Assembly: GCA_977862235.1 (NCBI GenBank)
Contig: OZ374559.1
Coordinates: 1,612,001-1,676,000 of the forward strand
Direction: 5' to 3'
Source: Dudresnaya verticillata
Taxonomy: Eukaryota
Length of the DNA: 64,000 nt
In this document: positions 1 to 64,000 of the stretch, one piece after another
Layout of the letters: the number at the start of each line of letters is the position of its first letter
Numbering within the stretch: position 1 is the first letter of the stretch
Made by a program: the position numbers and the translations under genes
The notes under the pieces: generated by a model
What the model saw: only the letters and a program-made list of their open reading frames with translations
The model's database searches: none
What the model was told of the DNA's origin: nothing

Positions 1-2555
1 AAAATGCGTATACCCCAAAGCCTCCTAGAGAGAGCCCATCGCTCGCCCCTTTAGCTGTAACAATGAACATTGTAACATAACACCGAGTAATGGTCTTTTT
101 GGATGATCGCAGATATCCCTCTACTACCAGCTTCGCCCAATGAGAATGGCGTAAAACAAACCCCTACAGTTTCACATTCCGTAGATAAAGATTGTGCAGG
201 GGGGAAATCTCCAGTTCGTTTTCCTCAGGCTATGAAGATATGCTAAGTTTCGAATTCTCTGCCCATACTTTCGTGTAAAGAACCGTCTACATGCGGGGCA
301 ACAAGGAATTATCCGCCGTGTCTGGAAAAACGTTGAAAGTCGCTTCTTTTCCCGACTGTAAAATCTTGTTGCCGGTTTCATATCGCCTGGGATCATATCA
401 AGCATCCGAGGAGGAGCAAGTGCGGAATTGCTACTTTGTGTAGTGTACTCCATCATCCATCTGGGAGAGGTGACAGAGTACGCATTTGCATATGCCCCTT
501 TCCGGTATTGCTTTGTTTGCGACAGGGGGAACTGCTTTGTTGGTGCAGAGCTGTCGTTTACAAAATTTTGTACAGCGAGCGAACGAAAATGATCTCCGCA
601 AACGTTCATATGTATTCGCGGCGCCCTCGGAATTATGGCATTGTAATGCTGGGATTTCGTCGCTTTGTTCCTGACATCAACCGCTCTGTACTGAAACTAG
701 TTTCACCCGACGTTACAGCTAGCCCAGCCCGTGCTTTTGTTTGAACAGACCGAAGGTAACACTCTCCTTTTTCTTCTGAAAGAATGGGATATCTGCAGCA
801 GACTTCCGCCTAGAAAACCTGGTAGCAAATCCTGAGATAAGCTCGATATTGTAAAGACGATTACTGCATATGGTTCATGTTCTCACGTGGGGCTCTGCAA
901 ATAAATCTGTTAATCCCCTCGCAACTTCGATTTGAAGTATGTAGATACCTACACAAGTAGGATCTTAAGTAGGGAGCATCACAGCACTACACCAAGCAAA
1001 GCCACACTGAAGCGGAATAGCTTAGTGGTTTCTTTTTGCTTGGACCGCCATGGAGGTCGTGGGATCGAGTCCCGCGGGTGCGTGCACGTGCGAAGCTGGA
1101 GAGTAGTCTGCCAGTACAACATTAAATATATATGGAATGCGAAACCGTAAGAATGTACCTTTACCCAAAGGTGGAGAAGGTCCGATGGATAATTTGGCAA
1201 GAAGAAGGGTTCTATTATTCTTCGATCTTCGTGAAGGCGAGCAGTATAATCGTTCTTTTACGACGTATCTATTCCACTGTTTGCGCAGAAAGAAAAGTCG
1301 TTGAATGAGCATTAACCTTCCACATCGAGTGCGGTCTGTATGCAATGTGGCATGCATAGTTCTGAGCTGCGCTCGTGAGCACAGGGTTTTCTTACACTGG
1401 TCTTCTTCTATTGGAATCGGTGGGCTTTTCAAAGGGGATCCAAAGGGTACAACGCAGTATAGGTCTACCCATCTACGAAATAATAACATCCTTGTCTAAA
1501 GGTTCTAATCTCTAGTTCTTAGGGAAGCAATGTCGACATGACGATTGAACATATTCGGGCTCTTAATGGACTTCGACTTTGACTTCCAAGGTCTATAGCA
1601 AACCAAATCCTCATCCGATTCTACTGTTGGATGCCCTTTTTTACAGTTTAAGGGAGATGGTCTGCGCAACGTTCTCTCATGCTCATGCTTGGGTCCAAGC
1701 TTGGACACTTCCTATTCGGTTTTAATCACCTCTCTGTCTGCGAATGGCGATAAATGAAACTTCCGGTTAAATACACCATTGCAGCTTCCTTTCATGCATT
1801 GGATTGCAGTCTTATCTATCAGTGTCAGAGAACGCTTACTGTTTCCCGAAATGCATTTCAAGGTTGCAGACTGGCACAGTTGAATCGCTGCCATTGTCGA
1901 GGGCATTACATGCTAATTGTTCCATATTGTGTAATACCGCAGGACAAGGGCGATGTGTTTTTCTCGGCATGGAACGGAAAAACTTTCTGGTCATGTTCAT
2001 AACACAGTACAATTGTTCTATCATAAGATGTAGCAGGGAGTTACCCATCTACGCCGTTCTTCCTGCGTATTTCGCACGTTCGTTTTTTGCTATTTCGAGT
2101 TCCGTAAGGTCTTCAGAAATGCTATTGTTGCAATACAGTAATGCTCAATCCAACTCGATCCATTGTACATAAAAGAGGATGTACGGCATTTAATGCTCTG
2201 GGCATTGCTGGAGGAAGGCGTGTACCTGACAATGCGTCTCCTCTATTACACAAAACGAGTACCTATTGAAGTCTCCAACAGTTCCAATTTGGTACTACCA
2301 AACAATGTTTGTCTACTACTTTCAGGCAGCATTCTTGGGGTAGGACAACAGAAGATTATTCTCAGGATGCCAACTACTCAACTTAGACGATCTGTCAATG
2401 CGGGTTAGCCTGTTGAGCCCAAATGTAAAATCGTTCCGACCACGCAGATGTTACCACAGCATGAATGCACTGCAAGCAAATACAGAGAGTCTTGCCGATG
2501 TCCGCGAAGTGTCAGTCCGCCTCCCGTATCACAAACTCTGACTCGTGCATCACAA
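1..2555. repeat. Direct segmental repeat, copy A
   Basis: Near-identical to 45928-48482 at constant offset 45927; homology continues, more diverged, through gene copies 1 and 7. Confidence 0.95.
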
Positions 2556-3838
2556 GTTGGGACACCGAAGATGACGTGGTATTCTGACCTATTTGAAACA
2601 TAGCCAAATCGTTGCGATTTCTGCGAAGATTAATATCGAACCTAAGGACTTCTTGCGTGCTTTAGACAAGGGGGCCCAAATACTGGTCGATGAAGCCGGC
2701 GGTTCAGAAAAGATTGCTTTAGTTTTCTGCACGCAAGGCCTCATCACAGGCTGCGCTTCGTCTCGGCATAGAGCTGCACATAGCAAATGTGAAAGCACTC
2801 ACTCTTCTGAACGGATTGTAGCACAATTCCAGCTGCGCATGAAAATCCTACAAGGCCGCTCCTGTTTTTATTTCCGCGCTCCCTGTGCAAAGAAGACAAC
2901 CTGCTGGCTCATGCCGTCTTGTTTGTAAGGCTGTCCACTTTTGTACCTGGCGAGTATCTCTCATCTCCCTGTTGTACACCACCATTTTGCAAACGTTATT
3001 ATAGATCGTGTACAGCAATGCGGCTTGAAATGGCAGTACCCGGGATATTTACTGCAGATGCTTGGTACAGCTGTTCCAACACTTCAGGGGGTTTCCCCTA
3101 TACCATTTTGTCATAAGCCGAACAATCCAATTGCAAACCTCTAGGGTGATACGTAAAGCGCCCTCCAGCTGACGTAGCAAGATCCTGCTAGTTGCTCATC
3201 TGGTAAAGACAGATTGCATACTTACTGCAAATGGAGATCGACAACACATATTGTAAAGAAAAACAGTGATTGCTGGATAAAACAAACACCTACAATAAAG
3301 TGCAAGCAAGGAACGAAATCACATAAGAGAGAGCAACAAGTTTCAAGGAGTTCGCGTTTTGAACATTTACCCCGGGAAAGGACCATAATTAGCAACACAT
3401 TACGGGGAAGATATTTACGAACATTCTAAATGAGTAAACGCCATAGGGGGAGTTGGAAAAGCACTTTGCACTGCAGAAAGTTTACGATGGATAACACTCA
3501 TTGCAGCATATTACAGAACCATACTATTTTGTCGATAGTTCCGGTTTTCAATGCAGCTCCACGAACTTGCTTCATGTATTGGTACTAGACCTTTAATAAC
3601 ATTGGATAGATCCCTAGATGTATGGTAAAGAAGCTAAGTCACGCGTTGTGGAATGATACTGTACAACAATGCGGCAAGCAGTCCGTTCGTTTCTGGTACA
3701 GCATAGAGCAAAACGTAACTATTCGCGGATTCTATTTTCTCCTCTGATCCACAAAGCCTGCTCTGCAGCTTTCGGCACAGCACCATAGCTATCCACAAGA
3801 ACATACTTTGAAGATAAGCGCAACCCGACTAAAGGCAT

Positions 3839-3845
3839 TATACAA
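3839..3845 (+). promoter_or_regulatory. Degenerate TATA box of copy 1 (TATACAA)
   Basis: Same position and context as TATATAA in copies 4, 5 and 7. Confidence 0.45.
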
Positions 3846-3943
3846 GAACGTTTCATTCTGCCTCACCAGTTTCTTCGATAAGCCCCACAGGAAACTATAC
3901 AGCCCAGCTCACTCTCTTTACAAACCATTCAGCTACATCAAAT

Positions 3944-4543
3944 ATGAAGTCCTTCAAAACCATTCTTATTCTCTCTGCAACTGTTTTGTTGTTCGCCAGT
4001 CTGGCTCATTGTACAAAGGTTGGGCTGAAGGAAGATGTAAAGAGCAATGCCGAAGCTGACACAGTCATCAATGAAAGCAAGAGAGACATCGAACTGCATA
4101 CTGATAATACTCTGGAGGCCGGTATTGAGCTCAAGGGAGATGTGAAGGCAAGCAAGGCGACGGACACAGTTCTGGGCCATGACTCCAAGATGGCCAAACT
4201 CGACACATCTGAGAAGGTTCCAGGCAGTCCCTACAGCGGTGCCTTCATTCTATGCGAGGGTAAAACTCCAGTTTCCTACCTCACAACTATCAGGACCCGC
4301 TCCATGGAGCTCCTTGCAGGCTACCGTGGCTCGTGCAGCTACAAGACTGTGGCCGGGGATGGACAGTTTAACCACGCTGCTCTGTGGAAGGGATCCTTCA
4401 CTGGAATGGACTTCTACTACGAGCGCCTTATCAACTGCGGCACTGGACAGGCTTGCGTGTACCGCCGTACTGCTAGCTCTACTGTTCCGATCTACTGCTG
4501 TTCCAGGTTTTATGAGGCGCACGTCGTGACTTTTGGCATCTAA
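3944..4543 (+). CDS. Secreted Cys-rich prepro-protein, copy 1 (long type, 199 aa), function unknown
   Basis: Intact ATG-TAA ORF; hydrophobic N-terminus MKSFKTILILSATVLLFASLAHC; acidic pro-region; C-terminal VPGSPY...TFGI domain with 6 Cys, shared by 7 paralogs. Confidence 0.9.
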   Translation: MKSFKTILILSATVLLFASLAHCTKVGLKEDVKSNAEADTVINESKRDIELHTDNTLEAGIELKGDVKASKATDTVLGHDSKMAKLDTSEKVPGSPYSGAFILCEGKTPVSYLTTIRTRSMELLAGYRGSCSYKTVAGDGQFNHAALWKGSFTGMDFYYERLINCGTGQACVYRRTASSTVPIYCCSRFYEAHVVTFGI

Positions 4544-5276
4544 GCACTTCATTCATCAGAAGCTGCCTGACGTCTCTTTCTGGACGAACATGGTAAACTA
4601 TTTAGCTCTGACTGGGGATTGTTCTAGAGCTCCTTGTTATTGATGTAAGTCCTATTAGTACAGTTGGGACATCACATTAGTCCTGATTGTCGTGGCTGTC
4701 CTGATTGTGAAAATATTATGGGAGAATAGTCAGCCCCAATAGCTCCAGATGTGTAGAAGCAGCGAACTCCGAATAAAGTTGAGAAGACGTAACGAAACAA
4801 TAGAACGCTGGCTTCCTCCAGACAGAGAGAGAACCCCTTATTAGCAACTGAGCAGGAGCCCCAAGTAATCACATAAGGATGAAAAGGAAATGTTGCCTCT
4901 ATTGTCAAAGCCGCACTTCTTCCAGAAATGGGTAATGCTCGTTAGTAGCAGTTTGGTATGGCTTAAAGGGGGCGCCAACTGGCTTCAGAAAGTACGGAAA
5001 CTTGTGTCATGAAAGCTTAAGTGTAAACGAGTGGGTGGGTGCGAGAAAGGACGGAGTTTGCCACAGAACGTCAGTGAGCAGCAGGCATTAGCGTTCTTAT
5101 ACTACGCAGTCTTAGCTACTGTACTATATTGATCCTCTTCCACTTCTTAGTCCATCACACGATCCGATGGCTGTATCCGAAGTGGCGATAGTGTTCGCGT
5201 ACAGTATCACTACAGTTATCGTCGATAATCTTAGATCCTCTGTGGGACGGTCGGAGTAGCTCCCTATTCCTAGTCC

Positions 5277-8200
5277 TATGGATCTTTGAATCTGTCATGA
5301 ACGGTTTTATTCATATTGTGTGATAATGAATCACATTGACTAGTGATCCCATTATTTACCGGTCGCTACGAAAACCTTTTGGTTGTTCTAGTTTGCTATA
5401 AGTACTTGTCACAACCTGTCACATAGATTGATAACCGCAGACGTTTCAAGAACTCCACCGCCATTTGCTGAAAACTATCTACTGGTTTATCGTTCTTCTC
5501 TTAGTTATGGGGGCAACGCCCGGTATGGCTTCTCAGCCTACCCGCCTTCGTTTTTCCTGGGACGTTAAGAATGTGCCCTGGACTGACGGAAAAGGCATCC
5601 AAGAAGAGTACCGTATTTCTGTTTCTCTATGTAATGCCTTCCATGATAAGTTACCGGAGTCTAACTCCATCAAGATACCTTTTGGTCTCCGCGGGATGAT
5701 GTTACAATCCCAGCTTTATAGCAGAGCTCGAGATCTCAAAATCAAATCAATTCCAGATGCTACGATACAATCTGATTCGGATCGGATGCCATTGTCAAGG
5801 CCATCTACAAGCGTTACGCACTCACAGTAGTGATTGAGGTCTACCATGATTTTATATCAATTCTAAATACCAAGCGTGGTTCAATGGAGACGTTTAATAA
5901 CTTTCAATCTCGCTTTCATGCGCAAGTATCTAAATTCAATTACAATTCATCAAATACGAGGTTACTGGATGCGTTAACCGCGTTCATGTTGCTTGCCAAT
6001 TCGGCAATAGATGCGAGCCAAAAAGTCTCTGTACTCGCTGCTGCATCTCCTTCCAATGGTTCAGTATCTTCCGATTCTACAACACACCAGTTCCTTGATT
6101 CAGTTTCTTATGAATTTGTTACTTCCGTGTTGCGCCAGTGTGAGCAGACGAAAGCTCATGATGTTGGCTCTCCTAACACTACAATTTCAGATCTAAGTTC
6201 TACGAAAGGTTCATTTGGGTCCAACTCTCATAAGAAGCATGGGAAAGGGAAACCAAGCCTCACTCCTGAGCAACTTGCTGACCTAAAATCACGATCTAAA
6301 TGTCGTCAGTGCCACAAATATGGCCATTGGCAGACAGAACATAACTCAGATGGTTCTCTTAAGCCTGGGTCAAATCTTCACCTGAAGCTGTTAGTGTTTC
6401 ACAATCATCATCCGGATCACCAAAGAAAAAGACTATTCGGTTCAATATGGTACAGTGTTCCGACCGTTGTTCCCTTGAGACAGAATTTGTTGGCCCAATA
6501 CTGGATAACGGGGCACCATACAGCGGTATGGGGATGGAAGAGTTCCTTCTCTTGCAGCCTATGATTGTTCCGGCATGGGATCGAAACCTGCTACCAATAC
6601 CTGAAGAGATACAACCGTTTCCGTTCTAGCAGTACGGTACTGGTCAACACTCCAGTGACTCAAGAAAGATACTCGGATCTGTTATCCTGAAGGCCAGTAC
6701 TGACCGGAAGGGAACTGCTTTCATACGACATCTTATAATCGAAGGCTCATGGCAATGGGTTGTTGGTCGTAACATGACCAAGTACTGTGATATTTTACAT
6801 AGGAGAAAAAACAAGATTGTACTCCCCGATTCCCTGGATTCAATCTCCCTGATTGATGCTAACTTTCACAGTCACATGCCATGCAACATCTTTGTCCATA
6901 GAGACCTGTACTGTTCACCGTCAATGACAAGCAAGATATTTTGTGCCACTGCTACGGTATCAGACTCTAACGCCAATCGGCCTTGGAATGAGATTAAGAA
7001 AGTGATCGACAAGGTTCACGCCCATGTTTGTGGACACTCGAATTACTCAGATATTAAGATATTGCTCGAACGAAACGGGCTTTGGGGTGGTGAAGCTCAG
7101 AAATATCTCCGTCGCATTATAGAAAAATACCCAAGCTGTGAAACGACATCCAAATCTGCCGCCACTCGCAAAGTCTCAGTAAATACTATTAGCCGTGCGT
7201 TCAATGAGGTCGTTTGGATCGACCATTTACACCTTGAGGATCTTAGGGTGTTTCACGTGAGGGATTCTGTGACACGTTACTCCGACGGTGATGTTGTGTC
7301 AGATACCTCTATGAATTGAGCAATCCTGGTCCTTGAAACTCGGTGGAATTCTCAGTTCTGGGTCCCTTCGGCTATTTTATATGACTCTGCATTCAAAAAC
7401 GCTGCATTTGCAGCATATCGGAAGAACAATGACATTGAGGCACGACCAATGCCTCCACGGAGGCATAATAAGAATGTAATTGAGTCCAAGCACAAGGTGA
7501 TTCGTGGCACATACCTACGCTTGAAGCATGAGATGCCTAATTGCACGATTGATTACCAAACGTTACTCATACGGCAAGCATTGCGCATTTCGAGCGATCT
7601 GTACGGCACCGATGTTTGCTCTGCACATGAATTGGCTAAAGGGTACACCAGGCCAATTACTGCTTGCTCATTCCCAGTTCGAGTCCCTCAAGACCTCTTG
7701 GCTGCTCACGATGAACTCATTGCCAAACGCAAGCTAACGAATATTCTACGGTCCAAATCAATAACAGAGTTGCCTATTAATGTTGGAGATATTGTTCAAA
7801 TTTTCATGACACATCAACACGAGAAAAGAGGCAAGTGGTCTGAACCATGCACTGATATATCCGTGGATAACGCCTAAGGTACCATTACTGTTCCAGGTAA
7901 GAAAGGACGCTCTGTTTCTGCAGCACGAGAAGAGTCAGAGCAGCTATTACGGAAAGTTCTCTCGCTTCCTCCATTCAAGAAGCAATTGATGCAATAACCG
8001 TCACTGTTGAAGAGGCCATTGATGAAACTAATGAAAATCAAAACGGTAACGAATCAGATACTACCCAACCTATTCACGAAAGCTATGATGTGGAAAATTT
8101 CGAGAATGGTCAAGAAGATATTTTATCTACCCCACCTGGTGTTGGTGTTTCAATAGAGGTTTATTGGCCTCTTGACGAAAGTTTCTACCCCGGTACTGTT

Positions 8201-8559
8201 GCTTCGGTTAATGAAGGGCATACATGTGATATTGAATATGATAATGGTGATGAAGAGACTCTTAATCTGGATGATGAGACATGGCGCTACCCCTCTAACG
8301 ATGCATTAGCCACGAATACTGCCACGATTCAAACAGCGGAGCTGCAAAGTACGGAGCAGGAAACTCTGTTGGAATATGAAAAAATGTTCGGAATGAAAGA
8401 CTTTATGATGCACGAAACACAAGGTCTGTCATCATTCCCCCTTATTAATGCCTTTTTAAAAGAAGAGAGCAACTTCAAGAAGACTGCTACATTGGTTACT
8501 GTCTCTGACATCCCGAAAGATGCAAATGTAATAACAAGTCACGTTATCTACAAAGTTAA
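5277..8559 (+). mobile_element. Inverted partial duplicate of the Copia element (LTR-gag-PR-INT)
   Basis: Mirror of the right-arm copy; LTR 5277-5425; lacks RT/RNase H. Confidence 0.9.
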
Positions 8560-8739
8560 CCTTATAGTAAGAATTTATGTGGGTATGACCGCGTGAAGGG
8601 TAGTATTAGCCCGGCCAGGTCTCGAAAAATAAACAAATTTCTATATCGATGCGCCAACGAATCCACTTGGTGCCACAATAGTTTCTACGCATCCGAAATT
8701 ATATCTCAAATACACGGCCGCAGCGCCAATGAAAAAAAT

Positions 8740-8766
8740 CAGCAGCAGCAGCAGCAGCAGCAGCAG
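8740..8766 (+). repeat. (CAG)9 microsatellite (mirrored at 10683-10709)
   Basis: Directly visible. Confidence 0.95.
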
Positions 8767-8982
8767 AGCTCACCATTGATTGGCGATATGGTGCTCCTTA
8801 CAGCCGACACCTTTGCTGTGCGCCTGATTTCTTAATTTATTCCTTTACTTTTGTGCGCACGCGACCGCCGTTACACCCCGCGCCTGCCTTCGCCGCGGGG
8901 ATTATCATACCAGCACCCAGCGCCGTCCCGCGCCGAAGACGCGGGGTCTAGCGGCGCGCAGCGCTGCCCCCGCCGAGGGCGG

Positions 8983-11900
8983 AGATCCGTCAAAGATCCA
9001 TACTCATCTCTCTCTGTAAAGGGAATCAACCATTCACAACTGGTTTAATTGTCTTGTAATTGCCTCACCCAGATCAATCGACAGTGTGCTGGAAAACAGA
9101 GTTAGTTGTAGAGCGTGGGTAAGAGGACTGTTGGTCTTGCTCAGAGGGTCAGTTAAGTTGATCTTTCCTGGAACCCAGACCATGCGGGTGATATTTTGGG
9201 TTTCAAACTCGTATCTGATAAGGTTAACATCAGCCAGAATGGATCTGTCAATCGAATTGCGACAAGTTGACAATGTGGTGAATAAATCTTTGGAATCAAC
9301 CACAAAATTCAGGTCGATCTGCATATCAAGTAGTAAACTGATAGCTTTGCATAAAGGCTTGCCTTCATCAATGGCTTCACCTGCAGCAAGAATCTCAGCA
9401 GCTCCAATAGACTTGACGGGCCTTTTTGACTTATGGCATGACCATGATAAGGTGTGCAATATAGAGCCAAGCTCAAATTTTCCTAGCAGCAATCCTGACA
9501 CATACTCAAGTTGCCCATAGTCTTCGGATCGGCTGGCATCAGAGAAAACAACAACAGAGATCTCATAAGAACTGTTGTCAGTGGGGCGGTTATATTTGAT
9601 TGTCGTGCCCAACTTTTGTAGTAGACGAAGCGAGTTGATCTGGGTTACAATATGACCAACCGTTGGAGTGGGAGCTTTTTGCTGCAAATAGCTTGCGTAG
9701 AATGCACAGAACGGAGAAATGGAAATCCCTAGCCACTCAGTAGACCTGTTCACAGAGCGGAAAGCTCTATTTTCAATCGCATTCAGTTGCTCTGCGTACT
9801 GTTTTCTTCTGTTTCGGTCAATAGAATGTGGTACCACTTAACAGCTTGAAGCTTATCATCGGCATCAATAGAGATCGAGAAACCATTGTCTTGAGTGATA
9901 TGTAGCCCGTAAAATAGGAATGTTCCTGGAGCATAGAATACTGTACCAAGCTTGTACATAGTCTCAATTTTTATATGCTCTTCTTCACCTTCTGAAGATT
10001 TCTAGCAAACAGAATGTCGTCCACAATCTTAATTGCGATCAGTTGTAGTCCGTCCGTGTTACTAATGTATAATAACTGTGGAACGTAGATGAGCTGCAGA
10101 AAGCCCCTCATTGAATGATCTGAGGAATACATCACTTTGCTCCTGCCATTTCGCATTTTCGTTAACTAATCCATACGCTGCAGGGCGTAATAGCCAATAG
10201 TGGGAGCCATCCTTGCTCTCTCGAGGTGATATCACGTACACATCTCGTTTGGCATCACCAGTTTGAAGAAATGCGCTTGTAAAGTCTATTTTTTGCCAAG
10301 CACCACTTCAACATACAGGAAATAGACAATAGTATTCGAATGCCAAGGGGAGCATATGTTGCACAGTCAGTCTTCATTTTGTGCTTCTCCTTGTTTTTGT
10401 TACCATGTGGCGCGATACGGGCCTTCATCTTCTTGGTGCCATCATCATTACTTTTAACAAGTCGCACCGCCCTCGGCGGGGGCAGCGCTGCGCGCCGCTA
10501 GACCCCGCGTCTTCGGCGCGGGACGGCGCTGGGTGCTGGTATGATAATCCCCGCGGCGAAGGCAGGCGCGGGGTGTAACGGCGGTCGCGTGCGCACAAAA
10601 GTAAAGGAATAAATTAAGAAATCAGGCGCACAGCAAAGGTGTCGGCTGTAAGGAGCACCATATCGCCAATCAATGGTGAGCTCTGCTGCTGCTGCTGCTG
10701 CTGCTGCTGATTTTTTTCATTGGCGCTGCGGCCGTGTATTTGAGATATAATTTCGGATGCGTAGAAACTATTGTGGCACCAAGTGGATTCGTTGGCGCAT
10801 CGATATAGAAATTTGTTTATTTTTCGAGACCTGGCCGGGCTAATACTACCCTTCACGCGGTCATACCCACATAAATTCTTACTATAAGGTTAACTTTGTA
10901 GATAACGTGACTTGTTATTACATTTGCATCTTTCGGGATGTCAGAGACAGTAACCAATGTAGCAGTCTTCTTGAAGTTGCTCTCTTCTTTTAAAAAGGCA
11001 TTAATAAGGGGGAATGATGACAGACCTTGTGTTTCGTGCATCATAAAGTCTTTCATTCCGAACATTTTTTCATATTCCAACAGAGTTTCCTGCTCCGTAC
11101 TTTGCAGCTCCGCTGTTTGAATCGTGGCAGTATTCGTGGCTAATGCATCGTTAGAGGGGTAGCGCCATGTCTCATCATCCAGATTAAGAGTCTCTTCATC
11201 ACCATTATCATATTCAATATCACATGTATGCCCTTCATTAACCGAAGCAACAGTACCGGGGTAGAAACTTTCGTCAAGAGGCCAATAAACCTCTATTGAA
11301 ACACCAACACCAGGTGGGGTAGATAAAATATCTTCTTGACCATTCTCGAAATTTTCCACATCATAGCTTTCGTGAATAGGTTGGGTAGTATCTGATTCGT
11401 TACCGTTTTGATTTTCATTAGTTTCATCAATGGCCTCTTCAACAGTGACGGTTATTGCATCAATTGCTTCTTGAATGGAGGAAGCGAGAGAACTTTCCGT
11501 AATAGCTGCTCTGACTCTTCTCGTGCTGCAGAAACAGAGCGTCCTTTCTTACCTGGAACAGTAATGGTACCTTAGGCGTTATCCACGGATATATCAGTGC
11601 ATGGTTCAGACCACTTGCCTCTTTTCTCGTGTTGATGTGTCATGAAAATTTGAACAATATCTCCAACATTAATAGGCAACTCTGTTATTGATTTGGACCG
11701 TAGAATATTCGTTAGCTTGCGTTTGGCAATGAGTTCATCGTGAGCAGCCAAGAGGTCTTGAGGGACTCGAACTGGGAATGAGCAAGCAGTAATTGGCCTG
11801 GTGTACCCTTTAGCCAATTCATGTGCAGAGCAAACATCGGTGCCGTACAGATCGCTCGAAATGCGCAATGCTTGCCGTATGAGTAACGTTTGGTAATCAA

Positions 11901-14172
11901 TCGTGCAATTAGGCATCTCATGCTTCAAGCGTAGGTATGTGCCACGAATCACCTTGTGCTTGGACTCAATTACATTCTTATTATGCCTCCGTGGAGGCAT
12001 TGGTCGTGCCTCAATGTCATTGTTCTTCCGATATGCTGCAAATGCAGCGTTTTTGAATGCAGAGTCATATAAAATAGCCGAAGGGACCCAGAACTGAGAA
12101 TTCCACCGAGTTTCAAGGACCAGGATTGCTCAATTCATAGAGGTATCTGACACAACATCACCGTCGGAGTAACGTGTCACAGAATCCCTCACGTGAAACA
12201 CCCTAAGATCCTCAAGGTGTAAATGGTCGATCCAAACGACCTCATTGAACGCACGGCTAATAGTATTTACTGAGACTTTGCGAGTGGCGGCAGATTTGGA
12301 TGTCGTTTCACAGCTTGGGTATTTTTCTATAATGCGACGGAGATATTTCTGAGCTTCACCACCCCAAAGCCCGTTTCGTTCGAGCAATATCTTAATATCT
12401 GAGTAATTCGAGTGTCCACAAACATGGGCGTGAACCTTGTCGATCACTTTCTTAATCTCATTCCAAGGCCGATTGGCGTTAGAGTCTGATACCGTAGCAG
12501 TGGCACAAAATATCTTGCTTGTCATTGACGGTGAACAGTACAGGTCTCTATGGACAAAGATGTTGCATGGCATGTGACTGTGAAAGTTAGCATCAATCAG
12601 GGAGATTGAATCCAGGGAATCGGGGAGTACAATCTTGTTTTTTCTCCTATGTAAAATATCACAGTACTTGGTCATGTTACGACCAACAACCCATTGCCAT
12701 GAGCCTTCGATTATAAGATGTCGTATGAAAGCAGTTCCCTTCCGGTCAGTACTGGCCTTCAGGATAACAGATCCGAGTATCTTTCTTGAGTCACTGGAGT
12801 GTTGACCAGTACCGTACTGCTAGAACGGAAACGGTTGTATCTCTTCAGGTATTGGTAGCAGGTTTCGATCCCATGCCGGAACAATCATAGGCTGCAAGAG
12901 AAGGAACTCTTCCATCCCCATACCGCTGTATGGTGCCCCGTTATCCAGTATTGGGCCAACAAATTCTGTCTCAAGGGAACAACGGTCGGAACACTGTACC
13001 ATATTGAACCGAATAGTCTTTTTCTTTGGTGATCCGGATGATGATTGTGAAACACTAACAGCTTCAGGTGAAGATTTGACCCAGGCTTAAGAGAACCATC
13101 TGAGTTATGTTCTGTCTGCCAATGGCCATATTTGTGGCACTGACGACATTTAGATCGTGATTTTAGGTCAGCAAGTTGCTCAGGAGTGAGGCTTGGTTTC
13201 CCTTTCCCATGCTTCTTATGAGAGTTGGACCCAAATGAACCTTTCGTAGAACTTAGATCTGAAATTGTAGTGTTAGGAGAGCCAACATCATGAGCTTTCG
13301 TCTGCTCACACTGGCGCAACACGGAAGTAACAAATTCATAAGAAACTGAATCAAGGAACTGGTGTGTTGTAGAATCGGAAGATACTGAACCATTGGAAGG
13401 AGATGCAGCAGCGAGTACAGAGACTTTTTGGCTCGCATCTATTGCCGAATTGGCAAGCAACATGAACGCGGTTAACGCATCCAGTAACCTCGTATTTGAT
13501 GAATTGTAATTGAATTTAGATACTTGCGCATGAAAGCGAGATTGAAAGTTATTAAACGTCTCCATTGAACCACGCTTGGTATTTAGAATTGATATAAAAT
13601 CATGGTAGACCTCAATCACTACTGTGAGTGCGTAACGCTTGTAGATGGCCTTGACAATGGCATCCGATCCGAATCAGATTGTATCGTAGCATCTGGAATT
13701 GATTTGATTTTGAGATCTCGAGCTCTGCTATAAAGCTGGGATTGTAACATCATCCCGCGGAGACCAAAAGGTATCTTGATGGAGTTAGACTCCGGTAACT
13801 TATCATGGAAGGCATTACATAGAGAAACAGAAATACGGTACTCTTCTTGGATGCCTTTTCCGTCAGTCCAGGGCACATTCTTAACGTCCCAGGAAAAACG
13901 AAGGCGGGTAGGCTGAGAAGCCATACCGGGCGTTGCCCCCATAACTAAGAGAAGAACGATAAACCAGTAGATAGTTTTCAGCAAATGGCGGTGGAGTTCT
14001 TGAAACGTCTGCGGTTATCAATCTATGTGACAGGTTGTGACAAGTACTTATAGCAAACTAGAACAACCAAAAGGTTTTCGTAGCGACCGGTAAATAATGG
14101 GATCACTAGTCAATGTGATTCATTATCACACAATATGAATAAAACCGTTCATGACAGATTCAAAGATCCATA
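8983..14172 (-). mobile_element. Copia-order LTR retrotransposon, degenerate, 3' LTR truncated
   Basis: 5' LTR 14172-14024; gag with Zn knuckle CRQCHKYGHW; protease ILDNGAP; integrase (HAHVCGH, VWIDH); RT (KARIAPHG, IVDD); RNase H (FSDAS, AAEILA, VDSK) in INT-RT-RH order; PPT agagagagatgag then a 20-bp LTR stub at 9002-8983. Multiple stops and frameshifts. Confidence 0.9.
10458..10889. mobile_element. 432-bp non-autonomous insertion flanked by TTAA
   Basis: Removing it and one TTAA restores the Copia frame YKV-KSNDDG; TTAA at 10454-10457 and 10890-10893; no TIRs; GC hairpin at one end. Truncated mirror at 8560-8982. Confidence 0.8.
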
Positions 14173-15321
14173 GGACTAGGAATAGGGAGCTACTCCGACC
14201 GTCCCACAGAGGATCTAAGATTATCGACGATAACTGTAGTGATACTGTACGCGAACACTATCGCCACTTCGGATACAGCCATCGGATCGTGTGATGGACT
14301 AAGAAGTGGAAGAGGATCAATATAGTACAGTAGCTAAGACTGCGTAGTATAAGAACGCTAATGCCTGCTGCTCACTGACGTTCTGTGGCAAACTCCGTCC
14401 TTTCTCGCACCCACCCACTCGTTTACACTTAAGCTTTCATGACACAAGTTTCCGTACTTTCTGAAGCCAGTTGGCGCCCCCTTTAAGCCATACCAAACTG
14501 CTACTAACGAGCATTACCCATTTCTGGAAGAAGTGCGGCTTTGACAATAGAGGCAACATTTCCTTTTCATCCTTATGTGATTACTTGGGGCTCCTGCTCA
14601 GTTGCTAATAAGGGGTTCTCTCTCTGTCTGGAGGAAGCCAGCGTTCTATTGTTTCGTTACGTCTTCTCAACTTTATTCGGAGTTCGCTGCTTCTACACAT
14701 CTGGAGCTATTGGGGCTGACTATTCTCCCATAATATTTTCACAATCAGGACAGCCACGACAATCAGGACTAATGTGATGTCCCAACTGTACTAATAGGAC
14801 TTACATCAATAACAAGGAGCTCTAGAACAATCCCCAGTCAGAGCTAAATAGTTTACCATGTTCGTCCAGAAAGAGACGTCAGGCAGCTTCTGATGAATGA
14901 AGTGCTTAGATGCCAAAAGTCACAACGTGCGCCTCATAAAACCTGGAACAGCAGTAGATCGGAACAGTAGAGCTAGCAGTACGGCGGTACACGCAAGCCT
15001 GTCCAGTGCCGCAGTTGATAAGGCGCTCGTAGTAGAAGTCCATTCCAGTGAAGGATCCCTTCCACAGAGCAGCGTGGTTAAACTGTCCATCCCCGGCCAC
15101 AGTCTTGTAGCTGCACGAGCCACGGTAGCCTGCAAGGAGCTCCATGGAGCGGGTCCTGATAGTTGTGAGGTAGGAAACTGGAGTTTTACCCTCGCATAGA
15201 ATGAAGGCACCGCTGTAGGGACTGCCTGGAACCTTCTCAGATGTGTCGAGTTTGGCCATCTTGGAGTCATGGCCCAGAACTGTGTCCGTCGCCTTGCTTG
15301 CCTTCACATCTCCCTTGAGCT
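10467..15321. repeat. Palindrome 1, right arm
   Basis: Mirror of 4128-8982; 1484-bp spacer at 8983-10466. Confidence 0.95.
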
Positions 15322-15520
15322 CATCTCCCTTGAGCTCAATACCGGCCTCCAGAGTATTATCAGTATGCAGTTCGATGTCTCTCTTGCTTTCATTGATGAC
15401 TGTGTCAGATTTGGCTTTGTTCTTGACATCTTCCTTGAGGTCAACCTTTGCACAATGAGCCAGACTGGCGAACAACAAAACGGTTGCAGAGAGAATAAGA
15501 ATGGTTCTGAAGGTCTTCAT
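14906..15520 (-). CDS. Secreted Cys-rich prepro-protein, copy 2 (long type, 204 aa, extra ELKGD)
   Basis: Intact ORF; C-terminal domain identical to copy 1; in-frame 15-bp duplication in the pro-region. Confidence 0.9.
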   Translation of the reverse strand: MKTFRTILILSATVLLFASLAHCAKVDLKEDVKNKAKSDTVINESKRDIELHTDNTLEAGIELKGDELKGDVKASKATDTVLGHDSKMAKLDTSEKVPGSPYSGAFILCEGKTPVSYLTTIRTRSMELLAGYRGSCSYKTVAGDGQFNHAALWKGSFTGMDFYYERLINCGTGQACVYRRTASSTVPIYCCSRFYEAHVVTFGI

Positions 15521-15627
15521 ATTTGATGCAGATGAATGGTTTGTAAAGGGAGTGAGCCGGGTTGAATGGTTTCCTGTGTGTACTGTCGGGCTTATCGAAG
15601 AAACTAGTCAGGCAGAATGAACCGTTC

Positions 15628-15634
15628 CTATATA
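15628..15634 (-). promoter_or_regulatory. Putative TATA box of copy 2 (TATATAG)
   Basis: About 110 bp upstream of the ATG in homologous context. Confidence 0.55.
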
Positions 15635-16805
15635 GTGCCTTTAGTTGGGCTGCGTTGCTCTGCAACGTATGTTGTTGTGGATAGCCATGTAGTTCTGCCG
15701 AAAGCTGCAGAGCAGGCTTTCTGGGTTAGAGGAGAAAATAGAATCCGCGAATGGGTACTTTTTGCTCTACCAGAAACAAACACACTGGCATATTGCTTGC
15801 CGCTTTGTTGTATCATTCCACAATGCGTGACTTAGCTTCTTTACCATACATCTAGGGATCTATCCAATTTTATTAAAGGTCTAGCACCAACACATGAAGC
15901 AAGTTCATGGTGCTGCATTGAAAACTCGAACGATCCGGGAGATAGTATGTTTCTGTAATATGTTAAAGTGAGTGCTATCCGTGGCAAACTTTCTGCTCTT
16001 CAAAGTGCTTTCCAAGTCCCCCTTTGGCGTTTACTCATTTAGAATGTCCGTAAATATCTTCCCCGTAGTGTAATGCTACTTATGGTCCTCTCCCCGTAAA
16101 TGTCTAAAACGCGAGCTTCTTGAAACTTGGTGCTCTATCTTCTGTGATTAAGTTCCTTGCTTGCTCTTTAGGTGTTTGTTTTATCCAGTAATCACTGTTT
16201 TCATTACAACACGTGTTGTCAATCTCCATTCGAGAAAGTATGAAATCTATCTTTACCAGATGAGCCACTAGCTGGATCTTGCTATGCCAGCTGGAGGCTG
16301 CTTTACGAATCACCCTAGAGCTTTTCAGTTGGATTGTTCGGCTAATGAAAAAATGGTATAGAGGAAAACCCCTGAAGCGTTGGAACAGTTGCACCAGGCA
16401 TCCGCTGCAAATATATCGAGTACTCATGTACTGCCATTTCAAGCCGCATTGTTGCATATGATCTATAATAACGTTTGGAAAAACGTTAGTGTACAACAGG
16501 GAGATGAGAGATACTCGCCAGATACAAAAATGGACAGCCTTACGCTGAAGATGGCTTGAGCCAGCAGGTTGCCTTCTTAGCACAGGGAGCGCGGAAATAA
16601 AACAAGAGAGGCCTTGTAAGATTTTCATGCCCGGTTGGAATTGTGTTACAATCCGTTCAGAAGAGTGAGCGCCTTCACATTTGCTACGTGCAGCTCTATG
16701 CCGAGACGAAGCGCAGCTTGTGGTGAGGCTTTGTGTACAGAAAATTGAAGCAATCTTGTCTGAACCGCCGGCTTTCGGCCAGTCGGAGAACGTCTATGGT
16801 GGGTT

Positions 16806-19800
16806 TGTGGCAGATCCCTAGCCGTGGTCTAACCTGGGAACTGTGCGTGGGAGAAACTGATGTCTTCCTCCTTTATTGTAGGAGAGGGCCATACCCGATG
16901 GCTTAAGTACCGTAGAATAAGCGGTGCGATGCTGGGCTGCACCCGGTCGATGGTGACCGGCTGTTCGTGTGCTACATGTGTATGCTGTCCGCGTGGATTC
17001 TAAATGTCAACTACCAGAACTCTCTAGGCCATATCGCTAGTGGCCTACAAACTCTCTGGGCCATATCGCTAGTGGCCTACACTCCTCTCTCCTCGAGGAG
17101 ACGCTAGGACAACGTGCGTCTCGCACGATCGACTTTGCGCTGATCGGGGTATCCCTCAAGAAACGTTTCCAACATTTCTGGAATATCTTCATGCATAGTT
17201 CTTATGGGCTCCCATGTAGGCTCTTCATGGTCAAAACCTCGCCACTTTGCCTCCACCATCCACATGCGTGTCGACCTGTCATACTGTAGGTCTAGTATTT
17301 TTGTGACCGTGTTATAGTGCGGGGCATTATGGTCGATTGTATCCAGTAGTTCTTGTGTTGTTTCTAACTGTGAGTCAGAATAAAACTTGAGTCGGTTTGC
17401 GTGCACCAGCGAACGCTTTTCGTTGATGAGATCTTCAACCTCATAAACCCACTCTGAGTCCGTGCGTGTAATACGTTGGGGTCCTAGCCATTGCATTCGT
17501 AACTTGTGGCCGTCGTTAGTTATACGTTTGGCTACTAGAACATAATCCCCGACAGTAAAGTTGACATTCTGAATTCCTGTCTTCGCATTATGTGCCTTGA
17601 CAGCAGCGTCACGGCGTGCACTTCGTCGCTCGGACACATCCTTATGAATCTGTCCTAGTGCACTCAGGAGCTCCTCGGTATTGATTATCTGCCTAGCCCT
17701 TACTTCCTCAAGCGTCTTCGGATCTGCTGAGCTTGAGGGTATTATGAGGCGTAGAGGGTTGTCGGCCGGGAGGCCTGTGAAAACGGTGATAGGTGCACGG
17801 TTGCCGAGGGCCCTCCTTGTACTGTGATTCAGAACCGATTGAATTATGGGCAGAACTTGCGGCCATTCTGTTTCCTTCATGCGGAATTCTGACAGAAGCG
17901 CTCTGCAGCACCTTAAAACTTCTCTGCATACTCTTTCGACTGTTCCATTTGCCTGAGGAGTGTTTGGAGCCGTAAAGTGATGATGGGAGTGTAGCGTTTT
18001 GTTAACAGAGTCCATAAGCTTGTTCTTGAAATGGCTTCCTCTATCAGAGACCCACACTGGGACTACGCCAAATGCTGCGAACCAGCTCAGAAGTGATGAG
18101 GATGCCGCTGCAGCCGTAGTTTCTCTTGCTGGTTGTAGCCAAGTGTATGTCGATGCATCGTCTTTCATATTCATTACATACTCTTCTCCAGTGTCACTGC
18201 TACCCATAAAGAGGAAATCGAAATGAAGAACCTCGTTGGGCTTGTCTGCATGTAGTGCATGACCCAGAGGACGTGGGGTTCTTTGTCCTCCAATTGTGGA
18301 TACGCAATGAAGATAGGACTTACAAAAGACACTGATATCATCAGACATATTATCCCAAAATTCATACCGTTTGATATTGGAAATAGTGGCGTCGGTGCCG
18401 CGGTGTCCTGCTCTACCGCAGTGTCCCACGACACAAATGCGTAGTTGCAGTTGTGTATCGCTCTCTGGGATCCATACTGCTCCATTCGCGTTCGTAATCA
18501 AACCATTCGTCAGTGTTCCTCTGACCTTTGCTCTCTCTTCGGATGTTGCGCGCCCTTGCGAGTTTGAAATATCGCCAGGGGATGGCCATTGCAGATCTGG
18601 ATCGTACTCGGGGGCTACGGGGGCAGTAAACAACGCGGAAATTCTCATGTGCTCCAGCTCGTTTTGGCTGTGCTGTTGCTGTGGGGCTGCCCATCTTGAT
18701 AGAAGGTCTGCCCAGCAGTTTTGCTCACCACTTATGTGTACAATGGTATAGTTAAACATTGAAAGCGTGAGTCCCCATCTCTGTACCTTATTGAAAATTG
18801 TCTTGTTCATGCGTACGTTCGAACGTTCGGGGTGATACAGGAAGACGAGATTGCTGTGGTCGGTGAAGAGGTGAAAACCTTTAGGGCGCAGTAGTAAATA
18901 ATCCAGACGCTCGCAGCTCTTCACGATTGCGAATGCCTCCTTCTCTGGGGTCGACCATCGAAGGCTTGCTCCTTTGAAGGACCCTGAAATAAAAGCTAGC
19001 GGTTCATGCGCTTGTTCCTCAAAAGACAAGTCCAGGTGCTCATTAGGTATCTGTGTAAGCAATCCTGACCAGTGCAAATCACTTGCATCAGTGAAAAGAC
19101 AGAACGTCCTATCCGGGTCCGGGTGCGTAATGGTTACGGCATTCATCAAGGCTTTCTTTGAGCTGAAGAAGGCTTTCTTGTGGTCCTCGCCCCAACCTAC
19201 ATCAGATAGGTTCACTTTTCCGGCTTTTTGCCTTGTTCGTCCTCCAGCTTTGACGTATACATCCTCCAATAAAAGAGATAGCGGAGCTGTTAAGGTCGTA
19301 AACTCCGGAATGGCAGAGCGCATCCAGTTCGCTGCGCAGAGAAACTGTTGCAGCTCGGACCCTTTCTGTGGCTCTTGCATGTTCAGGAGGGCTTCTAATC
19401 TAGATGGGTCCATTCTAACCCCTTGAGCGCTTATAAGTCTGCCGCACCAGCGAACTGTCGTTAGGAACAACTTGCATTTCGCTGCATGCAACTTCAAACC
19501 ATGTGTTTGGCATATATCAAAGAACTGTTCCAGGCTATTCAATAGGTCAGCTGCGTTAGCAGCATGAAATAGCATATCATCTAGCCATAACAGGAACTTC
19601 TCCTCAAGAACCCTGGTCATCGCTTGAATGGAGCTTTGGCAGTATGCAACTGCGTTTCGCTGCCCATGCATAACTCTCGTTGGGCTGAATACTCCGCCGG
19701 GAGTGATGAAGCTCTGACACTCTTGGGATGATTCATCGAGCGGCAGTTGCCAGTATCCTTGACAGAGGTCAATAGTGGCGAAGAACCTCCGCCCAGTCAG

Positions 19801-22158
19801 TCTATTGAAGATTCTATGTCGGGCATTGGCCAGATATGCGGCAATGTGACCTTGTTAACGGGCCTGAGATCCACCGTGAAGCGAAATTCCTCCGGTCCCT
19901 TCTTTGGCACGATGAGAGGCGCGCAAGCCCAGGCACTTTGCGCATTACGTTTCACCAATCCCAGGCTTTCTAACTCCTGGACTTTCTTGTGAAGAAAGTC
20001 TTCTTGGGGCTTAGTGTACCTACGTACCTTGGCGTGTACTGGTTTCGCGTCAGGGAGGAGGCGAATATGCATTGCCGGGATGTCAACTGGGGGATCTGCT
20101 CCCAGTTTAACCCTTAATATATCGGCGTATGTGTCAAGTATCACTTTCAGACGTTCAAAGTCATCGGTGGATAAACCGTTATCCTTCGCCTCCTGTAACA
20201 TCGCAGGCAAATGTGGCGTCACCTCCTCAGGGACATGTGTTCCCACCACGAGCTCTGCCATATCCTCGTTGATGTGTTCATGTTCAGTGCTGACTTCTCC
20301 AGAATCAGAATCTAGGTATCCAACAGATTTGTCAAACTCCATGGATGCTGTCATCAGCCTGGTGAGCCGACGACTTTTTTGGTTCATGCTTACCAGGTCC
20401 AATGGCTCAAAGTTGATATTTGAAAAGTCCTGGTTATGGTACTGTGACCGTACGCGAGCCAGATGTGCATCTAAGTCAAAGCCAAGGGAGATGAGAAGGG
20501 GACGCGATAGTAGTACCTCTACCATTTGTTCACGTAGAACCATAAACTCGACGTTGCGCATGCGCATCGGCCCTTCCGGGAGCTGTGAGGTAATGGAAAG
20601 GCGTGCTTTCTTGGTAGCAGTAGCATGCAAGCGCTCGCCTGAATCTTCAACAGCCAGGTCCATGACGATTGGTTCTCTCAAAGGAAGGATGGATACAAAT
20701 ACATTTCTGCTGGCCAACTGATCAAGGTTACCTTCGCTTAAGACTGCATGGTCTGCACCATAGTCACCGCATACTGTAACTGGGACAATATCGGCCAGCT
20801 TTCCATGTATGCGACCATCACGGCGTTGAAAACCTGTCCCGATATCTCTTTCATTGGCCTGTACCCGTTTAACGCCGCCGGCCCTTTTTTCATCCTTCTG
20901 TAGTTTGTCTCTATACTCCTGAACAAGCTTCTTCGCCTCATCAACAGAGGTCTCCGGGCAATCACGCATAAAATGTTTCTTTCCGGGGCACGTTTTTTGT
21001 TTAAACAAACAGGTGGCTCGCGTATGGTTCCTGGCCCTGCATTTTCCTTACCCGTCTTCGTTTTGGATTCCATTTTGGAACGATGTTTGGAGCCTTTACC
21101 AAAGTCTGAATCTGAAATGGGCTCATCTGTAGTCTTGTTTCTATTTGGCTTACCGCCGCACGCTGAAGACCCTTCTCGTTCCTTCTTGTCATTTTTGGAA
21201 GGCAAACTCTCCCTCTGCCCGGACGTCTTCTCAATAGCAGGTAAGAATTCATCTAAGGTAACTGTCTTCTCCATTACATGTTGATAAAACTTATACCAAT
21301 CCTTTCCTAATGAGGCTTTGTGTAGAACGATATCGTTTTCAATTTTTTGCTTTAGCGCTGCTGGTGTCACTGCGCTGACAATGTGGCCAATTGCCACTTT
21401 TGAGTTCTCCTCGATGAGCTTGTCCAGCTTCTTTTCTGATAGAAGCATTACGTAGTCTGTGAACAAATTCATCGCTCGAAGTTTGGGGCAGGGCTCCTTC
21501 ACTTTCATCAATAACTTCTTTTTCACAATAGAATCAAGTTCTTCGAGACTGCAGGTGTCCAGCACTTGCTCATCTTGCTGGTAGAGCCATGCTTTCAGTG
21601 TTTCTTCAGTTAGTTGGCAGACGTCATCAACATCTTTGAATGTTTTAAGTGCCACTAGAGCCTTTAGAAGCTCAAACTTGACTGAAGCCACGAGCGTTAC
21701 TGGCTGGTATGCGCTTCCCTGCATCCTAGCGCCTTCTGTTAAGCGCATGTAGCGCTCTCGCTCTCGTAGAAAAGTGTGTATAGCCTTGCACCCAAGCGAT
21801 TTTAGCTCGGGGTGCTGTGTCGGCACAAACAGAGGCGGCCCATCTGTGCGCTCGCCTGTGTTCGGCATTGCGATTCACGCCTTACGCACTAAGCGTAGTG
21901 ATCACTGTAGCAGATCCCTAGCCGTGGTCTAACCTGGGAACTGTGCGTGGGAGAAACTGATGTCTTCCTCCTTTATTGTAGGAGAGGGCCATACCCGATG
22001 GCTTAAGTACCGTAGAATAAGCGGTGCGATGCTGGGCTGCACCCGGTCGATGGTGACCGGCTGTTCGTGTGCTACATGTGTATGCTGTCCGCGTGGATTC
22101 TAAATGTCAACTACCAGAACTCTCTAGGCCATATCGCTAGTGGCCTACAAACTCTCTG
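16806..22158 (-). mobile_element. Gypsy (chromovirus-type) LTR retrotransposon
   Basis: LTRs 16806-17081 (TG..CA) and 21906-22158 (outer end clipped), offset 5100; PPT next to 17081; gag, protease DYGAD, RT WLDD, RNase H (TDAS), integrase (HFDF, SDRG, ERVCRE) and C-terminal chromodomain (KWRGF..TWEP). Confidence 0.95.
17104..21868 (-). pseudogene. Gypsy gag-pol with two frameshifts
   Basis: Frameshift in an A-run near 20995 splits the CCHC knuckle (CLNKK/TCPGKKHFMRDC); second frameshift near 19800 before LTGRRFFATIDLCQGYWQ. Confidence 0.85.
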
Positions 22159-22234
22159 TCTCTGTATGCTAGCTCTGATTCCTAAGCCCTGTCAAGGGGC
22201 TTCTCTCTTGCCCTTCAATAAAGGTCCCTCTCTC
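22159..22234 (+). mobile_element. 3' remnant of short CRE-like insertion D
   Basis: Homologous to 35700-35775; 5' part removed by the deletion that also clips the Gypsy LTR. Confidence 0.7.
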
Positions 22235-22483
22235 TTTAATAGAGCAGAAGCATTGTCATGCGCTCCCCTTCCTCGAGCAACTTCTAAAGCAGTAAATGTC
22301 CTACTGCCTCTTCTATGTACAATGGATCGAGATAGATTGAGCATTGTTGTATTACAACAATACATTGCTGAGCACTTTACGGAACAAGAAATAGAGCCAA
22401 AACCGCATGCGCGGAATACGTGGGATGAACGTCGTAGAAGGGCAACTCCCTGCGCTAAACTTCAATAGCTACATCTTATGATA

Positions 22484-24616
22484 CAGTAGATCCGCGATAA
22501 TTGCATACCGACGGTTGCCGGGACGCCTATGCAATAGGCGGTCATATTCAACTATTGGGACTGTAAGTTGCATTGCTGTATCAATCAAAAAGACGTTTAC
22601 TCATAGACTGTGCCGAATACCCATACCTACGAGAAGAACGTATCCAGCGTCGTTTGGGTTGCCGCGCACGCCTTCTGGCGTGGCAAAGCGGCCTGCAAAC
22701 GCTTCATGGCGCGCATCCCCGCCCCGCAATGCTCCGGATTCGCGTCTAGAACTTGCTTCACGGTAACAACGGCTTTAAGTTGATCACCAATGGAGGGCAA
22801 GCTAATTGATGGCTCGCATTGCTCATCATCAGCTTCACTGCCTTCATCGGGGTAACCCAGCAGCACGCTCTCAATAACGCCCTGTGTCAGCACATCCTCA
22901 GAAAATTCCTCAGTGTGCGCAACACAATCTTCCGCATTTAGAATGCTTGACAATGCCATACGCCTCTCTGGCGTAGCAAGGCGCCTGATGACATTCGATA
23001 AACCCTCCCTTTCCCTAGAAACAAATTCGTCTGGCGAAGCGGAATCTAACGAGCGATGTGGGCCACCATGTGCAATTGGATCCATCAATCCCGTATGGTC
23101 GAAGCAATTGCTGATGATTTCAGCGGGAAATGTCCTCCAAACGTCCTTCAACCAGCGCATTGCAGTCAACTGGTCTATGTTGTAGATGTTGTCGACGTCG
23201 ACCTCCGCGAAATCCAAAGCACGATCATACTGTTTACGCCGGTAGCGCAACTTAACAGCAGGAATTATTCCAGCATCCATGGGCTGTAGCCTCGCGGTAG
23301 TGTTAGGAGGTAAGAACAAGACTTCAACATTGGCCAACGAAGGAAGCGTTTCAACCCTGCCATGCGCGCTACAGTTGTCCAGAAGGAGCACAGCTTTCCG
23401 TCCCGGTACGCGGCTAATGTATTCGTCAAACTCCAGAAGCTAAGGAAAAAAGATTGCAGAGGTCACCCAAGCCTTCTTGTTTGCATCATAGTCGAAACCC
23501 AATTCCTTGCCGGACTTCTTATTGAACGCGCGGGGTCTGTACGCCTTGCCGATTATCTTTAGCTCCAGTCGTTCGTTGCCTACAGCATTGGCACATGGCA
23601 TGAATGTCAGCCTCGTTTTATCTTTCTTCCGACCCAACATTTGTTCCCTTGCAATTGTCTTATCGGGGGCCATTCGATAATACAGTCCTGACTCGTCTGC
23701 GTTAAAAATATCGCGACGATTGTACCGCTTTAGCTTTTCCTTGATGGCCGGTAGCTGGAGATCAACTGCATTTTGATCAACGTCCCCGCCCTCGCCATGC
23801 GATCTGTGGCACCTCAGCCCCCACCGCCGTTGGAACCTTGTGAGCCAACCCGAGGAGAATTTTAGCTCCACCCTGCGGTCTGCAGGCACCGCGTTGTTGG
23901 CATTCCGAAGCATGCGCTCACCGACCAGGCGAATAAGTGGACCATTTACAACTCGACGTGCATGGTACTGTGCTGTGATCCATCCAAAAAGTGCTTCTTC
24001 AATACGACCAATTTTTCCTGTAGACATACGTTTGTAAATCCTGCCGTTGAGCCGTGAATGTCGAGACGGTGTCTTGAGGATGCGCGATATAGTTGGCTGA
24101 CTTGGTGCCTTATGGAGGTCGAACTTTTCCTTCGCCCACTGGCACATATCATGCTGGGAAAAGGTTTTGTTTTCAGCTTGACGGCGGGAAGCTTCCTGGC
24201 AAACTGCGAACTTCTGCGCGATAGTCAATCCCACGTTGCGCATTGTGTGTGTGTTCTTCGTTCGTCTAGTGCGGCCTGGGGTGCAGGGGCCTGTTGTGAG
24301 CAGTGCTGCCTGATGCCCGCTGTTTTAAATGGGTTGCGATTTGGCGGGCGATTAACCAGCCTGAAAAGCGCGCGGTTTGTCGTCAGTTAGAAGTCTGCAA
24401 CACTGCAGCGCGCCATGCAGGGCATAGCCCTCATTGATCCCTCTGCCTGGCTCATTCTGGACTACCTGCGATCGAGAATGAGCCATGCAAATAGCGAGTT
24501 TGAATAGAGGCTGATTTTTGGTTAAAAGTTGAAGGCTCCCGTGGTGGGAGACGGATCTATCATGCAAATACCGGAATTATACAATTATCGAGTATTCAAT
24601 TATCGCGGATCGACTG
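22484..24616 (-). mobile_element. pogo/Tigger (Tc1-mariner superfamily) DNA transposon
   Basis: 25-bp TIRs CAGT(A/C)GATCCGCGATAATTG(C/A)ATAC; TA duplication at 22482-22483 and 24617-24618; empty paralogous site at 37461-37462. Confidence 0.95.
22627..24243 (-). pseudogene. pogo transposase (CENP-B-type HTH + DDE) with one in-frame stop
   Basis: Motifs FSSGWL.RF, FNADESGL, LLLDNCSAH, LQPMDAGII; single TAG at 23440-23442 joins the two ORFs in frame. Confidence 0.9.
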
Positions 24617-26119
24617 TAGATGGCAGAACAATTGTACAGTACTATGTTATGAACATAATGAAAAAGTGTGTCGGCTTCTATTTTGAAATCAGCACAGTGC
24701 CCCTGCGTTATTTAATATCAGCTCTAACGAGTGTTTGCTTCTCACAGGCCTGAGATGTCTACGTAGGGACCCTTTTCGGAATCTCGTATGAAGGTTAATT
24801 ATGTAATCAGGCCGCATTGCTGCCCTAAATACCACCTCATTATTCGTGGATCGGTACAACTTCACTGCGTCGCACCCTGTGCGTCCCATTTGCAAAGATC
24901 ATTGAGGTCAATGATTCCTAAACGCGAAAACCAGCGTAACAAAATCCTGCACTCACGAGCACATTTCAAGGATTTGGAGTATGGTAGATCCCACTCCATG
25001 TGCAACGTTATTGCTCATCCAACGAATATTCTGTTTTGCAAGTGTTGGAATAGATATTCCGAAAACCAATAAAGCTTTGCTTTGCTTTGAGGAATGAGGT
25101 GATGTTGTACTTTTATTGAGTCTGTAACGTACATATTTTCGCAGCGACTTATATATAGTAGTTATAAAGCCAAGATTTCAGACTAGGAAGTCTTTGTCAC
25201 TCCATGATAGTATGAATTGAGATTGACCCAATCTTTGTTCTTCTTGCGATACGCACTTATGGCGTGACACAGTATTTGTAGATTGCTTGCTATGGACAGC
25301 AACACGATTTCTATATTATTCTGACTACATAGTGACCGGTGTGCTTGCCCATGGGCTATCGTCGCCCGCACAAGACCACCCTAAACAACCATTAAAGTCC
25401 AAAACACATTAACAGTAATCAGGTTTACTGGTGTACGAAGTCGAGCTTGTCGAAGGTAAGCAGCTAGCGTGCAGTTGTCTGTAGATCGTTGTACAGGTTA
25501 GTGTGCCTCTTCTCTTCCGAGCCTCACCCACCGATTAGGTAGCTGTTAAATACTATTTTCGCTACCTACTAGAGTCGAAGCAATCTACGCAGCTAGGTGT
25601 ATTCTACAGTTGGAATGAGCATAGAATATCCACGCGATGGCGATATCATGTCGATAAAGGTCCCACAAATGACAGCCGGGCTACAGCTGCATGTACATCC
25701 ACAAACTTCCAGTAAGTATGCGAATCTATGTGGAACCTCTGACACGATAATACTCTTTCATACACATAGTACATCGATCCTTCTCCTCCTCTGGAGGAAA
25801 ATTAATGGCCAAGCCTTCTATATACATTAGATGTTTTCATTCGATGTATTGTTGTATCGGATTACGAGCTTTCTTTACAGAGTTCCCATGTGAGAAACAT
25901 TGGCAGTGATGGTCTTACAAGAGAATATCTTCGGATTTGGTACGAATATTTTCAAAGAGTTGGAAGACAACTGCAGATATCCTCCTTGCTTTTGAAGGGC
26001 AAAGTAGATCGTTGCCTTCGAGAAGTGTAATAGGGGTACAGAGAGCTGCGCAGTTCATTTCAATGCAAATTGGAATGAGTGGATGACACCAGTCTAGCTG
26101 CAAAACGGCTACTGTCAGG

Positions 26120-26415
26120 AACTAAAGAAGAAGTAGATCTTTGTGGAATGAGATCAAACCCCCACGAAGGGAAAGTTATGCACAAGGTGAATGCAACCAA
26201 GGAGGGGGAGAAAGGAGCCGAAACTTATACTCAGAGCTACGCGGTAAAACAGCTAGAGAGTCGAAGGCCGCTTTCAGAGTATGGTTTTCCACGGCCAGAG
26301 AAGTGCCTTTTTTGGCAGCGAAGAAATTAGCAATGCGTTGAACACCAAGCTCAAACCCAAGCCCCACACGACCGTAGATATCAATAAAAAAAGGATGAGG
26401 CTGCATATCTAAAAT
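26120..26415 (-). mobile_element. 5'-truncated CRE-like retrotransposon fragment E (boundaries approximate)
   Basis: HPFFIDIYGRVGLGFELGVQRIANF matches HPMVVDVYGRVGSGFEIGAQRIANF of element A. Confidence 0.75.
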
Positions 26416-27786
26416 TCTAACAACGTGTCGATGGTGCTGCTGTTTCTGGTGCATACGAACCATAATAGATTGACCAGTGATACGACCATTGTGAGATGTT
26501 GTAGAGCGATAACGTTAACAATGGTAGCGGTAGCAGTCCACAATATCTTGTAGAGAAACCTTTAGTAGAACATTTGGACGAATTATATCTAGGTAGAACT
26601 GTGTCTTTTGAACTATCAAGCTAGCAAGGAAGTGCTTCTTCTTATATTAATTCTGATGGGGTTATCACTTGAGCTTTGTTTGCAAGTAACACTGAACCGG
26701 TCTGCGTGTGGTGCTAAACAACTCACATAAATAAATACTGTAATCTGCGTTGAACTTAGATTAGATATCGATATAAATACAATCATATTGCAATACAACA
26801 ATAGTATTCAGTGGACCCTATTAATTTTATTATTACATGCTTGACACAACTCCAACGGTATGAAACCGAGGCAGAGAGATGCCGTGGGAGTCAACTAGAG
26901 CAGAATCCCTGTGAAGAAACCCTGCTGTTATTGTTGTCAATGACAAGATTCTGAAGAGAGGAAAAGAAATGCTATTCAATGTTTGTGACTGAACATTTGT
27001 CTACTCACGGAGACTAGTATTTTGTTGCTCTGTCAAGCAGGACGTAATAATCTGAAGTATACCGCGGGGACAGCGTCTATCTGCTCTGCTTTTCTCCATA
27101 TGAATATGGATATTCTGAGATCCACGTAGACAAGACCTCGTGAGATTTCTATTATTACAACAATGTTTACCCGCGGCCGTGTGCAAGTTAATGGATGAAA
27201 CAATATTGTACTCTGGTGAACGTGTTGGAAATAGTGTATGTGCCAGATAGAGGCTGGTGACGTGGTAAGTAGGGGCATATCCTCGAGGCAGGTTCCCATT
27301 AAGTTGTCAAACAGTTTTACCTAGTGGGGAGCTGAGCTGAACAAGCGAAACCAATTGAAAATATTCTTCTCAGTTACGAAAGACATCATAACCTTAAGAA
27401 TGAATAGGGTTCAACAACACTGAATCCTATCAGTTGCGAAAATCCAATCTACGGTTTAGCAACAACGCTGAATGTATACGATTCTATTCGCACTGTAGCG
27501 GTTGTCAGTAACCATAGATCAGCTTTCTAAGTGACGATACAGGTCAGCTTCCATCCACTCATACGAAATGGAATCCCAGCTATACGACCCAAGAAATAGC
27601 AATATTACTATTGCAGAGTTGGTAAGTTCTGGTAGCAAGCAAAGTGGAGCACATGCTTATGCACCTGAAATGTATGAGTCCTTAAGACGTCAGTTTGTCC
27701 ACTGCTTACTCGAATGCGAATGGGGAAGTTTCCCAGTCGTACACTATTTTGCAATCAATCGAGCAGACAAAGGAAAGTTCAAGCGG

Positions 27787-27793
27787 TATATAA
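27787..27793 (+). promoter_or_regulatory. Putative TATA box of copy 3
   Basis: TATATAA 114 bp upstream of the ATG. Confidence 0.6.
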
Positions 27794-27900
27794 GTGCGCC
27801 ATTGGCTTCACTTCACTACGTTTCTGAAAACGCAACTCAATCGTCCGAAGAGCAAAAGAAGTCGACCTCAGCCGAACATAAACCAATACTTTCTCCAACT

Positions 27901-28431
27901 ATGAAGTCCTGCAAAGCCGTTCTCGTCCTCTCCGTAGCAGTTCTGTTATTTGCCAGTGCAGCTCACTGCGAAAAAGTTGAGATCAAGGAAGATGACGCTC
28001 TGGAGGCCGGTGTTGAGCTCAAGGGAGATGTAAAGGCAAGCAAGGCGACGGACACAGTTCTGGACCATGACTCCAAGATGGCCAAACTCGACACATCTGA
28101 GAAGGTTCCAGGCAGTCCCTACAGAGGTGCCTTCATCCTATGCGAGGGTAGAACTCCAGTTTCCTACCTCACGACTATCAGGACTCGCTCCATGGAGCTC
28201 CTTGCGGGCTACCGGGGCTCGTGCAGCTACAAGACTGTGGCCGGGGATGGACAGTTTAACCATGCTGCTCTGTGGAAGGGATCCTTCACTGGAATGGACT
28301 TCTACTACGAGCGCCTTATCAACTGCGGCACTGGACAGGCTTGCGTGTACCGCCGTACTGCTAGCTCTACTGTTCCGATCTACTGCTGTTCCAGGTATTA
28401 TGAGGCACACGTTGTGACTTTTGGCATCTAA
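27901..28431 (+). CDS. Secreted Cys-rich prepro-protein, copy 3 (short type, 176 aa)
   Basis: ATG at 27901 (MKSCKAVLVLSV) aligns with the starts of the other copies; TATATAA at 27787. Confidence 0.88.
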   Translation: MKSCKAVLVLSVAVLLFASAAHCEKVEIKEDDALEAGVELKGDVKASKATDTVLDHDSKMAKLDTSEKVPGSPYRGAFILCEGRTPVSYLTTIRTRSMELLAGYRGSCSYKTVAGDGQFNHAALWKGSFTGMDFYYERLINCGTGQACVYRRTASSTVPIYCCSRYYEAHVVTFGI

Positions 28432-29092
28432 GCACTTCATTCATCAGAAGCTGCCTGACGTCTCTTTCTGGACGAACAGGGTAAACTATTTAGCTCTGAC
28501 TGGGGATTGCTTCTAGAGCTCCTTCTTGTTCTTGATGTGTAAGTCCTGTTAGTAACTATTAGTAAAGTTGGGACATCACGTTAGCCCTGATTGTCTTGGC
28601 GCCCAGATTGCGGCAAATTCATGAGAGATTAGTCAGGCCCAATAGCTCCTGATGTGCAGAAGAAGCGTACCCCAAAGAAAGCCGAGAAGACTTAACGAAA
28701 CAATGCAACGCTGGCTTCCTCCAATCGGAGAGAGAAACCGTTATAAGCTACTAAACAGGAGCCCCAAGTAAGCAAATAAGAAGGTGCGAAAAGCTTACAT
28801 GAAGTTCTACGATTATTCAGCAGCAGTCGGCATAATGCAGTAGCAGTGAGTGACTAGTATCGGAGGACACAGAAGACAAGACGGGGATAGAGTGCAGGGA
28901 GGATGGATTGTCATGGACGGAAGGTGTACAATTACTGCAGTGAAGTTGAAGATGCGGCCATTAGCCATGATGCAACACCGGCAGGAATGCGGCGGTAAAC
29001 TATTATAGTTCGTTTAGATCCATAAATAGTAGACTCTGTTACTGCACTCCGCTCTGCTTTACCTGGCTGCCAGACTTGGATTTCGGAAAAGG

Positions 29093-31136
29093 AGAGAGAG
29101 AGGAGAGGAGACCTCTATTAAATAACAAGAGAGAAGCCCCTTAAGGGGGCTTAGGATTCAGAGCTACCATAAAGAGGCAGAGAAGCAAGCTTGCGGCGGT
29201 TGACACTCACCGCGACGCATTGGAGAACTAAAGAGAGTAAACGAGTAGTGAGGCGAAGTTTCTCCGTAGACGGAGAGGTCCCGCGCTTGCTGGCAATGAA
29301 ATTAGCAATACGTTGGGCGCCGATTTCAAAGCCAGATCCAACACGGCCATAGACATCTACAACCATAGGATGGAGAACCATATCCAAACTAGCGCATACG
29401 CGGCGGTAATGAGAGCGTTTGACACGCTGGCGAGCTGCAATGGCTTGGCCAGCAACGCGACGAGTGGAACCATGAGTAGAATGGGGACTGACGACCGAGA
29501 CATCAAATCCATGGGGGTGAGGGGCAAAGCCACAACCATCAACGAAAATATCCATACGCAGTTGGTCACGTGGATCAACAGGCTGTGGGGGACCACCAGA
29601 AGCAGCATGACGCTCGTCACGTATGCGTTCAGCACGTGTTCGGGCAGCGTTGGGGACAGAGCTACGGGGCCCATGCTCATCCGAATAAGTGAAACGATGT
29701 TCAACTTCAACGCGCATGCCATGGGGGCACAGTCTGAAATAAGGCGCTTAAGCGATCCCGAAGATGATCATGACGGCGTATCGTGCCCTCACGAGAAGAG
29801 CAGACTGTAGCATGATGCCCATAAATATCAAGAAGAGGGGGAACAGAAGCGGTACCATCAACACAACGGGGGCATGGGTCATCTCCACTGAAGATGGGAA
29901 GTCCAAGTCGTAGCTGGATCATCGATATCCAAACTTCAGGTTCGACTCGAGTACCGTGGAAGGAGGAAAGTACAGCGGCAAATGCGCGCGCAGAACTGGC
30001 CGTGCAGGTAGATTGCAGACGAAGACGACAGCGAAGATCATCACTAGAGTTGGATGAAGGGGTCACAGAGGCCAAAACCACGGCATTAATAGAAGAAAAA
30101 AGCTCATGATGCACAGACCCGGGAGACCTTGAGTCATGAGGAGTAGTATGGAAAGAATTCAAGAACGTTGTTACATCATTAAGTCGGGCTTGACAATTGT
30201 GGCCAACAGAAGAGCGGAGACGGCCTAGGGAAGGCCCAAGGGTCTTGTCAGCAGGGAAGGGAAAAGGACCAAGAACTGTCCGGATGGTAGACATGCTTGA
30301 ACCGAGAGACGCTAGATAGCTGAGATCCACCACAGCAGAAGCTCTAGTCAGTCCTAGGCCACCAGACCGCAGCGGTAGAGAACTGAGCTTCCAAATCGAA
30401 TCGTTTAAGAGACAATGAGTTTCTTCAAACACCGGTCGCATTCCAAGTTCGTGGGACACGGCAATGGAAGAGGTTAAGTGCGGAGGGGTAGTTCGAAGCA
30501 GGTAGGATAGTTTTGATACACCAGCACAGAAGCGTAGAAGGTGAAACACAAGTTGAGGGTCACCCAGAGAAAGTAAACGATCCCAGAGTAGAGCCACGGA
30601 CTGTAGTTTCTTTGTCAAGATAGCCTTACAGAAATTGTCAGCCCCAATAGGGGACCCTAGAACCTCAATGGCAGCATTTCGGTTAACATCGCATGGTAAA
30701 TTACGAAGAGGAGAAGAGCATAGGCGAGGTAGAAGAGGCCACCAGGCGTCAGACTTATGCGAACCAAGCTGCACATGAAAACCATAAGAAGCACCTCGAT
30801 CGCAGAGAAAATGTGGGACTTCTGCAGCAGACGAAATGGGAAGCACGATATACAAATCGTCGGCATAAGCCGTAATAAGCTTAACGCTGCGAAATCTGGA
30901 GGCAACGGCACAAAGAAGTGGTTGTAGAGCAATACAAAAAAGAAGCATGCTCAAACGGTCACCCTGCTGGGTACCTGTATGGCTAAACAGGGTGAACTCT
31001 CCGAACAGAAGTCTAGGTGATGCAGTATAGAGGTAATGAACCATCTTAGAGATTCCTGGGACATGCGAAACAACTTCCCGTGAGAAATGAGCTCGCTCAA
31101 TGCTATTAAAGGCATTCTTAGCATCGATGCGGAGCA
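29093..31136 (-). mobile_element. 5'-truncated non-LTR retrotransposon A, CRE/R2-type (RT + Zn knuckle + RLE)
   Basis: RT motifs IDAKNAFN, GTQQG, YADD; CPRC..H..C; RRHD; RMD..FDVSV..K; 9-bp TSD CGGAAAAGG at 29084-29092 and 31137-31145; CT-rich tail; frameshift near 29710. Confidence 0.92.
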
Positions 31137-31169
31137 CGGAAAAGGCGTGGTATGGTCAGTGGAGAAGAG

Positions 31170-31330
31170 ATGGAGACCTTTATGCATAGGAAAGAATACA
31201 GCCCCGTAAGGGCGCTTAACTAAAACTCATCTGAGAGGCGACGGTGGAAGAGTGAACGGCGGTTAACAGGCACGGCGACAGATTGAAGTACAAGAGAGGT
31301 GAGGTGGGTGAGAAGAGGTGGTTTCTCAGC
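31170..31330 (-). mobile_element. 3' remnant of CRE-like element B (paralog of 40544 onward)
   Basis: Matches 40544-40670 including the flank. Confidence 0.75.
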
Positions 31331-31477
31331 TAGTTAGCTGTAGACCAACAAGCACAGGCTCCCTCAATTTGATTCACCATAATACTCCTGAGGCTTACTG
31401 GGCGCTCTGCATTAGGAGTCCTTTAAGAATTGTTTGTCAAAGCTTGTGGTAGACAGCAGATGGATTATTCGCAAATA

Positions 31478-31492
31478 CCCCCCCCCCCCCCC
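31478..31492 (+). repeat. C15 homopolymer
   Basis: Directly visible. Confidence 0.9.
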
Positions 31493-33626
31493 ATTGGGCC
31501 GGGACCATGCGAGATTACCCAATCCTTATCGCCGTGCGGCCGGCGCGATTTTATCTCCTTTCGGTTTCAGTGCCATGGATTTCTTATCCCTTGGAGAAAA
31601 AGCCGCTAGCCTTGGAGCCGGAGTGCTGAGTCAATTTCTTGTGCTTTGATGGGCTACGAAACGGCGAGAACGCTATTTTCCGAAAGGCTACTGAAAGCTT
31701 TTATGAAGCTTGCAGACCTTGGCGAACGGTAGATAAGGTGACAGAAGGGTAGTAGATCCCTTTGGAATTTTTGAATGCGAGGCGGGCCTGAGGAAACAAA
31801 GGTACTTGGTCCTGGTCTGTCGCTGTTCTGTTCAGATGCATTTTTTCTTCGATGAAACATAATAATTAGAGCATAGCGCTCTACAGTCTACTTCAAAATC
31901 CATGAAGCCGTTGTCCTTCTCCACAACTCTGTCCCTCTTCTCACTCTGGCAATCCAATGTAGAAGAATAATCACCTTAATCGCCATTGTTTGCTTTTCCA
32001 CCGTCCTAAGGGCGCTTCAATCTCTTGGATGCCAGCCTTTAGTCACGACTCAACCTCCCAGACTAAGCCGGACCGTGCTGATGTTAAGCGTCCGGATTCC
32101 AACGAGATGGGCTCACTCCTCGCTGTATCTGCACGGCAAAATGTAATTGCGCCCGGAGGAAGTACAAAGCGCTCCCGTACCGAAGCGATGCGCATCTGAA
32201 TATTTGAAAGGCGGCGGCAGAACATTCAAATTAGGGCGCCCAAGAGAGCGATTTAGAAGCTCATAAATTTTTACCATCACATAAATAGAATAACAAAGCC
32301 GAAAAGCTCTCCCGCTCAGTTCATCCAATCTACACAAACACACGCACACACACACACATTCCTAACCGTAAGTAACTCTGCTTATATGTGACAGGGCTGA
32401 ACACGCCAATATCCAGGTGATGAAGAGGACGTCCAACAGAAGGCCAAGATCGAGGCAGAACATGGGCAAGAACGAATCGAGTCAGACTGGTGGTCAGTCC
32501 TCCTGCTCATCCTCCGTCCATCGAAATGTACAGAACATGGTGCTTCACCTCCGCAATATGTTCACTAAGAATGTTGTTCTGCGCAATGTTCAGGAAATCG
32601 TTATCGGCTCGTCGAGTATGTCGAAGGGAAGGGCATCCACCAACTCAACCTTCAAGCCTGGTCAGCATCGTTCTACTGTCGGAAAAGGACAATTGTACCA
32701 GTACTCCACCAAAGGCTCTTCAAATAGGATGAAAGAGAACGCGGGGCAGTCTCTTGACCGGAACGGAAAGGAAACAAGGCACAAATCTTCGGAAAGCCAG
32801 TCTAATATGACTGCAGGAATTAAGAGGCATGTCGGTGGTAAGAAGAAGCGTACGCTCAAAGAGGGGAATAAACGAGAGCCCCCTAAGGGTTGTTGTTGTT
32901 GCCGTGAAGAGGGTTCATTGTCACGTACGGCGGGAAGAAGGAAATGTACGAACCATCATTCGAGTCCATCCATGACAATAATGAAGAATGAGTGCAAGGA
33001 ATGTTCATCTAATGTCAAGAATCCCTTGTACGGTTCACCTTCAGAATTCAGGAAAATGGTCACCAAGCGCCTTGTGGGTTCTGCTGAGGCTCCAATTGAT
33101 GGAAGATACAGGAGTAAGCTTGGTCATACCATCTTCATTGAGAACATCAACATTGTGATTGGATCTGAGCGGCATTAGGTGAAGGCCGATGATAGTGCCA
33201 TACATTCTATGTGTGGATATTTCCATATATATATGTATAGCACTCCGTTCTCAATGATCCGATGAATCCAATTCTCTCACTCTCAGCCTCATCCGCTCTA
33301 TTCTCCGCTACAGTCAATCAATGCAAATTGTTCCAGATTAATCGTAGAACTTCATGTACGCCATTTGGAGGAGATTAGTGTTCTTTAGTCCCGATCTTCT
33401 CGACTTTTATCCGGTCTATACTTTACCGACTCTGTCGGGGCTACTGGTACTTCCTTCTTTCTCGCCACTTTATCGCAATCAAGATAGATAGCCATGACCG
33501 TTAGGTCTAACGTGATATTGCGACTTTATTATTCATCTATCAAGAACAAGAAGGAAGCTCTAGAAGCTTTCCCCCGTCAGAGATAACTAGTTTACCATGT
33601 TTGTCCAGAAAAGGCGTCAGAGGTGC

Positions 33627-34226
33627 TTAGATGCCAAAGGTCACGACATGTGCTTCATAAAACCTAGAACAACAGTAGATCGGAACAGTAGAGCTAGCAG
33701 TACGGCGGTACACGCAAGCCTGTCCAGTGCCGCAGTTGATAAGGCGCTCGTAGTAGAAGTCCATTCCAGTGAAGGATCCCTTCCACAGAGCAGCGTGGTT
33801 AAACTGTCCATCCCCGGCCACAGTCTTGTAGCTGCACGAGCCCCGGTAGCCCGCAAGGAGCTCCATGGAGCGAGTCCTGATAGTCGTGAGGTAGGAAACT
33901 GGAGTTCTACCCTCGCATAGGATGAAGGCACCTCTGTAGGGACTACCTGGAACCTTCTCAGAGGTGTCGAGTTTGGCCATCTTGGAGTCATGGTCCAGAA
34001 CGGTGTCCGTCGCCTTGCTTGCCTTTACATCTCCCTTGAGCTCTACACCGGCCTCCAGAGCATTACCGGTATCTAGTTCGATGTCTCTCTTACTTTCGTC
34101 GATGACTGTGTCAGCTTCGGCATTGTTCTTGACATCTTCTTTCATCTCAACCTTTGCACAATGAGCCAGACTGGCGAACAGCAAAACAGTTGCAGAGAGA
34201 ATAAGAATGGTTTTGAAGGACTTCAT
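33627..34226 (-). CDS. Secreted Cys-rich prepro-protein, copy 4 (long type, 199 aa)
   Basis: Intact ORF; protein identical to copy 5. Confidence 0.9.
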   Translation of the reverse strand: MKSFKTILILSATVLLFASLAHCAKVEMKEDVKNNAEADTVIDESKRDIELDTGNALEAGVELKGDVKASKATDTVLDHDSKMAKLDTSEKVPGSPYRGAFILCEGRTPVSYLTTIRTRSMELLAGYRGSCSYKTVAGDGQFNHAALWKGSFTGMDFYYERLINCGTGQACVYRRTASSTVPIYCCSRFYEAHVVTFGI

Positions 34227-34325
34227 ATTTGATGTAGCTGAATGGGTTTGTGAAGAGAGTGAGCTGGACTGTATGGTTTCCTGTGGGGTTTATCGAAGAA
34301 ACTAGTTAGGCTGAATGAACCGTTC

Positions 34326-34332
34326 TTATATA
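34326..34332 (-). promoter_or_regulatory. Putative TATA box of copy 4
   Basis: TATATAA about 100 bp upstream of the ATG. Confidence 0.6.
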
Positions 34333-35012
34333 GCGCCTTTAGTTGGGCTGCGCTGATCTGCAAAGTATGTTGTTGCGGATAGCTATGGTGCTGTGCCGAA
34401 AGCTGCAGAGCGGCTTTCTGGATCAGAGGAGAAAATAGAATCCGCAAATGGTGTAATGGGTACTTTTTGCTCTACCAGAAACAAAGACACTGCTTGCCGC
34501 ATTGTTGTACAGTATCATTCCACAATGCGTGACTTAGCTTCTTTACCATACATCTATCCAATGTTATTAAAGGTCTAGTACCAATACATGAAACAAATTC
34601 ATGGTGCTGCATTGAAAACTCAAACTATCCATGAAATAGTATGTTTCTGCAATATGTTGCAGTGAGTGTTATCCACGGCAAACTTTCTGCAGTGCAAAGT
34701 GCTTTTCCAACTCCCCCTGTGGCGTTTACTCATTTAGAATGTTCGTAAATATCTTGCCCCATAATGTATTGCTAATTATGGTCTTTTCCCCGTAAATGTT
34801 CAAAACGCGAGCTTCTTGAAACTTGGTGCGCTCTCTTCTGTGATTGCGTTCCTTGCTTGCACTTTAGGTGTTTTTATCCAGCAATCAATGTTTTTTCTTT
34901 ACAATATGTGTTGTCGATCTCCATTTGTAGTAAGTATGCATTCTGTCTTTACCAGATGAGACACGAGCTGGATTTGGTTATATCAGCTGGAGGGCGCTTT
35001 ACGTATCACCCT

Positions 35013-36850
35013 ATACACTAGAGCTCTGCGGTTAGATTGTTAGGCTTATGACAAAATGGTAAAGAGGAAAAGTCCTGAAGCGTTGGAACAACTGCACCAA
35101 GCATCTGCAGCAAATATCTCGAGTACTGCCATTTCAAGCCGCACTGCTGCATATGATCTATATTGGTGTACAACAGGGAGATGAGAGATAATCGCCAGCT
35201 ACAAAAGTGTACAGCCTTACGCACAACGCGGCATGAACCAGCAAGTTGTCTTCTTAGCACAGGGAGCGCGGAAATAAAAACAGGAGAGGCCTTGTAGGGT
35301 TTTCATGCGCAGCTGGAATTGTGTTATAATCCGTTGAGAAGAGTGAGTGCTTCACATTTACCATGTGCAGCTCTGCGCCGAGGCGAGGCGCAGCCTGTGG
35401 TGCGGCCTTGTATGCAGAAAATTGAAGCATTCTCGTCTGAAGCGCCGGCTTCATCTGCCAGTACGGAGAACGTCTATGGTGAGTTCCATTCGGATGTATT
35501 TTCACTTGCCTTGTCTAAACCTCACGGGAAGTCCGTAGGTTCGACATTAATGCCCACAGTAATCGCAAAGAGTTGGCAAAGCAATAGACGAAAATGATTT
35601 GTTACTCGCAAAATTATCCATTCCATGCGTAAAGTGCAGTCCTCTTTGTTACTCGTTTTGTTTAATAACCAATCGTCGCAAGCTAGTGTAGCTGCTCCGT
35701 CTCTGTATGCTAGCTCTGGTTCCTAAGCCGCGTCAAGGGGCTTCTCTCTTGCCCTTCAATAAAGGTCCCTCTCTCTTTAATAGAGCAGAAGCATTGTCAT
35801 GCGCTCCCCTTCCTCGAGCAACTTCTAAAGCAGTAAATGTCCTACTGCCTCTTCTATGTACAATGGATCGAGATAGATTGAGCATTGTTGTATTACAACA
35901 ATACATTGCTGAGCGCTTTACGGAACAAGAAATACACTAGAGCTCTGCGGTTAGATTGTTAGGCTTATGACAAAATGGTAAAGAGGAAAAGTCCTGAAGC
36001 GTTGGAACAACTGCACCAAGCATCTGCAGCAAATATCTCGAGTACTGCCATTTCAAGCCGCACTGCTGCATATGATCTATATTGGTGTACAACAGGGAGA
36101 TGAGAGATAATCGCCAGCTACAAAAGTGTACAGCCTTACGCACAACGCGGCATGAACCAGCAAGTTGTCTTCTTAGCACAGGGAGCGCGGAAATAAAAAC
36201 AGGAGAGGCCTTGTAGGGTTTTCATGCGCAGCTGGAATTGTGTTATAATCCGTTGAGAAGAGTGAGTGCTTCACATTTACCATGTGCAGCTCTGCGCCGA
36301 GGCGAGGCGCAGCCTGTGGTGCGGCCTTGTATGCAGAAAATTGAAGCATTCTCGTCTGAAGCGCCGGCTTCATCTGCCAGTACGGAGAACGTCTATGGTG
36401 AGTTCCATTCGGATGTATTTTCACTTGCCTTGTCTAAACCTCACGGGAAGTCCGTAGGTTCGACATTAATGCCCACAGTAATCGCAAAGAGTTGGCAAAG
36501 CAATAGACGAAAATGATTTGTTACTCGCAAAATTATCCATTCCATGCGTAAAGTGCAGTCCTCTTTGTTACTCGTTTTGTTTAATAACCAATCGTCGCAA
36601 GCTAGTGTAGCTGCTCCGTCTCTGTATGCTAGCTCTGGTTCCTAAGCCGCGTCAAGGGGCTTCTCTCTTGCCCTTCAATAAAGGTCCCTCTCTCTTTAAT
36701 AGAGCAGAAGCATTGTCATGCGCTCCCCTTCCTCGAGCAACTTCTAAAGCAGTAAATGTCCTACTGCCTCTTCTATGTACAATGGATCGAGATAGATTGA
36801 GCATTGTTGTATTACAACAATACATTGCTGAGCGCTTTACGGAACAAGAA
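35013..36850. repeat. Tandem duplication, 2 x 919 bp
   Basis: ORF track repeats at offset 919; ATA microhomology at the junction. Confidence 0.95.
35668..35775 (+). mobile_element. 108-bp 5'-truncated CRE-like insertion D (copies at 36587-36694 + and 37710-37817 -)
   Basis: Resembles the NRRKL..LY.SS C-terminus of element A, followed by the stop hairpin and CT tail; TSD TTTAATA; empty site near 2245 (-). Confidence 0.8.
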
Positions 36851-37519
36851 ATAAAGCCAAAACCGCATGCGCGGAATACGTGGGTTATCGGGTGCTGTGT
36901 CTGTGCGCTACAACAAGTGTTGAGATAATTGGAACAAGAATTCGAATATCTCTTTATTCATAATTGGGAAGACGAGCGGCACGACCTTTCTTTTCAAAGA
37001 GATGCTTGCTTGCTTGGTTTTAGGAATATCTATTCCAACACTTGCGAAACAGAATATTCATTGGATGAGCAATAACGTTGCACATGGAGTGGGATCTACC
37101 ATATTCCAAATCCTTGACATGTGCTCGTGAGTGCAGGATTTTGTTACGCTTGTTTTCGCGTTTAGGAATCATTGACCTCAATGATCTTTGCAAATGGGAC
37201 GCACAGGGCGCGACGCAGTGAAGTTGTACCGATCCACGAATAATGAGGTGGTATTTAGGGCAGCAATGTCGGCCTGATTACATAATTAACCTTCATACGA
37301 GATTCCGAAAAGGGTCCCTACGTAGACATCTCAGGCCTGTGAGAAGCAAAGGCTCGTTAGAGCTGATATTAAATAACGCAGGGGCACTGTGCTGATTTCA
37401 AAATAGAAGCCGATAAACGTTTTCATTATGTTCATAACATAGTACAATTGTTCTGTCATCTATCATAAGATGTAGCTATTGAAGTTTAGTGCAGGGAGGT
37501 GCCCTTCTACGACGTTCAT

Positions 37520-39810
37520 CCCACGTATTCCGCGCATGCGGTTTTGGCTTTATTTCTTGTTCCGTAAAGCGCTCAGCAATGTATTGTTGTAATACAACAA
37601 TGCTCAATCTATCTCGATCCATTGTACATAGAAGAGGCAGTAGGACATTTACTGCTTTAGAAGTTGCTCGAGGAAGGGGAGCGCATGACAATGCTTCTGC
37701 TCTATTAAAGAGAGAGGGACCTTTATTGAAGGGCAAGAGAGAAGCCCCTTGACGCGGCTTAGGAACCAGAGCTAGCATACAGAGACGGAGCAGCTACACT
37801 AGCTTGCGACGATTGGTTATTAAACAAAACGAGTAACAAAGAGGACTGCACTTTACGCATGGAATGGATAATTTTGCGAGTAACAAATCATTTTCGTCTA
37901 TTGCTTTGCCAACTCTTTGCGATTACTGTGGGCATTAATGTCGAACCTACGGACTTCCCGTGAGGTTTAGACAAGGCAAGTGAAAATACATCCGAATGGA
38001 ACTCACCATAGACGTTCTCCGTACTGGCAGATGAAGCCGGCGCTTCAGACGAGAATGCTTCAATTTTCTGCATACAAGGCCGCACCACAGGCTGCGCCTC
38101 GCCTCGGCGCAGAGCTGCACATGGTAAATGTGAAGCACTCACTCTTCTCAACGGATTATAACACAATTCCAGCTGCGCATGAAAACCCTACAAGGCCTCT
38201 CCTGTTTTTATTTCCGCGCTCCCTGTGCTAAGAAGACAACTTGCTGGTTCATGCCGCGTTGTGCGTAAGGCTGTACACTTTTGTAGCTGGCGATTATCTC
38301 TCATCTCCCTGTTGTACACCAATATAGATCATATGCAGCAGTGCGGCTTGAAATGGCAGTACTCGAGATATTTGCTGCAGATGCTTGGTGCAGTTGTTCC
38401 AACGCTTCAGGACTTTTCCTCTTTACCATTTTGTCATAAGCCTAACAATCTAACCGCAGAGCTCTAGTGTATAGGGTGATACGTAAAGCGCCCTCCAGCT
38501 GATATAACCAAATCCAGCTCGTGTCTCATCTGGTAAAGACAGAATGCATACTTACTACAAATGGAGATCGACAACACATATTGTAAAGAAAAAACATTGA
38601 TTGCTGGATAAAAACACCTAAAGTGCAAGCAAGGAACGCAATCACAGAAGAGAGCGCACCAAGTTTCAAGAAGCTCGCGTTTTGAACATTTACGGGGAAA
38701 AGACCATAATTAGCAATACATTATGGGGCAAGATATTTACGAACATTCTAAATGAGTAAACGCCACAGGGGGAGTTGGAAAAGCACTTTGCACTGCAGAA
38801 AGTTTGCCGTGGATAACACTCACTGCAACATATTGCAGAAACATACTATTTCATGGATAGTTTGAGTTTTCAATGCAGCACCATGAATTTGTTTCATGTA
38901 TTGGTACTAGACCTTTAATAACATTGGATAGATGTATGGTAAAGAAGCTAAGTCACGCATTGTGGAATGATACTGTACAACAATGCGGCAAGCAGTGTCT
39001 TTGTTTCTGGTAGAGCAAAAAGTACCCATTACACCATTTGCGGATTCTATTTTCTCCTCTGATCCAGAAAGCCGCTCTGCAGCTTTCGGCACAGCACCAT
39101 AGCTATCCGCAACAACATACTTTGCAGATCAGCGCAGCCCAACTAAAGGCGCTATATAAGAACGGTTCATTCAGCCTAACTAGTTTCTTCGATAAACCCC
39201 ACAGGAAACCATACAGTCCAGCTCACTCTCTTCACAAACCCATTCAGCTACATCAAATATGAAGTCCTTCAAAACCATTCTTATTCTCTCTGCAACTGTT
39301 TTGCTGTTCGCCAGTCTGGCTCATTGTGCAAAGGTTGAGATGAAAGAAGATGTCAAGAACAATGCCGAAGCTGACACAGTCATCGACGAAAGTAAGAGAG
39401 ACATCGAACTAGATACCGGTAATGCTCTGGAGGCCGGTGTAGAGCTCAAGGGAGATGTAAAGGCAAGCAAGGCGACGGACACCGTTCTGGACCATGACTC
39501 CAAGATGGCCAAACTCGACACCTCTGAGAAGGTTCCAGGTAGTCCCTACAGAGGTGCCTTCATCCTATGCGAGGGTAGAACTCCAGTTTCCTACCTCACG
39601 ACTATCAGGACTCGCTCCATGGAGCTCCTTGCGGGCTACCGGGGCTCGTGCAGCTACAAGACTGTGGCCGGGGATGGACAGTTTAACCACGCTGCTCTGT
39701 GGAAGGGATCCTTCACTGGAATGGATTTCTACTACGAGCGCCTTATCAACTGCGGCACTGGACAGGCTTGCGTGTACCGCCGTACTGCTAGCTCTACTGT
39801 TCCGATCTAC
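37520..39810. repeat. Palindrome 2, right arm
   Basis: 635-bp spacer at 36885-37519. Confidence 0.95.
39153..39159 (+). promoter_or_regulatory. Putative TATA box of copy 5
   Basis: TATATAA about 100 bp upstream of the ATG. Confidence 0.6.
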
Positions 39811-39858
39811 TGCTGTTCCAGGTTTTATGAGGCGCACGTTGTGACTTTTGGCATCTAA
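39259..39858 (+). CDS. Secreted Cys-rich prepro-protein, copy 5 (long type, 199 aa)
   Basis: Intact ORF; mirror of copy 4 (coordinate sum 73485). Confidence 0.9.
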   Translation: MKSFKTILILSATVLLFASLAHCAKVEMKEDVKNNAEADTVIDESKRDIELDTGNALEAGVELKGDVKASKATDTVLDHDSKMAKLDTSEKVPGSPYRGAFILCEGRTPVSYLTTIRTRSMELLAGYRGSCSYKTVAGDGQFNHAALWKGSFTGMDFYYERLINCGTGQACVYRRTASSTVPIYCCSRFYEAHVVTFGI

Positions 39859-40543
39859 GCACTTCATTCATCAGAAGCTGCCTGACGTCTCTTTCTGGAC
39901 GAACAGGGTAAACTATTTAGCTCTGACTGGGGATTGCTTCTAGAGCTCCTTCTTGTTCTTGATGTGTAAGTCCTGTTAGTAACTATTAGTAAAGTTGGGA
40001 CATCACGTTAGCCCTGATTGTCTTGGCGCCCAGATTGCGGCAAATTCATGAGAGATTAGTCAGGCCCAATAGCTCCTGATGTGCAGAAGAAGCGTACCCC
40101 GAAGAAAGCCGAGAAGACTTAACGAAACAATGCAACGCTGGCTTCCTCCAATCGGAGAGAGAAACCGCTATTAGCTACTAAACATGAGCCCCAAGTAAGC
40201 AAATAAGAAGGTGCGAAAAGCTTACATGAAGTTCTACGATTATTCAGCAGCAGTCGGCATAATGCAGTAGCAGTGAGTGACTAGTATCGGAGGACACAGA
40301 AGACAAGACGGGGATAGAGTGCAGGGAGGATGGATTGTCATGGACGGAAGGTGTATAATTACTGCAGTGAAGTTGAAGATGCGGCCATTAGCCATGATGC
40401 AACACCGGCATGAATGCGGCGGTAAACTATTATAGTTCGTTTAGATCCATAAATAGTAGACTCCGTTACTGCACTCCGCTCTGCTTTACCTGGCTGCCAG
40501 ACTTGGCTTTCGGAAAAGGCGTGGTATGGTCAATGGAGAAGAG

Positions 40544-42606
40544 ATGGAGACCTTTATGCACAGGAAAAAATACAGCCCCGTAAGGAGGCTTATCTAAAAC
40601 TCATCTGAAAGGCGACGGTCGAAGAGTAAACGAGAGAGGTGAGGTGGGTGAGAAGAGATAGTTTCTCAGATATCGGCGAAGTACCCTTCATAGTAGCTAG
40701 GAAATTCGCCACGCGCTGAGCGCCTCGATCGAACCCAGAACCAATGGCACCATAGATGTCCATCACCATAGGATGGAGATCTATCCGGTTGGTAGAACAT
40801 AAGCGACGATAATGACGGGCTTTCGCTTGCTCGCGGCGGTGAATAGCTTGATGTTGAGAGCGAGGCGTGTTGGGCAGTGTAGTTGGATGGTGTGGGGTCA
40901 CCACGGAGACGTCAAACGCTTGCGGGAGGGGGGCAAACGCAGGGTCATCAACATAGAAATCCATACGAAGATGGTCACGTCGGTCTTCTTCGAAATGGTC
41001 TTCAGTACGTTGTAATTGACGGGCATAGCGACGCCTTTCTGAAGCAGTGCGTGTAGAAGACGCCACAACTCGGGAATCCCCAGTCTGCTCTAGATAAGAA
41101 AAGTTACGTTCAAGCTGAACAGTAACGCCATGGTTCCGAGCAGTATTACGAAAGAAAGCCCCAATTTGATTTCGGAGGGTAGCATGGCGGCGAATGCTGC
41201 CAGTTCCCGATCGACAGATTGTGGCATGGTGTCCAAAGATATCAAGGAGGGGAACTTCAGCGGATGTGCCATGGAGACAAGCAGGACAAGGGCGATCACC
41301 ACGGAAGATCGCCACACGCAGTCTGAGTTTGAGCATGGTGAGCCATATGTCGGGTTGCACGCGGGTAGAAGAAGATGCATATGGGATGGCACTGAAAGGG
41401 CGGCTAGAGTTGACAGTAGAGGTAGATTGAATCCGTACTCGGGCACGAGAGCTATGCTGAGCAGTCATCTGGGACATGAGGTCGTGGCGCATTTTCGTTG
41501 AACATAGGGAAGAAGATCTTGGGACAATGTCGGAACGACACCATGGCCTATGGGAGATGCGGCCGATAAAATAGAAGAAACACTGCATTTGTCACGATCT
41601 TCACGGAGTAGTTGCTGTTCGCGAATGTTATGAAGAGACGGAGCGACGAAACGGTGCAAAGTAAGAGAATCAAAAGGTGCCAGGAATCGGATCCAGGCGA
41701 GAGAGGACAGGACGGAGGTGATATAGCTGCAGTGGGCAATATGACGGGCATTGGTAAGACCTAGTACACCGTGACGCATGGGGAGCGAAACCAGATCCCA
41801 GGATTCATCCGACAGTGGAAAGTGTGTGTGTTCAAACACTCCACGCATGCCACAGTCATGTGTTAATGAAATAGCTTGGGTTAGTTGGGGGGGAGTGCAT
41901 TGCAGTAGGTATGAAAGCTTGGAAGTTCCAGCACAGTAGCGTAATGAATGAAAAACGAGTTCAGGATCATTAAGATGCTTCAGATGGGTCCAGAAATATT
42001 GGATGGGCTCATGCTTAGTTTGTAGATGTTGTAAACAGCCCTCAGTACTGCCAATAGGGGCGCCCAGAACTGCGATAACAGCATGGTTGTTGAGAGGACA
42101 ACCCAGGGAGTTGGAACGAGAAACACGACGGGACGATAAAGAGGACCACCAAGCTTCTGTTTTCCCCACTGCTATGTGCAGATTGAAACCAATTTTGGGG
42201 CATTGGGTCTTTAAAAACTGGATAACATCGAAAGCAATAGAACGGGGAACAGCAACAATAATTTTATCAGCATATGCAGCAAGAAGTTTGATGGAGGCGA
42301 ACGTAGAGAGCATGTTGATGAGCAGGGGATGAATCGCGAGAGCAAAAAGTAACATGCTCAACGGATCACCCTGCTGTGTACCTGTCCCACTAAACAACTG
42401 AAACTGACAAAATTGAAGAACGGGGTCAGTCGAGAAAAGGAATGCACAAAATTTGCAATCCCAGGAGCTCTTTCGATAACTTCACTGAGAATAAGAGAAC
42501 GATCAACACAGTTAAAAGCGTTGGTGGCATCAAGCTTAAGAAGGACATAGTCTTGCTCAGTGTTAAACTCCACGAAAGAACGTATGGCATGAATAATAGA
42601 TTCGGC
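40544..42606 (-). mobile_element. 5'-truncated CRE/R2-type retrotransposon B
   Basis: LDATNAFN, GTQQGDPLS, YADK (degenerate), CPAC..H..C, RRH, RMD..FDVSV; frameshifted; no clear TSD. Confidence 0.9.
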
Positions 42607-42882
42607 ATGACAATAATGAAGAAAGAGTGCAAGGAATGTCCTTCCAATGTCAAGAATCCCTTGCACGGTTCAGCTTCAGAATTCAGGAAAATGGTCACCA
42701 AGCGCCTTGTGGGTTCTGCTGAGGCTCCGATTGATGGAAGATATAGAAGTACGCTTGCTCATACCATCTTTATTGGGAACATCAACTTTGTGGTTGGATC
42801 TGAGCGGCAGTAGGTGAAGGCCGATGATAGTGCCATACATTCTATGTGTGGATACTTCCATATATATGTATATATATATAGC

Positions 42883-43140
42883 TGTAGCCAGCTGTGCGCT
42901 TGGCTATTTCACCGGAACGGCATTGCACCTCTTTGGGGACTCCGATACGGCGTCCGCTCCGTGGCAACGTGACCATGTGTCGTGGACTCGCCGCCGTCGC
43001 TCTCCCTCCACGCTTCTGTAGTACTTATACCGTCTCGGATATCACTCTCACTAAACACCCGGCATCGTAGCCGAAGCTTTTGCCTTCACCCTGTAGGTTA
43101 CCGCAAGTCACCTGGCTCGGAGTCCCCTCCAGCAATCACA
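42883..43140. mobile_element. Solo LTR (258 bp)
   Basis: TG...CA ends; 5-bp TSD ATAGC; empty site near 33237. Confidence 0.85.
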
Positions 43141-43373
43141 ATAGCACTCCGTTCTCATAGCACGGATGAATTCAACTCTCTCACTCCCTGCCTCATCTGC
43201 GCTATCCTCCGCTACAGTCAATCAATTCAAATTTCTCCAGATTAATCGTAGAACTTCATGTACTGTACGTCATTTGGAGGAGACCAGCATTCTTGAGACC
43301 CGATCTTCTCAACTTTTACCCGATCTATGCTGTCTCAACTCTGCCGGGGCTACTGGACCTTCCTTCTCTCTAG

Positions 43374-44354
43374 AACATTAAGGAAAGCTACTCAACGCAA
43401 TGGTTCGGTTCCTGGCATTCAAATGTCCATTACGGATAGTATTATGGCTGCCCGTGCAGCTGTACTCCGCTCTCCATCGCTTTCCTCGCATTCTTCAACA
43501 GTGCAAAAATCGTACATGGCTCGTCTACTGTCCTGCAGCACGGCTGCAGCTAGTGCACCTTTTACTGCCCTCCCGAATTCCTATCGCGGTACTCGCTTCA
43601 CCCCGGAGGAATGGATTACCGCGTGTGATATCCGCTTGGGTAACCCGGTTTTTACCGGCACTACTCGTTGTCCCCACAATGACACTGTGTACTCACGCGG
43701 GGCGTGACGCAAGCTCCTCTACTTGATCCTCTCGGGAAACATGCCATCATCTGCGCTAGGCGCGAAGGTGCTATCCGGCGTCATAACACCTTACGCGATG
43801 TTCTAGCCAACGAATTCCGCCAGTTGGGCCTACGCCCTATCTATGTCGAATACTCGTTTCTCGCCGAACGTCATCTGCCCCCTACTTCTCGTCGCCGTAT
43901 GGACGTGGTGGTTCCTATATCTGCCTTTAACCCCCGCCCTCAGGCCTTTGACGTTACGGTGGCAGCCCCGTTTGCTGCCAATTACTGCACTGCCGCCTCT
44001 CGCTTGGGTGGGGCAGCGGCAACGCTCGCTGAAAGGCCCAAAAGAGCGCATTACCAAGATCTACTCGACAGCGAGGGAATGGATTTCTATGCTGTCGGTA
44101 TTGACTCCTACGGCGCTATTGGCACTGAGGCTCGTCAGGCGTTACGTGCCATTGGCCGCTTTACGTCCGAACAGAGAGGGAGTAACCCTTCGGACGAAAC
44201 GCAAGCACTCACGAATCGCATTGTATCTCATCTTCTCCGATTTCAGGCGCTGGCGATCAATCGCCGTCGTCTTGCCCTTCAGGTAGGTCCTTGCGTAGAC
44301 GGGGCGACTTAGCGCCCTTCCAACCCTACCATAAAGGTCCCCATCTCTCTCCCA
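43374..44354 (+). mobile_element. 5'-truncated CRE/R2-type retrotransposon C (RLE region only)
   Basis: RRHN, RMDVV, FDVTV, K.AHY; TSD TCTCTCTAG at 43365-43373 and 44355-44363; empty site near 33460. Confidence 0.9.
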
Positions 44355-44525
44355 TCTCTCTAGCAACTTTATCGTAATCAAGATAGATAGCCATGACCGT
44401 TAGGTCTAACGTGATATTGCGACTTTATTATTCATCTATCAAGAACAAGAAGGAAGCTCTAGAAGCTTTCCCCCGTCAGAGATAACTAGTTTACCATGTT
44501 TGTCCAGAAAAGGCGTCAGAGGTGC

Positions 44526-45056
44526 TTAGATGCCAAAGGTCACGACATGTGCTTCATAAAACCTAGAACAACAGTAGATCGGAACAGTAGAGCTAGCAGT
44601 ACGGCGGTACACGCAAGCCTGTCCAGAGCCGCAGTTGATAAGGCGCTCGTAGTAGAAGTCCATTCCAGTGAAGGATCCCTTCCATAGAGCAGCGTGGTTA
44701 AACTGTCCATCCCCGGCCACAGTCTTGTAGCTGCACGAGCCCCGGTAGCCCGCAAGGAGCTCCATGGAGCGAGTCCTGATAGTCATGAGGTAGGAAACTG
44801 GAGTTCTACCCTCGCATAGGATGAAGGCACCTCTGTAGGGACTACCTGGAACCTTCTCAGAAGTGTCCATTTTGGCCATCTTGGAGTCATGGTCCAGAAC
44901 TGTGTCCGTCGCTTTGCTTGCCTTCACATCTCCCTTGAGCTCGACACCGGCCTCCAGAGCACCATCTTCCTTGATTTCAACGTTTTCGCAGTGAGCCACA
45001 CCGGCAAAGAACAGAACTGCTGCGGAGAGGACGAGAACGGCTTTGTAGGACTTCAT
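44526..45056 (-). CDS. Secreted Cys-rich prepro-protein, copy 6 (short type, 176 aa)
   Basis: ATG at 45056 (MKSYKAVLVLSA); same shortened pro-region as copy 3; TATATAA at 45161-45167 (-). Confidence 0.88.
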   Translation of the reverse strand: MKSYKAVLVLSAAVLFFAGVAHCENVEIKEDGALEAGVELKGDVKASKATDTVLDHDSKMAKMDTSEKVPGSPYRGAFILCEGRTPVSYLMTIRTRSMELLAGYRGSCSYKTVAGDGQFNHAALWKGSFTGMDFYYERLINCGSGQACVYRRTASSTVPIYCCSRFYEAHVVTFGI

Positions 45057-45160
45057 AGTTGGAGCAAGTATCGGCTGTTTGGCTGAGATCAATTTCTTTT
45101 CCTTTTCGGACGATTGGGTTTAGGGTTTGAGAAATGTAGTGAAGTGAAGAAATGGCGCAT

Positions 45161-45167
45161 TTATATA
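45161..45167 (-). promoter_or_regulatory. Putative TATA box of copy 6
   Basis: TATATAA about 105 bp upstream of the ATG. Confidence 0.6.
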
Positions 45168-45701
45168 CCTCTTGAACATTATTTTGTCTACACGATTGAT
45201 TGCAAAATAGCATACGACTGGGAAACTCCCATTAACGCAAGCAGTGGAAAAGCTAGCCTCATGTAGACTCATACGTTTCAGGTTCACAAGCATGTCCTCC
45301 ACCTTGGCTTTTACAAGAATTTACCAACTCTGCAATAGTATTATTGCTATGTCTTAGTTCGTACAGCTGAGATTCAAATTCGTATGAGTGAATTGAAGCT
45401 GACCTGCATCGCCAATTACAAAGCCGGTCGAATTGTACTACCAAACACAGAGCGGATGAAATCGTGCACGTTCAGCGGTGCTGAACCTTATGCTAGCATT
45501 TTTTGTACCCGGTAGGGTTCAGTGTTGGTAAGCCTTATGATATCTTTCATAACGGAGAGGAGTATTTGCAATGAGTTTCGCTAGTTCAGTTTGGCTCGTC
45601 ACTCGGTAAAGCTGTTTGATGACTCGAATGGGAACCTGCCTCGGGAATATGCCCTTGCTTGCGACGTTTCCAGCCTCTATCTGGCAAGAACTGCATTCAA
45701 C

Positions 45702-45760
45702 GCATTCGGATGCTCTCCAGACCTACTTATAGCATTCGGATGCTCTCCAAACCTACTTAT
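45702..45760 (+). repeat. 30-bp tandem duplication
   Basis: gcattcggatgctctcca(g/a)acctacttat x2. Confidence 0.9.
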
Positions 45761-45927
45761 TGGTTTCTTCCAATAACTGATTGGCTACGGGATCGGCTCC
45801 ACTGAAATCGTATAGCGCGACCTGATATTTTCCGACGACGGAACGGTTCACATAAACTATGTTTGAAGCATAATGGCTTTCTGGCTGCGCTTATATCGAC
45901 AGACTTTATGTTGAGCATAGACATCAC

Positions 45928-48482
45928 AAAATGCGTATACCCCAAAGCCTCCTAGAGAGAGCCCATCGCTCGCCCCTTTAGCTGTAACAATGAACATTGT
46001 AACATAACACCGAGTAATGGTCTTTTTGGATGATCGCAGATATCCCTCTACTACCAGCTTCGCCCAATGAGAATGGCGTAAAACAAACCCCTACAGTTTC
46101 ACATTCCGTAGATAAAGATTGTGCAGGGGGGAAATCTCCAGTTCGTTTTCCTCAGGCTATGAAGATATGCTAAGTTTCGAATTCTCTGCCCATACTTTCG
46201 TGTAAAGAACCGTCTACATGCGGGGCAACAAGGAATTATCCACCGTGTCTGGACAAACGTTGAAAGTCACCTCTTTTCCCGACTGTAAAATCTTGTTGCC
46301 GGTTTCATATCGCCTGGGATCATATCAAGCATCCGAGGAGGAGCAAGTGCGGAATTGCTACTTTGTATAGTGTACTCCCCCATCCATCTGGGAGAGGTGA
46401 CAGAGTACGCATTTGCATATGCCCCTTTCCGGTATTGCTTTGTTTGCGACAGGGGGAACTGCTTTGTTGGTGCAGAGCTGTCGTTTACAAAATTTTGTAC
46501 AGCGAGCGAACGAAAATGATCTCCGCAAACGTTCATATGTATTCGCGGCGCCCTCGGATTTATGGCATTGTAATGCTGGGATTTCGTCGCTTTGTTCCTG
46601 ACATCAACCGCTCTGTACTGAAACTAGTTTCATCCGACGTTACAGCTAGCCTAGCCCGTGCTTTTATTTGAACAGACCGAAGGCAACACTCTCCTTTTTC
46701 TTCTGAAAGAATGGGATATCTGCAGCAGACTTCCGCCTAGAAAACCTGGTAGCAAATCCTGAGATAAGCTCGATATCGTAAAGACGATTACTGCATATGG
46801 TTCATGTTCTCACGTGGGGCTCTGCAAATAAATCTGTTAATCCCCTCGCAACTTCGATTTGAAGTATGTAGATACCTACACAAGTAGGATCTGAAGTAGG
46901 GAGCATCACAGCACTACACCAAGCAAAGCCACACTGAAGCGGAATAGCTTAGTGGTTTCTTTTTGCTTGGACCGCCATGGAGGTCGTGGGATCGAGTCCC
47001 GCGGGTGCGTGCACGTGCGAAGCTGGAGAGTAGTCTGCCAGTACAACATTAAATATATATAGAATGCGAAACCGTAAGAATGTACCTTTACCCAAAGGTG
47101 GAGAAGGTCCGATGGATAATTTGGCAAGAAGAAGGGTTCTATTATTCTTCGATCTTCGTGAAGGCGAGCAGTATAATCGTTCTTTTACGACGTATCTATT
47201 CCACTGTTTGCGCAGAAAGAAAAGTCGTTGAATGAGCATTAACCTTCCACATCGAGTGCGGTCTGTATGCAATGTTGCATGCATAGTTCTGAGCTGTGCT
47301 CGTGAGCACAGGGTTTTCTTACACTGGTCTTCTTCTATTGGAATCGGTGAGCTTTTCAAAGGGGATCCAAAGGGTACAACGCAGTATAGGTCTACCCATC
47401 TACGAAATAATAACGTCTTTGTCTAAAGGTTCTAATCTCTAGTTCTTAGGGAAGCAATGTCGACATGACGATTGAACATATTCGGGCTCTTAATGGACTT
47501 CGGCTTTGACTTCCAAAGTCTATAGCAAACCAAATCCTCATCCGATTCTACTGTTGGATGCCCTTTTTTACAGTTTAAGGGAGGTGGTCTGCGCAACGTT
47601 CTCTCATGCTCATGCTTGGGTCCAAGCTTGGACACTTCCTATTCGGTTTTAATCACCTCTCTGTCTGCGAATGGCGATAAATGAAACTTCCGGTTAAATA
47701 CACCATTGCAGCTTCCTTTCATGCATTGGATTGCAGTCTTATCTATCAGTGTCAGAGAACGCTTACTGTTTCCCGAAATGCATTTCAAGGTTGCAGACTG
47801 GCACAGTTGAATCGCTGCCATTGTCGAGGGCATTACATGCTAATTGTTCCATATTGTGTAATACCGCAGGACAAGGGCGATGTGTTTTTCTCGGCATGGA
47901 ACGGAAAAACTTTCTGGTCATGTTCATAACACAGTACAATTGTTCTATCATAAGATGTAGCAGGGAGTTACCCATCTACGCCGTTCTTCCTGCGTATTTC
48001 GCACGTTCGTTTTTTGCTATTTCGAGTTCCGTAAGGTCTTCAGAAATGCTATTGTTGCAATACAGTAATGCTCAATCCAACTCGATCCATTGTACATAAA
48101 AGAGGATGTACGGCATTTAATGCTCTGGGCATTGCTGGAGGAAGGCGTGTACCTGACAATGCGTCTCCTCTATTACACAAAACGAGTACCTATTGAAGTC
48201 TCCAACAGTTCCAATTTGGTACTACCAAACAATGTTTGTCTACTACTTTCAGGCAGCATTCTTGGGGTAGGACAACAGAAGATTATTCTCAGGATGCCAA
48301 CTACTCAACTTAGACGATCTGTCAATGCGGGTTAGCCTGTTGAGCCCAAATGTAAAATCGTTCCGACCACGCAGATGTTACCACAGCATGAATGCACTGC
48401 AAGCAAATACAGAGAGTCTTGCCGATGTCCGCGAAGTGTCAGTCCGCCTCCCGTATCACAAACTCTGACTCGTGCATCACAA
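45928..48482. repeat. Direct segmental repeat, copy B
   Basis: Starts aaaatgcgtataccccaaag like position 1; ORF track duplicated at offset 45927. Confidence 0.95.
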
Positions 48483-49786
48483 GTTGAAACACCGGAGATG
48501 ACGTGGTACTCTGACCTATTTCAAACAAAGCCAAATCTTTGCGATTTATGTGAACATTAATATCGAACCTAAGGACTTCTCGCGTTCTTTAGAGAAGGCA
48601 GATGAAAAAGATACCTTAATGGAACCCACCATACGCGTTCCCAATACTTGTCGATGAAGCCGACGATTCAGATAGGATTTTTCACTTTTCTGCACACAAG
48701 GCCTCACCACAGACTGCACTTCGTCTCGGCACAGAGCTGCACGTAGCAAATGTGAAAGCGCCCACTCTTCTGAACGGAATATAGCATAATTCCAGATGCG
48801 CATGAAAATCCTACAAGGCCTGTCCTGTTTTATATCCGCGCTCCCTGTGCCAAGAAGACAACCTGCTGGCTCATGCCGCGTTGTGCGTAAGGCTGTCCAT
48901 TATTGTACCTGGCGAGTATTTCTCATCTTCCTGTTGTACACCACCGCTTTGTAAACGTTATTATAGATCATTCGCAGCAATACGGCTTGAAATGGCAGTA
49001 CTCGAGATATTTGCTGCAGATGCTTGGTGCTGTTGTTCCAACGCTTCAGGACTTTTCCTCTATACCATTTTTTCATAAGCCGAACAATCCAACTGCAAAT
49101 CTCTAGGGTGATACGTAGAACGCCCTCCAGCTGATATAGCAAGATCCAGCTAGTGTCCCATCTGGTAAAGACAGATTGCATACTTACTGGAAATAGAGAT
49201 TGACAACACATTTTGTAAAGAAATACAGTGATTGCTGGATAAAACAAACAACTAAAGAGCAAGCAAGGAACTTAATCACAGAAGAGAGAGCACCAAGTTT
49301 CAAGAAGCTCGCGTTTTGAACATTTACGGGGAAAGGACCATAACTAACAATACATTACGAGGGAGATGCTTACTGTACGAACATTCCAAATGAGTAAATG
49401 CCACAAGGGGACTTGGAAAGCACTTTACAGCGTAGAAAGATTAAGATGGATAACACTCACTTTAACATATTACAGAAACATACTATTTTGTTCATAGTTC
49501 GGGGTTTCAATCCACTCCACATGAAATTGCTTCATGTATTGGTACTAGACCTTTAATAACATTGGATAGATTCCTAGATGTATGGTAAAGAAGCTAAGTC
49601 ACGCATTGTGGTGAGATACAACAATGCGGCAAGCAGTGTGTTTGTTTCTGGTCGAGCAAAAAGCATCCATTCGCGGATTTTATTTTCTCCTCTGATCCAG
49701 AAAGCCTGCTCTGCAGCTTTCGGTACAGCACTATAGCTTTCCTCAAGAACGTACTTTGCAAAGAAGCACATCACAACTAAAGGCAC

Positions 49787-49793
49787 TATATAA
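49787..49793 (+). promoter_or_regulatory. Putative TATA box of copy 7
   Basis: TATATAA 100 bp upstream of the ATG. Confidence 0.6.
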
Positions 49794-49886
49794 GAACGGT
49801 TCATTCGGCGTCACTCGTTTCTTCGATAAGCTCCGCAGGAAACCATAAGCCCAACTCACTCTCTTTACAAACCTTCAGTGTCAAAT

Positions 49887-50486
49887 ATGAAGTCCTTCAG
49901 AACCATTCTTATTCTCTCTGCAACCGTTTTGTTGTTCGCCAGTCTGGCTTATTGTGCAAAGGTTGAGCTCAAAGAAGATGTCAAGGACAAAGCCGAATCT
50001 GACAAACTCATTGACGAAAGTAAGAGAGACATCGAACTAGATACCGGTAATGCCCTGGAGGCCGGTGTCGAGCTCAAGGGAGATGTGAAGGCAAGCAAGG
50101 CGACGGACACCGTTCTGGACCATGACTCCAAGATGGCCAGAATAGACACATCTGAGAAGGTTCCAGGCAGTCCCTACAGAGGTGCTTTCATCCTATGCGA
50201 AGGTAGAACTCCAGTTTCCTATCTCACAACTATCAGGACTCGCTCCATGGAGCTCCTTGCGGGCTACCGTGGCTCGTGCAGCTACAAGACTGTGGCCGGG
50301 GATGGACAGTTTAACCACGCTGCTCTGTGGAAGGGATCCTTCACTGGAATGGATTTCTACTACGAGCGCCTTATCAACTGCGGCACTGGACAGGCTTGCG
50401 TGTACCGCCGTACTGCTAGCACTACTGTTCCGATCTACTGTTGTTCCAGGTTTTACGAGGCGCACGTTGTGACTTTTGGCATCTAA
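49887..50486 (+). CDS. Secreted Cys-rich prepro-protein, copy 7 (long type, 199 aa)
   Basis: ATG at 49887 (MKSFRTILIL); intact ORF; TATATAA at 49787. Confidence 0.9.
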   Translation: MKSFRTILILSATVLLFASLAYCAKVELKEDVKDKAESDKLIDESKRDIELDTGNALEAGVELKGDVKASKATDTVLDHDSKMARIDTSEKVPGSPYRGAFILCEGRTPVSYLTTIRTRSMELLAGYRGSCSYKTVAGDGQFNHAALWKGSFTGMDFYYERLINCGTGQACVYRRTASTTVPIYCCSRFYEAHVVTFGI

Positions 50487-52271
50487 GCATTTCATTCATC
50501 AGAAGCTGCCTGAAGTCTCTTTCTGGACGAACAGGTAAACTAGTTAGCTCTGACTGGGGATTGCTTCTAGAGCTCCTTCCTGTTCTTGATGTGTAAGTCT
50601 ATTAATAAAGTTGGGAGATCCCTTTAGCCCTGATCAGCATGGCTGTCCTAATTGTGAAATCTTTATGGGAGATTAGTCAGGCCCAATAGCTCCAGATGAG
50701 TAGAAGCAACGTACTCCGAATACATTCGAGAAGACGTAACGATACAATACAACTCTGGCTTCCTCCAGACGGAGATAGATACCCTTGTTGCAACTAAACA
50801 GGGGCCCCAAGTAAGCAAATAAGAAGGCCCGAAAAGCATAGGTGCAGTTCTACGAATAAGCTGCAGTAGTTAGCATAATGCATGAGCAGTGAGTGAATAG
50901 TAGCGGATGGCATAGAAGACGAGGCGGGGATAGAGAGACTTTGATTTGTCGGTGCAGGAAGGATGGAGTGTCATGGACGGAACGTCTACAATTACCGCAG
51001 TGAAGTTGCAAATGCGCCCATTAGCCTTGTGCCACACTAGCAGAAATGTAGCAGTAAACTATTATTGTTCGTTTAGCTCCATAAAGAGTAGACTCCGTTT
51101 CTGTACTCCGCTCTGCTTTTCCTGGCTGCCAGACTTGGATTTCGCAAAAGGCGTGGTATGGTTAGTAGAGAAGAGTCCCGCTTTTCTCCTGGACCGACCT
51201 CGTGATTGCTATATTTTATGTGGGGTTTGGCTCCACAGCTCTGTGTGACGCCCAGCACCTCATCTCCTCGTCAACAGTGTGGACGAATACTGTAAGCCAT
51301 TGCTCAGCGCTGAAAAATGTAAAAGGAACACCCTGTCCCATACGCCACAAGCGTGGAAGGCGATGCAACGGGCTTTTGATCAAGGGGGAGACCCCGTGAC
51401 CGTCAGCCAGAAGAGGAGTGAGAAGGGAACACTGTGCTGGGAAGAAGAAAAAAGACCAACTATGTTCTGCGGTGGTCTCTGGAGGTCGCTTCGCCGAATA
51501 GGAGCATGGCCAGAGAGCCTGGACTTTGAGGCACGATGCCCGAGTCCGAGTGGCACAGCCGTGGGCCGGCCGCTGGCAACCCCGTCGAATTGCGGCGGGC
51601 AGTAAACTGACCTCGGGCGCGCGACGCGCGATTGCAGCACCGAGGTGTTTCCGTTCTTCCTGTGCGAGCGCGATTGCGTTCGCGGAGCGTTAGCGTGCGA
51701 ATCTCTTTACTTTGAACAAACGCGGATTGTCACAACTGCAATTCGTGTGCTGAAAAGGAAATGAAGAGTTTACGGTGGTATACTATTCACTTTCTCTACC
51801 TAATACCTGTGGTACACTGACTAAAAGGAGGGATGAACTTGAATGGACGAGTTAACGTGCGCGTGGGCGGGAGGGAGAAAGGATGAACTTACCGCGGGAA
51901 GCCCCTCTGGTTCCCGGGGGGGTTCTTAATAAGTGCAGTACTTCGCTCAATATTTAGCGTTCCGGAGAGGAATGCAGCAGTGATGTTGTTCTTTAATTGT
52001 TGTTTATAGTGGTCCTACGCGGGCAGCTTAGGCCCATGTGTAGGCGCACTTGAGGGTCTGCAAAAAAAGGGGCTCGTGGACTTATGTATATATGTTTTGT
52101 TGCGTGCTGTGGGACTATGGGCTATCTTTGACGAGGGCACAGTGTGGCGGTGGGGGGCGGGGGGTGGATGATCTTGTGTGTATAGTCGGCGGATTTTGTC
52201 AATGGCGGTGGAGATAGCCGTAAGGTCCGAGGGGCTGTTCGCGGGGTGTGACAATTTTTGAAGGACTACGG

Positions 52272-52900
52272 CTAGTTCACGAAGTTCTGAACGTGTGACT
52301 GCGCAAGAGGTGGAATTGGGAAGGTGCCAAGATGCCACCGAACCGCAAGCTTACGGTCGCGGTGGTTAGAAAGCCTGCGCGCGGTGGGCAGGGACGATGT
52401 ATTTTGGACTGGAGCAGACCGCCGGCCTGCGACGGCAGAATTCCACGCGGCAAGGATCCGCGCCTGGATGACAGGATTGGTTGATTGGTGATGCGGTATC
52501 TGTTTCTTATTAATGTGGAACAAGGTCGTCGTCGCCCTTCCCCTGTGTCGCGAGGGTAGTATGATCGAGCATTTGGGTACCGACCACTGCATTCCGAATG
52601 AATTGGCCCATTCATCGCACACAGCAAGAGCAATTCGGAGCTGAGATGGGGAGGACACATGTAGGAGACAGTCATCCGCGAAGAGGCGGCCAGGCAGGTT
52701 AGCATCCGATCTGTTGCGTTGGGTACAGAGTTTGTACGCGAGGACGTCAATAAAGAGGTGGAAAATTATTGGGCTTAAGGGTGAGCCCTGTACCACGCCC
52801 CTACGGATTTAGCCGTAGGTACCAGTAGCGTCCCCAATCGTGCTAATGCGTAAGGGTCCGAGAAGCGTGGTGATGATCGTAACTAGATGCGGGGGTAGCT
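52272..52900 (-). pseudogene. Non-LTR (LINE-type) reverse transcriptase fragment
   Basis: RRGVVQGSPLSP, LFADD, GMQWSVPKC motifs; internally deleted. Confidence 0.8.
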
Positions 52901-53357
52901 GATCCGCGTGTGGTGCAAGGGGAGGGCTGCCCCTTTTTCGCTCTGATCGTATTATATCGAGTGTCAAAGGTTCTTTACATGGTTGAAAAGGTAGACAGTA
53001 GATAGTGACCTTGCGGAACGTCCCAAAAGAGCAATATTAATGCAATACCAGGATATCAGTAATCAGTTGAAGTGTCAACGCTCTGAGTACAATGCTAACA
53101 GAGCACTCTAGCGGCAGCAGTCAGTGTCACACCCGCACTCTCGCTGCAACGCTAACAAAATATTACCGTCCAGAGAGGAGAGACGAAACAGGAGAGTTCT
53201 TTCAAAGATGGACCGGAGAGTTCTTCCAAAGATGAACCGGAAAGATATTCCAATTTACGGGTACATAAGCCTTCGGCCTCTCTGATCCCAGGCAGTCGAG
53301 ACAAGTTCTTCCTTTTCTCAACCCATCGTTGAGAGAAAGGTATACGCTCATTTCCGG

Positions 53358-53984
53358 GTGGGAACGGTTTCTACACTAAAGACAGATAACGCTGTTACAT
53401 CGAACAATGCCTTCCCCTCCAGTATTATCAAGGCTGCCGAGGCCGAAGATTACGGGAAGGTTATTAATCATATGCTGGCTGGCCGTCTGGCTGGTCGTGC
53501 ACAACTGTGGCCACGTGCAGAGCTTATCCAACCCCACGAGCCCAGTTATTTCAAGCCCGGCACAAACCTGTACCGTGATACACTCAAGAAAGATCGACGC
53601 AATGGGGAAGAATTGGAGTATATCCATAGTACAGGCGCATGGTTGGAGCAGGGACTGGCCGCATTACACCTTATCAAGAGTGCGGAAAGTCTGGAAGAGC
53701 AGGGCCGCCTTCTCTTCCTTCTTGAGGAATCATTACTGGCAAGTAAAGAAATCCTTGCAATGCGGACTTCACATTTCCATGCAATCATTACGAAACGTCC
53801 CGCTATGGCTCGACAACTCGCTGACCTTGTCGAGACTAAAATCGAAGCCGGCCATGAGCAGATTGAATCCGCAACCTATTCGGCAGTATACAAGGAACTC
53901 TCAGCTAAATATGTATGGGAATCCGCCAAGCAACTGGCTAAACTCGATTTATCCACAGGCAAAGAGGCGGGTGATAAAAAATAG
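53358..53984 (+). CDS. Putative gag-like ORF1 of the DIRS-type element
   Basis: Position upstream of RT; helical, protein-like composition; start uncertain. Confidence 0.55.
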   Translation: MGTVSTLKTDNAVTSNNAFPSSIIKAAEAEDYGKVINHMLAGRLAGRAQLWPRAELIQPHEPSYFKPGTNLYRDTLKKDRRNGEELEYIHSTGAWLEQGLAALHLIKSAESLEEQGRLLFLLEESLLASKEILAMRTSHFHAIITKRPAMARQLADLVETKIEAGHEQIESATYSAVYKELSAKYVWESAKQLAKLDLSTGKEAGDKK

Positions 53985-53999
53985 CCATTCAGGAACCAC

Positions 54000-56038
54000 A
54001 ACGCCCGCATACGTGGAGTACTCACGTTGGGCAGATACCCAGCGTTGTGCAGAGTCTTGGAGGTCCATCGGGGTGTCAATGTTTATTGTACGGTGTCTCA
54101 CATATGGTATCTGGGATCCCCCGGAGCGCCCAATCTTGAAGGGGCAAGTACTGGGCACAGTACCTCAAAACGAAGAAGATCTTATATTTGGCAGCAAAGA
54201 ACTGCAAGAAGGTTGTTCACGGGGCACATATCAAGAGATAAGTCACTCCTATGCTATGGCGCAAGTACAAAAAGGCTGTTACGTATCATCAGCATTCGTG
54301 GACTGGTCAAAGGGCAAAGGAAGATTTATCATAAATCTCAAAAGACAATCTACTCATTGGGACAAGCGGTCAGTAGTAATGGATACCCTCAGTTCATTCG
54401 GGGCTTGTTTGACCAAAGGAGACCGAATGTTGTCCTTCGATTGGAAAGAGGGCTACAGACATATGCGACTGCACCCCCGTATGTGGAATTGGTTCCTGTT
54501 CCGGTACAATGGCAAATTCTACCGCTGTATAGCGCTTCCCTTTGGCTGGACAAGGTCACCATACTGGTTTTGTCACATTTTGCGTCCCCTCACTCGATAC
54601 ATGAGTTCTGCACTCCATTGTCGAGTGCTGCAATGGATAGACGATTACTTTCTAGTACCTGGAACCTGGAACCGGAAAGGTCCCAAGCACAGCTCAAGAT
54701 TGTGTGCAGCTATGTGCTGTATTGGATGTGTTATTCCCCAAGTTGGGACTTCTGCGGCATCCCCAAAAAGGCGTCTGGGACCACGGTACTACACGACTAG
54801 AACACCTCGGACTTGTCATAGACACTGTAGAGTTTCGGTACTTCATTACAGACGAGAAGCTTTCCAAACTGCAAGGGATGGCCCGGGATCTGCTGAGGAA
54901 TGCGGCACGTTCCAGACGCTGGGTGAAAGAAAGTCTACTACGAACCTTCACCGGTACGGCTATTTCTCAATTGGTTCCGCTTCCCCTTGCCCGTTTCTTC
55001 ACTCGTGCGCTCTACGACGATTTAAAAGCCGCCCAGGTCCGTCGTGGACGTTACCCGGAACAGAGTATTCGTCTTTCCAACGCCGGAAGACGAGATCTAC
55101 AAGCTTGGAGCACTATGCTAGCGGGGGATGGGCGACTAATTTGTGGAGGGATGAAATCCTGGAATCTACACACCGATGCAGCAGATGTAGGTTACGGAGG
55201 CACTTTGGGTTCAAACATGGCTCCCGGGTCCGCAGGAGAGGTGGAGGTACAAGCTGTTTGGTCCCCTTTTCTACGCATACAGTCCATCACAGTACGAGAG
55301 TTGACAGCCGTAAGGAAGACTCTGGAAGCCGATCTTATTCAAGCCAAACTATGCGGCAAGAAGGATACAGTCTTACTCCACGTGGACAACATGGCCGTGT
55401 TTCATATAGTCAACAACATGTTGTCGTCCAATCCGGTGCTCATGTGCGAGCTTCGCCGTCTCCACTGCCTGCTCCAAGAAATGAAGATCACCCTGAAAGC
55501 CTCATGGCTTCCATCAGCTCTGAACCGACATGCAGACCGACTCAGTCGGACCTGGCAGACGGGCGACCTAGCCGCAACACCTTCACTGATCGACTCATTA
55601 GCCAAATCACTCCAGTTGCAGACAGTTCGACGATACTGGCCTCTCAAAGATTCACCCGCCGCCCGGGCGAAAACTATGAAAGCCCAGTTCCAGGAACATT
55701 GGGGAGACGGTATGAGCCGCCTTTGGAACCCTCCTCCAGAATGGATAGCTCTCACATTGCTCAAGATCGATTCCGAGCACGCACACGGCGTCATTCTAGT
55801 CCCTCACTGGACCGGAGCGAGTTGGTACAAGCTATTGCAGCGAATCTCGTTGTCGTCCCGCGTCATAGAACCAGGGACCGAGTTGCTCTTCAGCTCCGCG
55901 TCTGCAAACCCCTCTTGGGCCCTCCAACTAGCCGAAGTGGGCTATCGGCCCAAAACGCGGTCAGCCTTGCCATCGCTTCTCGCCTCCCCGACACTTCTGC
56001 CGCTAGAGCAAGTCTTCGACTCGCCTCAAACGCCCTGA
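54000..56038 (+). pseudogene. DIRS RT-RNase H-MTase, frameshifted (start approximate)
   Basis: 7-bp tandem duplication CCTGGAA at 54658-54671 breaks the frame. Confidence 0.8.
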
Positions 56039-56991
56039 GTACCGCAACTGATAGCTCTAAGTCCAGCCAATGGAGCAAGTTCCAAACATTTTGCACTTCA
56101 GAAGGTCACACAGCTCTACCGGCTGATGTGGGTACAGTCTTAGCCTATCTTGGGTTCCTTTTCGAAGAAGACAGGGTCCATTCTAGCTCCTTGAACCACT
56201 ACATGTCCGCCATTCGTACAATGCATACTCGAGCCGGATATACAGACCCCTGCACAGGACAAAGCCAGCGCGACCTACTTAGAGCCTTTAGAAGGCAGGA
56301 TGATGCTCGTGGTACCCTTCAAGACGTCCGTGCGGGTATTCCAGCATCTGTTATTTGGAGAATCCGCAACTACGGTTTGGCACAACCAATCGACAGTTCA
56401 AGTGCGCGTGACGCCTCCCTTATTGAGTTCCAATACCTTCTTTCATGGCGTGAATCTTCAGGCCGGACGATTCAAGCACAAGACATAACGGTTCAAACTG
56501 TCGGTTCCTCACTCCCATCAACTCGTGTTCAGCTTTCCGCACGCCCTCGCACGCTCAAGGGACATCCTACCCGCGGGCAGCCATCATCTTCTATATTTTG
56601 TAATGGTACCGGTGCTGCCAACCCACTAGCATTGCAATTGCGGTACTACACCCATCGGAATACGGCTGCACCTCATGAATTATACTGGTCACATCAGGGA
56701 GATGTTCCGGACTCACAACATGTCACCAATGCCCTACAGCGTATTCTAGTGGTACTTCAAGTTGTACCCCCACCGTTTTGTTTCTACGCTTCACATAGTC
56801 TTCGCAGTGGTAGTGTCACTGCACTAATTCTCACCGGAGTACCGCTTCCCGTTATAGTTCAAAGAGGTCACTAGTCAAACGACCGGATGGTTATCAACGT
56901 TTACTTTGACGGCCGCATCCGTCAAAGCCCGGAAATGACGCTTTATTTCTGGTCGCTACTACCTTCGTCGCAGCTCCCGCCCCCGCAGTAA
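55940..56991 (+). pseudogene. Tyrosine recombinase with premature stop (start approximate)
   Basis: YASHSLRSG..RGH*SNDRMVINVY; TAG at 56872-56874 precedes the likely catalytic Tyr. Confidence 0.8.
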
Positions 56992-57545
56992 CATCGCTCG
57001 CTCAGAGTTGGAATTTCATCGAGTGTCAAAGGTTCTTTACATGGTTGAGAAGGTAGACAGTAGATAGTGACCTTGCGGAACGTCCCAAAACAGCAATATT
57101 AATGCAATACCAGGATATCAGTAATCAGTTGAAGTGTCAACGCTCTGATTACAATGCTAACAGAGCACTCTAGCGGCAGCAGTCAGTGTCACACCCGCAC
57201 TCTCGCTGCAACGCTAACAAAATATTACCGTCCAGAGAGGAGAGACGAAACAGGAGAGTTCTTTCAAAGATGGACCGGAGAGTTCTTCCAAAGATGAACC
57301 GGAAAGATCTTCCAATTTACGGGTACATAAGCCTTCGGCCTCTCTGATCCCAGGCAGTCGAGACAAGTTCTTCCTTCCCGCCCTCCCGCCCTTAGCACCT
57401 TTGCCTTCTCCAACAAGTTCTAGCCTTTTCTTTCTAATCTAACAGCCACATGCGAGTGTCTATGACTCATGTGAGACCCATCTACATATCTCTGTCATTA
57501 GTCTAGTGAATGAAGCTCTCCCAATAAAGCTTTCATTTCTTTTCA

Positions 57546-60500
57546 TGCCAACGTCTACCGACGGCACGTCAACCGCCGTTGGCGCGCGAACACGTCATGG
57601 ATGATTGGCCCACGGGCATACGGCCGCCGTTACCCCGCGCGGCGCGGCGCACGCGCACACTGTACGGCCAGATCCGGATGCATCATCCCGATCGGCCAGG
57701 CGCAAGGCGCACGCCTGTAAGCTTGGCCCGGATCCGGATCGGATCCGGATGGGACATCGGGATCCGGCATCGGGATCCACAGTGATGTAAGGAGCGCGCC
57801 TGTAATGGCCGCGCGCCAGCAATGCTGGCGGGGATCTGGATCCGAATCCGGATCTCCCGCACTGTTACACGCATGCGCCTGTAAGTCACCCATTACTCGC
57901 ACGCACGCCTGTAAGCTACTCCTGAGCTCCCGCGCACGCGGCTGCATGGCGACGACGACGTGTCAGACACTCGACGGCGCGACACGCGTCCTGAGTTCCC
58001 GCGCACCGCACCCGCCGCCGTCGCTCACATAGTATATTAGGTAATCCGTCTGAGACGCTGAGTAAACCCCGGACAAGCCGGCCTTGGTCCAGACTTCCCC
58101 GTTCCGCACGCGCGTACCCTACCGCTGCCTACGGCTCAAGCGTCTACCTCCCGTGCTTTCACGTCTATCACCGTCCTTGACGTGTTTCCTTTCTGTTCCC
58201 TTTTTCCTTCCTTTCCGCCTCGGGCGTCTACAGTCCGCCCAAGGCGTGTCCTCTGCTCTACCACAAGTCGTCCAAGGCGAGGCTACTCACCGCCATGGGC
58301 TCAGTTACCCACCGAGCCCCGAACTGCTCGGCGGTATACCGTCCTCCGACGTTTGCACCACATCTGGTCTCCCGACCTAAAATTGTGCTACGTTTCAACG
58401 AGTTACTCCGTCGTGCGACGTCCGACTTTCCGTCTTCAGACGTTCGTCGATAATCGTGCACGACGTTCAGGCAACTCTACGACTGCATCATGGCCTCACG
58501 ACCGCCACCGTCGCGAGGCCCAAGTTCAAGAAGACCGTCTTCGACGCCTGGGAGTGTACCCGCGTCAGAACGGTCGCTACAGCGGATGACAACGAGGTCT
58601 GGGCGCCTCGTGAGCCCCGAGATCACGTCGGCGTTCCCGACGCTACCCCCGGGCCACGGCCGCGCAGGCTCCCACGCGTCGCTCAACGGAGGAGAGTTAC
58701 CTCCCCCGCCGACGCGCATCCCCGTCGTCGTCCGCATCACAGTCCCCGAGGGATCGGCCCTCCGCACCTACCGCTCCTACGTTGACTCGGCTGATACAGT
58801 ACAAGCCGAGCAACAGGACGTCGTAGACGGAACACAAGCCGACATCGTCGAGGGACAACCGGAACTTCCGGATCAACAAACAATCCCCGTCAACGAGGAT
58901 CAAGGGCGCTCCGCGGAGCGCAACGTCGCTGACGACCCATTGACACCCGGGGCATGTTTCCCCGCTCCCCACGGCAGTGCCGGTTGTTCGCCGGCTAAGC
59001 CGAAGTCGCCAAGCCAAAGGGCGCAAGAAACGCCCGACCGGTCAAACCGCGAAAGCCAACCGCCAACGGCGTCACCTTCGGCCGTCCGCGTGAGTAACGT
59101 AACGATACCACGTGAACGGATCCGAGAGGTGTGCGTCTTGGAAGACGATGCGATGCTCGCTAGGTTCGCCGGGTTGCTGGACGACAGTGTCGGAGGAATC
59201 GTAAGTCGTCTACAGACGTTGGAAGAGGATCGGGACGGCGCCCTGCAAGGGCTTCGCTCCGATCTCGACCGTCTATTGACGAACCAAAACGCCCAAGGCG
59301 AGGGTACACAACCACCGCCAGCAGTAACGGTTCATTCGCATTCTGAGCTTAGCTCACGTGAACGCTTTCAGCGACTGGCGACTCGCTTAGAGCGTCTCGA
59401 AACCGCCAAGTGGCGCAACGGTCCACCGTCGGGTGACGAGAGTTCGTGCGAAGATCGTCACAGACGCAAGGATCGGAAGAGACGCCGCCGAAAGCTGCGT
59501 CATAGACGGAAGAAGAACGGTAATCGACGTGGGGACTCATCCTCGTCCTCTTCGGACTCATCCAGTGACGGAGAGTCATCCGACTCTTCTTCTGAAGACG
59601 ACGACTTCCCAGCTCTCGGCAGTGCCGCAAGACCTCGCGGAAAGCGGTTCAAGGGGGTGAAGGAGCTACGCCCCTCCAACCCCCTTTTCGATCAGTTATT
59701 ATCGTACAGGACTTACCGTCTCAAAGACGTAGGGCAAAAACGCTCAGGGCGCGATACGGGTAAGGTTAAGGACCATATTAAGCGCCTGGAGCTGACCATG
59801 AAGGATGCCGCCTTCAACGGCAGCGACCCCGTCATGGTCCTGGAGTTCCTGACGCGTTTCGCGGATGAAGCCGATACGCTGGAAATGAGCCAAGCCCAAG
59901 CGTTCGTCGCACTGCCTTACTTCTTGCGAGGTACGGCAGCCACGCAATTTCGTTCCGTCAAGTCGACGTCTTCTCGCCATCGCGGCGGGGTGTCCTCGTA
60001 TCCGGAGGCGGTACAGTACCTCCTCCGTACGTATGCTACGGCAGCGGCGATCAGGGACGCTGTCCTCACCCTACGGTCGACTGTCTAGAAGCAAGGCGAG
60101 GACGAGACGACCTATGGGATGCGGCTAGCCGGTGCGTGTATCCGTTGCGGTAACGTATATCCCGATTGGGAAAAGATGACGCTTTACATCGACGGGTTGG
60201 ACCCATCCGTCAGGTCCCTGGTCGCTCGCTTCCGAGAAGAAACGCCAAGGGCGGAGTTGCCATTTGAGCGGCTGGTCCACTTCGCACAGGACGAAGGGGA
60301 TTCCAACCGCGCACGACACGGCAGGGCCGGTTCCGCTTCAGCACGACGTGACCTACTGACACCGGCTCAAGCCGTACGCACATCGTGACCCGGCATCGGC
60401 GATGCCCGAGGTGTACTGCGTCCACAGACGAGAGGCGCAAAGCCTGGAGCGCGCGCTATGATAGCGGAGTCCTCCGTCGAGTTCCGAGACGTTAGCCGCC

Positions 60501-63500
60501 CTGTCGATGACATGGAAACACACGCTGAAGGCGACCTCTACGTGGCAGACGAGCAAGCGTCGGTGCCAACTTCGGCTCTACCGACGGACAGTTACGTCGA
60601 TGACGAAGACGCGAGGGACATGGACCCCGCTCTCGCCTTTGGGACCGCTTCGTCGAAGCAATATATCCGCGAAGTCGCGAGGTTGAATTGGATGACGGGA
60701 CTCGTGTCCCTATAACGCGCCGCCCGCTGCGCCGACCCCCGTCGTATCCTCCGTTACCAAAGGAACAGGAATACGGCAAGGCCGAAGGAAGGACATCGCC
60801 CAAGATCCGAGTAACCGAGCGCGCGATCATCCCGCCTAAGGCGCAGCAGTGGGTATCGGTGACCACCGAGCGTGCCGGCATCATCACAATTCAACCGTCC
60901 GGAACGCTGTACGACAGACAAGGCCTGGCCGTTACGAATGGGATTGCTCAAGTGGAGCCGCTAAAAGCGTTTCGCATTCTGGTTGCCAACTTCTCTCCCC
61001 GCCCGCAGGCGCTGGCCAAGGGCCAAGTCGTCGCGACGGCGTTACCACATCCGACAGCAGTGTTCCCCAGTCACTTAAATCTAGCCGATGTTTTGGGCCT
61101 CACAGAGGAACAGGCCGAGGAAGAGAAGGCAAACCAAGATTTCCGTTTTCAAACGAACGATAACACTGTGGCACAGTCGGATACTTTCGCGAAGTCTATC
61201 GAGGCAAGCACTGCCAAGCCTCCGTCATTAGACGATTTGGACCTGGGGCATCTCCCCGCCGAGCATCAAGGCCGGCTTAAGGAGATGTTACGCAAATATT
61301 CGTCGATGTGGGACGGTTCGTTGGGAGAAATCTCAACCACGGAGCACTACATCGACTTGCTTCCCGGCTCTAGATCTATATCGTCCCCAGCTTACCGAGC
61401 GGGGCTGAAGCAAAGAGAACTCGCTCAAGCGGAAGTGAACCGCATGCTGCGCCAAGGGGTTATCGAACCCGCACAATCGCCGTGGGCGTCATCAGTGGTC
61501 TTCGCCCCCAAGAAGGACGGGACCCTCCGCTTTTGCGTAGACTACCGTCGTTTAAACGCAGTAACCATACGGGACACGTACCCGCTCCCGCGTATCGACG
61601 AATGCATTGACAGTCTAGGAGAAGCAAACGTCTTCACCACCCTAGACTGTAACAGTGGGTACTGGCAGGTGCCGATCAATCCGCGAGACCGCGATAAGAC
61701 TGCGTTCACGTGCCACGCCGGACGTTTCCGCTATAAGCGTATTCCATTCGGTCTCACGAATGCACCCGATACGTTTCAACGAACTTTGGACATACTTCTC
61801 GCTGGTTACGAGTGGCGTTCGTGCCTCGTCTACCTCGATGACGTAATAATCTTCTCCAGTGACATCGAAAGTCACTTCCGTCATGTTGACGAGATCCTTT
61901 CGACATTGCACCGCGCCGGGGTGACTCTGAAGTTGACCAAGTGTGACTTTTTCACCCCGACCGTCAACTACTTGGATCACGTCATACGTCCAGGACGGTT
62001 AGAAGTTGACCGAACTGTCACCGCCGCGCTACGCGAAGCCAAGTATCCACCGGACCAGAAGGAGCTACGGAGTTTCCTCGGTCTTTGTAACGTCTACAGA
62101 CGGTTCGTCTCGCGATAAGCGCATGTCGCTGCCCCCCTCAACAAGTTGCTGAGGAAGGAACAGGACTTCCGGTTACAACCGTTTGACGAGACACAAGCCA
62201 AAGCGTTCAGTACGCTCGTCGAGGCCGTGACTCATCCGCCTATACTGGCGCTACCACAGCAGGGTCTCCCCTATTCCGTCGATTGTGACGCAAGCGAGTA
62301 TCAGGTCGGCTGCGCTCTCTTTCAAACGCAGCCCGACGGGGAGCGTAAGCCACTCGGCTTCTGGTCCCGCTCGCTCATCGCTCCAGAGCGTAACTACTCG
62401 GTCTCCGAAAAGGAGTGCCTCCCAGTAGTATGGTCCGTCATGACGCTGCGACCTTACCTCCAGATGGAGTCATTCACAGTCCATACGGACTATTCGTCAT
62501 TGAGGTGGCTGATGGAAACCAGCGACCCCTCTGGACGGTTAATGCGGTGGCGTCTTCGCCTTTACGAGTTCGACTTTGTCGTGAAGTACAAAAAGAGGTA
62601 CCTGAATACTCAGGCAGATGCCCTTTCGCGTCTACAGACGAAGGGAGAAACCGTCGAGCCCATTGACGATGATATACCATGCTATCACGGAAGCTACGTC
62701 TAAGATGGCCATCAGACGTCACAAGACGATCTGTCACACGCCGAAGGCGAGGTCGACTTCGCCGAACGAGAGTTCGAAGAGTTCGACCAAGTGTCGATTA
62801 ACAACACGCCACCGGCGAATGAGGTACTCCTTCGTCAAGTAACGCACGAAGAGTTGGTACACGCCCAGGGCAATGACCAATACTGTAACGACATCAGGAA
62901 GCGTCTGGATGACGGGATCATCTTACCGTTCGCAACGGATGAACAGGGCATGTTGGTCCGAACAGTGGAAGTCCGCCCACAAGTGGTCGTACCCTCCGCA
63001 TTACGCGCTCGCCTACTCCACCTCCGGCACCACGCCAAGTTGGCAGGGCACCCAGGGGGCGTAAGTTGTATCATACGCTTCGACGCGAATACTATTGGCC
63101 ATCGATGCCAGTGGACTGCTACGCGACTGTCCGCAACTGCGTAACCTGCGCTAAGAACCGCGTATTGCTGCGAAAGAACACCAAGCAATTGAAGTTATTC
63201 CCGGCAACCGAGCCTCTTGAGTTCGTATCGATCGACATCCTGGGCGAACGCATACGCACGAAGCGAAGAAACAAGTTCCTACTCGTCATTGTGGACCGCT
63301 TCTCGAAGCTGGTCCGGACGGTCCCACTACGTAGTATTACGGCATTGGAAATCGCTAAGGCGTTTGTACTACATTGGGTCTTCGTATTCGGACCCCCCAC
63401 GAAATGTTTGTCCGACAACGGACCACAGTTTGTGGCTAAGTTGTTCCAGGATATCTGCCGTCTTTTGGGGGTGGACAATATCTTCACCACGACGTACCAT

Positions 63501-64000
63501 CCGCAAAGCAATGGCCAGGTAGAACGATTCAATCGAACTATCCTGGCCTCGCTGCGTCACTACGTTGCGGATCATCCGAGAGATTGGGACCTGTTCACGG
63601 ATGCCTTGACGTTCGCATACAACACGCAGTTGCATTCATCTACGCATCTTACTCCGTTTGAATTGGTGCTGTCTAAGCCACCACGGCCATTGTCGCTTGA
63701 AGCGGAACCGTCGCTCGAAAGCTTACCCACCGCGGGGCAATACTACACCAAGTGGCGAACCTGGCTGGCTGCACTGATGGAAACAGCTAAAGCGTCGTTA
63801 GGGAAAACTCAAGCACGTTACAAACGAAACTTCGATACCCGATTAAGGAAATCGAAGGAAGCAATCGCCGTAGGCGACTTCGTATTCGTACGCAAGGAAT
63901 ACTTCGCCCGAGGCGGGAGCATGGATCGCGCAGAGCGTAAGCATAAGTTGGCGCCAGTGGCGGACGGACCATATTGGGTAACTCACGTTGATAACGAGAC
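57546..64000 (+). mobile_element. Gypsy LTR retrotransposon, degenerate, runs off the window
   Basis: Probable GC-rich LTR to about 58362 followed by TGG (boundaries uncertain); gag 58490-60388 with internal stop; RT (YLDD), RNase H (DCDAS), integrase (SIDI, SDNG, ERFNRT); no protease motif found. Confidence 0.88.

Follow-up and report, generated by a model that had tools for sequence, protein, structure and literature searches.

A seven-copy inverted gene array with signs of concerted evolution and an unnamed, predicted-secreted product in Dudresnaya verticillata

The window analysed here, i.e., the whole 64-kb stretch of Dudresnaya verticillata DNA, contains an array of seven genes that appear to evolve in concert and are predicted to encode an unnamed secreted protein trimmed to an all-beta domain. 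Taken as a whole, our preferred reading, to which we would give slightly less than an even chance on sequence and structure prediction, is that this product acts as a bulk extracellular glycan-binding (lectin-like, possibly metal-assisted) surface or defence protein. Seven uninterrupted open reading frames (ORFs), which are the basis for calling the copies intronless, were located in strictly alternating orientation (+ - + - + - +), in agreement with the initial annotation:

3944-4543, plus strand: copy 1, L (long-pro) 5' type, 199 aa, domain at 4217-4540
14906-15520, minus strand: copy 2, L type, 204 aa, pro-region with a 5-residue ELKGD duplication
27901-28431, plus strand: copy 3, S (short-pro) 5' type, 176 aa, 3' tail type a
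33627-34226, minus strand: copy 4, L type, 199 aa, 3' tail type b
39259-39858, plus strand: copy 5, L type, protein identical to that of copy 4, 5' part copy 4-like, 3' tail copy 3-like
44526-45056, minus strand: copy 6, S type, 176 aa, 5' part copy 3-like, 3' tail copy 4-like
49887-50486, plus strand: copy 7, L type, 199 aa
1-2400, plus strand: repeats part of the copy 6-7 spacer (45928-48327) in direct orientation, with 23 mismatches over 2400 bp

The 108-aa domain with six cysteines, including a CC pair, was found to vary at exactly six residues across the seven copies, as had been reported. Copy 3 has an additional in-frame ATG farther out (27568), but the start at 27901 is the probable one, as it agrees with where the other copies begin and a TATA box lies at -114. 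A family profile search detected no eighth or decayed copy in the 64-kb window (next best E=1.8), and the direct repeat at 1-2400 suggests that an additional copy, predicted to be of S type and about 870 bp away, may lie just left of it. Under independent orientations strict alternation would have a probability of 1/64, but this value does not apply as such because the copies likely derive from a head-to-head pair and their orientations are not independent. Tandem copying of a head-to-head pair yields alternation automatically, so that the pattern needs no special cause and its presumed maintenance as a separate property finds no support.

The copies are separated by raw gaps of, in order, 10362, 12380, 5195, 5032, 4667 and 4830 bp, and three of the spacers contain the following transposable elements (TEs):

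16806-22158, minus strand: young Ty3/gypsy chromodomain LTR retrotransposon in spacer 2-3, LTRs 99.6% identical
22484-24616, minus strand: Tc5/pogo-type DDE DNA transposon in spacer 2-3
29093-31146, minus strand: 5'-truncated non-LTR retrotransposon with target duplication in spacer 3-4
40541-42440, minus strand: related non-LTR retrotransposon remnant in spacer 5-6, 46% aa identity to the element at 29093-31146
43372-44348, plus strand: third related non-LTR fragment in spacer 5-6

Most spacers had been put at about 4.7-5.2 kb with recent TEs removed, and gap 2-3 does come to 4899 bp once its two TEs are taken out. The regularity is nevertheless partly coincidence, because equal treatment shrinks gap 3-4 to 3141 bp, gap 4-5 to 4091 bp (without its tandem duplication) and gap 5-6 to 3690 bp, or about 1790 bp without the second LINE too. 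Spacers 2-3 and 6-7 are inverted homologues. The accompanying statement that every TE ORF is broken fits the fragmented copia, pogo and LINE remnants, but the Ty3/gypsy element has open frames of 378, 416 and 916 codons and a DIRS-like element in the window has one of 1164 codons. A gag-like ORF at 58490 shares one motif and flanking segments with three genes of Asparagopsis taxiformis, in keeping with a likely algal source.

Signs of concerted evolution come from comparing the two ends of the genes. Two old 5' types, L (copies 1, 2, 4, 5 and 7) and S (copies 3 and 6), are divergent at 46-50% of sites between -250 and +90 (about 47% upstream divergence); over the first 250 nt of the domain, by contrast, all seven copies lie within 0-4.4% of one another. 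Synonymous differences between copies 3 and 5 amount to 13/21 in codons 1-31 versus 4/78 in the domain (Fisher p=5e-8), and 19 of the 120 informative-site pairs fail the four-gamete test. The 5' ends group copy 3 with 6 and copy 4 with 5, opposite to the pairing of the tails, where copies 3 and 5 differ at 8/661 sites and copies 4 and 6 at 6/177. The paralogs are too alike for their age, also at synonymous sites, and their haplotypes are mosaic, as is characteristic of concerted evolution; recombination likely keeps the seven copies alike. TATA boxes are present at -100 to -114 in six of the seven copies, comprising both promoter types, and copy 1 lacks the consensus (altered to TATACA).

The palindromic structure that had been proposed for the array was borne out by two near-perfect inverted repeats (4.9 and 2.3 kb), the ends of which lie inside genes (features listed without strand):

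4126-8982: left arm of the tail-to-tail inverted repeat, 4857 bp, one mismatch against the right arm
8983-10466: non-palindromic spacer between these arms, 1484 bp, RT/RNase H end of a minus-strand copia remnant
10467-15323: right arm of the tail-to-tail inverted repeat
33673-35934: left arm of the head-to-head inverted repeat, 2262 bp, one mismatch against the right arm
37551-39812: right arm of the head-to-head inverted repeat

The outer border of the arm at 4126-8982 falls within the pro-region of copy 1, and its inner end is a short, 5-bp CCGCC-GAG-GGCGG hairpin at the junction. The front part of the copia remnant occurs in both arms, and the 3' part of copy 1 is identical to that of copy 2 through the inverted duplication. 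The arm at 33673-35934 has its outer border in the last codons of copy 4 and is followed by a 941-bp tandem duplication (34994-35934 / 35913-36853).

Near-identical inverted arms (4857 bp with one mismatch) around a short asymmetric spacer of 1484 bp fit a foldback-type inverted duplication. Foldback inversions and ODIRA-type inverted copy-number variants, in the sections consulted of PMC10622511 and PMC10766186, likewise have near-perfect inverted arms and a short non-palindromic spacer, and the array further shares with them a small hairpin at one inner junction and outer ends resolved in homologous repeats. It differs from the variants in these sections in that the gene itself would serve as the resolving repeat, with the result that a paralog is partly overwritten every time; this route was reconstructed from its end products. 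In the history that we propose, the ancestral unit would have been a head-to-head L/S pair about 4.8-4.9 kb apart, which would then have been copied in tandem to give the alternating orientations. Crossing-over or conversion between inverted copies may later have reshuffled the array (copies 5 and 6 with swapped tails), and foldback-type inverted copying would have been resolved inside a neighbouring paralog.

With a single mismatch over 4857 bp and another over 2262 bp, the near-perfect palindromes could also have arisen in assembly or library preparation, through foldback chimeras or collapsed polishing, in which case one or two of the gene copies would be artefacts as well. This is improbable, since the flanks beyond the arms continue in register as diverged paralogs (86-90% identity), and six distinct 5' haplotypes and spacer-specific TE insertions are present. 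The single mismatches are moreover alleles seen in other copies, which mis-polishing could also give. The ampliconic palindromes of mammalian Y chromosomes have arm identities above 99.9%, and conversion homogenises their genes; the array resembles them in both respects, but its arms measure only 2-5 kb and contain no whole genes. The near-perfect palindromes, the arm-to-arm identity and the TE-dense region would fit a sex-linked amplicon carrying genes for gamete recognition or fertilisation, which is the least probable of the readings. The palindromes are small, local and end inside genes, and nothing here supports sex linkage. In addition, unlike the array copies, the A. taxiformis relative Ata01690 has no paralog among the two genes listed on its contig in the consulted part of PMC12115072, and the main text of the Gracilaria UV paper (PMC12502185) contains 0 occurrences of amplicon, palindrom or gene conversion, leaving the initial sex-chromosome analogy unsupported.

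Strong selection on the domain, as claimed at the outset, was confirmed and is purifying (pS 0.115, pN 0.009; 20 synonymous versus 6 non-synonymous changes, binomial p=1.5e-8). Since the domain shows homogenisation and purifying selection instead of diversification, the term effector finds no support in its arms-race sense. Selection for dosage of the array is plausible, and two promoter types for one product are an equally good reading. The many near-identical copies, the TATA promoters and the strong purifying selection would also suit a protein with a bulk structural role in cuticle, mucilage or attachment matrix, the genes of which were amplified because it is needed in quantity; other expanded secreted matrix families occur in red algae (the rhodophyte VWAs, in the consulted part of PMC12115072). 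We nonetheless consider a structural protein rather improbable, as the domain is globular and non-repetitive (no internal repeat, hhalign probability 0.2%) and has invariant polar residues.

As stated initially, the family is unrecognised, with no Pfam or PDB sequence match and no clear match to solved structures for the domain. For copies 1, 5 and 6, Pfam returned no family at E<=1, and 3 of the 18 alignment members had one unrelated hit each (E 0.1-0.14), the profile HMMs of red algal lectin families (C-type, L-type, jacalin, ricin-type, OAAH) were not matched, NCBIfam gave one weak unrelated match across 19 family members, and Rfam gave 0 matches. The word-indexed protein search confirmed none of 114 candidates for the full protein and none of 19 for the domain, and exact look-up showed that the protein collection contains none of six copies looked up, nor copy 3 in its long form, nor any of three TE proteins. 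There was no tblastn match in plasmids and phages, and none of the pattern matches in metagenome contigs (0/291 and 0/67), viral contigs (0/70) or prokaryote genomes (0/71) was confirmed. The ESM Atlas search by features yielded no usable match; a structural likeness to GH18 was set aside as it came from a model with pLDDT 0.34. Six family motifs were found in no main text in a literature search, and none in the supplements of PMC12502185. KAL-1 of Kappaphycus was rejected as a relative, being an unrelated L-type lectin.

Relatives were nonetheless found: 15 of the 19 phmmer matches are true relatives, and four more came from other searches. The remaining phmmer matches (P0007, P0009, P0017 and P0018) are repeat-protein artefacts, three with no score and one with 7 bits against the family profile, and the partial, chimeric-looking member P0006 was excluded from alignments A2 and A3. 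A family profile built without the array's subfamily still recovers all seven copies at 92-93 bits. The family, with a conserved domain of 107-118 aa, is likely red algal. One member, Ata01690 (PMC12115072, File S1b), has 166 aa, 0 introns, a SignalP score of 0.983, no BLAST hit and no Pfam domain, and is annotated there as 'No description'. As far as that file goes, it is like the array copies intronless with a signal peptide and pro-region, and by eye it shows the motifs CE, C, HxxLW, F, E, C, C and EAHVV, but it has four Cys and no C80/C94 pair. Ata01690 thus appears to be an undescribed relative rather than a member of a known family.

Within the family, C40, H53, E69, C74, C95, E100 and A101 are invariant (17/17 distinct rows), C13 and E14 occur in 16/16, H102 and F61 in 16/17 and W57 in 14/17, and C80 and C94 occur as a pair, with both found in 5 rows and neither in 14. 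The AF2 model of the domain (19 sequences; pLDDT 87.1, pTM 0.78) has eight strands and one short helix. For orientation, the folds characteristic of the Pfam-defined red algal lectins are beta-prism, beta-trefoil, jelly roll and C-type, and the calcium-dependent LecB/PA-IIL lectins are beta-sandwiches of nine strands with acidic Ca-binding loops. The secreted-protein architecture proposed earlier is consistent with the hydrophobic N-terminus of 14 of the 16 family rows, and K/R immediately precedes the domain in 12/16. Signal cleavage would occur near residue 23, and the pro-region would be cut off after the basic residue preceding VPG to give a predicted 11.9-kDa, disulfide-bonded, all-beta mature domain. 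Two disulfides are predicted among C13, C40, C74 and C95, plus C80-C94 in the array's subfamily, and E14, H53, W57, E69, E100 and H102 may form a binding site. The invariant His and Glu are equally compatible with a catalytic or a purely structural role.

Pre-pro architecture is typical of zymogens, and in the family the fixed residues besides Cys and A101 are E14, H53, E69, E100 and H102 at a median pairwise identity of 33%. The product could accordingly be a small secreted enzyme with a His/Glu catalytic or metal site acting on wall polysaccharides or microbes, kept inactive by the pro-region until cleavage. We regard this as unlikely, although it is the most credible of the rivals: the domain is small (108 aa), Ile replaces H102 in the close relative P0003, sequence matches to enzyme families are absent (Pfam, NCBIfam), and seven near-identical copies would better suit a stoichiometric role.

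Alpha-defensins and thionins also combine a signal peptide, an acidic pro-region and a basic Cys-rich mature part in a clustered multigene locus, and their mature peptides are shorter than about 60 aa. All seven copies combine a basic domain (+4 or +5, pI 8.8-9.0) with an acidic pro-region (-3 to -7), as expected of a cationic antimicrobial neutralised by its pro-piece until secretion. This pattern is not family-wide, since across 19 rows the charge ranges from -3 to +10 in the domain and from -7 to +6 in the pro-region, and the Ata01690 domain, as given in that file, is net acidic (about -8, hand count). The domain is also larger, 108 aa being about twice defensin size (107-118 aa family-wide), and it is homogenised under no diversifying selection, which makes a defensin- or thionin-like peptide slightly less probable even than a structural protein.

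The lectin-like reading that we prefer draws on red algal lectins being typically small and disulfide-stabilised, as described in the consulted part of PMC11766507. The array protein resembles those covered there, such as HCA of Hypnea cervicornis (90 aa, compared by size only), in size, disulfides, predicted beta structure and likely extracellular location. It differs from the Pfam-defined rhodophyte lectins in that part (C-type, L-type, jacalin/griffithsin, ricin-type, OAAH) in having no Pfam or PDB sequence match. A bolder and more doubtful version is that the all-beta fold is new, that its His/Glu site binds metal or sugar, and that it defines a class of secreted lectins or glycan-active enzymes which occurs throughout the red seaweeds and has been missed by annotation. 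In this genome, two ancient promoter/signal-peptide types would then drive one mature protein, re-homogenised time and again by inversions and foldbacks resolved inside the gene.

The array is of an ordinary type and the function of its protein is hypothetical, but the locus documents, in a clean natural case, the homogenisation of a coding domain across inverted gene copies alongside the persistence of two promoters that are very different. As an object of study the domain is small and expressible, its model is confident, it has no clear match among solved structures and the residues to mutate are named, and A. taxiformis provides a named species with a public proteome and expression data for following up the family. 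Unusual lectins are known from red seaweeds, and screens of red seaweed genomes based on Pfam profiles are blind to families such as this one.

The initial annotation described a seven-copy array of an unrecognised secreted Cys-rich protein sharing a 108-aa domain, and this core observation was correct: seven ORFs on alternating strands each end in the same C-terminal domain with 6 Cys (7/7 copies), which varies at only 6 residues and 26 nucleotides across the array. A family profile search of the window found no eighth copy. The domain is preceded by signal and pro-regions of a long-pro (L) or short-pro (S) 5' type.

3944–4543, + strand: copy 1, uninterrupted ORF, L type
14906–15520, − strand: copy 2, uninterrupted ORF, L type
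27901–28431, + strand: copy 3, uninterrupted ORF, S type
33627–34226, − strand: copy 4, uninterrupted ORF, L type
39259–39858, + strand: copy 5, uninterrupted ORF, L type
44526–45056, − strand: copy 6, uninterrupted ORF, S type
49887–50486, + strand: copy 7, uninterrupted ORF, L type

Selection acts on the seven genes, with 20 synonymous vs 6 non-synonymous changes in the domain (p=1.5e-8; pS 0.115, pN 0.009, ratio 0.076) and a pN/pS ratio near 0.33 in the signal and pro-regions. A TATA box lies 100–114 bp upstream in 6/7 copies; copy 1, the sole copy lacking the consensus, has TATACA instead (window 3833–3850) and may be weakly expressed despite its intact ORF. Unique DNA immediately upstream of copy 6 (45687–45927) shows a short tandem duplication of about 33 bp.

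The L and S types diverge at 46–50% of sites from −250 to +90, and despite this split upstream, divergence among copies stays within 4.4% over the domain's first 250 nt. Between copies 3 and 5, synonymous differences amount to 13/21 in codons 1–31 vs 4/78 sites in the domain (Fisher p=5e-8), a contrast that protein selection alone cannot give, so that sequence exchange is needed. Of 120 pairs of informative sites, 19 failed the four-gamete test. The 3' ends, too, fall into two types, with one tail common to copies 3 and 5 (8 differences in 661 bp) and another to copies 4 and 6 (6 differences in 177 bp), and the 5' ends of these four copies group opposite to their tails; such swapped tails would be the expected product of crossing-over or conversion inside inverted copies.

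Spacers 2-3 and 6-7 (named by the copies they separate) are inverted homologues, each flanked by one L and one S gene in head-to-head arrangement. The array unit would be this L/S pair, and the alternating orientation would be a consequence of copying it. Positions 1–2400 match spacer 6-7 with 23 mismatches, and the array therefore likely extends left of the window. Raw gaps from 1-2 through 6-7 are 10362, 12380, 5195, 5032, 4667 and 4830 bp. The regular spacing claimed initially holds, after even removal of insertions, for the two head-to-head L/S gaps (2-3, 4899 bp; 6-7, 4830 bp), which alone have the 4.8–4.9 kb length in common, but not for 3-4 (3141 bp), 4-5 (4091 bp) or 5-6 (3690 or about 1790 bp).

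Two inverted repeats are nearly perfect.

4126–8982 with 10467–15323: first inverted repeat, 1 mismatch
33673–35934 with 37551–39812: second inverted repeat, 1 mismatch

Both palindromes could, less probably, be of assembly origin, but six distinct 5' haplotypes stay even in that case. The outer border of each lies within genes, with diverged paralogs beyond. The first repeat holds a copia remnant that is complete on the right and on the left is broken off at 8982, at a short hairpin; foldback copying, then resolution through homology in the adjacent paralog, would fit this structure, and a comparable foldback-type route is described for yeast and human (PMC10622511, PMC10766186). The copia RT remnant is split by a 422-bp GC-rich insert (8561–8982 and 10467–10888), which carries the foldback-junction hairpin and of which no other copies were found within the window.

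Pieces of non-LTR retrotransposons lie in three spacers.

26248–26505, − strand: non-LTR piece, spacer 2-3
29093–31146, − strand: non-LTR piece, spacer 3-4
40541–42440, − strand: non-LTR piece, spacer 5-6
43372–44348, + strand: non-LTR piece, spacer 5-6

The four are mutually related (35–49% aa identity), and 3/4 have terminal CT-rich tails and are located at purine-rich sites. Two, one in spacer 3-4 and one in 5-6, are inserted at homologous positions about 20 bp apart, which hints at a target preference. A young chromodomain Ty3/gypsy element (16806–22158) has LTRs 99.6% identical and a coding region across three frames, and a DIRS-like retroelement (52938–57376) with overlapping long frames of 1164, 460, 271 and 232 codons sits between 379-bp direct repeats of 97% identity. 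We take the locus prefix BWQ96 to denote Gracilariopsis chorda. A gag-like ORF at 58490 has a motif and neighbouring segments in common with three Asparagopsis taxiformis genes, for which BWQ96_07965 is the top hit, in the gene rows covered (PMC12115072).

Clustered secreted Cys-rich genes are a known kind, as is conversion between inverted copies; the novelty would be the family, which is unnamed, and for which no description was found, in the sources covered. Six family motifs occurred in 0 main texts, in a search with few subscription papers among those covered. A motif search of about 2,900 gene rows in the supplement of the A. taxiformis genome paper yielded a likely relative, the intronless gene Ata01690, whose 166-aa product has a SignalP value of 0.983; it is annotated 'No description', has no BLAST hit and no Pfam family, and comparison by eye places all invariant family residues in it (PMC12115072). 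Pattern scans, which reach close relatives only, confirmed none in prokaryote, viral or metagenome contigs. On these grounds the window probably derives from a florideophyte red alga. In the family member P0006 the N-terminus resembles a fragment of copia RNase H and the C-terminus is out of frame; it is likely a broken family copy that, in another genome, became joined to part of a transposon.

The predicted model is confident and has no clear match among solved structures. Many identical copies of a small beta domain, disulfide-bonded and secreted by prediction, would suit a product needed in bulk, and its invariant His, Glu and Trp residues hint at a specific ligand site more than at an effect of overall charge. 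Descriptions of red algal lectins give them as small proteins stabilised by disulfides (PMC11766507), and we tentatively propose lectin-like binding. A small enzyme is unlikely and a matrix protein more so; a cationic antimicrobial is still less probable, since the basic-domain/acidic-pro pattern of the window copies is not conserved family-wide. A sex-linked gamete protein would be very improbable, as the domain lacks diversification and a term search of a paper on Gracilaria sex chromosomes (PMC12502185) found neither amplicons nor palindromes mentioned in its main text. The proposed function is a hypothesis; the observation itself is real.
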